From the NCBI GenBank assembly GCA_965112735.1, contig OZ218950.1:744001-808000 (forward strand): DNA of 64,000 nt, in the 5' to 3' direction. Positions 1 to 64,000 of this stretch are shown piece after piece (position 1 is the stretch's first letter; each line of letters starts with the position of its first letter). Below the pieces are notes generated by a model, which saw nothing but the letters and a program-made list of their open reading frames with translations, was not told where the DNA came from and did not search any database. The DNA is from Phaeosaccion multiseriatum (taxonomy: Eukaryota > Protista > Ochrophyta, other classes). Position numbers and translations under genes: made by a program.

Positions 1-872
1 AGCAGGGCCCTCCACACGCACGCACGCTCGCAGCGCCTTCCGTCCGCGACTCTTCTTCTCACTCGCCGTCACCATGCTCTCCTCCAGCACCGCCCACTCC
101 TCCTTCAGCTTGTCGCCATCATCATCCTTCCCTACTTCTCCTGAGCGATAGCGGCGGTAGGCAGACACAAAGCCTCGGATCGTGCTCTCCAGGCTCGCCC
201 CCTTCCTCTTTGTGCGCACAGCGAGGTGGGGCAGCAGCAACACTTTACTCCGCTCCACAGCCACCACCACGCCATTCGATAGCTCCCTGCCCCGACGGCC
301 GCAGAAGGCCGTGGCAGCATCAGCCCCGCCATCTTCCAGCCCTCTCCACAGGCCACAGGGCAGTTGAATCTCGTCCCCGACATGAAGCCCCAGCCCCGCA
401 AGCAAACCCACCCCATTCCCATCCTCCAGTGCCTCCTTCCTCTCCTCCCCTCCCCCAGGCATTGAAGGGGCGCATTTTGCCCTCTTCCTTCCTCTCCCAT
501 TGATGTCCTCCGCAGCTCCTCGCTTGGGCACAGGCGTACAACGGGCAATCTCCTCCTTCTGCTCCGCTCCCTCCCTCTTCACTCGTGCATGCCTCAGGCA
601 CATCCCATCTAGCTTCCGTTGCTTTTCGCACCCCTCAACAGTACACCTCTTCCGTACCACCACCGCTCCGTGAGCCAGGCAAAGTCCTCCTCGGACCCCT
701 ACCTTATCGCACCCCTCAACAGTACACCTCTTCCGTACCACCACAGCTCCATGGGCCTGGCAAAGTCCTCCTTGGACCCGCTGCTTGTCGCACCCCTCAA
801 CAGTACACCTCTTAACGACAGCTCCATGGGCCAGGCAAAGTCCTCCCTGTTGCGACTGCTTCTCGCACCCCT

Positions 873-3686
873 GCACAAGGCCGCGGCGAGGCTCAGCACA
901 AAGAGCAGAGACGGCCACCTCCCTCCCACACACGAGACCTTTCGACGCCTCCAGCAAGCGCACGTCGACGAGAGCCTCGAAGAGATCAACACAGCAGCAA
1001 CAGCAGCCAGGGAGTACGCCAGAACCCAGGTGCAGGAGCACCCCGAGAATGGCAACGACGTCACCAGAGAGGAGATCAGCACAGCCATGCTGCTGACCTA
1101 CCGGAGGGTCAACTACTGGAAGGGCCAAGGAGCAGACGGGCGCAGGGCGAGCCACGTCAAGTACCCCCCGGACAGCCCCCAGGAGTACGCAATCGTGGAG
1201 GCTCTGACTGACACCTACGAGCTGCTCCGAACGGGGGACACTCCACTGCCTCCACAGCTCGCCAAACGGTGGTTCAGCACCAGCGCCGCAGCCCTCGGCG
1301 AGAAAGCGCGTCCTGTGACATCCCCCAACCTCTACCGCAGCCTCGTGGAGAGCTGTCACATGAAGCTCATCGCGGACAGGGTGGGCCCAGAGCTCAGAAG
1401 CGCAGGACAGCTAGCGGTAGCGGTCAGAGGCGGAGGGGAAACACACGCCGCAGCAGCCCAGCTAGCGCACGATGCCGGCAAAACCGTCGTGCTGCATGAC
1501 ATCACCAAGGCCTACACCCGCGTGTCGCGTGCCAGAGGCGTCCTTGCCTCAGGCGCACTCCCTACCATCGACCCAGCAGGCATCAACTACGCCATCGCCA
1601 GCCTCTCCCACGCCTCCGCCCACAACGCCCTCACACCAGACGGCACCCAGACCATCCACCAGAGCTCCGGAGTCAACCAAGGAGCACCAGAAGGGCCTCT
1701 CATGTTCGCAGCCGCCATCCACCCAGTGCTGAAAGTTCAGAACACAGCCGACACCGCAGCGAACCGCCCCACCATCTCCGCCTACGCAGACGACCTCATG
1801 GACCAGCTGGAACCCGACGCACCCCTACAGACCTACGCCCCACGCCATGCCCATCTCCAAGCCCAATTCCGAGGCTTGGGCCTCGAGTTCAACGAGAGGA
1901 AAACGGTTTACCTCATGGGCAAAGGCAAGCAGCCAACACAGGCTGACAGGGACCACGCCCAACGGCAGGGCGCCACACTTGCCACCGAGGGTACCGTGGT
2001 AGCCGGCATCCCCGTCGGCACGGAGGAGTACATCGAAGAGTACCTCCGCAACATCCTCGGCCAAGAAGACCCCAGGGGCTACCTCCAACTCGCCAAACAC
2101 TGCAGCGAGTGGGACAACACCCAGGCGGCCACCCTCGTCCTCCTCCAATGCCTCCCAGCCAGGCTCACACACCTGGCGAGAGCCATTGACCCCTCCATCT
2201 TCCGACGCGCCCTCGGCAGCAGGGCAGACCGCACCAACAGGGCGACACTGGCCCACATCATGCGCCTCCCCGATGCCCCCCTCTGGAGCAGGCCGCAGAT
2301 GCACAAGAGGAGCCATGGACGGAGACACAGCGCCTACAAATGCATACGGCACGGCGCTTCGGCGGCCTCGGCCTCACCAGCCTCCACGACATCGCCCCAG
2401 CAGCATACCTTGGCAACAAGATGCTCACCCTCCCCCCCCTGCTCAGCCGCACCGCACGCCGGGACGGCTCCCAAGAGAGCGCCCTACCGGACCAGCTGTT
2501 CACCAACGGAGCCCTCAAGAGCGTCGCCGACAGCGTCAACCTCCTGCACGAGGAGGGGGTCCCTGAGGCCCCCCTCATCCAAGCAGTGGGTCAGGCACAG
2601 TTCGACGAGGCCCGCTCACGCGTACTCGAGCCGCCTGACCACCAAGCCCAAGACACAGCGCGACGCAACGTGCGCAGGAGCCATCAGGCAGGCCGTCAAC
2701 CGACCCACGGCGTCCAGAAGGCCCTCACCACCTTCATCCACAAACGCCGCCATGAGGAGCTGACGCAGAGCATCGCCACCATCGACGTCACACCGGCAGA
2801 GGCACAGAGGGGAGAGGAGACACAGGAAATGGCAACAGCCCGACTCCACTCACAGCGAGGAAGGGGCGCCATGGCCTTCCTCGGAGCGCTCCCCCACGGC
2901 CACAACACCATGGCCCCCGCAGAATGGACCATGGCCCTTCGTCGCAACCTCGGTGTCAACACGCCATACGCGGACCCGCCCCCACCCTGCCTCGGCACAG
3001 GCTGCGCCCGCACGGCAAGCACCACCCACGCCACCATCTGCCCCCGCACCGGCCTCCACAACCACACACACCACCTCCTCGTCAAGGCCTTCGGGAGGAT
3101 GATGCACAGCGTGGGCATTGGAGGAGCACGTGTAGAGGACCAGACCTGCTTCGACGGCCCCACGGGCACCCGCGCAGGCCGCGACCTACGCATGGATCTG
3201 ACCTATCCCGCAGGTAGCTTCCCGGGAGCGGACGCACCCCTGCGGAGAAACCTCCTCTGCGACATCACCGTCACCAACCCCACCGCCCCCACCCACGTGG
3301 GACGGGCCTCCACCACGCCAGGCCACGCAGCAGCCGCCGCCGAAGAGCGCAAGCGCATTCACTACCTGGGCAGTTTTCTGCCCGGGACTTCAACCCTGAA
3401 GTGCATTGCAATCGAGACGTACGGCAGACTGGGCCACCAAACGGACGAGCTCATCGAGGCGATGGCCATCCACAAGGCATCAAGAGGGCTCGGCCCCGCA
3501 GCGGCGGCAGCCACGGGCCCCATCAAGGGCCTCCTGCGCCAACAACTGTCCCTCGCCCTTCAACGCGCCCTCTCACAGCGGGAGATCAGGTATGGCACCC
3601 TCCTTCGAGCCACGATGACGCAGCACGAAGCAGCAGAAACCCTCGACTGGGGGCTCATGGGAGTCATCGACGGAGCGGCCGCCTGA
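873..3686 (+). CDS. Partial reverse transcriptase + CCHC knuckle + restriction-like endonuclease of copy A, one frameshift at ~2276-2281
   Basis: Motifs QLAVAVRGGGE, HDITKAY, GVNQGAPEGPLMF, YADD (1783-1794), GGLGL, C-x4-C-x7-H-x3-C and RMDL...DITV...AEERKR.HY...ETYG. A C6 run here is C7 in copy C. Confidence 0.9.
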
Positions 3687-4009
3687 GGAGCAGGAGTACA
3701 CCAGCCAGCAGACAGCGAGACCATCAGCACACAGCATAGCAACCACAGTTAGTCACGCCTTGTCACCCGCACCACCCACAGTAGGATAGTTCACATATCA
3801 CCTCCACCACCTCACTCCTTCCCACACCCCTTCATCTCCTCCTCCCCCCCTCACTCCCTTCCCATTCCCCATTATCCTCTACTCTACCACCCTTACCATC
3901 CTCTTCCCCTCCACATCACGCTCCATCAATACCACACATACACGCATCTACACATGGTTACAACTTACCTCGAGCGCTCCAATACTGAGCCCATAAGCTC
4001 TAATATACA
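873..4009 (+). mobile_element. 5'-truncated CRE-clade (RLE) non-LTR retrotransposon, copy A
   Basis: About 99% identical by eye to 29971-33107. Flanked by the direct repeat TCTCGCACCCCT (861-872 and 4010-4021), with CCT microhomology at the 5' junction. Ends TAATATACA. Confidence 0.95.
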
Positions 4010-4327
4010 TCTCGCACCCCTCAACCGTACACCTCTTCACCACAGCTCCATGGGCCAGGCAAAGTCCTCCCTGTTGCGACTGCTTATCGCACCCCTCAAC
4101 AGTACACCTCTTCCGTACCACCACAGCTCCATGGCCCTGGCAAAGTCCTCCTTGGATCCGCTGCTTGTCGCACCCCTCAACAGTACACCCCTTCACCACA
4201 GCCCCGTGGGCCAGGCAAAGTCCTCCCTGTTGCGACTGCTTCTCGCACCCCTCAACAGTACACCTCTTCACCACAGCTCCGTGGGCCTGGCAAAGTCCTC
4301 CCTGTCGCGACTGCTTCTCGCACCCCT

Positions 4328-4495
4328 CTCCCCCCTTCACTCCCTTCCCATTCCCCATTATCCTCTACTCTACCACCCTTACCATCCTCTTCCCCTCCAC
4401 CTCACGCTCCATCAATACCACACATACACGCATCTACACATGGTTACAACTTACCTCGAGCGCTCCAATACTGAGCCCATAAGCTCTAATATACA
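4328..4495 (+). mobile_element. 168-bp 3'-terminal fragment of the same retrotransposon, copy B
   Basis: Matches ~3842-4009 and has the same TAATATACA end. TSD TCTCGCACCCCT at 4316-4327 and 4496-4507. Confidence 0.93.
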
Positions 4496-5052
4496 TCTCG
4501 CACCCCTCAACAGTACATCTCTTCCGCATTCTCACAACTCCGCGCCCTTCAAACAATCCTCCTTGCACCTCCTTCGCGTTTCTTCAAAAGCATATAAGCC
4601 CTCCCCCGTGGACAAGAAGGCTCTTACAGCCCTTCCTTCACTGTCTGTCGTGGTCAAGAGGAGAGAGAGAAGTCGAATGTTTGTGTGCCAACTTGAAGGC
4701 CTCCAAGCCCGCGCATCGACTGAAGACCAAAGGAGGATAGATCCCCTTGCGTCCAGCCCAAGCGGTTTTGGACAAGAAGAGGACAGAAGGTTGTAAAAGA
4801 GAATATTCAAGACAGGGATGTGAGGGGAATACACTTCTTAGGGAGGAGAGGGAGAAAAAGAAGGAAGTGTGAAGGCCGGGGCCCAGGAACATGCGATCTA
4901 GTTTCAGTTTCAGCATAGTGGATCTGGACGAGGAGCCCAGCTCGGAGTCCCAGCGCAAACACTCCCCGAGGGATTCTTGGGGCTTTACGAGGCCCAAAGA
5001 CTGAGGACGATACAACGCTTGCCTTGTGTCAAGAACAAGAGCTTCCTCACGA

Positions 5053-5970
5053 CTACTCTTCCGGCTGCCCATCTGCTGCTATTGCCGCTGTATCACCAAC
5101 TGCTGTGTCACCACCACTGGCGAGGGCGGCCTTGTGATCATGGAGGTGTATAACGGCCTTCCCGTCGTCCACGTGTCCCTTCATCAGGCAAATTACCTCC
5201 CCATGCGGCCACGTGTTGCTCAGACCGGCCGCCAGCTGGGGCAGGATGGGATGGCAGTGGATGGGGATGGAGGGGGGGGGGGGGCAAAGGGGAAATAAAG
5301 GGGGGCGGGGGGGGAGGGGCGAAGGAGAGAGAGAGTGAGTGCTTTAACTTCGAGGTGGAAGAGAAGGACATGGAGGGAGAGACAGAGTTATCCCTCCATC
5401 ATACAACTGCCGACGGCTTAACGCTAAGCAGCTGGTGATACATGACATATGCTTAGCAGTTGGTGATACATTACATGCGCTAACATGAGTCTACCCAGGC
5501 TTAAGAAAGACTACCTCGCCAAGCAAGGAAGGAGCGCAGCGCGGCCCCGCACGGCCGTACTTCTCGCGGGCCATCCACTGCCATCCCCCTCCTCCTCCTC
5601 CTCCTCCTCCTCCTCCTCCTCCTCCTCCTCCTCCTCCTCCTCCTCCTCCTCCTCCTCCTCCTCCTCCTCCTCCTCCTCCTCCTCCTCCTCCTCCTCCTCC
5701 TCCTCCTCCTCCCACTGCCTCTCTACCCCTCCTCCTACGGCTCCTGCTGCTGCTAGTACTACCCCATTCGCCACCGATAGACGTGGATGTCCGGTTGGCT
5801 TTCAAGGCTGCCTGCCGCCTTCAAACCCCCTCCTCCTTTCTTGCTGGGCTGTTTCTGACTGCGGTAGATGGCAGCCGATGTGCGCACAAGCACCTGGAGC
5901 CATTGGTGCTCCAATAGGTGTGCTTCAGAGAACTCCGCGAGGGTCTGAATGGCTTTTGGGCAGCCTCGCC
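5053..5970 (-). pseudogene. Internally deleted, degraded copy of the 3' exons of the large EF-hand/ARM-like gene (unit 1)
   Basis: Homologous to 34252-34850 joined directly to 36310-36570 across a (CCT)n run. Confidence 0.75.
5588..5712. repeat. (CCT)n microsatellite at the deletion junction of unit 1
   Basis: Directly visible. Confidence 0.95.
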
Positions 5971-6020
5971 GTATGGAGGGAGGGAGGGATGGAGGGGGGA
6001 GGAGGAGGAGCGAGGAGGAG

Positions 6021-6960
6021 GGGGGAAATGTTGGAAGTGGCGGATTGCTATTGGGGATGTTGGAAGGCCTCAGATTAGATGGTCCATAAGTCAATGGCCC
6101 AGGCCCAGGCAGATACGGTGAGAACGGGTGGCGTAGCTCTCACTATCCAATGTGCGTAGATGGTCGTTTAGGACGAGCATGCGATAAGCTGTTAGAGGCA
6201 AGGCTGGCTGCTAGGCTGGCTTTGGGGTTGCTGTTACCTTGTCCGTGTGTCTAGTTCCATCCTATCTGTAGGCGACAGCGCATGTCGTTTTACACGACGG
6301 GGAGGTCGGGGTAGGGCGGGAGCCGGAGCTGGCGCGGATAGTGAAGATGAGGTGGCGTAAGGCCAGCCACAGGGCAGCCACTCCGGCGCGAGTACTGTGT
6401 ACGTTGGGCTGTACGGGAGGGCGGCAGTTATCAGACGTGGGAGGCACCAGTGGGACGATTGGCTCTTGCGGCGCGGAGAGAGGGCGGCAATAGAGGCATT
6501 CGAGGACTCTTTGGCGCCAGGGGCGTTGGACCCGGGAGTACAGCGCAAGCGTGGGCAGCGGTCTAAGCGAGAGCGCACCGTGCGCGCCATGTTGCACGAG
6601 AAGTGGGGGATGGGCATCGCTGCGGAGACGGCGCAACATTTGGGGTTCTAGACCGTGAGGTGGTGGTCGAGGAGGGGGGATAGGTATAGGGGATGTTGGA
6701 AGGTCACGGGATAGGCATTGGTGGGGATGTTGGAAGGTCACGGGATAGGCATTGGGGATTTTGGAAGGCCTCAGATGAGATGGGCCGTGATTTCAATGGT
6801 CGGTGTGTCCTATATTACGTTGATTCTGAGTGGCAACCAACGGGCCGCTCAGTGTAGGTAAACTTGGTAAGGAGAGCCTAGCTGCAGGGCTTGCAAACGG
6901 CTTCCATCCCGGCTAATAAACCGAGTGTTACCAATTGTCGACTCAAGTCGCTTTTACGAA
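6021..6960. other. Segment unique to the U1/U2 boundary, with short direct repeats; origin unknown
   Basis: No counterpart in the other units. GGGGAT(G/T)TTGGAAGG occurs at ~6053, 6689, 6723 and 6753. Bounded by (GGA)n runs. Confidence 0.6.
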
Positions 6961-7474
6961 AAGAAGGAGGAGCAGGAGGAGGAGGAGGAGGAGGAGGAGG
7001 AGGAGCTTGAGGAGGAGGAGGAGGAGCAGGGGGGGGAGAGGAGCAGGAGGAGGAAGGAACCGGAGGAGCGATGCGCAACAGCGTGTCTATGGATGATTCA
7101 GGGATTAGTAGCAGCTCCTCGCACTCTCAGGAGGATGCTGGTGCCGGGCCCGTGCTGGGCAGTGCTGACTCGGAGTGAGCCTCTACCTCGCGCGAACGAA
7201 ATCTTGAGCCCGCATTTACACTCTTGTTTGTAAAGAAACTCACCACTGCACGTAGAAATATATATATCAAAATTCACACACAGCACATTCAGAAGCTCCC
7301 AAGTCACAGTTACTCGGCCCCTTCCACAGCAGTGAAGCGATGTGGGTGGCGACTGTTTTCATCAAGGTCCATCACGTGTATTGACTTACTCTACTCTTCA
7401 CGCCCATTGCACACACCAAGCCTCAAGCTTCACCACGGCGAAGGCGATACGGCGGACGGAAGGCCATCGGGTCA

Positions 7475-8614
7475 CTAAATCCCAAGTCCCGAGGTATCAG
7501 CAGCAGGGCCCTCCACACGCACGCACGCTCGCAGCGCCTTCCGTCCGCGACTCTTCTTCTCACTCGCCGTCACCATGCTTTCTTCCAGCACCGCCCACTC
7601 CTCCTTCAGCTTGTCGCCATCATCATCCTCCCCTACTTCTCCTGAGCGATAGCGGCGGTAGGCAGACACAAAGCCTCGGATGGTGCTCTCCAGGCTCGCC
7701 CCCTTCCTCTTTGTGCGCACAGCGAGGTGGGGCAGCAGCAACACTTTACTCGGGCCCACAGCCACCACCACGCCATTCGATAGCTCCCTGTCCCGACGGC
7801 CGCAGAAGGCCGTGACAGCATCAGCCCCGCCATCTTCCAGCCCTCTCCACAGGCCACAGGGCAGTTGAATCTCGTCCCCGACATGAAGCCCCAGCCCCGC
7901 AAGCAAACCCACCCCATTCCCATCCTCCAGTGCCTCCTTCCTCTCCTCCCCTCCCCCAGCCATTGAAGGGGCGCATTTCGCCCTCTTCCTTCCTCTCCCA
8001 TTGATGTCCGTCGCAGCTCCTCGCTTGGGCACAGGCGTACAACGAGCAATCTCCTCCTTCTGCTCCGCTCCCTCCCTCTTCACTCGTGCATGCCTCTTGC
8101 ACATTCCCCCTTGCTTCCGTTGCTTTTCGCACCCCTCAACAGTACACCTCTTCCGTACCACCACCGCTCCGTGAGCCACGCAAAGTCCTCCTCGGACCCG
8201 TACCTTATCGCACCCCTCAACAGTACACCTCTTCCGCACAGCTCCATGGGCCTGGCAAAGTCCTCCCTGTTTCGACTGCTTGTCGCACCCCTCAACAGTA
8301 CACCTCTTCACCACAGCTCCATGGGCCTGGCAAAGTCCTCCTTGGACCCGTACCTTATCGCACCCCTCAACAGTACACCTCTTCACCACAGCTCCATGGC
8401 CCTGGCAAAGTCCTCCTTGGATTCGCTGCTTGTCGCACCCCTCAACAGTACACCCCTTCACCACAGCCCCGTGGGCCACGCAAAGTCCTCCCTGTTGCGA
8501 ATGCTTCTCGCACCCCTCCACAGTACACCCCTTCACCACAGCCCCGTGGGCCAGGCAAAGTCCTCCCTGTCGCGACTGCTTCTCGCACCCCTCAACAGTA
8601 CATCTCTTCCGCAT
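7475..8614 (-). CDS. Zinc-finger repeat protein copy 2 (7 WRKY19-like/GCK fingers + ~200 aa C-terminal region), 379 aa
   Basis: Intact ORF from the ATG at 8614 (the ORF track uses an upstream GTG at 8653). Repeats read CTVEGC(E/D)KxxxxGGLCxxHGAV; a basic NLS-like KR-x10-RKRAK follows. Confidence 0.88.
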   Translation of the reverse strand: MRKRCTVEGCEKQSRQGGLCLAHGAVVKGCTVEGCEKHSQQGGLCVAHGAVVKGCTVEGCDKQRIQGGLCQGHGAVVKRCTVEGCDKVRVQGGLCQAHGAVVKRCTVEGCDKQSKQGGLCQAHGAVRKRCTVEGCDKVRVRGGLCVAHGAVVVRKRCTVEGCEKQRKQGGMCKRHARVKREGAEQKEEIARCTPVPKRGAATDINGRGRKRAKCAPSMAGGGEERKEALEDGNGVGLLAGLGLHVGDEIQLPCGLWRGLEDGGADAVTAFCGRRDRELSNGVVVAVGPSKVLLLPHLAVRTKRKGASLESTIRGFVSAYRRYRSGEVGEDDDGDKLKEEWAVLEESMVTASEKKSRGRKALRACVRVEGPAADTSGLGI

Positions 8615-9062
8615 TCTCACAACTCCGCGCCCTTCAAACAATCCTCCTTGCACCTCCTTCGCGTTTCTTCAAAAGAATACAAGTGCTCCCCCGTGGACAA
8701 GAAGGCTCTTACAGCCCTTCCTTCACTGTCTGTCGTGGTCAAGAGAAGAGAGAGAAGTCGAATGCTTATGTGCCAAGTTGAAGGCCTCCAACCCGCGCAT
8801 CGGCTGAAGACAAAGGAGGATAGATCCCCTTGCGTCCAGCCCAAGTCTTGGAGAAGAGGAGGAGAGAAGGTTGTAAAAGAGGGTAATCAAAAGAGGGAAG
8901 AGAGGGGAATATATTTCTTAAGGGATGGGAGGGAGAGAAACAAAAAACAAAACGAAGGCGCTGTATATTTTTCAATTTACAGCTTATTGGCTCTGGACGA
9001 GGAGCCAGCTCGGAGTCCCACAGAGCTCCCCCCGGCAAACACTCTCCGAGGGGTTTGGGGCT

Positions 9063-9898
9063 TTACGAGGCCCAAAGACTGAGGACGATACAACGCTTGC
9101 CTTGTGTAAAGAACAAGAGCTTCCTCACGACTACTCTTCCGGCTGCCCATCTGCTGCTCGCGTCTGCTGCTACTGCCGCTGTATCACCAACTGCTGTGTC
9201 ACCACCACTGGCGAGGGCGGCCTTGTGATCATGGAGGTGTGTAACGGCCTTCCCGTCGTCCACGTGTCCCTTCATCAGGCAAATTACCTCCCCATGCGGC
9301 CACGTGTTGCTCAGACCGGCCACCAGCTGGGGCAGGATGGGATGGCAGTGGAGGGGATGACGGGACGGGGGGGGGGGGGGCAAAGGGGAAACAAAGGGGG
9401 GCGGGCGGGGAGGGGCGAAGGAGAGAGAGGATGAGTGCTTTCACTTCGAGGTGGAAGAGAAGGACATGGAGGGAGAGAGAGAGAGAGTTATCCCTCCATC
9501 ATACAACTGCCGACGGCTTAGCGCTAAGCAGGTGGTGATACATAGCATATGCATAGTAGTTGGTGATACATTACATGCGCTAACATGAGTCTACCCAGGC
9601 TTAAAGAAAGACTACATACCTCGCCAAGGAAGGAGGGCAACGCGGCCCCGCACGTACTTCCCGCGGGCCATCCACTGCCATCCCCCTCCCCCTTCTCCCC
9701 CTCCTCTTCCTCCTCCTGCTCCTCCTCCTCCTCCTCCTCCTCCTCCTCCTCCTCCTCCTCCTCCTCCTCCTCCTCCTCCCCCGCCCCTGTGTCCACGCTC
9801 TCGGTGACCATGGTCTGTCCCCCCGCAGCAACGCTGTCGGCCACACGCGCGAGGGCTTCCCAGAAGTCGAACAGCGTCAGGACTCCGTTCTGGGGTGG

Positions 9899-9940
<42 letters not shown>

Positions 9941-12795
9941 AGACGACGCATGCCCCATGATTTGCATGACATGCATAGATTCATTTAGGTTAGGGGTACA
10001 GCAGCAAGAATACTCATGAGGGGAGAAGTAAGGTTCCTCCCTCCCTCCCTCCCTCCCTCTCTCCCTCCCTCCCTCCCTCTCTCCCTCCCTCCCTCCCTCC
10101 CCTCCCTCCCCTCCCCTCCCCCCTCCCTCCCTCCCTCCCTCCCTCCCTCTCCCTCTCTCTCTCTCACCTCGTCTCTATCCCTAAGCTCGTCCACCACATA
10201 GAGCCTGCTTGCGAGGAAGCACTCCTTGGCCACACTCGGGTCCAAGCGGTCGGGGCCGATGCATGCGTGGGCGAGTAAGCTGTGCAGCAGGTGGTGATAC
10301 AGCAGTCACAGAACACGCACGACACCAACGTTCAGCATTCCATTCGATCCAATCATTCCGAAGCAGGGCGAAGCAAGCAAGTGGGCAGGGCAGAGTAGCG
10401 ATGAGCGGCAGGGGGGATTCAGAGCGGCTCTTTCACAGCTTTCACAGCACATTGACAGTGTCAGAGCCTCAGACTGCTCGACCGAAATGGTCTTGAGACA
10501 AGCGGTCGCCTAAGGGTTTGAGTTTGAGTTTAAAGGAGGGAAGCGAAGCGGACACTGACACTGGCCGCTGGACATGACATGAACACTGACACTGGCAGGC
10601 AACTGCCCCGGCCATTCCACTGGCACTGGGTCCTGGCACTGGCCAAGGCACTGACACTGGACACTGACCTGCCCCAGTCCGTGAGTGAGAAGCGCTGCAG
10701 CACCTTTTTCACCACGCCGCGCCGCCGCCGGTCCATCTTCAGAGATAAATTGTTGATAGGGTACACCTGTTGGTCATTCGCCATTCGGTTAGTCATTTGT
10801 TGGCTGGCTGGTTGGTCCTTCGGTTGGTGATTCGGGTGGTCGCTTGTTTGTCTTTCGGGGTAAGCAAGTCGGCCTTGTACGGAGGACGCCACAGGATACA
10901 CACACACACCCATTGACTCACTACCCACCCACCTACTGACTTGCTACATACCTTCCAGAGCGCCTCGACGAGTCCTCCGTGCTCTCTCATCACCTTGTCC
11001 ACCCCCCGTGTGTATAGCCTCGCCTCTCGGTAGGCGTCATGGTCGGCCTTTGCGCTGACGGGAAGGCGCTCCTCCATGCAACACAGCAGAGCTCGCAGGC
11101 CCTGCAGAAGGCTGCTTTGGCTCTGACTCTGGCTTGAGGGAGGGAGGCTGGAGCTGCTGCATTTGTTGTTGTTGTTGTTGTTGTTGTTGGAGGTTACGAT
11201 TCCTCCCTCTCCTCCTCCTCCTCCTCCCACTGCCTCTTCCCCTCCTTCTACGGCTGCTGCTGCTGCTACTACCCCATTCGCCACCGACGTAGACGTGGAT
11301 GTCCGCTTGGCTTTCAAAGCTGCCGCCTTCAAACCCCCTCCTCCTTTCTTGCTGGGCTGTTTCTGACTGCGGTAGATGGCAGCCGATGTGCGCACGAGCA
11401 CCTCGAGCCATTGGTGCTCCAAGAGGTGGGCTTCAGAGAACTCCGCGAGGGTCTGAATGTCTTGGGTAGCCTCGCCGTCCTGGAGGGAGGGAGGGATGGA
11501 GGGGGCAGGAGGAGGAGGAGGAGGAGGAGGAGGAGGAATGCGCGTGTAGAAGTGAGAGATTGGCGTTCGTGCGTGCGTGCGTGCGTGCGTGCGTGCGTGG
11601 GTCCTGACCTTGTTCATGACTGCGATGAAGACTCTCTCGAGCTCATTGGCAAGCTGCTTGGGGGCCTCGGGACACACACACTGCGTGAACAGCAGGAACT
11701 GGGGGGGGTATGGCAGTGGATGGGGAGGAGGAGCAGCAGGAGGAGGAGCAGCAGTTGGTTATAGAGCAGAGTGGAAACATGCATCCCCTTCCCTTCCTTC
11801 CTTCCATCCTTCCTTCCTTCCTTCCTTCCTTCCTTTCTTTCTTCTGTCACTTGCTCCCGACCATTTGATGTGCTCCCATCCACTGCCATCCCTCCCCCTG
11901 TCCACCCCTCTCCCTCCCTCCCTCCCTCACTCTCTCCCCACCCTTCCTTCTCCCTCACCTGCTCGCGACTCAATTGATATGCCCCGGACACCGGCTCGCC
12001 CGTAGTGCCCCCTAAGCTCACAAAGTGATCAAAGGTACTTAATATCATCTTGAACGAAGCCCTCAGCACCCCCTCCACCTCCATGGACTCCTCCTCCACG
12101 GTTGCCTCTCCACTCGAGACGCGCTTGTTGCCCGACGCCACGAACCTCCACCACCGATCGTGCATCAACACCCGGGACCAGGTCACTGTGAAACGGTGGG
12201 CCATGACCCCGTCGGCTCGGTTATACACGTCACCCGCGCCTCTCTTGCACCCTCCTCCTCCTCCTCCTCCTCCTGCTGCTGCTGCTGCTGCTTGTGCTGC
12301 TGCTGCTGCTGCTTGTGCTGTTGTATCGCCAACTGCAGCATCACTAGGTGCCCCTCTGGAGGTGATGCTGTTGCTGGAGGAGTTCTGAGCCGTGGCCTTG
12401 CGTTCCAAACCCTTCCCAGGGGGCCCTCTTACGCCGCCGTTTGTGACACTAGGACCACTGCAAGTAGTGGTCACGTTGTTGTTCGTGCTCGTGTTGGTGA
12501 TACTCCCACGCCGCAGCAGACCCCATGTGCCATCACTACCCGCCCCTGCTCGTCCGTACATGAGGCCATCCAAGGCCAGCTCCCATGGTCTGTTTGGGTC
12601 TCCTCCTCCTGCGATACCCAAGCCGCCCCCCCCCACTGCTTCGAGACCGCTCCTGGGAGGGGGGTGAACTTCAATCGGCCGTCTCTCTTCCCAGGGGGGC
12701 ACGACAAAGCCGACGAAGGGGCAGGGAGGGGGGCGTGGCGCTCCCTCCCCACTCTCTCTACTGTCTCTCTTGTTGTGATGAGAGGAAGTCAGAGT
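9063..12795 (-). pseudogene. Duplicated 3' exons of the large gene (unit 2), lacking the 5' part
   Basis: Same exon peptides and GT-AG sites as 34252-37860 (e.g. [31 protein letters not shown]). An insertion near 9158 shifts the last exon. Confidence 0.8.
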
Positions 12796-13342
12796 GATAG
12801 AAGGAGCGCAGCGCGGCCCCGCACGTACTTCCCGCGGGCCATCCGCTGCCATCTCCCTCCCCCTCCTCCTCCCCCTCCTCCCCCGCCCCTGTGTCCATGG
12901 TCTATCCCCCCTCAGCAACGCCCACACGGGCGAGGGATTCGAATGAACAACAGCGGGTCTATGGATGGTTCAGGGATTAGTGGCAGCTCCTCGCACTCTC
13001 AGGAGGATGCTGGTGCCGGGCCCGTGCTGGGCGGTGCTGACTCGGAGTGAGCCCCTACCTCGCGCGAACGAAATCTTGAGCCCTCATTTACACTCTTGTT
13101 TGTAAAGAAACTCACCACTGCACGTGGAAAAACATCAAAATTCACACACAGCACATTCAGAAGCCCCCAAGTCACAGTTACTCGGCCCCTTCCACAGCAG
13201 TGAAGCGATGTGGGTGGCGACTGTTTTCATCAAGGTCCATCACGTGTATTGACTTACTCCACTCTTCACACCCACTGTACGAACCAAGCCTCAAGCTTCA
13301 CCACGGCGAAGGCGGTGAGGCGGACAGAAGGCCATCGGCTCA

Positions 13343-14557
13343 CTAAATCCCAAGTCCCGAGGTATCAGCAGCAGGGCCCTCCACACGCACGCACGCTCGC
13401 AGCGCCTTCCGTCCGCGCCTCTTCTTCTCACTCGCTGTCACCATGCTCTCCTCCAGCACCGCCCACTCCTCCTTCAGCTTGTCGTCATCATCATCCCCCC
13501 CTGCTCCTCCTGAGCGATAGCGGTGGTAGGCAGACACAAAGCCTCGGATCGTGCTCTCCAGGCTCGCCCCCTTCCTCTTTGTGCGCACAGCGAGGTGGGG
13601 CAGCAGCAACACTTTACTCCGGCCCACAGCCACCACCACGCCATTCGATAGCTCCCTGTCCCGACGGCCACAGAAGGCCGTGGCAGCTTCAGCCCCGCCA
13701 TCTTCCAGCCCTCTCCACAGGCCACAGGGCAGTTGAATCTCGTCCCCGACATGAAGCCTCAGCCCCGCAAGAATACCCACCCCATTCCCATCCTTCCCTT
13801 CCTCCTTCCTCTCCTCCTCTCCCTCATGCATTGAAGGGGGACATTTTGCCCTCTTGCTTCCTCTTTCATTGATGTCCTCCGCAGCTCCTCGCTTGGGCAC
13901 AGGCGTACAACGGGCAATCTCCTCCTTCTGCTCCGCTCCCTCCCTCTTCACTCGTGCATGCCTCAGGCACATCCCCCCTTGCTTCCGATGCTTCTCGCAC
14001 CCCTCAACAGTACACCTCTTCACCACAGCTCCATGGCCCTGGCAAAGTCCTCCTTGGATCCGCTGCTTCTTGCAACCCTCAACAGTACACCTCTTGGTCA
14101 CAGCCCCATGCCCTTTGCAAAGTCCTCCGCGTTGCGACTCCTTCTCGCACCCCTCAACAGTACACCTCTTCCGTACCACCACAGCCCCGTGGCCCTTGCA
14201 AAGCCCTTCTCGGACCCGTTGCTTGTCGCACCCCTCAACAGTACACCTCTTCACCACAGCACCGTGGGCCTGGCAAAGTCTCCCTTGTTGCGACTGCTTG
14301 TCGCACCCCTCAACAGTACACCCCTTCACCACAGCCCCGTGGGCCAGGCAAAGTCCTCCTTGGATCCGCTGCTTGTCGCAGCCCTCAACAGTACACCTCT
14401 TCACCACAGCTCCGTGGGCCTTGCAAAGTCCTCCTTGGATCCGCTGCTTCTTGCAACCCTCCACAGTACACCTCTTGGTCACAGCCCCATGCCCTTTGCA
14501 AAGTCCTCCCTGTTTCGACTGCTTCTCGCACCCCTCAACAGTACATCTCTTCCGCAT
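13343..14557 (-). CDS. Zinc-finger repeat protein copy 3 (8 fingers), 404 aa
   Basis: Intact ORF from the ATG at 14557; same architecture as copy 2. Confidence 0.88.
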   Translation of the reverse strand: MRKRCTVEGCEKQSKQGGLCKGHGAVTKRCTVEGCKKQRIQGGLCKAHGAVVKRCTVEGCDKQRIQGGLCLAHGAVVKGCTVEGCDKQSQQGRLCQAHGAVVKRCTVEGCDKQRVREGLCKGHGAVVVRKRCTVEGCEKESQRGGLCKGHGAVTKRCTVEGCKKQRIQGGLCQGHGAVVKRCTVEGCEKHRKQGGMCLRHARVKREGAEQKEEIARCTPVPKRGAAEDINERGSKRAKCPPSMHEGEEERKEEGKDGNGVGILAGLRLHVGDEIQLPCGLWRGLEDGGAEAATAFCGRRDRELSNGVVVAVGRSKVLLLPHLAVRTKRKGASLESTIRGFVSAYHRYRSGGAGGDDDDDKLKEEWAVLEESMVTASEKKRRGRKALRACVRVEGPAADTSGLGI

Positions 14558-15084
14558 TCTCACAACTCCGCGCCCTTCAAACAATCCTCCTTGCACCTCC
14601 TTCGCGTTTCTTCAAAAGAATACAAGTGCTCCCCCGTGGACAAGAAGGCTCTTACAGCCCTTCCTTCACTGTCTGTCGTGGTCAAGAGAAGAGAGAGAAG
14701 TCGAATGCTTATGTGCCAAGTTCAAGGCCTCCAACCCGCGCATCGGCTGAAGACAAAGGAGGATAGATCCCCTTGCGTCCAGCCCAAGTCTTGGAGAAGA
14801 GGAGGAGAGAAGGTTGTAAAAGAGGATAATCAAAAGAGGGAAGAGAGGGGAAAATATTTCTTAAGGGATGGGAGGGAGAGAAACAAAAAACAAAATGAAG
14901 GCCGGGCCCAATTTTTATTTTTTTTTCAATTTCAGCGTTTTGGATCTGGACGAGGAGCCCAGCTCGGAGTCCCACAGAGCTCCCCCCCGCAAACACTCTC
15001 CGAGGGGTTCGGGGCTTTACGAGGCCCAAAGACTGAGGACGATACAACGCTTGCCTTGTGTCAAGAACAAGAGCTTCCTCACAA

Positions 15085-15814
15085 CTACTCTTCCGGCTGC
15101 CCATCTGCTGCTACTGCCGCTGTATCACCAACTGCTGTGTCACCACCACTGGCGAGGGCGGCCTTGTGATCATGGAGGTGTATAACGGCCTTCCCGTCGT
15201 CCACGTGTCCCTTCATCAGGCAAATTACCTCCCCATGCGGCCACGTGCTGCTCAGACCGGCCACCAGCTGGGGCAGGATGGGATGGCAGTGGATGGGGAT
15301 GACGGGACGGGGGGGGGGGGGGCAAAGGGGAAACAACGGGGGGCGGGGTGAGTGCTTTCACTTCGAGGTGGAAGAGAAGGACATGGAGGGAGAGAGAGAG
15401 AGAGTTATCCCTCCATCATACAACTGCCGACGGCTTAGCGCTAAGCAGGTGGTGATACATAGCATATGCATAGTAGTTGGTGATACATTACATGCGCTAA
15501 CATGAGTCTACCCAGGCTTAAAGAAAGACTACATACCTCGCCAAGGAAGGAGCGCAACGCGGCCCCGCACGTACTTCCCGCGGGCCATCCACTGCCATCC
15601 CCCTCCCCCTTCTCCCCCTCCTCTTCCTCCTCCTGCTCCTCCTCCTCCTCATGCTCCTCCTCCTCCTCCTCCTCCTCCTCCTCCTCCTCCTCCCCCGCCC
15701 CTGTGTCCACGCTCTCGGTGACCATGGTCTGTCCCCCCGCAGCAACGCTGTCGGCCACACGCGCGAGGGCTTCCCAGAAGTCGAACAGCGTCAGGACTCC
15801 GTTCTGGGGTGGGT

Positions 15815-15870
<56 letters not shown>

Positions 15871-17532
15871 AGACGACGCATGCCCCATGATTTGCATGAC
15901 ATGCATAGATTCATTTAGGTTAGGGGTACAGCAGCAAGAATACTCATGAGGGGAGAAGTAAGGTTCCTCCCTCCCTCCCTCCCTCCCTCTCTCCCTCCCT
16001 CCCTCCCTCTCTCCCTCTCTCCCTCTCTCCCTCCCTCCCTCCCTCCCCTCCCTCCCCTCTCCTCCCCTCCCCTCCCTCCCTCCCTCTCCCTCTCTCTCTC
16101 TCACCTCGTCTCTATCCCTAAGCTCGTCCACTACATAGAGCCTGCTTGCGAGGAAGCACTCCTTGGCCACACTCGGGTCCAAGCGGTCGGGGCCGATGCC
16201 TGCGTGGGCGAGTAAGCTGTACAGCAGGTGGTGATACAGCAGTCACAGAACACGCACGACACCAACGTTCAGCATACCATTCGATCCAATCATTTCGAAG
16301 CAGGGCGAAGCAAGCAAGTGGGCAGGGCAGAGTAGCGATGAGCGGCAGGGGGGATTCAGAGCGGCTCTTTCACAGCTTTCAGAGCACATTCACAGAGTCA
16401 GAGCCTCAGACTGCTCGACCGAAATGGTCTTGAGACAAGCGGTCGCCTAAGGGTTTGAGTTTGAGTGTAAAGGAGGGAAGCGAAGCGGACACTGACACTG
16501 GCCGCTGGACATGACATGAGCACTGACACTGGCAGGCAACTGCCCCGGCCATTCCACGTTCCACTGGCACTGGGTCCTGGCACTGGCCAAGGCACTGACA
16601 CTGGACACTGACCTGCCCCAGTCCGTGAGTGAGAAGCGCTGCAGCACCTTTTTCACCACGCCGCGCCGCCGCCGGTCCATCTTCAGAGATAAATTGTTGA
16701 TAGGGTACACCTGTTGGTCATTCGCCATTCGGTTAGTCATTTGTTGGTTGGCTGGTTGGTCCTTCGGTTGGTGATTCGGGTGGTCGCTTGTTTGTCTTTC
16801 GGGGTAAGCAAGTCGGCCTTGTACGGAGGACGCCACAGGATACACACACACACCCATTGACTCACTACCCACCCACCTACTGACTTGCTACATACCTTCC
16901 AGAGCGCCTCGACGAGTCCTCCGTGCTCTCTCATCACCTTGTCCACCCCCCGTGTGTATAGCCTCGCCTCTCGGTAGGCGTCATGGTCGGCCTTTGCGCT
17001 GACGGGAAGGCGCTCCTCCATGCAACACAGCAGAGCTCGCAGGCCCTGCAGAAGGCTGCTTTGGCTCTGACTCTGGCTTGAGGGAGGGAGGCTGGAGCTG
17101 CTGCATTTGTTGTTGTTGTTGTTGTTGTTGTTGGAGGTTACGATTCCTCCCTCTCCTCCTCCTCCTCCTCCTCCCAATGCCTCTTCCCCTCCTTCTACGG
17201 CTGCTGCTGCTGCTACTACCCCATTCGCCACCGACGTAGACGTGGATGTCCGCTTGGCTTTCAAGGCTGCCGCCTTCAAACCCCCTCCTCCTTTCTTGCT
17301 GGGCTGTTTCTGACTGCGGTAGATGGCAGCCGATGTGCGCACGAGCACCTCGAGCCATTGGTGCTCCAAGAGGTGGGCTTCAGAGAACTCCGCGAGGGTC
17401 TGAATGTCTTGGGTAGCCTCGCCGTCCTGGAGGGAGGGAGGGATGGAGGGAGGGAGGGATGGAGGGGGGAGGAGGAGGAGGAGGAGGAGGAGGAGGAGGA
17501 ATGCGCGTGTAAAAGTGAGAGATTGGCGTTCG

Positions 17533-17576
<44 letters not shown>

Positions 17577-18730
17577 TGGGTCCTGACCTTGTTCATGACT
17601 GCGATGAAGACTCTCTCGAGCTCATTGGCAAGCTGCTTGGGGGCCTCGGGACACACACACTGCGTGAACAGCAGGAACTGGGGGGGGTATGGCAGTGGAT
17701 GGGGAGGAGGAGCAGCAGGAGGAGGAGCAGCAGTTGGTTATAGAGCAGAGTGGAAACATGCATCCCCTTTCCTTCCTTCCTTCCTTCCTTCCTTCCATCC
17801 TTCCTTCCTTCCTTCTGTCACTTGCTCCCGACCATTTGGTGTGCTCCCATCCACTGCCATCCCTCCCCCTGTCCACCCCTCTCCCTCCCTCCCTCCCTCA
17901 CCTGCTCGCGACTCAATTGATATGCCCCGGACACCGGCTCGCCCGTAGTGCCCCCTAAGCTCACAAAGTGATCAAAGGTACTTAAAATCATCTTGAACGA
18001 AGCCCTCAGCACCCCCTCCACCTCCATGGACTCCTCCTCCACGGTTGCCTCTCCACTCGAGACGCGCTTGTTGCCCGACGCCACGAACCTCCACCACCGA
18101 TCGTGCATCAACACCCGGGACCAGGTCACTGTGAAACGGTGGGCCATGACCCCGTCGGCTCGGTTATACACGTCACCCGCGCCTCTCTTGCACCCTCCTC
18201 CTCCTCCTCCTCCTCCTCCTGCTGCTGCTGCTGCTGCTGCTGCTTGTGCTGTTGTATCGCCAACTGCAGCATCACTAGGTGCCCCTCTGGAGGTGATGCT
18301 GTTGCTGGAGGAGTTCTGAGCCCCGGCCTTACGTTCCAAACCCTTCCCAGGGGCCCCTCTTACGCCGCCGTTTGTGACAATAGGACCACTGCAAGTAGTG
18401 GTCACGTTGTTGTTCGTGCTCGTGTTGGTGATACTCCCACGCCGCAGCAGACCCCCTGTGCCATCACTACCCGCCCCTGCTCGTCCGTACATGAGGCCAT
18501 CCAAGGCCAGTTCCCATGGTCTGTTTGGGTCTCCTCCTCCTGCGATACCCAAGCCTCCCCCCCCCACTGCTTCGAGACCGCTCCTGGGAGGGGGGTGAAC
18601 TTCAATCGGCCGTCTCTCTTCCCAGGGGGGCACGACAAAGCCGACGAAGGGGCAGGGAGGGGGGCGTGGCGCTCCCTCCCCACTCTCTCTACTGTCTCTC
18701 TTGTTGTGATGAGAGGAAGTCAGAGTGATA
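15085..18730 (-). pseudogene. Duplicated 3' exons of the large gene (unit 3)
   Basis: Colinear with 34252-37860; 5' part absent. Confidence 0.8.
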
Positions 18731-19037
18731 GAAGGAGCGCAGCGCGGCCCCTTACGTACTTCCCGCGGGCCATCCGCTGCCATCCCCCTCCCCCTCCTCC
18801 TCCCCCTCCTCCCCCGCCCCTGTGTCCATGGTCTATCCCCCCTCAGCAACGCCCACACGGGCGAGGGATTCGAATGAACAACAGTGTGTCTATGGATGAC
18901 TCAGGGATTAGTAGCAGCTCCTCGCACTCTCAGGAGGATGCTGGTGCCGGGCCCGTGCTGGGCGGTGCTGACTCGGAGTGAGCCCCTGCCTCGCGCGAAC
19001 GAAATCTTGAGCCCTCATTTACACTCTTGTTTGTAAA

Positions 19038-19166
19038 GAAGCTCACCACTGCACATAGAAATACATCAAAATTCACACACAGCACATTCAGAAGCCCCCA
19101 AGAAACTCACCACTGCACGTGGAAATACATCAAAATTCACACACAGCACATTCATAAGCCCCCAAG
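19038..19166. repeat. Local ~64-bp tandem duplication specific to unit 4
   Basis: CTCACCACTGCAC...AAAATTCACACACAGCACATTCA.AAGCCCCCAAG occurs twice here and once in the other units. Confidence 0.85.
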
Positions 19167-19337
19167 TCTCAGTTACTCGGCCCCTTCCACAGCAGTGAAG
19201 CGATGTGGGTGGCGACTGTTTTCATCAAGGTCCATCACGTGTATTGACTTACTCTACTCTTCACACCCACTGTACGAAACAAGCCTCAAGCTTCACCACG
19301 GCGAAGGCGATACGGCGGACGGAAGGCCATCGGGTCA

Positions 19338-20477
19338 CTAAATCCCAAGTCCCGAGGTATCAGCAGCAGGGCCCTCCACACGCACGCACGCTCGCAGCGC
19401 CTTCCGTCCGCGCCTCTTCTTCTCACTCGCCGTCACCATGCTCTCCTCCAGCACCGCCCACTCCTCCTTCAGCTTGTCGTCATCATCATCCTCCCCTGCT
19501 CCTCCTGAGCGATAGCGGTGGTAGGCAGACACAAAGCCTCGGATCGTGCTCTCCAGGCTCGCCCCCTTCCTCTTTGTGCGCACAGCGAGGTGGGGCAGCA
19601 GCAACACTTTACTCCGGCCCACAGCAACCACCACGCCATTCGATAGCTCCCTGCCCCGACGGCCGCAGAAGGCCGTGGCAGCATCAGCCCCGCCATCTTC
19701 CAGCCCTCTCCACAGGCCACAGGGTAGTTGAATCTCGTCCCCGACATGAAGCCCCAGCCCCGCAGGAAAACCCACCCCATTCCCATCCTCCAGTGCCTCC
19801 TTCCTCTCCTCCCCTCCCCCAGGCATTGAAGGGGCGCATTTCGCCCTCTTGCTTCCTCTCCCATTGATGTCCTCCGCAGCTCCTCGCTTGGGCACAGGCG
19901 CACACCGGGCAATCTCCTCCTTCTGCTCCGCTCCCTCCCTCTTCACTCGTGCATGCCTCTGGCACATCCCACCTTGCTTCGGATACTTATCACACCCCTC
20001 AACAGTACACTTCTTCCGTACCATCACAGCTCCGTGCTCAAGGCAAAGTCCCCCCTGCTTCGGTTGCTTGTCGCACCCCTCAACAGTACACCTCTTCCTC
20101 ACAGCCCCGTGGGCCACGCAAAGTCCTCCCTGTTTCGACTGCTTCTCGCACCCCTCAACAGTACACCTCTTGGTCACGGCTCCGTGGGCCAGGCAAAGTC
20201 CTCCTTGGACCCGATGCTTGTCGCACCCCTCAACAGTACACCTCTTCACCACAGCCCCGTGGGCCACGCAAAGTCCTCCCTGTCGCGACTGCTTCTCGCA
20301 CCCCTCAACAGTACACCCCTTCACCACAGCCCCGTGGGCCTGGCAAAGTCCTCCCTGTCGCGACTGCTTCTCGCACCCCTCAACATTACACCCCTTCACC
20401 ACAGCCCCGTGCCCAAGGCAAAGTCCCCCCTGCTTCGGGTGCTTGTCGCAACCCTCAACAGTACATCTCTTCCGCAT
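19338..20477 (-). CDS. Zinc-finger repeat protein copy 4 (7 fingers), 379 aa
   Basis: Intact ORF from the ATG at 20477. Confidence 0.88.
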   Translation of the reverse strand: MRKRCTVEGCDKHPKQGGLCLGHGAVVKGCNVEGCEKQSRQGGLCQAHGAVVKGCTVEGCEKQSRQGGLCVAHGAVVKRCTVEGCDKHRVQGGLCLAHGAVTKRCTVEGCEKQSKQGGLCVAHGAVRKRCTVEGCDKQPKQGGLCLEHGAVMVRKKCTVEGCDKYPKQGGMCQRHARVKREGAEQKEEIARCAPVPKRGAAEDINGRGSKRAKCAPSMPGGGEERKEALEDGNGVGFPAGLGLHVGDEIQLPCGLWRGLEDGGADAATAFCGRRGRELSNGVVVAVGRSKVLLLPHLAVRTKRKGASLESTIRGFVSAYHRYRSGGAGEDDDDDKLKEEWAVLEESMVTASEKKRRGRKALRACVRVEGPAADTSGLGI

Positions 20478-20995
20478 TCTCACAACTCCGCGCCCTTCAA
20501 ACAATCCTCCTTGCACCTCCTTCGCGTTTCTTCAAAAGAATACAAGTGCTCCCCCGTGGACAAGAAGGCTCTTACAGCCCTTCCTTCACTGTCTGTCGTG
20601 GTCAAGAGAAGAGAGAGAAGTCGAATGCTTATGTGCCAAGTTCAAGGCCTCCAACCCGCGCATCGGCTGAAGACAAAGGAGGATAGATCCCCTTGCGTCC
20701 AGCCCAAGTCTTGGAGAAGAGGAGGAGAGAAGGTTGTAAAAGAGGATAATCAAAAGAGGGAAGAGAGGGGAAAATATTTCTTAAGGGATGGGAGGGAGAG
20801 AAACAAAAAAAAATGAAAGGCGCTTTATATTTTTCAATTTCAGCGTATTGGATCTGGACGAGGAGCCCAGCTCGGAGTCCCACAGAGGACCCCCTGCAAA
20901 CACTCTCCCCCCGAGGGGTTCGGGGCTTTACGAGGCCCAAAGACTGAGGACGATACAACGCTCGCCTTGTGTCAAGAACAAGAGCTTCCTCACGA

Positions 20996-21832
20996 CTACT
21001 CTTCCGGCTGCCCATCTGCTGCTACTGCCGCTGTATCACCAACTGCTGTGTCACCACCACTGGCGAGGGCGGCCTTGTGATCATGGAGGTGTATAACGGC
21101 CTTCCCGTCGTCCACGTGTCCCTTCATCAGGCAAATTACCTCCCCATGCGGCCACGTGCTGCTCAGACCGGCCACCAGCTGGGGCAGGATGGGATGGCAG
21201 TGGATGGGGATGACGGGACCGGGGGGGGGGGGGCAAAGGGGAATCAAAGGGGGGCGGGGGGGGAGGGGCGAAGGAGAGAGAGGATGAGTGCTTTCACTTC
21301 GAGGTGGAAGAGAAGGACATGGAGGGAGAGAGAGATAGAGTTATCCCTCCATCACACAACTGCCGACGGCTTAGCGCTAAGCAGGTGGTGATACATAGCA
21401 TATGCATAGTAGTTGGTGATACATTACATGCGCTAACATGAGTCTACCCAGGCTTAAAGAAAGACTACATACCTCGCCAAGGAAGGAGCGCAACGCGGCC
21501 CCGCACGTACTTCCCGCGGGCCATCCACTGCCATCCCCCTCCCCCTTCTCCCCCTCCTCTTCCTCCTCCTCCTCCTCCTCCTCCTCCTCCTCCTCCTCCT
21601 CCTCCTCCTCCTCCTCCTCCTCCTCCTCCTCCTCCTCCTCCTCCTCCTCCTCCTCCTCCTCCTCCTCCTCCTCCTCCTCCTCCTCCTCCTCCTCCTCCTC
21701 CTCCTCCTCCTCCCCCGCCCCTGTGTCCACGCTCTCGGTGACCATGGTCTGTCCCCCCGCAGCAACGCTGTCGGCCACACGCGCGAGGGCTTCCCAGAAG
21801 TCGAACAGCGTCAGGACTCCGTTCTGGGGTGG

Positions 21833-21908
<76 letters not shown>

Positions 21909-23580
21909 AGACGACGCATGCCCCATGATTTGCATGACATGCATAGATTCATTTAGGTTAGGGGTACAGCAGCAAGAATACTCATGAGGGGAGAAGTAAG
22001 GTTCCTCCCTCCCTCCCTCCCTCCCTCTCTCCCTCCCTCCCTCTCTCCCTCTCTCCCTCCCTCCCTCCGTCCCCTCCCTCCCCTCTCCTCCCCTCCTTTC
22101 CCTCCCTCCCTCCCTCCCTCTCCCTCTCTCTCTCTCACCTCGTCTCTATCCCTAAGCTCGTCCACCACATAGAGCCTGCTTGCGAGGAAGCACTCCTTGG
22201 CCACACTCGGGTCCAAGCGGTCGGGGCCGATGCCTGCGTGGGCGAGTAAGCTGTACAGCAGGTGGTGATACAGCAGTCACAGAACACGCACGACACCAAC
22301 GTTCAGCATACCATTCGATCCAATCATTTCGAAGCAGGGCGAAGCAAGCAAGTGGGCAGGGCAGAGTAGCGATGAGCGGCAGGGGGGATTCAGAGCGGCT
22401 CTTTCACAGCTTTCAGAGCACATTCACAGAGTCAGAGCCTCAGACTGCTCGACCGAAATGGTCTTGAGACAAGCGGTCGCCTAAGGGTTTGAGTTTGAGT
22501 GTAAAGGAGGGAAGCGAAGCGGACACTGACACTGGCCGCTGGACATGACATGAGCACTGACACTGGCAGGCAACTGCCCCGGCCATTCCACGTTCCACTG
22601 GCACTGGGTCCTGGCACTGGCCAAGGCACTGACACTGGACACTGACCTGCCCCAGTCCGTGAGTGAGAAGCGCTGCAGCACCTTTTTCACCACGCCGCGC
22701 CGCCGCCGGTCCATCTTCAGAGATAAATTGTTGATAGGGTACACCTGTTGGTCATTCGCCATTCGGTTAGTCATTTGTTGGTTGGCTGGTTGGTCCTTCG
22801 GTTGGTGATTCGGGTGGTCGCTTGTTTGTCTTTCGGGGTAAGCAAGTCGGCCTTGTACGGAGGACGCCACAGGATACACACACACACCCATTGACTCACT
22901 ACCCACCCACCTACTGACTTGCTACATACCTTCCAGAGCGCCTCGACGAGTCCTCCGTGCTCTCTCATCACCTTGTCCACCCCCCGTGTGTATAGCCTCG
23001 CCTCTCGGTAGGCGTCATGGTCGGCCTTTGCGCTGACGGGAAGGCGCTCCTCCATGCAACACAGCAGAGCTCGCAGGCCCTGCAGAAGGCTGCTTTGGCT
23101 CTGACTCTGGCTTGAGGGAGGGAGGCTGGAGCTGCTGCATTTGTTGTTGTTGTTGTTGTTGTTGTTGGAGGTTACGATTCCTTCCTCTCCTCCTCCTCCT
23201 CCTCCCACTGCCTCTTCCCCTCCTTCTACGGCTGCTGCTGCTGCTACTACCCCATTCGCCACCGACGTAGACGTGGATGTCCGCTTGGCTTTCAAGGCTG
23301 CCGCCTTCAAACCCCCTCCTCCTTTCTTGCTGGGCTGTTTCTGACTGCGGTAGATGGCAGCCGATGTGCGCACGAGCACCTCGAGCCATTGGTGCTCCAA
23401 GAGGTGGGCTTCAGAGAACTCCGCGAGGGTCTGAATGTCTTGGGTAGCCTCGCCGTCCTGGAGGGAGGGAGGGATGGAGGGAGGAGGAGGAGGAGGAGGA
23501 GGAGGAGGAGGAGGAGGAGGAGGAGGAGGAGGAGGAGGAGGAGGAGGAATGCGCGTGTAAAAGTGAGAGATTGGCGTTCG

Positions 23581-23616
<36 letters not shown>

Positions 23617-24925
23617 TGGGTCCTGACCTTGTTCATGACTGCGATGAAGACTCTCTCGAGCTCATTGGCAAGCTGCTTGGGGGCCTCGGGACACACACAC
23701 TGCGTGAACAGCAGGAACTGGGGGGGGGTATGGCAGTGGATGGGGAGGAGGAGCAGCAGGAGGAGGAGCAGCAGTTGGTTATAGAGCAGAGTGGAAACAT
23801 CCCCTTTCCTTCCTTCCTTCCATCCTTCCTTCCTTCCTTCCTTCCTTCCTTCCTTCCTTCCTTCCTTCCTTCCTTCCTTCCTTCCTTCCTTCCTTCCTTC
23901 CTTCCTTCCATCCTCCCTTCCTTCCATCCTTCCTTCCTTCCTTCCTTCCTTCCATCCTTCCTTCCTTCCTTCCTTCCTTCCTTCCTTCCTTCCTTCCTTC
24001 CTTTCTTTCTTCTGTCACTTGCTCCCGACCATTTGGTGTGCTCCCATCCACTGCCATCCCTCCCCCTGTCCACCCCACCCCTCTCCCTCCCTCCCCACCC
24101 TTACTTCTCCCTCACCTGCTCGCGACTCAATTGATATGCCCCGGACACCGGCTCGCCCGTAGTGCCCCCTAAGCTCACAAAGTGATCAAAGGTACTTAAT
24201 ATCATCTTGAACGAAGCCCTCAGCACCCCCTCCACCTCCATGGACTCCTCCTCCACGGTTGCCTCTCCACTCGAGACGTGTTTGTTGCCCGACGCCACGA
24301 ACCTCCACCACCGATCGTGCATCAACACCCGGGACCAGGTCACTGTGAAACGGTGGGCCATGACCCCGTCGGCTCGGTTATACACGTCACCCGCGCCTCT
24401 CTTGCACCCTCCTCCTCCTCCTCCTCCTCCTCCTGCTGCTGGTGCTTGTGCTGTTGTATCGCCAACTGCAGCATCACTAGGTGCCCCTCTGGAGGTGATG
24501 CTGTTGCTGGAGGAGTTCTGAGCCGTGGCCTTGCGTTCCAAACCCTTCCCAGGGGGCCCTCTTACGCCGCCGTTTGTGACACTAGGACCACTGCAAGTAG
24601 TGGTCACATTTTTCCTCGTGTTGGTGATACTCCCACGCCGTAGCAGACCCCCTGTGCCATCACTACCCGCCCCTGCTCGTCCGTACATGAGGCCATCCAA
24701 GGCCAGCTCCCATGGTCTGTTTGGGTCTCCTCCTCCTGCGATACCCAAGCCGCCCCCCCCCACTGCTTCGAGACCGCTCCTGGGAGGGGGGTGAACTTCA
24801 ATCGGCCGTCTCTCTTCCCAGGGGGGCACGACAAAGCCGACGAAGGGGCAGGGAGGGGGGCGTGGCGCTCCCTCCCCACTCTCTCTACTGTCTCTCTTGT
24901 TGTGATGAGAGGAAGTCAGAGTGAT
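20996..24925 (-). pseudogene. Duplicated 3' exons of the large gene (unit 4)
   Basis: Colinear with 34252-37860; expanded (CCT)n at 21561-21712 and (CTTC)n at 23808-24000. Confidence 0.8.
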
Positions 24926-26362
24926 AGAAGGAGCGCAGCGCGGCCCCGCACGTACTTCCCGCGGGCCATCCGCTGCCATCTCCCTCCCCCTCCTCCTCCC
25001 CCTCCTCCCCCGCCCCTTTGTCCATGGTCTATCCCCCCTCAGCAACGCCCACACGTGCGAGGGATTCGGATGAGCAACAGCGTGTCTATGGATGACTCAG
25101 GGATTAGTGGCAGCTCCTCTCACTCTCAGGAGGATGCTGGTGCCGGGCCCGTGCTGGGCGGTGCTGACTCGGAGTGAACCCCTACCTCGCGCGAACGAAA
25201 TCTTGAGCCCCCATTTACACTCTTGTTTGTAAAGAAACTCACCACTGCACGTGGAAATACATGAAAATTCACACACACCACGTTCATAAGCCCCCAAGTC
25301 ACCGTTACTCGGCCCCTTCCACAGCAGTGAAGCGATGTGGGTGGCGACTGTTTTCATCAAGGTCCATCACGTGTATTGACTTACTCTACTCTTCACACCC
25401 ACTGTACGAAACAAGCCCCAAGCTTCACCACGGCGAAGGCGATACGGCGGACGGAAGGCCATCGGGTCACTAAATCCCAAGTCCCGAGGTATCAGCAGCA
25501 GGGCCCTCCACACGCACGCACGCTCGCAGCGCCTTCCGTCCGCGCCTCTTCTTCTCACTCGCCGTCACCATACTCTCCTCCAGCACCGCCCACTCCTCCT
25601 TCAGCTTGTCGTCATCATCATCCTCCCCTGCTCCTCCTGAGCGATAGCGGTGGTAGGCAGACACAAAGCCTCGGATCGTGCTCTCCAGGCTCGCCCCCTT
25701 CCTCTTTGTGCGCACAGCGAGGTGGGGCAGCAGCAACACTTTACTCCGGCCCACAGCAACCACCACGCCATTCGATAGCTCCCTGCCCCGACGGCCGCAG
25801 AAGGCCGTGGCAGCATCAGCCCCGCCATCTTCCAGCCCTCTCCACAGGCCACAGGGTAGTTGAATCTCGTCCCCGACATGAAGCCCCAGCCCCGCAGGAA
25901 AACCCACCCCATTCCCATCCTCCAGTGCCTCCTTCCTCTCCTCCCCTCCCCCAGGCATTGAAGGGGCGCATTTCGCCCTCTTGCTTCCTCTCCCATTGAT
26001 GTCCTCCGCAGCTCCTCGCTTGGGCACAGGCGCACACCGGGCAATCTCCTCCTTCTGCTCCGCTCCCTCCCTCTTCACTCGTGCATGCCTCTGGCACATC
26101 CCACCTTGCTTCGGATACTTATCACACCCCTCAACAGTACACTTCTTCCGTACCATCACAGCTCCGTGCTCAAGGCAAAGTCCCCCCTGCTTCGGTTGCT
26201 TGCCGCACCCCTCAACAGTACACCTCTTCCTCACAGCCCCGTGGGCCACGCAAAGTCCTCCCTGTTTCGACTGCTTCTCGCACCCCTCAACAGTACACCT
26301 CTTGGTCACGGCTCCGTGGGCCAGGCAAAGTCCTCCTTGCTTCCGATGCTTGTCACACCCCT

Positions 26363-29300
26363 AGCACCCCCCTTCTTTTTTTCTGCTTAAGACAGGGCCA
26401 CCATGGAAGGGGACGACAGGGGGGCCACGCGGCCCCCCGGAGCCCAGGAGACACCAGCAAACCTCACAGCAACCCAGCAGGAGCCACCTATGAGCCGCGA
26501 TCAGCAGCGGCTCGAAAGAAGGGAGAGACGGGCAGCGGCAGCAGCAATTCGCCAAACACCAGCACGGGAAGGCGTGCCCACCCCCATCACGGCTCCACCA
26601 GCGGCCGCAGCACCCCGCAACACCCTCCCGCAGGACCCACAGCTCCCACCAGCACTCACGGAACCCACAGCAACAGCAGCGGAAGCCCACCCCCAGCAGC
26701 AGCAACCACAACCGATCTCAACGACACGGCAACAAACAGCACCAGCCGCCAGGAGATCTACCACGCCCGCCAGCGAGACAACAGGCCCTACAACAGCACC
26801 ACCCCCCACAGCGACCAGCCCAGCACCCATGCAGCCAACCACGAGGCCAAGGGGACGAAGCAGGACCCCCCGAGCACGCAGCCCGGAAAGGCCAACCGCC
26901 ACTTTCCGAGCCTCAGATCCAGCCCAAACCACCAACGCGTCAACTCACAGAAACGCACACGGGATCACAGAGCAAATCGTCTCCATCCTCCAAGACGAAT
27001 ACGAAGACACCCACCTCACAGCCACGACCCCCATACGGCAACACCCGAACCTCTTCTTCAACGAACAAGCGCCAGCATCCGCCAGCCGACGCATCAGCGC
27101 TGAGTTCGCAAGCCTAAACCTCACCGCGACGGAACTGACCCACCACAACACGGCCGAGGCCATCGCCGACCTCGTACGACCACCCCCCACGACGCACGAG
27201 GAAGAGACAGCATCACTCGAAACAGACACGCATGGACACGCACCAACGACATGGAGCAACACCATACGCCACCAGCGCGACGCGGCGCTCCCGCCTACCA
27301 ACTCGCACTTCTATATGCCCCTCCTCAGACAAGCTCTAAGGAGCGGAGGCCCCCCCACCACCCCCGGAAGACCACATGGGGGAGGAGATTACCCCCTTGG
27401 ATGGCAACAGATCGTAGAGGCCTATGCCCACACGCTCGCAGGCCAAGAGATCACCTCCAACGAGTTGGTCAACGACTACATCACCGCCTCACGACAGGAG
27501 GAACTCATCGCGGTATTACCCGACGTCCAAGCCATCGTTGAGCGCTACGGCCACGCCCTACGCGACCACACCAACAACACCACCACCTCCCCCTTCGCCA
27601 ACACCATGGCCACACCGTGGTGGGCGCCGGGGCAAGCCCTCGCCTTACGCACGAGGCAGGCCCCCCGGGGAACCGCACCAGGACCGCCACCACCCCCCGC
27701 CCAAAGCGACGCAACCACACCCAGCCCACCAACACCGGAGGACAACCCCACCAACGCCCGAGTGTACCGAAGACACCCCGACAATGGAAACATTCAAGGG
27801 GGCATCCTCTGCAACTTTGGCGAATGCCACGACACTTTCGTCACGGTAGGCAACACCAGAGACCGCCTCATCAGGCACCAGTCGAGCCACCACCCGAACC
27901 GCGGCAGAGAGTGGGACCGATGGATGCGCGAACACCACCCCCAGGCCGCGTCAATCCTGTGGTACCGCACCAACGGCCCACAGAGCGGACCACAGAATAA
28001 TACGTACCAGCTCCGGGACTGCACAAGTGGATGCGGCAACCTGGCCCACCGAAACTCCGGCAGATCCTTCCTTACCCGCTTCCCGCAATCAGGCCTACGA
28101 CAACCCCTATGCAACGCCTGCATACGAGCACACGAAGCCGCAAGCCTACCAGCACCACCAACCATCCAACGAGCTCGAAGCATGCCCCCACCGACAAGAG
28201 CAGGTGGGACAGACACTACACGAGAGCACGACCAGGAGGGAGGAGGGAGAGGAGAGCGAACGGGACACAGGGCAGGGGGACGAGGAGACCGCGAAGGAAG
28301 AGTAGTAGCAGGGGGGGAAGAGGGCGAACACAGCAGAGGCGGAGGAGAGCGCCCAGCACTGGCACGGGAAGCAGCGGCAGAAGGAGGGGAAGGGCAAGCA
28401 GCGGGAGGAGGTGACGAAGGAGAAGGAGGAGGCGACCCCACCAACAACGAGGAGCTACCCAACTGCCCGGTGTGTATGGAACCGCTCACTGGCCAAGCAC
28501 AAGTCGCCATGCACGAAGACGAACATCACGTGCACAACCACTGCGCATTGGGAGTCATGAGCAGGTACCCCAACCGCAACGACCACCTCTGCCCCTACTG
28601 CCGCAACCCCTGCTACCGGCACACGATCGAGCAGGCCATCACAGCACAAGGAGGGAGAGCTATGGGCCGCGCAAGGGATCGCCTAGCGAGGGAGCGCAGA
28701 GAGTCGCATCAGCAGCACGCGCAGGCCAGCCAAGGGCGACGCCGCCAGTCCCAGCCACCCCCCACCACCCGACACACACCCCCACCCCAACCTACCGCCC
28801 CCCCAGCCCCGATATGCTGCATATGCATGTCAGACGCGGACCCCCCTTTCATCGCACCAACCACGGAGTGGCCAGTACGCACCCGACGCTGCCAACACAC
28901 CGTTCACCCCGCGTGCCTCCTTCACCACCTGAACGACCAAGCCACACTGAGGAGAGCCAACCAGCAGCCCGTCATACCACCAGGCAACCTCCCCTGCCCC
29001 GCGCAAGGCTGCATGGCTGGCTACCAAGCTCAACGAGCCATCCCCGCCCTCAGGACCATCCTCACCCAAGGCAACGCAGCATCGGCCTACCAAGGCCCCC
29101 TCAACGACCTCGAGAACGCCTATCTAGGCCCAGACCCAAACGAGGACCCGTCGCGTACGGCAACGCCCCAGCACACGACAGCAACGGCCAGGCTCAACCC
29201 GTACCAACCCACCACCCCCACGGGCAGAGGAGGAGGGCGAGGGCACGCGGAAGAAGGAGGAGGAGGAGGAGGAGGCGCAATCGCAGCAGCGCCAAGTGGA

Positions 29301-32300
29301 GTAGAAGGAGGAAGAGGAGGACGAGGGAGGGGGAAGGAAACGGACAAGGAGCAGCAGCAGAGAGGGGACCTCAGAGAGAAAGGGCAGGGGGAGATAGCAC
29401 ACGCACGCAAGGAACCACAGCAGCAGCAGCGAGACGAGGGGGAGGAGGACGGAGCAGAGGCCAAGGAGGTAGCGGCGGGGACGGAGGGGACGGAGAAGGG
29501 CCAGCCAACGACGATACACCCGAGGAAGGATGGCCCATGCAGCACCCAAACGTCCTCCGCCTAGGGGCCCTGGACCCGCAGGGTACCATCCTCTCAACAC
29601 TCGTGTTTGAGACAGTAGCGCAGTGCAACCCCCGCCACGTCAGCTCGATTATCAGCTTACAGCAAAGAGCGCTCAACAACTGGAACAGGGCGCTGAGGGC
29701 CCACAAGAACGGCCCCACCGACGCCACCCTCCACACCCTTCTGGCATGGGATGTCTTCCACCACCTCCTCCCTGCCATGCTCTTCTCTAAAGACGGAGCC
29801 TACAGCCGCCAGCAGCGGATACAGATGGTCCTCGACCTCGACATCGCCCCACTCGCACAAGCAGCGATAGCCACAGCACACGCACGCCGCCCACCACCCC
29901 CAGCACAGGCACAGACAGAGGAGCGACGGAGAGAAACCTGCGCCCACCTGCTCACCAAACCCGGAGGCCTGCACAAGGCCGCCGCGAGGCTCAGCACAAA
30001 GAGCAGAGACGGCCACCTCCCTCCCACACACGAGACCTTTAGACGCCTCCAGCAAGCGCACGTCGACGAGAGCCTCGAAGAGATCAACACAGCAGCAGCA
30101 GCAGCCAGGGAGTACGCCAGAACCCAGGTGCAGGAGCACCCCGAGAATGGCAACGACGTCACCAGAGAGGAGATCAGCACAGCCATGCTGCTGACCTACC
30201 GGAGGGTCAACTTCTGGAAGGGCCAAGGAGCAGACGGGCGCAGGGCGAGCCACGTCAAGTACCCCCGGACAGCCCCCAGGAGTACGCAATCGTGGAGGCT
30301 CTGACTGACACCTACGAGCTGCTCCGAACGGGGGACACTCCACTGCCTCCACAGCTCGCCAAACGGTGGTTCAGCACCAGCGCCGCAGCCCTCGGCGAGA
30401 AAGCGCGTCCTGTGACATCCCCCAACCTCTACCGCAGCCTCGTGGAGAGCTGTCACATGAAGCTCATCGCGGACAGGGTGGGCCCAGAGCTCAGAAGCGC
30501 AGGACAGCTAGCGGTAGCGGTCAGAGGCGGAGGGGAAACACACGCCGCAGCAGCCCAGCTAGCGCACGATGCCGGCAAAACCGTCGTGCTGCATGACATC
30601 ACCAAGGCCTACACCCGCGTGTCGCGTGCCAGAGGCGTCCTAGCCTCAGGAGCACTCCCTACCATCGACCCAGCAGGCATCAACTACGCCATCGCCAGCC
30701 TCTCCCACGCCTCCGCCCACAACGCCCTCACACCAGACGGCACCCAGACCATCCACCAGAGCTCCGGAGTCAACCAAGGAGCACCAGAAGGGCCTCTCAT
30801 GTTCGCAGCCGCCATCCACCCAGTGCTGAAAGTTCAGAACACAGCCGACACCGCAGCGAACCGCCCCACCATCTCCGCCTACGCAGACGACCTCATGGAC
30901 CAGCTGGAACCCGACGCACCCCTAGAGACCTACGCCCCACGACATGCCCATCTCCAAGCCCAATTCCGAGGCTTGGGCCTCGAGTTCAACGAGAGGAAAA
31001 CGGTTTACCTCATGGGCAAAGGCAAGCAGCCAACACAGGCTGACAGGGACCACGCCCAACGGCAGGGCGCCACACTAGCCACCGAGGGTACCGTGGTAGC
31101 CGGCATCCCCGTCGGCACGGAGGAGTACATCGAAGAGTACCTCCGCAACATCCTCGGCCAAGAAGACCCCAGGGGCTACCTCCAACTCGCCAAACACTGC
31201 AGCGAGTGGGACAACACCCAGGCGGCCACCCTCGTCCTCCTCCAATGCCTCCCAGCCAGGCTCACACACCTGGCGAGAGCCATTGACCCCTCCATCTTCC
31301 GACGCGCCCTCGGCAGCAGGGCAGACCGCACCAACAGGGCGACACTGGCCCACATCATGCGACTCCCCGATGCCCCCCCTCTGGAGCAGGCCGCAGATGC
31401 ACAAGAGGAGCCATGGACGGAGACACAGCGCCTACAAATGCATACGGCACGGCGCTCCGGCGGCCTCGGCCTCACCAGCCTCCATGACATCGCCCCAGCA
31501 GCATACCTTGGCAACAAGATGCTCACCCTCCCCCCCCTGCTCAGCCGCACCGCACGCCGGGAAGGCTCCCAAGAGAGCGCCCTACCGGACCAGCTGTTCA
31601 CCAACGGAGCCCTCAAGAGCGTCGCCGACAGCGTCAACCTCCTGCACGAGGAGGGGGTCCCTGAGGCCCCCCTCATCCAAGCAGTGGGTCAGGCACAGTT
31701 CGACGAGGCCCGCTCACGCGTACTCGAGCCGCCTGACCACCAAGCCCAAGACACAGCGCGACGCAACGTGCGCAGGAGCCATCAGGCAGGCCGTCAACCG
31801 ACCCACGGCGTCCAGAAGGCCCTCACCACCTTCATCCACAAACGCCGCCATGAGGAGCTGACGCAGAGCATCGCCACCATCGACGTCACACCGGCAGAGG
31901 CACAGAGGGGAGAGGAGACACAGGAAATGGCAACAGCCCGACTCCACTCACAGCGAGGAAGGGGCGCCATGGCCTTCCTCGGAGCGCTCCCCCACGGCCA
32001 CAACACCATGGCCCCCGCAGAATGGACCATGGCCCTTCGTCGCAACCTCGGTGTCAACACGCCATACGCGGACCCGCCCCCACCCTGCCTCGGCACAGGC
32101 TGCGCCCGCACGGCAAGCACCACCCACGCCACCATCTGCCACCGCACCGGCCTCCACAACCACACACACCACCTCCTCGTCAAGGCCTTCGGGAGGATGA
32201 TGCACAGCGTGGGCATTGGAGGAGCACGCGTAGAGGACCAGACCTGCTTCGACGGCCCCACGGGCACCCGAGCAGGCCGAGACCTACGCATGGATCTGAC

Positions 32301-33107
32301 CTATCCCGCAGGTAGCTTCCCGGGAGCGGACGCACCCCTGCGGAGAAACCTCCTCTGCGACATCACCGTCACCAACCCCACCGCCCCCACCCACGTGGGA
32401 CGGGCCTCCACCACGCCAGGCCACGCAGCAGCCGCCGCCGAAGAGCGCAAGCGCACGCACTACCTGGGCAGTTTTCTGCCCGGGACTTCAACCCTCAAGT
32501 GCATTGCGATCGAGACGTACGGCAGACTGGGCCACCAAACGGACGAGCTCATCGAGGCGATGGCCATCCACAAGGCATCAAGAGGGCTCGGCCCCGCAGC
32601 GGCGGCAGCCACGGGCCCCATCAAGGGCCTCCTGCGCCAACAACTGTCCCTCGCCCTTCAACGCGCCCTCTCACAGCGGGAGATCAGGTATGGCACCCTC
32701 CTTCGAGCCACGATGACGCAGCACGAAGCAGCAGAAACCCTCGACTGGGGGCTCATGGGAGCCATCGACGGAGCGGCCGCCTGAGGAGCAGGAGTACACC
32801 AGCCAGCAGACAGCGAGACCATCAGCACACAGCATAGCAACCACAGTTAGTCACGCCTTGTCACCCGCACCACCCACAGTAGGATAGTTCACATATCACC
32901 TCCACCACCTCACTCCTTCCCACACCCCTTCATCTCCTCCTCCCCCCCTCACTCTCTTCCCATTCCCCATTATCCTCTACTCTACCACCCTTACCATCCT
33001 CTTCCCCTCCACATCACGCTCCATCAATACCACACATACACGCATCTACACATGGTTACAACTTACCTCGAGCGCACCAATACTGAGCCCATAAGCTCTA
33101 ATATACA
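26363..33107 (+). mobile_element. Apparently full-length (6745 bp) site-specific CRE-clade RLE non-LTR retrotransposon, copy C
   Basis: Flanks TGTCACACCCCT (26351-26362) and TGTCGCACCCCT (33108-33119). 40-nt 5' UTR, Kozak-like GCCACCATGG, long ORF, 323-nt C-rich 3' UTR, no LTRs, no poly(A). Confidence 0.95.
26403..32784 (+). CDS. Retrotransposon polyprotein (~2127 aa reconstructed): C2H2 finger, C4 cluster, two RING-like fingers, RT, CCHC knuckle, PD-(D/E)xK restriction-like endonuclease
   Basis: Three overlapping ORFs (26403-29564, 28472-30304, 30292-32784) join if one base is added in the G5 run 29329-29333 (inferred) and one in the C5 run 30262-30266 (C6 in copy A). YADD at 30880-30891; RLE motifs at ~32287-32523. 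Confidence 0.88.
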
Positions 33108-34251
33108 TGTCGCACCCCTCAACAGTACACCTCTTCACCACAGCTCCGTGGGCCAGGCAAAGTCCTCCTTGGACCCGCTGCTTGTCGCAACCCTCAACAG
33201 TACACCTCTTGGTCACAGCCCCATGCCCTTTGCAAAGTCCTCCGCGTTGCGACTCCTTCTCGCACCCCTCAACAGTACACCTCTTCCGTACCACCACAGC
33301 CCCGTGGCCCTTGCAAAGCCCTTCTCGGACCCGTTGCTTGTCGCACCCCTCAACAGTACACCTCTTCACCACAGCACCGTGGGCCTGGCAAAGTCTCCCT
33401 TGTTGCGACTGCTTGTCGCACCCCTCAACAGTACACCCCTTCACCACAGCCCCGTGGGCCAGGCAAAGTCCTCCTTGGATCCGCTGCTTGTCGCAGCCCT
33501 CAACAGTACACCTCTTCACCACAGCTCCGTGGGCATTGCAAAGTCCTCCTTGGATCCGCTGCTTCTTGCAACCCTCAACAGTACACCTCTTGGTCACAGC
33601 CCCATGCCCTTTGCAAAGACCTCCGCGTTGCGACTCCTTCTCGCACCCCTCAACAGTACACCTCTTCCGTACCACCACAGCTCCGTGCCCAAGGCAAAGT
33701 CCCCCCTGCTTCCGTTGCTTGCCGCACCCCTCCACGCTACATAAATACCGCCTATGCATGTTTACCTTGCACCTCCTTCGCGTTTCCTCAAAAGCATATA
33801 AGCCCTCCCCCGTGGACAAGACGGCTCTTAAGTTCTTCCTTCACTGTGTGTCGTGGTGAAGAGGAGAGAGAGAAGTCGAATGCTTATGTCGCATCGACTG
33901 AAGAGGATAGATCCCCTTGCGTCCAGCCCAAGTGGTCTTGGACACGAAGAGGACAGAAGGTTGTAAAAGAGAAGAATCAAAAGAGGGAAGAGAGGGGAAG
34001 ATGTTTCTTAGGGATGGGAGGGAGAGAAAAAAAAGGAGAAAGGGAGAAAGGGGGCTATACATCGGCAATCCAACCCTGGAACATACGATTTAGTTTCAGT
34101 TTCAGCTTATTGGATCTGGACGAGGAGCCCAGCTCGGAGTCCCACAGAGCTCCCCCCCGCAAACACTTGAGGGGTTCGGGGCTTGACGAGGCCCAAAGAC
34201 TGAGGACGATACAACGCTTGCCTTGTGTCAAGAACAAGAGCTTCCTCACAA

Positions 34252-34971
34252 CTACTCTTCCGGCTGCCCATCTGCTGCTACTGCCGCTGTATCACCAACT
34301 GCTGTGTCACCACCACTGGCGAGGGCGGCCTTGTGATCATGGAGGTGTATAACGGCCTTCCCGTCGTCCACGTGTCCCTTCATCAGGCAAATTACCTCCC
34401 CATGCGGCCACGTGTTGCTCAGACCGGCCACCAGCTGGGGCAGGATGGGATGGCAGTGGATGGGGATGACGGGACGGGGGGGGGGGGGCAAAGGGGAAAC
34501 AACGGGGGGCGGGGTGAGTGCTTTCACTTCGAGGTGGAAGAGAAGGACATGGAGGGAGAGAGAGAGAGAGTTATCCCTCCATCATACAACTGCCGACGGC
34601 TTAGCGCTAAGCAGGTGGTGATACATAGCATATGCATAGTAGTTGGTGATACATTACATGAGTCTACCCAGGCTTAAAGAAAGACTACATACCTCGCCAA
34701 GGAAGGAGCGCAGCGCGGCCCCGCACGTACTTCCCGCGGGCCATCCACTGCCATCCCCCTCCCCCTTCTCCCCCTCCTCTTCCTCCTCCTGCTCCTCCTC
34801 CTCCTCCTCCTCCTCCTCCTCCTCCTCCTCCTCCTCCTCCTCCTCCTCCTCCCCCGCCCCTGTGTCCACGCTCTCGGTGACCATGGTCTGTCCCCCCGCA
34901 GCAACGCTGTCGGCCACACGCGCGAGGGCTTCCCAGAAGTCGAACAGCGTCAGGACTCCGTTCTGGGGTGG

Positions 34972-35017
<46 letters not shown>

Positions 35018-36657
35018 AGACGACGCATGCCCCATGATTTGCATGACATGCATAGATTCATTTAGGTTAGGGGTACAGCAGCAAGAATACTCATGAGGGG
35101 AGAAGTAAGGTTCCTCCCTCCCTCCCTCCCTCCCTCTCTCCCTCCCTCCCTCCCTCTCTCCCTCTCTCCCTCCCTCCCTCCGTCCCCTCCCTCCCCTCTC
35201 CTCCCCTCCTTTCCCTCCCTCCCTCCCTCCCTCTCCCTCTCTCTCTCTCACCTCGTCTCTATCCCTAAGCTCGTCCACTACATAGAGCCTGCTTGCGAGG
35301 AAGCACTCCTTGGCCACACTCGGGTCCAAGCGGTCGGGGCCGATGCCTGCGTGGGCGAGTAAGCTGTGCAGCAGGTGGTGATACAGCAGTCACAGAACAC
35401 GCACGACACCAACGTTCAGCATTCCATTCGATCCAATCATTTCGAAGCAGGGCGAAGCAAGCAAGTGGGCAGGGCAGAGTAGCGATGAGCGGCAGGGGGG
35501 ATTCAGAGCGGCTCTTTCACAGCTTTCAGAGCACATTCACAGTGTCAGAGCCTCAGACTGCTCGACCGAAATGGTCTTGACACAAGCGGTCGCCTAAGGG
35601 TTTGAGTTTGAGTGTAAAGGAGGGAAGCGAAGCGGACACTGACACTGGCCGCTGGACATGACATGAGCACTGACACTGGCAGGCAACTGCCCCGGCCATT
35701 CCACGTTCCACTGGCACTGGGTCCTGGCACTGGCCAAGGCACTGACACTGGACACTGACCTGCCCCAGTCCGTGAGTGAGAAGCGCTGCAGCACCTTTTT
35801 CACCACGCCGCGCCGCCGCCGGTCCATCTTCAGAGATAAATTGTTGATAGGGTACACCTGTTGGTCATTCGCCATTCGGTTAGTCATTTGTTGGTTGGCT
35901 GGTTGGTCCTTCGGTTGGTGATTCGGGTGGTCGCTTGTTTGTCTTTCGGGGTAAGCAAGTCGGCCTTGTACGGAGGACGCCACAGGATACACACACACAC
36001 CCATTGACTCACTACCCACCCACCTACTGACTTGCTACATACCTTCCAGAGCGCCTCGACGAGTCCTCCGTGCTCTCTCATCACCTTGTCCACCCCCCGT
36101 GTGTATAGCCTCGCCTCTCGGTAGGCGTCATGGTCGGCCTTTGCGCTGACGGGAAGGTGCTCCTCCATGCAACACAGCAGAGCTCGCAGGCCCTGCAGAA
36201 GGCTGCTTTGGCTCTGACTCTGGCTTGAGGGAGGGAGGCTGGGGCTGCTGGAGTTGCTGTTGTTGTTGTTGTTGTTGGAGGTTACGATTCCTCCCTCTCC
36301 TCCTCCTCCTCCTCCCACTGCCTCTTCCCCTCCTTCTACGGCTGCTGCTGCTGCTACTACCCCATTCGCCACCGACGTAGACGTGGATGTCCGGTTGGCT
36401 TTCAAGGCTGCCGCCTTCAAACCCCCTCCTCCTTTCTTGCTGGGCTGTTTCTGACTGCGGTAGATGGCAGCAGATGTGCGCACGAGCACCTCGAGCCATT
36501 GGTGCTCCAAGAGGTGGGCTTCAGAGAACTCCGCGAGGGTCTGAATGTCTTGGGTAGCCTCGCCGTCCTGGAGGGAGGGAGGGATGGAGGGGGGAGGAGG
36601 AGGAGGAGGAGGAGGAGGAGGAGGAATGCGCGTGTAAAAGTGAGAGATTGGCGTTCG

Positions 36658-36689
<32 letters not shown>

Positions 36690-39600
36690 TGGGTGCTGAC
36701 CTTGTTCATGACTGCGATGAAGACTCTCTCGAGCTCATTGGCAAGCTGCTTGGGGGCCTCGGGACACACACACTGCGTGAACAGCAGGAACTGGGGGGGG
36801 TATGGCAGTGGATGGGGAGGAGGAGCAGCAGGAGGAGGAGCAGCAGTTGGTTATAGAGCAGAGTGGAAACATCCCCTTTCCTTCCTTCCTTCCTTCCTTC
36901 CTTCCTTCCTTCCTTCCTTCTGTCACTTGCTCCCGACCATTTGATGTGCTCCCATCCACTGCCATCCCTCCCCCTGTCCACCCCTCTCCCTCCCTCCCTC
37001 CCTCTCTCCCCACCCTTCCTTCTCCCTCACCTGCTCGCGACTCAATTGATATGCCCCGGACACCGGCTCGCCCGTAGTGCCCCCTAAGCTCACAAAGTGA
37101 TCAAAGGTACTTAATATCATCTTGAACGAAGCCCTCAGCACCCCCTCCACCTCCATGGACTCCTCCTCCACGGTTGCCTCTCCACTCGAGACGTGTTTGT
37201 TGCCCGACGCCACGAACCTCCACCACCGATCGTGCATCAACACCCGGGACCAGGTCACTGTGAAACGGTGGGCCATGACCCCGTCGGCTCGGTTATACAC
37301 GTCACCCGCGCCTCTCTTGCACCCTCCTCCTCCTCCTCCTCCTCCTCCTCCTCCTCCTCCTCCTCCTGCTGCTGCTGCTTGTGCTGTTGTATCGCCAACT
37401 GCAGTATCACTAGGTGCCCCTCTGGAGGTGATGCTGTTGCTGGAGGAGTTCTGAGCCGTGGCCTTGCGTTCCAAACCCTTCCCAGGGGGCCCTCTTACGC
37501 CGCCATTTGTGACAATAGGACCACTGCAAGTAGTGGTCATATTGTTGTTCGTGCTCGCGTTGGTGATACTCCCACGCCGCAGCAGACCCCCTGTGCCATC
37601 ACTACCCGCCCCTGCTCGTCCGTACATGAGGCCATCCAAGGCCAGTTCCCATGGTCTGTTTGGGTCTCCTCCTCCTGCGATACCCAAGCCTCCCCCCCCC
37701 ACTGCTTCGAGACCGCTCCTGGGAGGGGGGTGAACTTCAATCGGCCGTCTCTCTTCCCAGGGGGGCACGACAAAGCCGACGAAGGGGCAGGGAGGGGGGC
37801 GTGGCGCTCCCTCCCCACTCTCTCTACTGTCTCTCTTGTTGTGATGAGAGGAAGTCAGAGCGATGGAGGTGGAGGAGGCGCCCATAGCGACTGGGCAGGG
37901 AAGTCTGAGGGATGTATGGATTGATGCAGAGCATTGATTGGAGCATTGGTTGAGACGCACGAAGGGGGAGGGGGAGGGGGAGAGCAAGGGGGAGGGGGTT
38001 GAATGGTGCGCACTCACTCATACACTCAACTCAGTTCACTCTCTCACCCACTTACTCAGTCAGTCAGTCAGTCACTCACTCACTCAGTCACTCACTCACT
38101 CACTCACTCACTCACTCACTCACTCACTCACGTACTCACTCACTCACCCACACTCACCCACTCACCTACTCACCCACTCATTCACTCATTCACTCACTCA
38201 CCCACTCACCCACTCACCCACTCACCCACCCACGCACCCACCCAGCCACACACCCAACCCCACCCACTCACTCACCCCACCCATACGCTCCTTTCCACCC
38301 ACCCACACCCACTCACCCACCCATCCACCCAGCCACGCCCCCCACTCCATCCATCCACCCACCCATCCACGCACCAACTCCACCCACCCACTCACCCGTC
38401 TTGTTCTTCCTCCTTCCTCCTCCTCTCCTCGGCCTCGTCCTCATCCTCCACCTCACTCGCGTAGCTGAACGTTCTGCTACTACCCGTATACCCACTATCA
38501 ACACTCCTGTGATCCTCCGAATCACCAACCGTCCCCCCTCTCTCTCCTCGCCTCCCCCCCTCCGAGTCCCCCAGATGGTCGTCGTACTCTCCCTCCTCGT
38601 GTTGGTGATACACATCTCCATAGTCGTCGCCATAGTACCCGTCCAGGTCGCTTCCTCTCCTTCGCATGTGGTGCCGTCTTAGTCTAAGGGATGGCACCTT
38701 GCGCGCCTCAGGGCGATGGCACATGTTGCACACATGTCGAGCGCAGGCCATGAGGTGCCTTCCCCCGTCCGAGAGGGACTCGAAGGGGGGACAGATGGGG
38801 TGGAACGACTCAAGGGCAAGAAGGGCGCTACTTCTGCTACTACTACTACTACTACTACTTCTGCTACTGCTACTACTACTACTACTACTACTACTACTGC
38901 TACGGATGCTGCTGCTGCCCCCATCGCCATACCCGCCGCCGGCAACCCCTCCTCCTCCCGCTCCTCCTCCTCCTGCCCCCCCTGCTCCTCCAGCGAGCAG
39001 CACGTCGTCGGCGGTGGGAAGATCGTATATTCCATCGGCGAAGTAATCGTGGGCAAACACGGAGGGCAGCCCCGCTGGGGGACTTGCCCTAATGTCACAA
39101 AGCCTGGTGGGAGGCTTGGGTATCGGGTAGGGGCTTATTAGCCCCGGGGTGTACAGCATGGCGTCTTGTCTGAGAGGGGAGAGAGGGGAGAGGGGAGAGA
39201 GGGGAGAGGGGAGAGAAGGGAGAGCGGAGAGAAGGGAGAGGGGAGAGGAGAGAGGGGAGAAAGGAGAGGGGAGGGGAGGGAGGAGAGGGGAGAGAGGAGG
39301 AGTTAATGTTGGCGGACACACAGCACTTGAGAAACAGAGGGAGGGAGGGAGGTAGGTAGGGGGAGAGACAGAGAGAGGGGGAGGGGGAAGGAGAAGAGAG
39401 ACCACAGTGAGAGAGAGAGAGGGAGAGAGGCAGGGAGAAGAGAGGGAGAGAGAGAGAGCATGTGACGGTCTTGCCTTAGATGCATATGATAGTGCCGCCC
39501 GTCCAGGCCCTGCACATGATCGAAGAGGGAAGAGCACACCTGTTGGGTGTTGGGGGTGAGGTTGGCGTGTTGGTTGTCCCGTACGATAGAAGGTTAGGGT

Positions 39601-42600
39601 TAGCCACTTGTGAGTATGTGTATTCTGGCCCGACTTGCTCGGGAGGTAGGTCGGTTGCTCATGACCTATCAACTGACTCCTCTTAGTGCTATAGTGCACA
39701 CCACGATAATGTTGAGCTTAGGACTCGGTGCGTGTGTGAGTCGGTTTGTGAGTGAGTGCGTGAGTGCGTGCGTCAGTGCGTGCGTGAGTGAGTGCGTGAG
39801 TGAGTGAGTGAGTGAGTGAGTGAGTGAGTGAGTGAGTGAGTGAGTGAGTGAGTGAGTGAGTGAGTGAGTGAGTGAGTGAGTGAGTGAGTGAGTGAGTGAG
39901 TGAGTGAGTGAGTGAGTGAGTGAGTGAGTGAGTGAGTGAGTGAGTGAGTGAGTGAGTGAGTGAGTGAGTGAGTGAGTGAGTGAGTGAGTGAGTGAGTGAG
40001 TGAGTGAGTGAGTGAGTGAGTGAGTGAGTGAGTGAGTGAGTGAGTGAGTGAGTGAGTGAGTGAGTGAGTGAGTGAGTGAGTGAGTGAGTGAGTGAGTGAG
40101 TGAGTGAGTGAGTGAGTGAGTGAGTGAGTGAGTGAGTGAGTGAGTGAGTGAGTGAGTGAGTGAGTGAGTGAGTGAGTGAGTGAGTGAGTGAGTGAGTGAG
40201 TGAGTGAGTGAGTGAGTGAGTGAGTGAGTGAGTGAGTGAGTGAGTGAGTGAGTGAGTGAGTGAGTGAGTGAGTGAGTGAGTGAGTGAGTGAGTGAGTGAG
40301 TGAGTGAGTGAGTGAGTGAGTGAGTGAGTGAGTGAGTGAGTGAATGAGTGAGTGAGTGAGTGAGTGAGTGGGTGGGTGGGTGAAAAAGTGAATGAGGGAG
40401 GGATATGAGCCTGGTACCACCACTTCTTGGCGTGTTGGACATACGGTACGAGAGCCCTCACAGAACTGACCCCTTACCTTGCTGCCTTCGGTGTGTGGGA
40501 AGCGAGAGAGCCCGAGGGGGGGCTGTTTGGGCATCCGACCGCTGAGGCCCCTCAACTGCTTGCTCCCTCCCCCTCCCCCCTCCTCTCCTCCCCCCCCTCC
40601 GAGAGGGAAGGAAAAGGAAAATTCTCTACAAGTGGGGACAAGCAACAGGGACTCTCTCGCTCTCTGACCACAAGCTGTAGGCGTTGGTGCTTCACCGGCT
40701 TGGTCGCGTTGAGCGACGTCGCCATCTGGGTGCAGCGTGCTGTCGACTGCCGGAGCACCAACTCGAGAACAAGTGGCCACATGAAAGAGGAGGGGTGGGT
40801 CCCAGGGCGAGTCACGAGCAGGCTGTTGTTGCCTTACTAGGAGCCCTCCTCCTTCTCCCTCTCCCCCCCCCTCCTTATCCTGCTGCTTGTGCTGGACAAT
40901 GCTGGTCTTGTCGGTGGGGGCCGTGGCAGATAAAGGTGCAGCAGCAACTAGCCTCCCCGCCTCCCTCTCTCTCTCTCCCTGTGTATGCAGGTCACTTGCC
41001 GTCTCCCCCGGTGTGTGCTGAGCACTCGAGGGGAAGGTGACCCTCAGCAGATGGTCGTCTATGGCTCTCTTGGTGAGAAGCTGCTGTAGACACCGCTTCT
41101 TTTTGCCCCTTTCGCCCTTGTCTGGAGCCAGGCTGCGCAGGATGTAGTCATTCGCATCATCGCCACCATCTGTGAATCTGATGCTGTTTCCACCCCTCAT
41201 ATCGGCTGTATCACCAACTGGCCCTGTACGGACACCACCTGTTGCTCCTGATGCTACTGGAGCCCTGTAGCCTGCCGTCGGCGCCGTAGAAGGTCTGTTC
41301 CTACTGCCGCCATTTGTGAGCTCTTGTGTCACCTCCCCAGCGGTTGACAAAGAAGCACTTGTCGTGGCTGTTGTTGTTACCCGAATGGCACTGGCCCCCG
41401 GGGGGAACCACGGAGAGAGAGGCCTCGCCTGCCCCTCCTGCAGGCGGGGGTCGGAAGCCTTGCTAAACAGGCCCTCCTGGAAAAAGGCTGGCGCTGGTGA
41501 TACGGCAGTCCTGACCCTGGTTCTCTGCTGCTCCTGCTTTGTCGCCACCTGCTGCTGCTGCTGCTGCTGTTGTATCACCAACTGTTGCGCTTGGTGGCGG
41601 GCTTTACTCTCTGCAGAAAGCTCTGCGTACTCTCTCAAGCAGGTGCGGGCGGTCTTGTTGACCCAGTGAAGGGGGATGGCACTAGACGGGCCCAGCATCC
41701 CCGAGGGGGTCACGATGGACGCCCCCAGGGTCGACGACATACAAGACGCACTTCGCTTCCTGACCCTGTTGGGCCTTTGCTCCTCTCCGCCATCTGTTGC
41801 ACTACCCTGACCCTGACCCTGACCCTGACCCTGACCCTGACCCTCCCCCTCCCCTTTGCCCTTTCCCCTCCCCCCCCCTCCTCCTCCCTGTTGGTCGAGC
41901 AAGGTCCTTCGCTGCTGTATCCCCAACTTGTGCTGCGGCTGCTGCTGTTGCCCGCCCCCTTTGCCCCCCCACAGGCTGCTCGGTGTCGACCCGAGCTTGA
42001 GTTTAAGGGCAGCGCGATCTTTAGCGCTGAGCTTGGCGTAGCTACCGAACGGCGAAATCATCTCTTGGGCCCTTCTCAGCCCCTTGCCTCTTCCTCCGCC
42101 TCGTTCTCCCCTCCCCCCCCTCCTCCTCCTCCTCCTCCTCCTCCTCCTCCTCCTCCTCCTCCTCCTCCTCCTCCTCCTCCTCCTCCTCCTCCTCCTCCGC
42201 CGCCGCCGCCGCCGCCGCCGCCACCGCCCACTCCTGCCTTACCCCCATCACGTGCTACCCCTGCTGTCACTCCTCTCATTGCCACCAACCCTTCCCCTCC
42301 CACCATATCGACACCCTCCCCCCCACCTTCCTCCTCCTCCTCCTCCCCCAGGGAAACGCTTCGCGAGAAGAGATCGTTGGGTCGAGACGACGAAAAACTG
42401 CGTACGCGCGCCCTCTTCTCCTCCATCACTGCCCTTAGATCCTCCTCCTCCCCTCCTCCTCCTCTTCCCCCTCCTCCTCCTGCTGCTGCTGCTGCCGCCG
42501 CCGCTGCTCCAAGGAAGGCCTCTCTTGCTGCCGCCCTCCTCCCCGCCATTTGTGACTGGTGCGCCAAATGCACCTTCCAAACCGTGTTGCGCACCCCGCC

Positions 42601-43543
42601 TACGGAGCTTCGACCGAGGTTCACGAGCACCTCCGCACCCGCCTTGGCCGCCGCTGATAGGCAACTGGAGGAGGAGGAGCTTCTCTTCTCTACAGATTGG
42701 TGCTCGTTTGTGCTGGTGTTCAAGTTGAAGTTGAGGTTTTCTTCTCCGCCGCCGTCGGATTCGTCGTAGACCACTTGAGCGATGGAGTGTAACGCCAATG
42801 CGCACAGCTCCTGAGAGAGAGCGGGGGGGGGGGGAGTAGGAGAGAGATATAAGCCAGCAACTAAGCACTCAAGCAAGCAAGAGGCAAGGCAGCATGCAAA
42901 AAAGCAAAGTATGTAGGCAAGCACGCAAACAAGCATATAGGCAAGCAAGCAAGCAAGCAAGCAACAAAAGTGAGCGACCAAAAGCACTCAACCACGTCTG
43001 GGACCATACACGGCTCCTACGCATCAAGTCCAAACTTTGCAAATGAGCAAAACCTGGTGTCTCTCTGCCCCGTCATTCCTTGACTTAATCAAGGCCCGCC
43101 TCCTTCATTGACATACCTTGTGGCACGAAGACTCCGCACTCATGTTGCGTAGACACAGACACAAATTCAGAATACGTCTAGAAGGGGCCGAGGGGGAGGA
43201 GGAGGAGGAGGAGGAGGAGGAGGCAGAGGGGGGGGGGCGGGGAGGCGAGGATGCCGATGCCGTCTTGCTACTATCGCCCGCTTCCCCTTGCTGTATCACC
43301 AACTGCAGCTGCTGCTTGCGGGCTTTGTCAAGCTTGTGTCGGCGCCTCCGAAGGGCGTCTTTTAGCAACCTCCCGAGCTCTCCGACGGCGCCGTTGGAGG
43401 CGAGACGCAGCCTTCCTCTAAGCGTGAGAGAGAGAGCCGTCAGAGCCACCACGGAGTCGTTGCGGAGGGCAGAGTACCTGAGGGGAGGGGGGGAGGGAGG
43501 GAGGGAGGTAAACGCGTGTGTGCGTGTGCGTGTGTGTACGTGC

Positions 43544-43575
<32 letters not shown>

Positions 43576-43619
43576 GTGTGTGTGTGTGCGTGTGCGTGTG
43601 CGTACGTGTGCATGTGCGT

Positions 43620-43651
<32 letters not shown>

Positions 43652-43652
43652 T

Positions 43653-43722
<70 letters not shown>

Positions 43723-45886
43723 TGTGTGTGTGTGTGTGCACGTGCAAGAGACGGACCTGCTCTCTCTGCGCCTGAGCTGTGCCGTGAAGGTGTCCTCGAT
43801 GACCTGCAAGTTTGAGTTTCAGCTTCAGTGTCAGGTCGGTTGACGGACCTCGATCATATCGACCGACCCACTCCAACCCACCCATCTCATCCACTGCCAT
43901 CCACCCACCCACCCCACCCCACCCACCCCACCCCCCTCCCACTCCCACTCACATGTCTGTTGAGGCTAATGGTCTCAGCGTACTTTCTATACTCGGCCCT
44001 CGCCTGACACAAGAACAGTACCGCGGCTGCCTCTCGAAGGCCGTCGCCAAGCACCGCGGCGGTGGAGTGGTTGTGCAACAGGCGTAGGACCGCAGCAAGG
44101 ATACCGTAGGCCGTCCTCGATCGACTGAGCTCTTCCATACCCTCGGGCAGCAGCAGGCACAGCCGCAGGGCACCCAACGCACTCAGCACCACACAGTTAT
44201 CTAACTGTCCCACCCCTCCTCCGCTGCTTGCCAGGCTCTCCCCACCACTCGGTACATTGTTGCTGCTACTGCCGCTGCTGCTGCTACTGCCGCTGCTGCT
44301 TCTCTCCTCGTCCCTCCGTGGCGCACGCGCCCACCTCGCCAGCTTAGCCAGGGCCCCCGGGGTACCGATGAGCCTCCTCGCATGCGTGGTATCGAAGCAC
44401 AACAGCCACAGCGTCGCCAGCGCGAGTCTCTTGAGGGCGGCTGCGTGGCGGAGGTTGTGTAGGCGGGTGTTCCGCTCGTCCTGCGTCTCCTTCTTGTTCT
44501 GATTCTGATTCTTGTTCCTCCTCGCGTGCTCTTCTTCGTGTTTGTCTCCTTCTCGCCCTTGTCGTCCTGCTGCTGCTGCCTCTGCTATACGATCCTCGCC
44601 AGCCGTTGTATCACCAACTGCTCTCCCTCCCTCCTCCGCGTCCTCCACGAGGCGCCCTGCCCACAGGGCAATGTGCACGAGATCGCCCATCAGCTCTGAG
44701 GAGGGAGGAGGATGGCAGTGGACGGACGGGGAGAAGGATGGCAGTAGATGGAGGAGGGGGGACACCGCGTTCCCCGAGTGAGGAGGGGTGCGTTCACGAG
44801 TGGCAAGGGAGGCATTCAGTCATATGCCGAGGAGGTGGGTAGTGGGTAGTGGGTACCCAACCGCCCTCCCCCCCGCTCCCCAACACACACCAGTATCTCT
44901 CTCTACTCTGCAGCTGTCAGTCATTAAAGATCACTCACGATTGACGAGTCTGCACTCCCTGAGCCTGACGCGGTTCTCCGGCACTCTCGCCATGGCCCAC
45001 AGACACACCACACCGCCCCACACGATGGCAGTGGATGGTGAGGAACGTCCTTCCCCTCCTCCTCCTCCTCCCGCTGCTGCTGCTGCTGCTCCTTCTCGGT
45101 GGGTACTGCTTGGGCCTCTGCTCTGCAGGAAGCGGCAGAAGAGGTCGAGAGGGCGGACTTCCACGGGGGGAGAGGCCACCAGAGCGAAGAAGCTGAGGGC
45201 GGTAGCCGCTAGCTCGCGTAGTCTGAGGGGAGGGAGGGAGGGAGGGAGGGAGGGAGGGAGGGAGGGAGGGAGGGAGGGAGGGAGGAAGGCGTAAGACAGA
45301 TATGGGCAGGCACACCCTCGGCATTTGTGATTAAAGTATTGACGGATTATGGAATGAGTACCTGTGTGAGTTGATGGTTTCTGTGCAGCAGTCCAGCACG
45401 ACTCCCATGCCGCCACCCGTCCACATGGACACGCAGAAGTCATACCAAGCCGGCCTGGAGGGCAGGGTGGATGGATGGCAGTCAATGGATGGCAGTCAAT
45501 GAATTGCAGTTCAGTGGATGGCAGCGTATAGATGGCACTGGATGGATAGTAGGGAATAGTGTGGTGGATGGTAGCGGATGGTAGTGGTGGATGGCAGGAG
45601 ATCAAATACAGGGGATGAAGTACAAATAAGAGAGAACAAATTAGGTGACACACACGCACCCACAAGCACACCCACACCCACGCACACCCACACACACGTA
45701 CACACGCACGCACACACGCGCACACACACGCACACACACACGCACACACGCACACACACACGCACACACGCACACACACACGCACACACGTACACACACG
45801 TACACACACGCACACGCACACACGCACACACACACACGCACACACGCACACACACGCACACACACACGCACACACACACGCACACA

Positions 45887-45926
<40 letters not shown>

Positions 45927-48900
45927 AACACACACACACACACACACACACAACACACTCACGTGAGGTTCTCATACTGCCTTTTGGCCATACAAACTAA
46001 GGCTTGCATGCCCTGCTGCCGACTCAGCTGCGAGTGAGTGGGGTTGAGCAGCTCCAGCAGCCTCTCCAGCAACTGCGGGGAGGACTTCATCTCCACAAGC
46101 TGCGTCGCCAGTTGCAGAGCATTGCCGCCTGCCTCCACCACTCGCTCGGGGAGCAGAAGTTGGTGGTACGGCTGCTTGACGAGCGTCAACAGGCTGTCGA
46201 TGGCGTCCTTGATGACTTCCTCGCCTGCGTGTACTTTCAGCCGGCCATTTTCTCCTCCTCCTCCTCCTCCCCCTCCTCCTGCTGCTGCTGCTGCTCCTCC
46301 TCCTATTTCTCCTCCTCCTCCTCCTTCTCCTCCTCGTGCCCCTTCTTGTCCTTCCGCTTCTCCTCCTGACGACACAATCTCCAGTCCGAGGCTGTCGCCG
46401 TCTTCTGCCGATGTGGCTCCCGCTGCTCGCTCAGCCCTCACTGCGGCTGCTGCCCTAGCCTGCGCTTCCTCTTCCAAGGCCGTGCTGCTGATGGCCCCGA
46501 TACAGCCCCACAGGGCAACCGTGGCAACTCGGAGGAGAAAGGGAACATACGTGAGATAGCTAGGTAGTCTCGCCACCGTCGCTACTCCTCTATCCACCCC
46601 CTCCTCCTCATCATCATCATCATCCTCTCGTGAGGAGGATGAAGAAAACGCGTCACCCCGTCCCATGCGTTCAAAGCAGCGGTTGAGGAGATCAGTGAGA
46701 GCGGCGACGGCAGAGAGGAGTCCGTGGTGAGGCACCAGACGGACGGTACCGGAGCAGGCGATGTGTGCAAGGCACAGACACGCCACTCCGGTCTTTTGCT
46801 GATGCTGCTCGGGAGGGGGGGAGGGAGTGAGTGAGGGAGGGAGGGAGGGAGGGAGGGAGGGAGGGAGGGAGGGAGGGAGGGAGGGAGGGAGGGAGGGAGG
46901 GAGGGAGGGAGGGAGGGAGGGAGGGAGGGAGGGAGGGAGGGAGGGAGGGAGGGAGGGAGGGAGGGAGGGAGGGAGGGAGGGAGGGAGGGAGGGAGGGAGG
47001 GAGGGAGGGAGGGAGGGAGGGAGGGAGGGAGGGAGGGAGGGAGGGAGGGGCGGAGCCTTAGGGACGATAAGCAACTTCCACAAGCCAGAGACTACACCAG
47101 AGTTAATCACTCACTCACTCACTCACTCACTCACTCACTCACTCACTCACTCACTCACTCACTCACTTACTCACTCACCCCACCACGCTCACGCACTCCC
47201 TCCCTCCCTCCCTCCCTCCTTCCCTCCCTCCCTCCCTCCCTACGTCCCTCCCTCCCTCCCTCCCTCCCTCCCTCACCTCGCGATCTTGCTGCTGAGCAGG
47301 TCGACTCCGCTGCTTCGAATGGGCGGAAGTGTGATGATGATGATGGCCGTAAGAATGGGCTGTTGAATGACGAGGCATATGGGCAGTGCGAGTGATGATG
47401 TCTACAAGCATTCCCCACTCAGGCCGACTGGCGACGGCGATGCGACTGCGCTCACTGTAACGGAGACAGTGCTCCAGACAACGGCCGAGGAAGGGGGGCG
47501 TTGGCACCTGATGGGATTGAGGGAGGGGTGGGGAGGGGAGGGGTGGGGAGGGGAGGGGTGGAGTGGGGTGGAGTAGTGAGGTGAGGGAGAGCCGGGTGGG
47601 GGGAGGGGGGGAGGGGGGGAGGGGAGAGGGATGGGCGTTTATAGGAGAACAAGGAGGAGGGAAGGGGGGAGAGGGGGGAGGGGAGAGGGGAGAGGGGAGA
47701 GGGGAGAGGGGAGAGGGGAGAGGGGAGAGGGGAGAGGGGAGAGGGGAGAGGGGAGAGGGGAGAGAGGAGAGAGGAGAGGGGAGAGAGGAGAGGGGAGAGA
47801 GGAGAGGGGAGAGAGGAGAGGGGAGAGAGGAGAGGGGAGAGAGGAGAGAGGAGAGGGGTGCAGAGGCATATGTGCTGTGATGTGCTGCAGTGACCACCCA
47901 CACAAAGAGGCAAAGGGAGGCGTTGGGCGGAGGGGAGGGAGAGGGAGAGGCGGCTCGGCTCTTCGCGTAAAGGGGTGTGCAAAACGATCATCCTGCGTCC
48001 CTATTTTTTCTTCCTTCCTCTCCTTCTTCTTCTTCTTCTTCTCCTCCTCCTCTTCCTCCTCCTCTTCCTTCTCCTCCTTCTCCTTCTTCTTCTCCTCCTT
48101 CTCCTCCTCCTCCTCCTCCTCCGCATTTCCACGTCCAATCCCCCACGCACACGTACACGCACCCACCACGCACCCACTCCAAACCCAGTCACCTCACCCA
48201 CACTTACGTGATGCAGTTGGTTCAATCCCAAGCTCAACCCGCCGCCGTCGCCAGCCACTCCTCCCCCCTCCTCGGGCCGGCACAGCAGCCATACAAGCGT
48301 CTTGGTCACCAACATGGTGTCAGGACCTGCCATTTGTGTGAGTCCCGCCCCCATGGATCTGGATTGGGAGGCCATGGTATACCCAAGTCTACTCACCAGA
48401 CCGCCCAAGTTGAAGGCCAGGTCGGCGTGGGACTGGACTTTCAGCGAGCCCTCGTGCGGTAGACCCAATGCCCTCGCCAGGGCAGAGGCAGCAGCCACTA
48501 CACTGCCCCCACCGCCACTACCACCATCGTCACCACCATTAGTACTGGAGCCGATGTTTCCTTGACATAGGAGGGTGTGGTGTAAGTCACTGAACTCGCT
48601 GAGGCACCAGAGAGCGTGTGAGGCCCACACGGCGGCCTCGATGCTCACTCTCGCTTGAATGAGGGCCTCCTCCGCCTCTTGGTGGTTGATCTGATCCACA
48701 AGCTTCTTGGATGGTGCCCCTCCTCCGGCAGCTGTACCACCAACTGCTGCTCCTGCCCCTCCCCCTGTTGTTGTTGCTGCTGCTGCTGCTGCTGCGGGGG
48801 TTGTTGCTGCCGTAGCTGTTGCTCCAGGCGTGGAAGCCGTAGCAGAAGCAGTAGCAGTTGGTGATACAGCAGCAGCTGTAGCCGTTGGTGCTACAGCAGC

Positions 48901-49844
48901 AATACCACCCAAGGCCTCTTCCTCCTCCTCCTTCCGCGCCGCAATCTCGGCCTCCACTGGACCTACCGCCCTCTGCAACACCCTCACCAACGCGTGCACA
49001 AGCGGATGGCAGTCAATGACGGCCCAAAGATTGCCCGGATTGTGCACAAACTCCACCACTTCCTGCGCTGCCGTCGCTGCCCCTGCCGCCTGAGCCGCCC
49101 TCCGTGTCGCCAGTGCCGTAAACACAGCGGCACTGGCTCGGGCTCTCGCTGCCCGACTCATGCCCGCCTCCTCTGCCTCCCTCTCTGCCTCTACCGCCTC
49201 TATCTCCGCCTCCTCCGCCTCTCTCAGCGCTGCTTCGTGCTCGGCTTGCTCGGAAGCGTGCCCCCCCCGGGTCATGGCGAAGATTTGCTTTTCCCGCCAA
49301 TCCGTTACGGCAGTTAAACGGCGCATGTGCGACTCTCTAGAGAGGTGCTGAAGCAAGCTTCTCCACTGCGCCTCGCTCGCTATATAGCCCTCCTCCTCAT
49401 CCTCCTCCTCCTCATCCTCATCGTTACCACCATGCCCTCCTCCTCCTTGCTCTCCCCCTTCTCCCCCTTCTCCTCCTCCTCTCCCTACTCCTTTCCCTCC
49501 TTGTCCTTCTCCCCGCTGTGCTTTCCCAACGGCCTTCTTTTCCCCTCCTTTCTTCACCATACTCTTCTTGCCACCACCACCCCCACCCCCGCCACCGTCG
49601 CCACCACTACCACCAGCAGCACCACCACCTCCTCGAGCTGCGGTGCCAGTAGACGCAATGGATGAGGCTGCGCTGTTGTTGCTAACCGTAGGACCAACTT
49701 GTCCAGCAGAGGCAACGGATCCAGTCGCACTTTTCATACTACCGGTCGCCATCGCAGCAGCCGCAGCAGTTGGTGATACAGCAACAATTGCGCTCGCCGA
49801 GTCTGCTGGCTGAGTAGGTTGGACCCCCTCCATCCCTTGAGCAG

Positions 49845-49884
<40 letters not shown>

Positions 49885-52800
49885 GATGGCCCTGTTGGTG
49901 GTCCACCTCCACTGGTCGTCGCCAGTAATGGTAAAGAGTTTGCCCATCAGGCAGGCCGGAGTCACAATTTGCGCCTCCCCCTCCCTCGTTTGCTGCCTTC
50001 TATCCTCCTCCCAGTGAAACAGCTCCGATAGACGCGCGGTTACACTCTGCCATGAGCGCAGCGGTTTCACGAGAGTCATTGCGTCTCCTCCTCCTCCTCC
50101 TCCTCCTCCTCCTCCTCCTCCTCCTCCTCCTCCTCCTCCTCCTCCTCCTCCTCCTCCTCCTCCTCCTCCTGCCCCTCCTAGGCGGCCCCTCCTGGCTCCT
50201 GGTGGTAGTCGTGGTGGTAATACGGTATCTGGTGTGTCGTCGTCAGTAGTGAGCAGCAACCCCAGGTCGTCCCAGACACCCTCCATGTCTCTAAAGTAGA
50301 CCACAAAGGTAGTCGGGGCGGCTCGGCCTCCCTCAGGGACCCGCTTGAATCTCACCCCCCCTCCCAGCACCACACCTTCGGAGCTGAGAGACGGCCTGTT
50401 CCTACTTGAAGATGAAAGTGCACCTTCATCGTCATCGTCACCGCTCCTACCGCCGCCGTTGTTGTTCTTCTTTCTGCTACCTGGTCGGCCCTGACCACCA
50501 CCTTCACGCTGACGGTTACAACCACGGTTACAACCGTGTGTATCCGCTGGGGTATGGAGGGACGACTGGTTGGCTTTGGCTCCTCGTTGCTGCGCTCCTT
50601 GCTCCTCTTTGAGCTTCCGCGCCTCCTCAGCCTCTCTCCGCTTCCTCTCCTCTGCTACCATGTGGCGTTGATACTCCGTCTCTTCTTGAAGCACAGTCAT
50701 TAATCCTGTGGGAGGGAGGGAGGGAGGGAGGGAGGGGGGGAGGGAGGGAGGGAGGAAGGGAGGGAGGGAGGGAGGGAGGGAGGGAGGGAGGGAGGGAGGG
50801 AGGGAGGGAGGGAGGGAGGGAGGGAGGGAGGGAGGGAGGGAGGGAGGGAGGGAGGGAGGGAGGGAGGGAGGGAGGGAGGGAGGGAGGGAGGGAGGGAGGG
50901 AGGGAGGGAGCAAGGGAGGGGATGGAGGGAGGGAGGGAGGGAGAAAGGTGGTGATGAACGGGTGATGGGAGGGGATCGGGAGGGGAGAAGGGGATAAGAA
51001 TCCGAAACTCAAACCTGTACACCTCCCCATATGCCTCCAACGCACACACCTGCCCTGAGCTCGTTCTGCGTGAGGCCCGAGCTCCTGTCCTTATCCAGCA
51101 CTTGGAAGAGGTCCCGAATGGCCATCATGTTTCGCGCCATGTGGTCCTCCAACACCTGCATCATCGCCGCTGTCGTCGACCGTTGTTGGTGATACAGCAC
51201 AGGGGCGATGATGATGATGATGATGATGATGACGATGATGGTGATGAGGAGGAGGAGGAGGAGGAGGAGGAGGAGGAGGAGGAGGAGGAGGAGGAGGAGG
51301 AGGAGGAGGAGGAGGAGGAGGAGGAGGAAGAGGAGGAGGAGGAGGAGGAGGAGGAGGAGGAGGAGGAGGAGGAGGAGGAGGAGGAGGAGGAGGAGGAGGA
51401 GGAGGAGGAGGAGGAGGAGGAGGAGGAGGAGGAGGAGGAGGAGGAGGAGGAGGAGGAGGAGGAGGAGGAGGAGGAGGAGGAGGAGGAGGAGGAGGAGGAG
51501 GAGGAGGAGGAGGAGGAGGAGGAGGAGGAGGAGGAGGAGGAGGAGGAGGAGGAGGAGGAGGAGGAGGAGGAGGAGGAGGAGGAGGAGGAGGAGGAGGAGG
51601 AGGAGGAGGAGGAGGAGGAGGAGGAGGAGGAGGGCGTACGATGAGCCGAGCGGATGGCAGTGGAAGGCACAAACGCAGTGAGCGAACCAAAGCAGGCAGG
51701 AACACATCGACTGCTGGCTGGAGTACAGGCATTATTAGCGTGAAGTAAATTGAGTAACTGGCATCGTCATTGTCATTCATGGTTGCCCTTCGCATGGAGC
51801 CACTCCATCCCGTCCCGCCCCGGACGCCACCCTCCCTTCCCTGTCTTGACTCGCACCATCCCCCCCACCACCCCCCCCCCCCTTCCCTTGGAACGCACCG
51901 AGGCAGACGGTGTCTACCCACTTCTTCTTGGTGTAGAGCTGCATGTTGCAGGCCATAGCCACCTGTCAAATTCAAGTTCAAGTTGCAGTTGTTGGAGTGG
52001 ATTAGAGGGGAAAGACCACTTAAGGGCGAGATCGAGATCGATACCCAATGTTTGATCTACTGTGGGTATCGAACTCACTTCTTTGAGGTCAAGGCTTTTG
52101 CTGCCGTCGCTGTCCATGTAGTCAAACAGCTCCCGCACCTCCCGACCCGTCATGTGCACGCCCTTGTACCCGTTCTCCTTCTCCAGCCGATCCTGCACCA
52201 TCTGTGAATGGGAGGGGGGAGGAGGCCAGGGGTGAGTGATGAGGACAGCCGCACTCACTCCGACCCACTCCAGGCAATTTACTGCGTGCTGCGAAATCAC
52301 CAACTGCTACAACAGCTGCTGTAGCTGCTGCTCCTGCTGCTGCTGCAACTGCTGCTGCTTCTACTACTGCTGTATCACCAACTGCTCACCTTCATGCCCG
52401 CCGCCATCTCTTGAGCGGTAATGAGCCCGTCCGGCTCGCCCCCCCCCGAGAGCATGGCATCGTCCATCATCCCGAACCATTCCTCGAGAGACGCACCCGA
52501 CGCCTCGATCACCTGCCAAAGGGAGGAGGGGCGGAGGGAGGGAGGGAGGGAGGGAGGGAGGGAGGGAGGGAGGGAGGGAGGGAGGGAGGGAGGGAGGGAG
52601 GGAGGGAGGGAGGGAGGGAGGGAGGGAGGAACAAGGCCAGTGGTAGGAGGGGATGCAGCTGTCAGGGCCGTCGGGGCAGTCAGGTGAGAGGGAGGGCCAA
52701 TGCACCGCCCCATGCATGCCATCAATCTGAGGAAGATGAGTGGCCAGAAGTTTGCTCCTTCGATCCCATCAACCTCGAGAGGGCCCAAACGCATCAGCAG

Positions 52801-53863
52801 AGGTTGACAACACATGACTGTAATTGAATCTTTCCTTCACCCCCCACCTACACCAGTCCCTTCATCCACTACCATCCCTCCGTCCTCCACTGCCCATCCC
52901 TCGCTCCTCACTTTGAATCTGTCCTTTCATTTATCCACTGCCATCCCTCATTCCCCACGTATATCATCAACTGCCATCCCTCCCCCCCCTCTCACCTTTA
53001 GCAGCCCCTCCATACAGTGTTTGCCGCTGACCTCCTTTCGGATCCTGTGCCGCTGCCGCCGCATCCTTCGAAAGGCGCCCTCCAGCTCTGCTGAGGACAC
53101 TACCCCGTCGTTCGCCTGATCGCCGTCGCCTAGTGCAGAGCATTGTTTAGGTTAGGGGGGAAGAGGAGCGCTTTGTTTACATTACGAGAGGGACTTGCTA
53201 AAGGGCGTAGGTGGATTACGAGTCAAAAATGTACATAGAACCCCTCTCAAATGAATTGAAGGCACACTTTGTGCGCTAATGGCAGAGGCCCTATCTTCAA
53301 TGGGGGGGGGGCTTAAAAGCTGCTGCTGGGTTCGCCATGATTGAGCTAGCCCCCCCACCTCTCAGCGGTGACAGCCCCCCCCCCCCCATTTCCTCCTCCT
53401 GTTGCGTACCGGGGCTGGCGAAGTTGAGCTGCACGCCGTCCAAGAAGCCAATGAGCACGTCCACGTCCTTTGAAGTGAAGCTTCGCAAAACAGAGGGGGT
53501 CTCTGAGAGCGCCTTCTCTTCTTCGAACAGACGATACCTTTGTCCTTGGGGGGAGTTCTTCACCCTGCCGCTGCCGCTTGCCAGGTACTGTTGATACCCA
53601 AAGTCCTTGTTCGAGAGGTCAGGCTGCTCATCGCCCTTCCCTCGGCCCATGATGCCCTCTTTGTGGATGTGCTTGCCCCTGGTCTTCATTCTGGTGAATT
53701 TGCTTGGACTCTGATGGTGATGAGTTAAAGATAGAGTTCCCGAGCCCTCGGGCGTCCCGGGAAGCCCCCTCATCCCACCCAATGCCCGCTCCCCTTTTTT
53801 CTTTTTTCCTTGTTTGCCTCCGCCGCCGGATGAAACCATAAAGTTCCAGTTTGGATTATTCAT
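34252..53863 (-). CDS. Large multi-exon gene (~20 exons): N-terminal EF-hands, central ARM-like helical region, C-terminal region of unknown function; could be two genes
   Basis: Approximate GT-AG bounded exons: 53863-53410, 53129-52997, 52512-52390, 52202-52079, 51962-51899, ~51170-51050, 50706-48208, 47507-47277, 46804-45963, 45453-45362, 45222-44939, 44695-43953, 43803-43742, 43477-43117, 42810-40478, 39169-38396, 37890-37031, 36790-36701, 36567-36043, 35857-35760, 35363-35252, 34962-34693, 34435-34252. EF-hand loops [12 protein letters not shown] and [12 protein letters not shown]. Apparent frameshift near 42110 in homopolymer sequence. Confidence 0.6.
39785..40370. repeat. (TGAG)n microsatellite, ~585 bp, intronic
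   Basis: Directly visible. Confidence 0.97.
43514..43740. repeat. (TG)n/(TGCG)n intronic microsatellite
   Basis: Directly visible; similar (CA)n tracts at 45648-45958 and 54584-54669. Confidence 0.9.
46834..47049. repeat. (GGGA)n intronic microsatellite forming the pyrimidine tract before a minus-strand acceptor
   Basis: Directly visible; similar tracts at 45226-45285, 50710-50910 and 52533-52629. Confidence 0.92.
51245..51632. repeat. (GAG)n microsatellite, ~390 bp
   Basis: Directly visible; preceded by (GAT)n. Confidence 0.97.
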
Positions 53864-54582
53864 TATTCCCGTTCTATTTCGATTTCTCTTTCTCTTTTCT
53901 CTTTTCTCTTTTCTCTTTTCCTTTCTTTTTTTCATTTCCTCTTCTTTTCACGACACCCAGCGCACGACTGTAGGTCCCCCCCCCCCCGTGAGTAGTGGTT
54001 GTTGTCTCTCGCTGGCCCTACGAGGAGTGCAGGCCTACAGGTGTGCTGCTACCCACTGACTGGCTTGACCACGCACGCGCTCACGGTCACTGGGAGGCTG
54101 CCTAGAGGCGGACTAGAGGCCGCCTAGGACTGAAAAGTGAGCGGCCTAGAGCGGTCGGAGGCCGCCGGCCTAGGCCTAGATCGGCCCAAGGCCGAGCGGC
54201 CTAGTGGCCTAGAGCAAAACCGCTAGGCGTGCATGGGGCTGAGAGTGACTGAAGAGTTTTTAGTCGCAGCTAGAGCAGCTAGCGAGAGAAAAAAAAGGGT
54301 CGTACGTTTGATTCGATAGCGGATAGCGGATAGCGCGTCAGGGGTCGATCGAGTACGTGGTACCGGAGTTTTCCTCTTGTCGGATTCTCCACCCACCCAT
54401 AGCATCCTCAGGCATATGAGTCAGACACATACCCACACCACAGACCATATGTGTAATCACATACTGTACCCGCACCACAGACAATATTTATTTTATTTCT
54501 AAGTACTTGAGAAAAAAAAATCTTGTCGCACTCACATACCCATCCGTTCCCTCCGAACACGGGCACGCAAACACACTCACAC

Positions 54583-54620
<38 letters not shown>

Positions 54621-54632
54621 ACACACACACAC

Positions 54633-54673
<41 letters not shown>

Positions 54674-55110
54674 CAAATTCGAATTTCAATTTCAGGGAAA
54701 TGAGAGGCTTGAGCCTTCAAAAAATTTGGGACCGAGTGAAGCAGAGTTGACGACGCGATTTGGCAGACTGCTCTGCGGGGCTCCACGCCACGGTCGTAGC
54801 GTGCGCTCATCAGTGAAGACGCAGGCGTGCAGACTGAGTGCAAGGCAGTGGTGGAATGGGAAGATAGCGTACGTATTCCGGAGCCCCTGGCTCACTTCAG
54901 GCCCCTGAAGGGAACGGAACGAACAACTGGCACAGCGCCACAGCAGCGCAGGAGGGAGGCGGGGAAGGGGGGGGCAGCCGAAGTTGGCGTGGGCAACAGC
55001 AGGAGGAGAAGCTACAGCAGCAGCAGCCGGCAGCGGCAGCAGCGGCGGCAGAAGTTTTGTGCGTGGCCACGTAGTAGGGGTCCGGCGGAGGCGCCGAGAG
55101 CCACTCTGTG

Positions 55111-58100
55111 ATGCCGTCCGCAACGCTGAGCAGTCGGGGCGAAAGTAACAGCAGTAGGAGGAGGGGGCGCGGGTGCTGCGAGTGTCGAGTGGGCACATCT
55201 CTAGGGTTATCTCCAGGGTTATTCTTTTTATTAGTGCTCTTGATCTGCGCCAGTAGCCTCAGCAAGGTAGAGGCGCAGGGAAATGATTCCTTCATCATCT
55301 CGGCCGACAGCCCCTCCATGGATGATCTCATTGAGGCGGTGGCCGAGGAGGGGGGCAACTTCTCCGTGGTGTGGGAAGACACTGTGACACTGACGGAGGA
55401 AATTGTGATTGGCAAGGGCTCCTCGCTCACTGTGACGGGAAGCGGGGCGGAAACGTCAGTCATGGACGGCAACAACACTATGCGACACTTTACCCTCCTG
55501 GAAGACGCCAGTCTAGTGCTGGATGGCGTGACCCTGAAGTTCGGGAGTGCACCACTCGGAGGCTGTATACTCGTCGCGGAGGAGGGCGGCTCGGTCACGA
55601 TGCAAGGGGGCTCCGTGCTTGACACATGTGTGGCCGGGGAGGGGGGAGGCATCCATGCGACGTCGGACACCTCCACCGTCACAATGGGCGAATCTTCTGC
55701 AATCCAATTCTGCAGTGCCACTGGCAACGGGGGGGGCGTTCACATGACGGGTGGCACCGTGCGGCTGCGGGGCAGTTCGTTCATCGGTGTCAACGTGGCA
55801 ATAGAGACAGGAGGGGGCGTTTTCCTCACCGAGGGGGCTACGCTCCTGGTTGAGGGATTCAGCACTGTGAGTGGAAACCAAGCCGGCAGTGGAGGGGGTG
55901 GGGTACAGGCTAATCTACGGGCGACGGTGAACCTGCGAAGGGCTGCCACGGTGACTAAGAATCAGGCCAGCAATGGCGGGGGGATTGCCTTGAGCAATTC
56001 GTCCTCTCTGCTGCTGCAAGAATCGGCCAGGTGAGTCCACCTTGTTGCACAAAGAGAGAGGGAGGAGAGGAGAGCTTGGATTGAGAAGGGAAGAGATGTT
56101 GGCGGAGAAGAAGCGCTGCTGCACCACAACCCAAACAGCTTACACAGCCCCCCCCCGGTCTGCTCCCCGACTGACGCCGCTCTCTCCTGCACGCCCCTCC
56201 CTTTCGCGCTTCCTGCCTGCCTGCCCTCCTGTCCTGTCTTCCTCCTTCCCTCCCGCCTCCCTCCCTTCTTCCTCCCGTTTGCCTCCCCTTCTGTTGTCTG
56301 CCGTCTGTGGGTCCCTCCCTCCGTCCATCTCTTGCCACCAACCCAACCAAAACAGGGTGGAAGAAAATACTGCAGCTGTGGATGGTGGCGGTGTGTACGC
56401 GCACCAGTCCAACATCATCCTGGAGGGGAACAGCCAGGTACTCTTAAACCATGCCGATAGTCAGGGTGGAGGGCTTTACGTCTTCTCAGGCAACCCACTT
56501 CGGGGCGTCCTTACCATGTCCGAGGGCGCCACTGTCAGCGACAACACGGCAGATTATGGGGGGGGTGTCTTCCTTCTCGGCTCTTCCGGGTTGACGATGT
56601 TCAACTCCACGTGCACCATAGAGGGCAACGTAGCCGAGGTACATGGAGGGGGCGTCTATTCGAGCAGCACGGAAGGGGTGGTGGTGAGGGAGGGGCTCCT
56701 CTCAGGCAACAGTGCGACCGTGCAAGGAGGAGGGCAAGGAGGGGGGGTGTATGTGAACGGCGAGTCACAGCTCAGCACGGAGGAGGGCGCAGTGTTCGAG
56801 CAGGTAGGTGGAAGAGGAAAGCTCTCTCTCTCTCTGTGTGTGTGTGTGTCTATCTCTCTCTCTGTCTGTCTCTATCTCCCTGTCCCTGTTTCTCTCGCCC
56901 CTCTCTCTCTCTCCAGTTCGTCCAGTTCTAGTGGTGCGGTGTGTTTAGAGAATTGGTCCCGATGTGTAGAGAATTGGCCCCGATGGAGTGGAGCAACACG
57001 ATTGGTTTTGAGTTGTGAAGGGTGTGCGGTGTGCGTTCCGTTCCGTTCCGTTCCCTGCCCATTGCTATGTTCCGTGGGTGGGTCCGTTCTCACCCACCCT
57101 CTCCCTCTCTCCCTCTCCTCCCCCCCCCCCCTGTGGCCCCAGAACTCGGCTCAACGAGGAGGGGCAGTTTTCTTCGAGGGGGCCACTTTGTCCTGCTTGG
57201 GAAGCACTTTCACCAACAACGAGGCCGATCTGGAGGGCGGCGCCATCAGCGTCAACTTTGTCAGTGAAATGGCCCTTCTCGACGGGCTGCACTTGACGCA
57301 AAACACAGCTCGAAAGGGAGGAGCGCTGCACGTGGAACGCTTCACCCGGGAGGAAGAGGAGGAAGAGGAGGAAGGGGAGGAGGGGGAGGGCGGGGCGGCG
57401 ACGGAGGAAGACAGCGATCAGCTACTCGTGTCAGCAACTGGCGACGTCACCACCCCGATCTTACAAGTGGGGAACTCTTCCTTCATTTCCAATCGGGCCA
57501 ACGTCTCAGGTGGAGCGGTGTCCCTCGGAGTGCGGGCCTTCATTCGTATGACCGACTCGACGTTCGAGACCAACTCGGCGACCGAGTCCGGCGGTGCTGT
57601 CTTTGTGGACGATGAAGCCTCGGTAGAGCTTGAGAGAGTCGACTTGATCGACAATACGAGCGGCGGGGCGGGCGGAGCCATCGGCGGCTTGGCCTCCGCG
57701 AGCCTTGAGCTGTCCTCCGACGTGACCTTTGAGTCCAGCGTCGCCAACTGCTGCTTTGGCACCTTTGGACACGAGGCCCTGTGCAGCAGCCTTGGCGACG
57801 ACGGTGATGGAGATGGTGGCTCGACCTCGTCCTCCGCCTGTAACTGTCAAGACGTGAGCCTCGGGGGTCCTGACACCAGTACTTGTTGCTCCAGGGGGGA
57901 GTTCTTTGAAGAGACGTCGAGATCCGAAGACGGCACGGAAGTCGAAGGGGAGTGTGCGTTGTGCCCCGACAACGACGCTTCGTGCGGCTTCTTTGCGGGC
58001 AGTGGCGGAGTGGTGGCGGTGAAGGAGGGGTATTGGCGGGCGGTGGTACTGACGGCGAAGCAGCGAAAGTGCTTTGTGGAGGAGGCGTGCATAGGAGGGG

Positions 58101-61100
58101 ATCTCACTGTGGGTGAAGTCGAGGCGGAGACGGCGACGACGACCGCCACCGCTGCCAATGCGGGTGTCAGTGCTGTTACAGCTGCTGAGGATGGTGGAGC
58201 AGTGACGGCTGCGACAACGACCACGGAACGGACGAATGTGCTTTGCGCGGAGGGATACGAGGGGCCATGTGAGTTTAGCTTTGAAGGCGGGATGAGCGGG
58301 GGGGGGGGGGAGAGAGAAGAGAGAAGGCATCCATTTTTTGTCGTCGTTACTCTGTGTGTTGCTATTCTCACGCTCTCTCGTGTCGTTGCTTTGTGTGCGT
58401 TTTGTACAGACTGTGCGACGTGCTCAGCAGACGCGTACCAACTGACGGGCTACGTTTGCGAGGAGTGCGGCTCGGGGGCCAAGATCGCAGCTGGGGTGCT
58501 CCTCCTCCTCATCGGCGTTGCGTTGTGCAGCGCTATCGCCTGTCTCCTTTTTTCTCTCGCCAACGGAGACAAGCAGCCGCAGCCCCAGCAGCAGCCCCAG
58601 CGGCAGCGGTCGCAGCGGACGCTTGCGCCCATCATCACCCACTCCGAGTCTTCTTCGGCTATAACCGTCTCTACTCAGCAGGAGGTCGGGCCAGGGCCAG
58701 GGCCAAAGCGCGGCGAAGACGGGAACTTGTCCGAGGAGAGGGAATACCCGGAGATGGGAATGGGAGACAATCGTCTGTTTGACTCCGTCTCCACCAACGC
58801 GACAGAAAGCGGAACCAGCATCATCGGCGGCTGCTGTGGCATGGGCCTCAAGTGGGCGAGGCTGCGATGGGTGCTTGTTGCGGTGCAATTAGCGACGCAG
58901 TTCCCTGCCATCACCGGTCTGCGCCTGCCTACCTCGTTTGAGAAGCTGTTGGGGTGGCTGTACGTATTCAACTTTGACCTTGGCTGGCTCGCCTCGGTGG
59001 GCTGCCTTCTCGACGGGCTGAACTTTTACGACCGGCTCCTCATCACCACCCTTCTGCCCGTATTCTTGGTAGGGGCGGTGTGGGCGGCAGCAGCGTGGCT
59101 CATCCGCTGCACGTCAGTCAGGAGGAGGACAGCGGATGGGGTCAACTCAGACGGGTCCACCACTGCCTCCACAAGAGGGAAGGGGGGGGGGCTATTCGGA
59201 AGAGGGGGAGGGGGGGGGGCAGCGGCGATAGGCCAGGCTCCCGGGGCTACGGTGGGAGGAACGACAACGACACCTGTTGGGCCGAGGCTCTCCTATCAGG
59301 CGCTGGAGGAGGAGTGGGAGAGGCAGCGACTGAAGCGAGAGGAGGCGGCCCACGCCAAGCTGTGGAACGCCTTCCTGGCCTTCACCTTTGTCATCTACAC
59401 CACCACCTCCGTTGTGGCGCTGCAGACCTTCTCCTGCGACGACTCTCTGGTAGCGGACGGCTTGCCCTCCTTCCTTCGCGCAGACTACTCGCTCGAGTGC
59501 GGCACTTCCGAGCACAATGCCTATCGTGGTTACGCGGCCATTATGGTATTGCTCTACACACTTGGCATCCCAGCCGTTTACGCGTGGAAGCTGAGGAAGC
59601 TGCCCAACGTGATTGGCCTTGCGGCTGAGCGGGGGGGGGACGTGAGGTTGTCGGGCAGGAGTAGCCCGACGAGTGCCACCGGGGGAGGCAGCATGGCGGA
59701 GCATGGCGCAACCACCACCACTGCTGCCGTCGACAGCCTACAGCAGCCGCGAGGAGGAGGATCAGGAGGATTGGTCATCGACACCTCCTTCTCCTCGTCC
59801 CGGCGAGGAGTGGGCAACTCTTCGTCCGCCCCGAATACCCCTGTTGTGGTGAGCCACGACCTTGTCAAGGCTACGGGCGGGCCCACAGCGCGGCACTCGG
59901 CCTTTTTGTGGGACGTGTATAACTTGCGGCATTACTTTTGGGAGCTGTGCGAGTGCGCGAGACGGGGGCTGCTGACGTGGCTGCTTGTGTTTGTGGGGGG
60001 TAGGTCGAATGGACACGGAGCGGCGGGCTGTTTGATTGCCATACTCACGCTTGCCGTGGCCCTCTACGTGAAGCCCATCGCGGACAATGTGTGGGGCACT
60101 CGGCTGTACGCGGTGGGGGGCGTACTGGTGTTCCTCACAATGCTCATGGGCCTTAGTATGGATGCAGACGCATGGGATGGAGCGCCGGTCATGGAGGACG
60201 TATTCGGTGGGCTGCTCATCATCCTCACCCTCGTCCTCCTCGGAGCGGGTGTGTTTGCCGCCTGCGGCTGTGGCGAGGGGGGCCGTGGCCTGAAGAAGGC
60301 TGCAGCTGCCCCTCAGCAAGGGCCATCGGGTCGGGAACCTACTCGTTCGGCAGTCGTCGGTGGCGGCCCCCCCGGCTCTCGCTCCGCCTCCCACTCCCGC
60401 TCGGGCTCTGGAGGCTCCGGATCGTCTCGTTCTGGGTCGGATGGATCGGGCCGCGAGAGGGTAAGCGCTGGGTTGGAGGATAGGAAGGCGAGTGGGGAAG
60501 AGTTTGACGTGGAGAATTGGGCCCCGTTGTCTGCGCCCTACTTGAATAGTGTACAGGGAGAGGCGGGAGAAAGCGACAGGGAAGAGAATGGTAGTGAAGG
60601 AACGGAAGGGTCGGAAGGAGGAGGTGTCGGAGTAATGGGAGCAGCGGGAGCACCGGCACTAGTACCGGCACCAGTACCAGCAACAGTTGGTGGTACATCA
60701 GCAGCAGCAGCAGCAGCAGCAGCAAAGGCAGCAAAGAGAAAAGCGCCACTTCGGGTGGACCCTCTGAGTCGATCCCTGTCTACAGGCCCTCCACTTCTAA
60801 AGGGCACCCCTGCCGGCGGGACGAGCAGTAGCACTGGGTCCATACAGGTGGGCGATATCAATAGGCAGCGAGCCGCAGCGAGAGCGCGCGGGCGACCCCG
60901 TCGGGTGCCACGGATACGCATGACCAAGACGAGGCTGTTTGGTTTGGATGAGGTGTCGGATGAAGGAGGCAGCGACTCGGAGAGTGGGAGTGTGGTGGAG
61001 GATCGGAGCCAGGGAGGCTCCGCCAAGTTTAGGTCCAATGGGGGCTTGTCGCCGACGGCGGAGGGGAGGGAAGGCGAGGGTACAGAGGAGCAGGGTACAG

Positions 61101-61111
61101 AGGAGCTGTAG
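55111..61111 (+). CDS. Polymorphic-membrane-protein/pectin-lyase-fold repeat protein with Cys-rich linker and multi-pass TM domain (receptor/adhesin-like)
   Basis: Exons ~55111-56030, 56356-56803, 57143-58268, 58410-61111. Hydrophobic signal/anchor, many N-x-A-x-x-GG(A/G)(V/I) repeats, GYWR and LCAEGYEGP motifs, FLRADYSLEC and YFWELCECARR with several hydrophobic helices. Confidence 0.82.
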
Positions 61112-61131
61112 TAGTAGTAGTAGTAGTAGTG

Positions 61132-61161
<30 letters not shown>
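61109..61161 (+). repeat. (TAG)n microsatellite starting at the stop codon
   Basis: Directly visible. Confidence 0.9.
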
Positions 61162-61164
<3 letters not shown>

Positions 61165-61632
61165 AGTGGGCGTGTGGTACAAAGGGAGGTATTCGATTAT
61201 ACGATAGGGATACGGTACTGGGTCGGCCTGCCTTGGCAGGCACGACGCAGGCAATTTATATTATTTAGTTCATTGATATCCATGCTTCACGGCTCGTCTT
61301 CGTATATTTAGGCTCTCCTCAGGCGGAGCTGCAGCACAGTCTGAATCTAGAGGAGAGAGACACGGGGGAGAGGAGGGAGTGGAGAAATGCAATCATCATG
61401 GCTGGCTGGCTGATTGGAGAAATCGGACGAGGTGCTCACAGGTGGCGGTGAGAGCACCAACGTTGAAGTTCGTCACAGCGGCGCCCCCTCTGAAGAAACG
61501 TCCTCCCTCTCCTTACCCTCTCGGCCACCTCTCCCTCCTCCTCTTCCCTTCCCCGAAGACAACCCCGCAACGATACAGGCTGATGATGAGCACTTGACAC
61601 CTCCCCTTCCCAACTCCACCTATCTATGCAAG

Positions 61633-64000
61633 ATGCTTAGGCTCTTCGGAGCTGCGAGGGCACTTTCAGCTGCAGCTCCCTCTGCGGCAGCAACGATGCG
61701 TAGGATAGGTTCGAAAAGTGGCGCAGCAGCCGAAGCAGTAGCAGGCAAACTGCTATGGGAACCGCCGCCTCGGGCTCCAGGGTCGGAGAGCAACATGACC
61801 CTCTTCACGAGAGAGGCGGGTAGGCGGACAGGGAGGAGCTTCAAAGACTACGATGCCCTGCACACGTGGAGCGTGACGGAGACCGGGTAAGTAGGTCCTT
61901 CGCTCCTGCTCCTGTCTTCGCCTTAATACTCATCTCTCTATCTTCTCGCAGTCCCACACTCTGTTTCTCATTCGACTCTCCTCCACGAGAACAGAAATTC
62001 CCGTGGCTTCGCTGTTGAACCAGCCAACTCACCCTTGCTCCCTCCCCCCCTCTCTCCCTCTCTCCCTCCCTCCCTCCCCTCCCTTGCTTCCTCCCTCCCT
62101 CCTTCTCTCCCTCCCCCCTTCCCGAACAAGACCCTTCTGGTCGCTTGTAGCAGACTTTTGCAAGATCAAATGGAGGCGTCCTGCCAACACAGCGTACACC
62201 CCTCCCCCGACCAACGCCCACCCCATGCTGGGAGCGAAGTGGTTCCAAGGCGGCCTGCTCAACTTCGCTGAGAACCTCCTCCCGGCGGCCGACGACGATC
62301 GTGAGTGCCTCGTGTCCGAGCTGGAGGGTGGCCACACGAACAGCAGCACGCAAGTGAGGATGACGGGCAGGCAGCTCAACGCCGAAGTGGCTCGATGCGC
62401 AGCGGCTCTGCGAAGAGTCGGGGTGGTAAAGGGAGATCGCGTGGCCGGGGTGTTAACCAACGGCCCTGAGGCGCTGGTCTGTCTCCTCGCCACTACCGCC
62501 GTTGGAGCAGTGTGGAGCTCCGTATCTCCGGACTTTGGGGTGGAGGCCATCTCCGACCGACTCGGGCAACTGGAGCCCAAGGTACTGTTTGTGAGTGAGG
62601 GCTACTGGTATGGAGGCAAGTACTTCGACTGCCATCCTTTGCTCGAGCCGCTCCAAAGAGCTCTGCACATGAGTGGAAAGGAGAGAGTGGTGCGTGTGCC
62701 GTATGTTTCCTACCCCATGTACTCCTCTTCTTGTCCTCCTCACTCCGGGGGGGGAGAGGAGAAAGACCCGGAGAGAAGAAAGATGACCCCAAGCTCAACA
62801 GCAGGGGGAGGAGGAGGAGGGCAGGGCGGCGGCTCCGTGGCGTTCGGCGAGTTTCTGCGTGCCCCTCCCATTGGCAAAACCGCCGCGTCTTGTGAAGAGG
62901 AAGATACGATGATGTTTGAGGCCTTGCCCTTCGAACACCCGGTCATGGTCCTCTTTAGCTCGGGCACCACAGGTTTGCCCAAGTGCATTGTGCATTCGTG
63001 TGGAGGCACCCTGCTGCAGCAGAAGAAGGAGCTCGTGCTTCACTGCGATGTGCGGACTCAAGACAGGCTGCTCTTCCACACCACCACAGGTGCTTACGTA
63101 CCCATCTTACGTAACCCAGATACCGTACCCACCTCGTGTGTGTTGGTGTGTTTGGTTGGCCTCAACCTCCCCCCTCCGCCTGCTTCGCAACTTATTAGAG
63201 AGCCACAGATGGCAATTGCGGGCGTACCTATACCTCCCCCCCCCACCCCTCAACGCCCCTACCCATGACCCCCTCTTTCCCCCTCCCCTCGTCGCTTGGC
63301 TCGTGTCTTCTTCTCTATGCACGATTGTACAATAATTTTGACTCCTCAGGGTGGATGATGCACCCGTGGATGGCCTGCACTCTGAGCATCGACGGGGCCA
63401 CCCTGGTTACCTACGACGGGTCTCCTGGCCACCCTGTGACGGGCAAGCTCTTCTGTCTGGCGGAGGATCACCAACTCACGCACTTGGGCCTCTCTCCCAA
63501 GTACCTCTCGGCGTGCATGGGAGCAGGAGTAGACTACATGGGGGCAGGAGGAGCCCCACCCCCTCACTGCACCACTGCTACCACCACTCCCGCCATCAGC
63601 ACCAACAGCAGCAGCAGCACCACCACCACCACAAGCACCAGCAGTACCACCTCCACCAGCAGCACCAGCAGCATCAGTAGCAGTCCCGACATTGTAGACA
63701 GCACCAGCAGCAGGAGCAGTGGGTCGGACCCATGCTCGCTGCCTTCGCTGCGCTGCCTGCTTTCTACAGGTGCCCCCCTCCTTCCCGAGCACTTCGAATA
63801 TGTATTTGGCCGCATCAAGCGGCAGCTCCACCTGGCCTCCATCTCAGGAGGAACGGACATTGTCAGCTGCTTCATGCTCGGAAACCCAGACCTGCCCATC
63901 TACAGCGGAGAGCTGCAGTGCCCGGGATTAGGCATGGATGTTACCGTCTACAACACCGACACAGACGTCGATTTTGACAGTGACACAGGCACCGAGCAGC
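61633..64000 (+). CDS. AACS: Acetoacetyl-CoA synthetase (acetoacetate-CoA ligase), probable mitochondrial presequence, runs off the window
   Basis: Exons 61633-61886, 62131-63089, 63350-end. Motifs DYDALHTWSV, WFQGGLLNFAENLL, SSVSPDFG, FSSGTTGLPKCIVH, TTTGWMM, SISGGTDIVSCF, GELQCPGLGMDV. Confidence 0.92.

What the first reader, a model, noticed from the sequence alone, without database searches (positions are those of the whole stretch)
861..33119. Site-specific CRE-clade retrotransposon that targets a protein-coding zinc-finger repeat
Seen: three insertions with three different 5' ends (873-4009, 4328-4495, 26363-33107) all end in TAATATACA. All lie antisense to the host gene, at the same base of the finger repeat (sense strand TGT ACT GTT GAG GGG TGC GA(G/C) A^AG, i.e. 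CTVEGC(E/D)^K). Each has a 12-bp TSD T(C/G)TC(G/A)CACCCCT. No copy occurs elsewhere in the 64 kb. Established: RLE-bearing non-LTR elements are often sequence-specific, with targets such as rDNA (R2, R4), spliced-leader genes (CRE/SLACS/CZAR, NeSL), U2 snRNA (Utopia) and telomeric repeats (MoTeR, Cnl1). Inference: this element uses a homogenised multicopy coding repeat (42 sites in this window) as its haven. I know of no described example of that target class.
Basis: partly seen in the sequence, partly recalled or inferred. Interest (0 to 1): 0.93.

Follow-up and report, generated by a model that had tools for sequence, protein, structure and literature searches.

The report
Jumping gene that homes to zinc-finger codons
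A young 6.7-kb retrotransposon in this alga inserts, always backwards, at one exact base of the DNA that encodes a repeated zinc-finger motif, so it uses a protein-gene family as its landing pad where its known relatives use RNA genes or simple repeats.

Summary
The window has three copies (873-4009, 4328-4495, 26363-33107). All end in the same 15-mer and sit at the same base of a 75-bp repeat, between 12-bp target duplications.

Across the genome there are 94 exact 3' ends, and 62 are followed by exactly T[CG]TC[AG]CACCCCT. Of the 61 ends I could read, 53 lie in the target with at most 2 mismatches, and 5 more begin with part of it. Twenty-eight different 5' truncation points show these are independent insertions. 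Copies differ by about 0.6%, so the family is young.

ORF2 has a reverse transcriptase followed by a CCHC motif and a restriction-like endonuclease (RLE). Its predicted fold matches R2 proteins best (Z 17).

The target is the most conserved part of a Pfam Zf_WRKY19 finger (peptide CTVEGC(E/D)K), in open 392-417-codon frames.

The CRE-clade label could not be tested, because no named reference sequences were reachable. The "no precedent" claim needs tempering: trypanosome RHS genes have a fixed ingi/RIME insertion hot spot in their coding sequence.

Verdict: a real element, and a new variant of a known kind. Earlier agents of this scan reported the same element elsewhere in this genome.

The parts
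861..872 (+). 5' copy of the 12-bp target-site duplication of copy 1 (tctcgcacccct)
   Evidence: Read directly; identical to 4010-4021.
873..4009 (+). Copy 1. It is 5'-truncated and starts at element position about 3606. It holds most of ORF2 (RT, CCHC, RLE) and the 3' UTR.
   Evidence: BLAST 99.2% to the long copy. A 3-nt microhomology (cct) puts the BLAST start at 870.
4010..4021 (+). 3' copy of the duplication of copy 1
4316..4327 (+). 5' copy of the duplication of copy 2 (tctcgcacccct)
4328..4495 (+). Copy 2: 168 nt, 3' UTR only (element 6578-6745)
   Evidence: BLAST 97.6%; 15-mer end.
4496..4507 (+). 3' copy of the duplication of copy 2
26351..26362 (+). 5' copy of the duplication of copy 3 (tgtcacacccct)
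   Evidence: one mismatch to 33108-33119.
26363..26372 (+). Ten extra junction nucleotides (agcacccccc) that resemble part of the target. They vary between full-length copies.
   Evidence: Twelve full-length 5' junctions compared.
26373..33107 (+). Full-length element body. No terminal direct or inverted repeats and no poly(A). The sense strand is only 10.5% T.
26403..29564 (+). ORF1, 1053 codons, open in this copy. It has a C2H2-like module (27810-27893), a Cys-rich module (28020-28121) and two RING-like modules (28464-28601, 28815-29012).
   Evidence: (zf-RING_2, 24-25 bits, below the 27.3 cut-off). Relative P0156 also has a RING upstream of its RT.
29537..32784 (+). ORF2. Its ATG overlaps the end of ORF1 by 28 nt in the -1 frame. 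In this copy the frame breaks in a C-run near 30261 and continues from 30292.
   Evidence: Other copies and the DNA run X3 carry one more C at 30261.
30493..31014 (+). Reverse transcriptase core (HDITKAY 30592-30612, QG 30769-30795, AYADD 30877-30891)
   Evidence: Pfam RVT_1 30.9 bits against a cut-off of 29.6; invariant D102, Q162/G163, D199/D200; profile hits to L1 ORF2p and R2 at about 1e-13.
32086..32532 (+). CCHC motif (C599-x4-C-x7-H-x3-C616) and restriction-like endonuclease (H626, E648, RMD668, LLCD690IT, K720..Y724, GRLG)
   Evidence: Invariant columns in alignment A1; coordinates; R2 chains align through model residue 812; motif definition quoted in PMC12857005.
32785..33107 (+). 3' UTR ending ...aagctctaatataca
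33108..33119 (+). 3' copy of the duplication of copy 3 (tgtcgcacccct)
620..872 (-). Host Zf_WRKY19 finger array, part of a gene interrupted by copies 1 and 2 (continues at 4010-4327 and 4496-4520)
7475..8653 (-). Uninterrupted host open frame of 392 codons: 7 fingers plus a 200-aa tail
13343..14596 (-). Uninterrupted host open frame of 417 codons with 8 fingers
   Evidence: Homologues with PF24906 in Phytophthora and Aphanomyces.
19341..20531 (-). Uninterrupted host open frame of 397 codons
25470..26362 (-). 3' half of the host gene interrupted by copy 3 (3 fingers plus tail)
   Evidence: Zf_WRKY19, 9.6e-19
33108..33819 (-). 5' half of the same interrupted host gene (9 fingers)
   Evidence: (Zf_WRKY19, 1.4e-44, 9 stretches)

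Best explanation
This is a young, probably still active non-LTR retrotransposon of the restriction-like-endonuclease (RLE) type. It is 6.7 kb long. ORF1 (about 1050 codons) carries C2H2-like and RING-like zinc modules. ORF2 (about 1080 codons) carries an N-terminal extension, the reverse transcriptase (RT), a CCHC motif and the RLE. The element has no poly(A) tail. It integrates by target-primed reverse transcription at one fixed position of the DNA that encodes CTVEGC(E/D)K, the most conserved part of a 25-residue Zf_WRKY19 finger repeated 3-12 times per gene in a large tandem gene family.

Shown: the same junction in about 90% of readable copies; a fixed antisense orientation; target duplications of up to 12 bp; frequent 5' truncation; and the RT and RLE domains.

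Inferred: the endonuclease first nicks the host sense strand in GA(G/C)A^AG. The freed 3' end primes cDNA synthesis on the element's 3' UTR. The other strand is cut 12 nt away, after ...CACCCCT, and 5' joining is imprecise. The target stays available because the zinc-ligand codons are held by protein-level selection and array homogenisation, and because the family has hundreds of sites, which buffers the cost of insertion. Which protein part reads the target is not known.
For: Junctions. There are 94 exact 18-mer 3' ends in the 67-Mb genome and 0 for the reversed control. Sixty-two are followed by the exact 12-mer. Of 61 ends with readable flanks, 45 are exact, 8 have 1-2 mismatches, and 5 of the other 8 still begin with 5-10 nt of the target or are one base out of register.

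Independence. There are 28 distinct 5' truncation points among 34 resolved in-target copies, and the 94 3' ends lie on eight contigs.

Duplication length. The 5' copy of the target is 12 nt in 12 of 34 copies, 11 nt in 4, and shorter in the rest.

Youth. Mean pairwise difference over the last 1.64 kb of 30 copies is 0.63%, and many copies have no private changes. Host paralogue dS is 0.03-0.06 for nine of the ten pairs. Depth in DNA run X3 rises about tenfold from 5' to 3'.

Enzyme. RVT_1 passes its cut-off. The RT and RLE catalytic columns are invariant across 13 homologues. The AlphaFold model has pLDDT 79 and pTM 0.81. R2 proteins are the best matches over residues 41-812, with Foldseek E 1e-11 and VIA Z 17.1. 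No LTRs or TIRs were found.

Target is coding. Zf_WRKY19 scores 1.4e-44. Open frames run 392-417 codons. C1, C6, C16 and H19 are invariant, and entropy by codon position is 0.29/0.26/0.49. The contig-1 and contig-8 target variants differ only synonymously (GTT/GTG, TGC/TGT; read). Oomycete homologues exist.
Against: No RNA evidence was obtained for the element or for the host genes; all runs served were contigs of unclear type. Every full-length copy I read has at least one frame break in ORF1 or ORF2, mostly in homopolymer runs. These may be assembly errors or real decay. The tail of the host protein shows only weak constraint (dN/dS 0.5-0.9, one pair 1.8). The spacing D668-D690 is 21 residues, against 12-14 in the published RLE motif. 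About 3 of 61 copies lie off target (a CA microsatellite, a C-rich site, and one at C12). No biochemical test was done.
Confidence: 0.88

Rival explanations
1. The shared flanks come from a few old insertions that were copied along with the tandem gene arrays (segmental duplication, unequal crossing-over, gene conversion), not from site-specific integration.
For: Some copies are clearly duplicated with their surroundings. A pair of 3' ends recurs four times at a period of about 4.1 kb between 680 and 693 kb on contig 1. The starts 5797, 6138 and 6265 each occur two or more times.
Against: There are 28 distinct truncation points and 33 distinct start-plus-flank combinations among 34 resolved copies. 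Insertions sit in diverged target subfamilies on several contigs. Elements differ by 0.6%, while host paralogues differ by 3-6% at synonymous sites.
Confidence: 0.04
2. The target is in effect a tandem DNA repeat (decaying pseudogene arrays or a macrosatellite). On this reading the element is an ordinary repeat-targeting LINE, and the coding nature of the site is incidental.
For: The host units form roughly 6-kb tandem arrays. dN/dS in the non-finger tail is 0.5-0.9. No transcripts were seen. Roughly a quarter of the sites are occupied: 268 intact CTVEGC[DE]K sites against 94 element ends.
Against: Several paralogues keep uninterrupted 392-417-codon frames. The zinc ligands are invariant and variation is concentrated at third codon positions. 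Differences between subfamily targets are synonymous. The domain is a curated Pfam family with oomycete homologues. At least 909 finger candidates occur on many contigs, some in frames of 700-1100 codons.
Confidence: 0.1
3. Integration is only loosely specific, and selection has removed insertions elsewhere, leaving those in a tolerant gene family.
For: A few off-target copies exist (C13:1085877 in a CA repeat, C2:3593387, C12:3051606).
Against: Selection cannot produce one fixed phosphodiester bond, one orientation and one duplication length within a 75-bp repeat. Copies are too young (0.6%) for much purging. The off-target flanks still begin with TC or TGTCG, like the target.
Confidence: 0.03

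Closest known systems
R2 (28S rDNA-specific RLE retrotransposons; solved structures 8gh6, 9nl2, 9nl3, 9dou)
   Same: The order RT, linker, CCHC, PD-(D/E)XK endonuclease is the same. R2 gives the best fold match over the whole RT-to-C-terminus region (Z 15-17, about 600 aligned residues). It also shares strict site specificity in a multicopy gene, 5' truncations, variable 5' junctions and the lack of a poly(A) tail.
   Different: R2 targets an RNA gene, inserts in sense orientation, and is co-transcribed and cut out by a ribozyme (the orientation and ribozyme details are from general knowledge). Here the element is antisense to a protein gene, has no Rfam ribozyme hit and shows no Myb or ZF match in ORF2. 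It also has a separate 1053-codon ORF1 with RING-like modules. Sequence identity to R2 is only 14-16%.
CRE clade (CRE1/2, SLACS, CZAR; also MoTeR, FoTeR, Cnl1)
   Same: These are RLE-bearing and specific for a tandem multicopy target. The published REL motif C..C..H..C / RH / E / R-x-D / D-E (PMC12857005) is matched except for one spacer.
   Different: Their targets are spliced-leader genes or telomeres. RT phylogeny against these elements could not be run, so membership is open. From general knowledge (not checked here), SLACS and CRE end in poly(A) tracts and make much longer duplications.
Utopia / NeSL clade
   Same: These are RLE elements with strict specificity for a multicopy gene. They are known in stramenopiles (oomycetes), where they disrupt most U2 copies and form tandem arrays (PMC4640811).
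   Different: Their target is the U2 snRNA gene. Many carry a Ulp1 protease or RNase H domain, and none was found here.
[quoted passage not shown]
   Same: This is the nearest precedent for the target class. A non-LTR retrotransposon sits at one fixed site inside the coding region of a large multigene family and turns over half of the members into pseudogenes (PMC7563717).
   Different: Those elements are APE-type (general knowledge, not checked here) and have only relative site preference (title of reference 7 in PMC7563717), and the site occurs once per gene. Here the element is RLE-type, about 90% of copies are on target, and the site is a codon repeat that recurs 3-12 times within each gene.

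Membership tests
Non-LTR (LINE) retrotransposon | Reverse transcriptase of the non-LTR type | tested here: met
   RVT_1 30.9 bits against a cut-off of 29.6. The profile of 13 homologues hits L1 ORF2p and R2 at 2e-13 to 1e-12. Fold matches are R2 and then L1.
Non-LTR (LINE) retrotransposon | No terminal repeats; 5'-truncated copies that share one 3' end; target-site duplication | tested here: met
   No direct or inverted terminal repeats. There are 28 truncation points with a common 3' end. Duplications reach 12 bp.
RLE-bearing group (CRE, NeSL, R2, R4, Hero) | CCHC motif and PD-(D/E)XK endonuclease C-terminal to the RT | tested here: met
   C599-x4-C-x7-H-x3-C616, H626, E648, D668, D690 and K720..Y724 are invariant or nearly so in A1. 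R2 chains align to the C-terminus. One spacer (D668-D690, 21 residues) is longer than the published 12-14.
RLE-bearing group (CRE, NeSL, R2, R4, Hero) | No N-terminal apurinic-type endonuclease | tested here: met
   No Exo_endo_phos hit in ORF1, the ORF2 N-terminus or the RT piece, even at E up to 5.
CRE clade | RT groups with CRE1/2, SLACS and CZAR in a phylogeny | not testable with these tools
   No named reference sequences could be fetched.
CRE clade | Insertion in spliced-leader genes (classical members) or telomeric repeats (fungal members) | tested here: not met
   All in-target copies lie in the Zf_WRKY19 repeat.
R2 clade | Insertion at the conserved 28S rDNA site | tested here: not met
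   The flanks are finger-repeat DNA.
R2 clade | N-terminal zinc finger plus Myb in the same polypeptide as the RT | tested here: not met
   No Pfam hit in the ORF2 N-terminus 29537-30262. The zinc modules are in the separate ORF1.
Zf_WRKY19 (PF24906) finger proteins (the host target) | Repeated 24-residue Cys/His finger that matches the Pfam model above its cut-off | tested here: met
   E 1.4e-44 with 9 stretches, and 9.6e-19 with 3 stretches. At least 150 scored matches over the cut-off in the genome, from 909 candidates.

The most novel reading that the evidence does not exclude
The element, together with its unnamed relatives from metagenomes and from Closterium (some with a RING finger upstream of the RT), forms a lineage of RLE retrotransposons outside the five named clades. 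It would be the first strictly sequence-specific LINE whose recognition site is kept constant by selection on a protein (the zinc-ligand codons) rather than on an RNA gene or a simple repeat.
Probability: 0.35. Interest if true: 0.78.

Novelty: new variant of a known kind. Interest (0 to 1): 0.68.

Why it matters
Site-specific LINEs are thought to survive by homing to redundant, conserved, non-protein targets. This element shows that a codon repeat in a large protein family can play the same role, because amino-acid constraint and array homogenisation keep hundreds of identical sites available. It adds a clear second case to the looser trypanosome RHS example.

It also offers a natural RLE and RT enzyme with a defined, non-rDNA recognition site of about 22 bp and many recent insertions to learn from. 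That is of interest to groups developing R2-type enzymes for targeted DNA insertion. Finally, it may shape how the number of fingers and the gene content of this host family evolve.

Tried and rejected
- Clade placement failed. The word-indexed search found nothing with the single protein. With the profile it found only unnamed proteins, two unnamed Closterium proteins and a weak Tx1 hit. Two cluster look-ups returned no names. The Atlas gave only "hypothetical protein, RVT_1".
- Flanks of relatives were uninformative. Contigs of P0001, P0003 and P0004 are single copies with short flanks, and P0002 gave no DNA, so their targets could not be read.
- The full census is incomplete.
- RNA evidence was not obtained. 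No listed holder is on record as RNA, and the runs laid were Logan contigs.
- No ribozyme or other Rfam family was found in 25800-33800.
- ORF1 shows no BLASTP similarity to the N-termini of relatives. Only a weak RING-to-RING match to P0156 appeared (E 0.013).
- The "element is spliced out in frame as an intron" idea from other first readers was checked by hand, not with a tool. On the host sense strand, GT..AG pairs that use the duplicated target leave +11 or +2 nt. The GTATAT...AAGCAG pair leaves +33 nt with a TAG in this copy, and +24 nt in the contig-1 copy ending at 713058. There is no consistent in-frame design, and the idea remains untested by RNA.
Broken frames were searched as separate pieces.

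Full report
**What is in the window**

Three stretches end in the same 15-mer, AAGCTCTAATATACA, at 4009, 4495 and 33107 (none expected by chance). BLAST of the longest stretch (26363-33107) against the window finds exactly these three copies and nothing else except weak matches to GGA/TCC-type microsatellites. The copies start at element positions 3606, 6578 and 1. Each lies between two copies of a 12-mer. The 12-mer is tctcgcacccct for the two short copies. For the long copy it is tgtcacacccct on one side and tgtcgcacccct on the other. The window holds 42 matches to the 22-mer target (up to 3 mismatches), all on the + strand, in seven arrays with 75- or 81-bp spacing. One refinement applies. 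The first ten bases of the long copy are junction filler that varies between full-length copies, and the conserved 5' end begins at 26373.

**Genome-wide test**

They do not.

- The 67-Mb assembly has 94 exact matches to the last 18 nt of the element and none to the reversed control.
- Sixty-two of them are followed by exactly T[CG]TC[AG]CACCCCT.
Of these, 45 are exact and 8 have one or two mismatches.
- Of the other 8, one is a register shift. Four begin with 7-10 nt of the target and then run into another element or a rearrangement, and one (C12:3051606) keeps only its first 5 nt, TGTCG. Counting that one, about three look truly off target: the C12 copy, a CA microsatellite and a C-rich site.

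In 45 of the 53 in-target cases the flank continues as finger repeat. In the other 8 it runs into another element or unrelated sequence; in at least six of these the 12-mer is followed at once by another element, giving head-to-tail arrays separated only by the target.

**These are independent, recent insertions**

Among the 34 in-target copies whose 5' end lay inside my loci there are 28 different truncation points and 33 different combinations of start and upstream flank. Seven copies are full length. Some copies were clearly duplicated along with their arrays: a pair of 3' ends recurs four times at a period of about 4.1 kb between 680 and 693 kb on contig 1. That explains only a minority.

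The last 1.64 kb of 30 copies differ by 0.63% on average, and many copies have no private substitution. Host paralogues in this window differ by 3-6% at synonymous sites, apart from one nearly identical pair. In the DNA run X3, summed contig depth rises about tenfold from ORF1 to the 3' part, as expected for a family rich in 5'-truncated copies.

The 5' copy of the target is 12 nt long in 12 of 34 copies, 11 nt in 4, and 4-9 nt or unresolved in the rest. The two cuts are therefore 12 bp apart, and 5' joining is imprecise, as in R2.

**What the element encodes**

The sense strand has only 10.5% T, so long open frames in wrong phases are expected and should not be over-read.

ORF1 (26403-29564, 1053 codons) is open in this copy. 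It contains a C2H2-like module, a further Cys-rich module and two RING-like modules. Pfam zf-RING_2 scores 24-25 bits, just under its cut-off. A distant relative, P0156, also has a RING upstream of its RT.

ORF2 starts at the ATG at 29537, which overlaps the ORF1 stop (29562-29564) in the -1 frame. This arrangement is the same in all seven contig-1 full-length copies I read, and the 301 nt around it are 99-100% identical in 40 copies. In this window's copy ORF2 is broken in a C-run near 30261. In run X3 the only contig laid across that place, and four contigs in run X1, carry one more C there.

Every full-length copy I read has at least one such one-base break somewhere, in different places. 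Some contig-8 copies show open frames of 2132-2172 codons. I cannot tell real decay from homopolymer errors of a long-read assembly.

**Enzyme identity**

The 830-residue piece from 30292 passes the Pfam RVT_1 cut-off. An exhaustive HMMER search found 869 homologues, the best at 34% identity over RT plus C-terminus.

In an alignment with 12 of them the RT catalytic columns are invariant (D102, Q162/G163, D199/D200). So is a C-terminal set: C-x4-C-x7-H-x3-C, H626, E648, D668 in RMD, D690 in LLDxT, K720..Y724 and G744. This matches the restriction-like endonuclease signature quoted in PMC12857005 and the RH and K..KY motifs of R2 described in PMC4838377. The one departure is a D-to-D spacer of 21 residues.

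An AlphaFold model built on that alignment has pLDDT 79 and pTM 0.81. Its best structural matches are R2 proteins over residues 41-812 (Foldseek E 1e-11; VIA Z 15-17), ahead of L1 ORF2p. There is no apurinic-type endonuclease, no Myb domain, no LTR or TIR and no Rfam ribozyme. The element is an RLE-type LINE.

**Clade**

I could not test the "CRE" label. None of the tools gave me named CRE, NeSL, R4 or Hero sequences. The nearest relatives are unnamed metagenome proteins and unnamed Closterium proteins. The contigs of three relatives were too short to reveal their targets. The two-ORF layout resembles what I recall of SLACS and CZAR, but that is memory, not a test.

**The target**

On the host strand the site is TGT ACT GTT GAG GGG TGC GA(G/C) A^AG, encoding CTVEGC(E/D)^K.

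- The repeat matches Pfam Zf_WRKY19 at 1.4e-44.
- Uninterrupted paralogues keep open frames of 392-417 codons.
- Among 25 in-register units, C1, C6, C16 and H19 are invariant, and third codon positions vary most (entropy 0.49 against 0.29 and 0.26).
- The first 24 nt, which are the target, are almost invariant.
- The contig-8 form of the target differs from the contig-1 form only by synonymous changes, and both are used.
- Finger proteins of this type occur in Phytophthora and Aphanomyces.
- The genome has at least 909 finger candidates on many contigs.
- It has 268 intact sites that encode CTVEGC[DE]K, against 94 element ends, so roughly a quarter of such sites are occupied.

Two weaknesses remain. 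The non-finger tail shows only weak constraint (dN/dS 0.5-0.9), and I have no transcript evidence.

**Mechanism**

From the geometry, the first nick is on the host sense strand at A^A. The freed end primes cDNA synthesis on the 3' UTR. The second cut is 12 nt away on the element-sense strand, after CACCCCT. Full-length copies carry variable CACCCC-like filler before the conserved 5' end. This filler looks like partial re-copying of the target, or transcription that starts in the upstream duplication. Head-to-tail arrays show that a half-site plus the 12-mer can be re-used. Because the element is antisense to its host gene, it cannot ride on the host transcript as R2 does on rRNA, so it should have its own promoter. 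That is not shown.

**Novelty**

Two reviews by Kojima and colleagues list the known targets as rRNA, tRNA and snRNA genes, spliced-leader exons, microsatellites, telomeric repeats and transposons (PMC4640811; PMC5035012). My full-text searches found no LINE described in Zf_WRKY19 or any other finger repeat.

There is one precedent for a protein-coding family as landing site. The RHS genes of trypanosomes have a fixed hot spot for ingi/RIME and L1Tc in the 5' coding region, and this disrupts more than half of the family (PMC7563717). Those elements are APE-type (general knowledge, not checked here) and have only relative specificity. I therefore rate the present case a new variant of a known kind rather than a new category.

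The same element was already reported by earlier agents of this scan at other places of this genome. I tested its properties independently here.

Noticed in passing
L008/L009 (G000:C8:2259405-2262562), L021, L010, L022/L023: Head-to-tail arrays of elements separated only by the 12-bp target, for example four 3' ends within 2.3 kb. A full-length 5' end can follow directly after the 12-mer of the previous copy, so occupied sites are re-used.
   Followed up: partly
L026 (G000:C5:95240 region): An 18-nt fragment of the element's 3' end (AATAAGCTCTAATATAAA) sits between two partial targets, right after a longer copy. It is either an extremely truncated insertion or a template-switch product.
   Followed up: no
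L007 (G000:C13:1085877): A 219-nt copy lies inside a (CA)n microsatellite whose sequence resembles the TCACAC part of the target. This is one of very few off-target insertions.
   Followed up: no
G000:C8:1572695-1575184 and C8:1546930-1549416 (not fetched): Open frames of 2172 and 2132 codons run through the RT match, so in some contig-8 copies ORF1 and ORF2 read as one frame. All seven contig-1 full-length copies have two overlapping ORFs. About a quarter of the scored copies (8 of 29 full-length RT matches) form a subfamily at about 94% protein identity.
   Followed up: partly
window 27401-33400 in runs X6 and X7: Runs labelled as other organisms (B, C) hold short pieces identical to the element at depth 2-5, including one across the 3' junction (33079-33162). 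This could mean a close relative, or carry-over between samples; X7 is from the same study as the DNA run X3.
   Followed up: no
window 26351-26400 and 33095-33119, host (-) strand: Other first readers proposed that the insert is spliced out of the host mRNA. By hand, the possible GT..AG pairs do not give a consistent in-frame product: +2, +11, +33 with a TAG here, and +24 in another copy. No RNA data were available to test this.
   Followed up: partly
window 5423-5483 and 48841-48901: Short tandem duplications contain the word ...GGTGATAC. This is the dispersed 13-mer that another note of this scan describes for this genome.
   Followed up: no
window 39748-40383, 51246-51633, 46811-47049: Very long, nearly perfect microsatellites: (GTGA)159, (GAG)129 and (GGGA)60. 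The window as a whole is 60% G+C and dense in simple repeats.
   Followed up: no
window 4500-26100: The host finger gene belongs to a roughly 6-kb unit repeated in tandem. Other long open frames recur in each unit, for example 11614-12927 on the - strand (437 codons).
   Followed up: no
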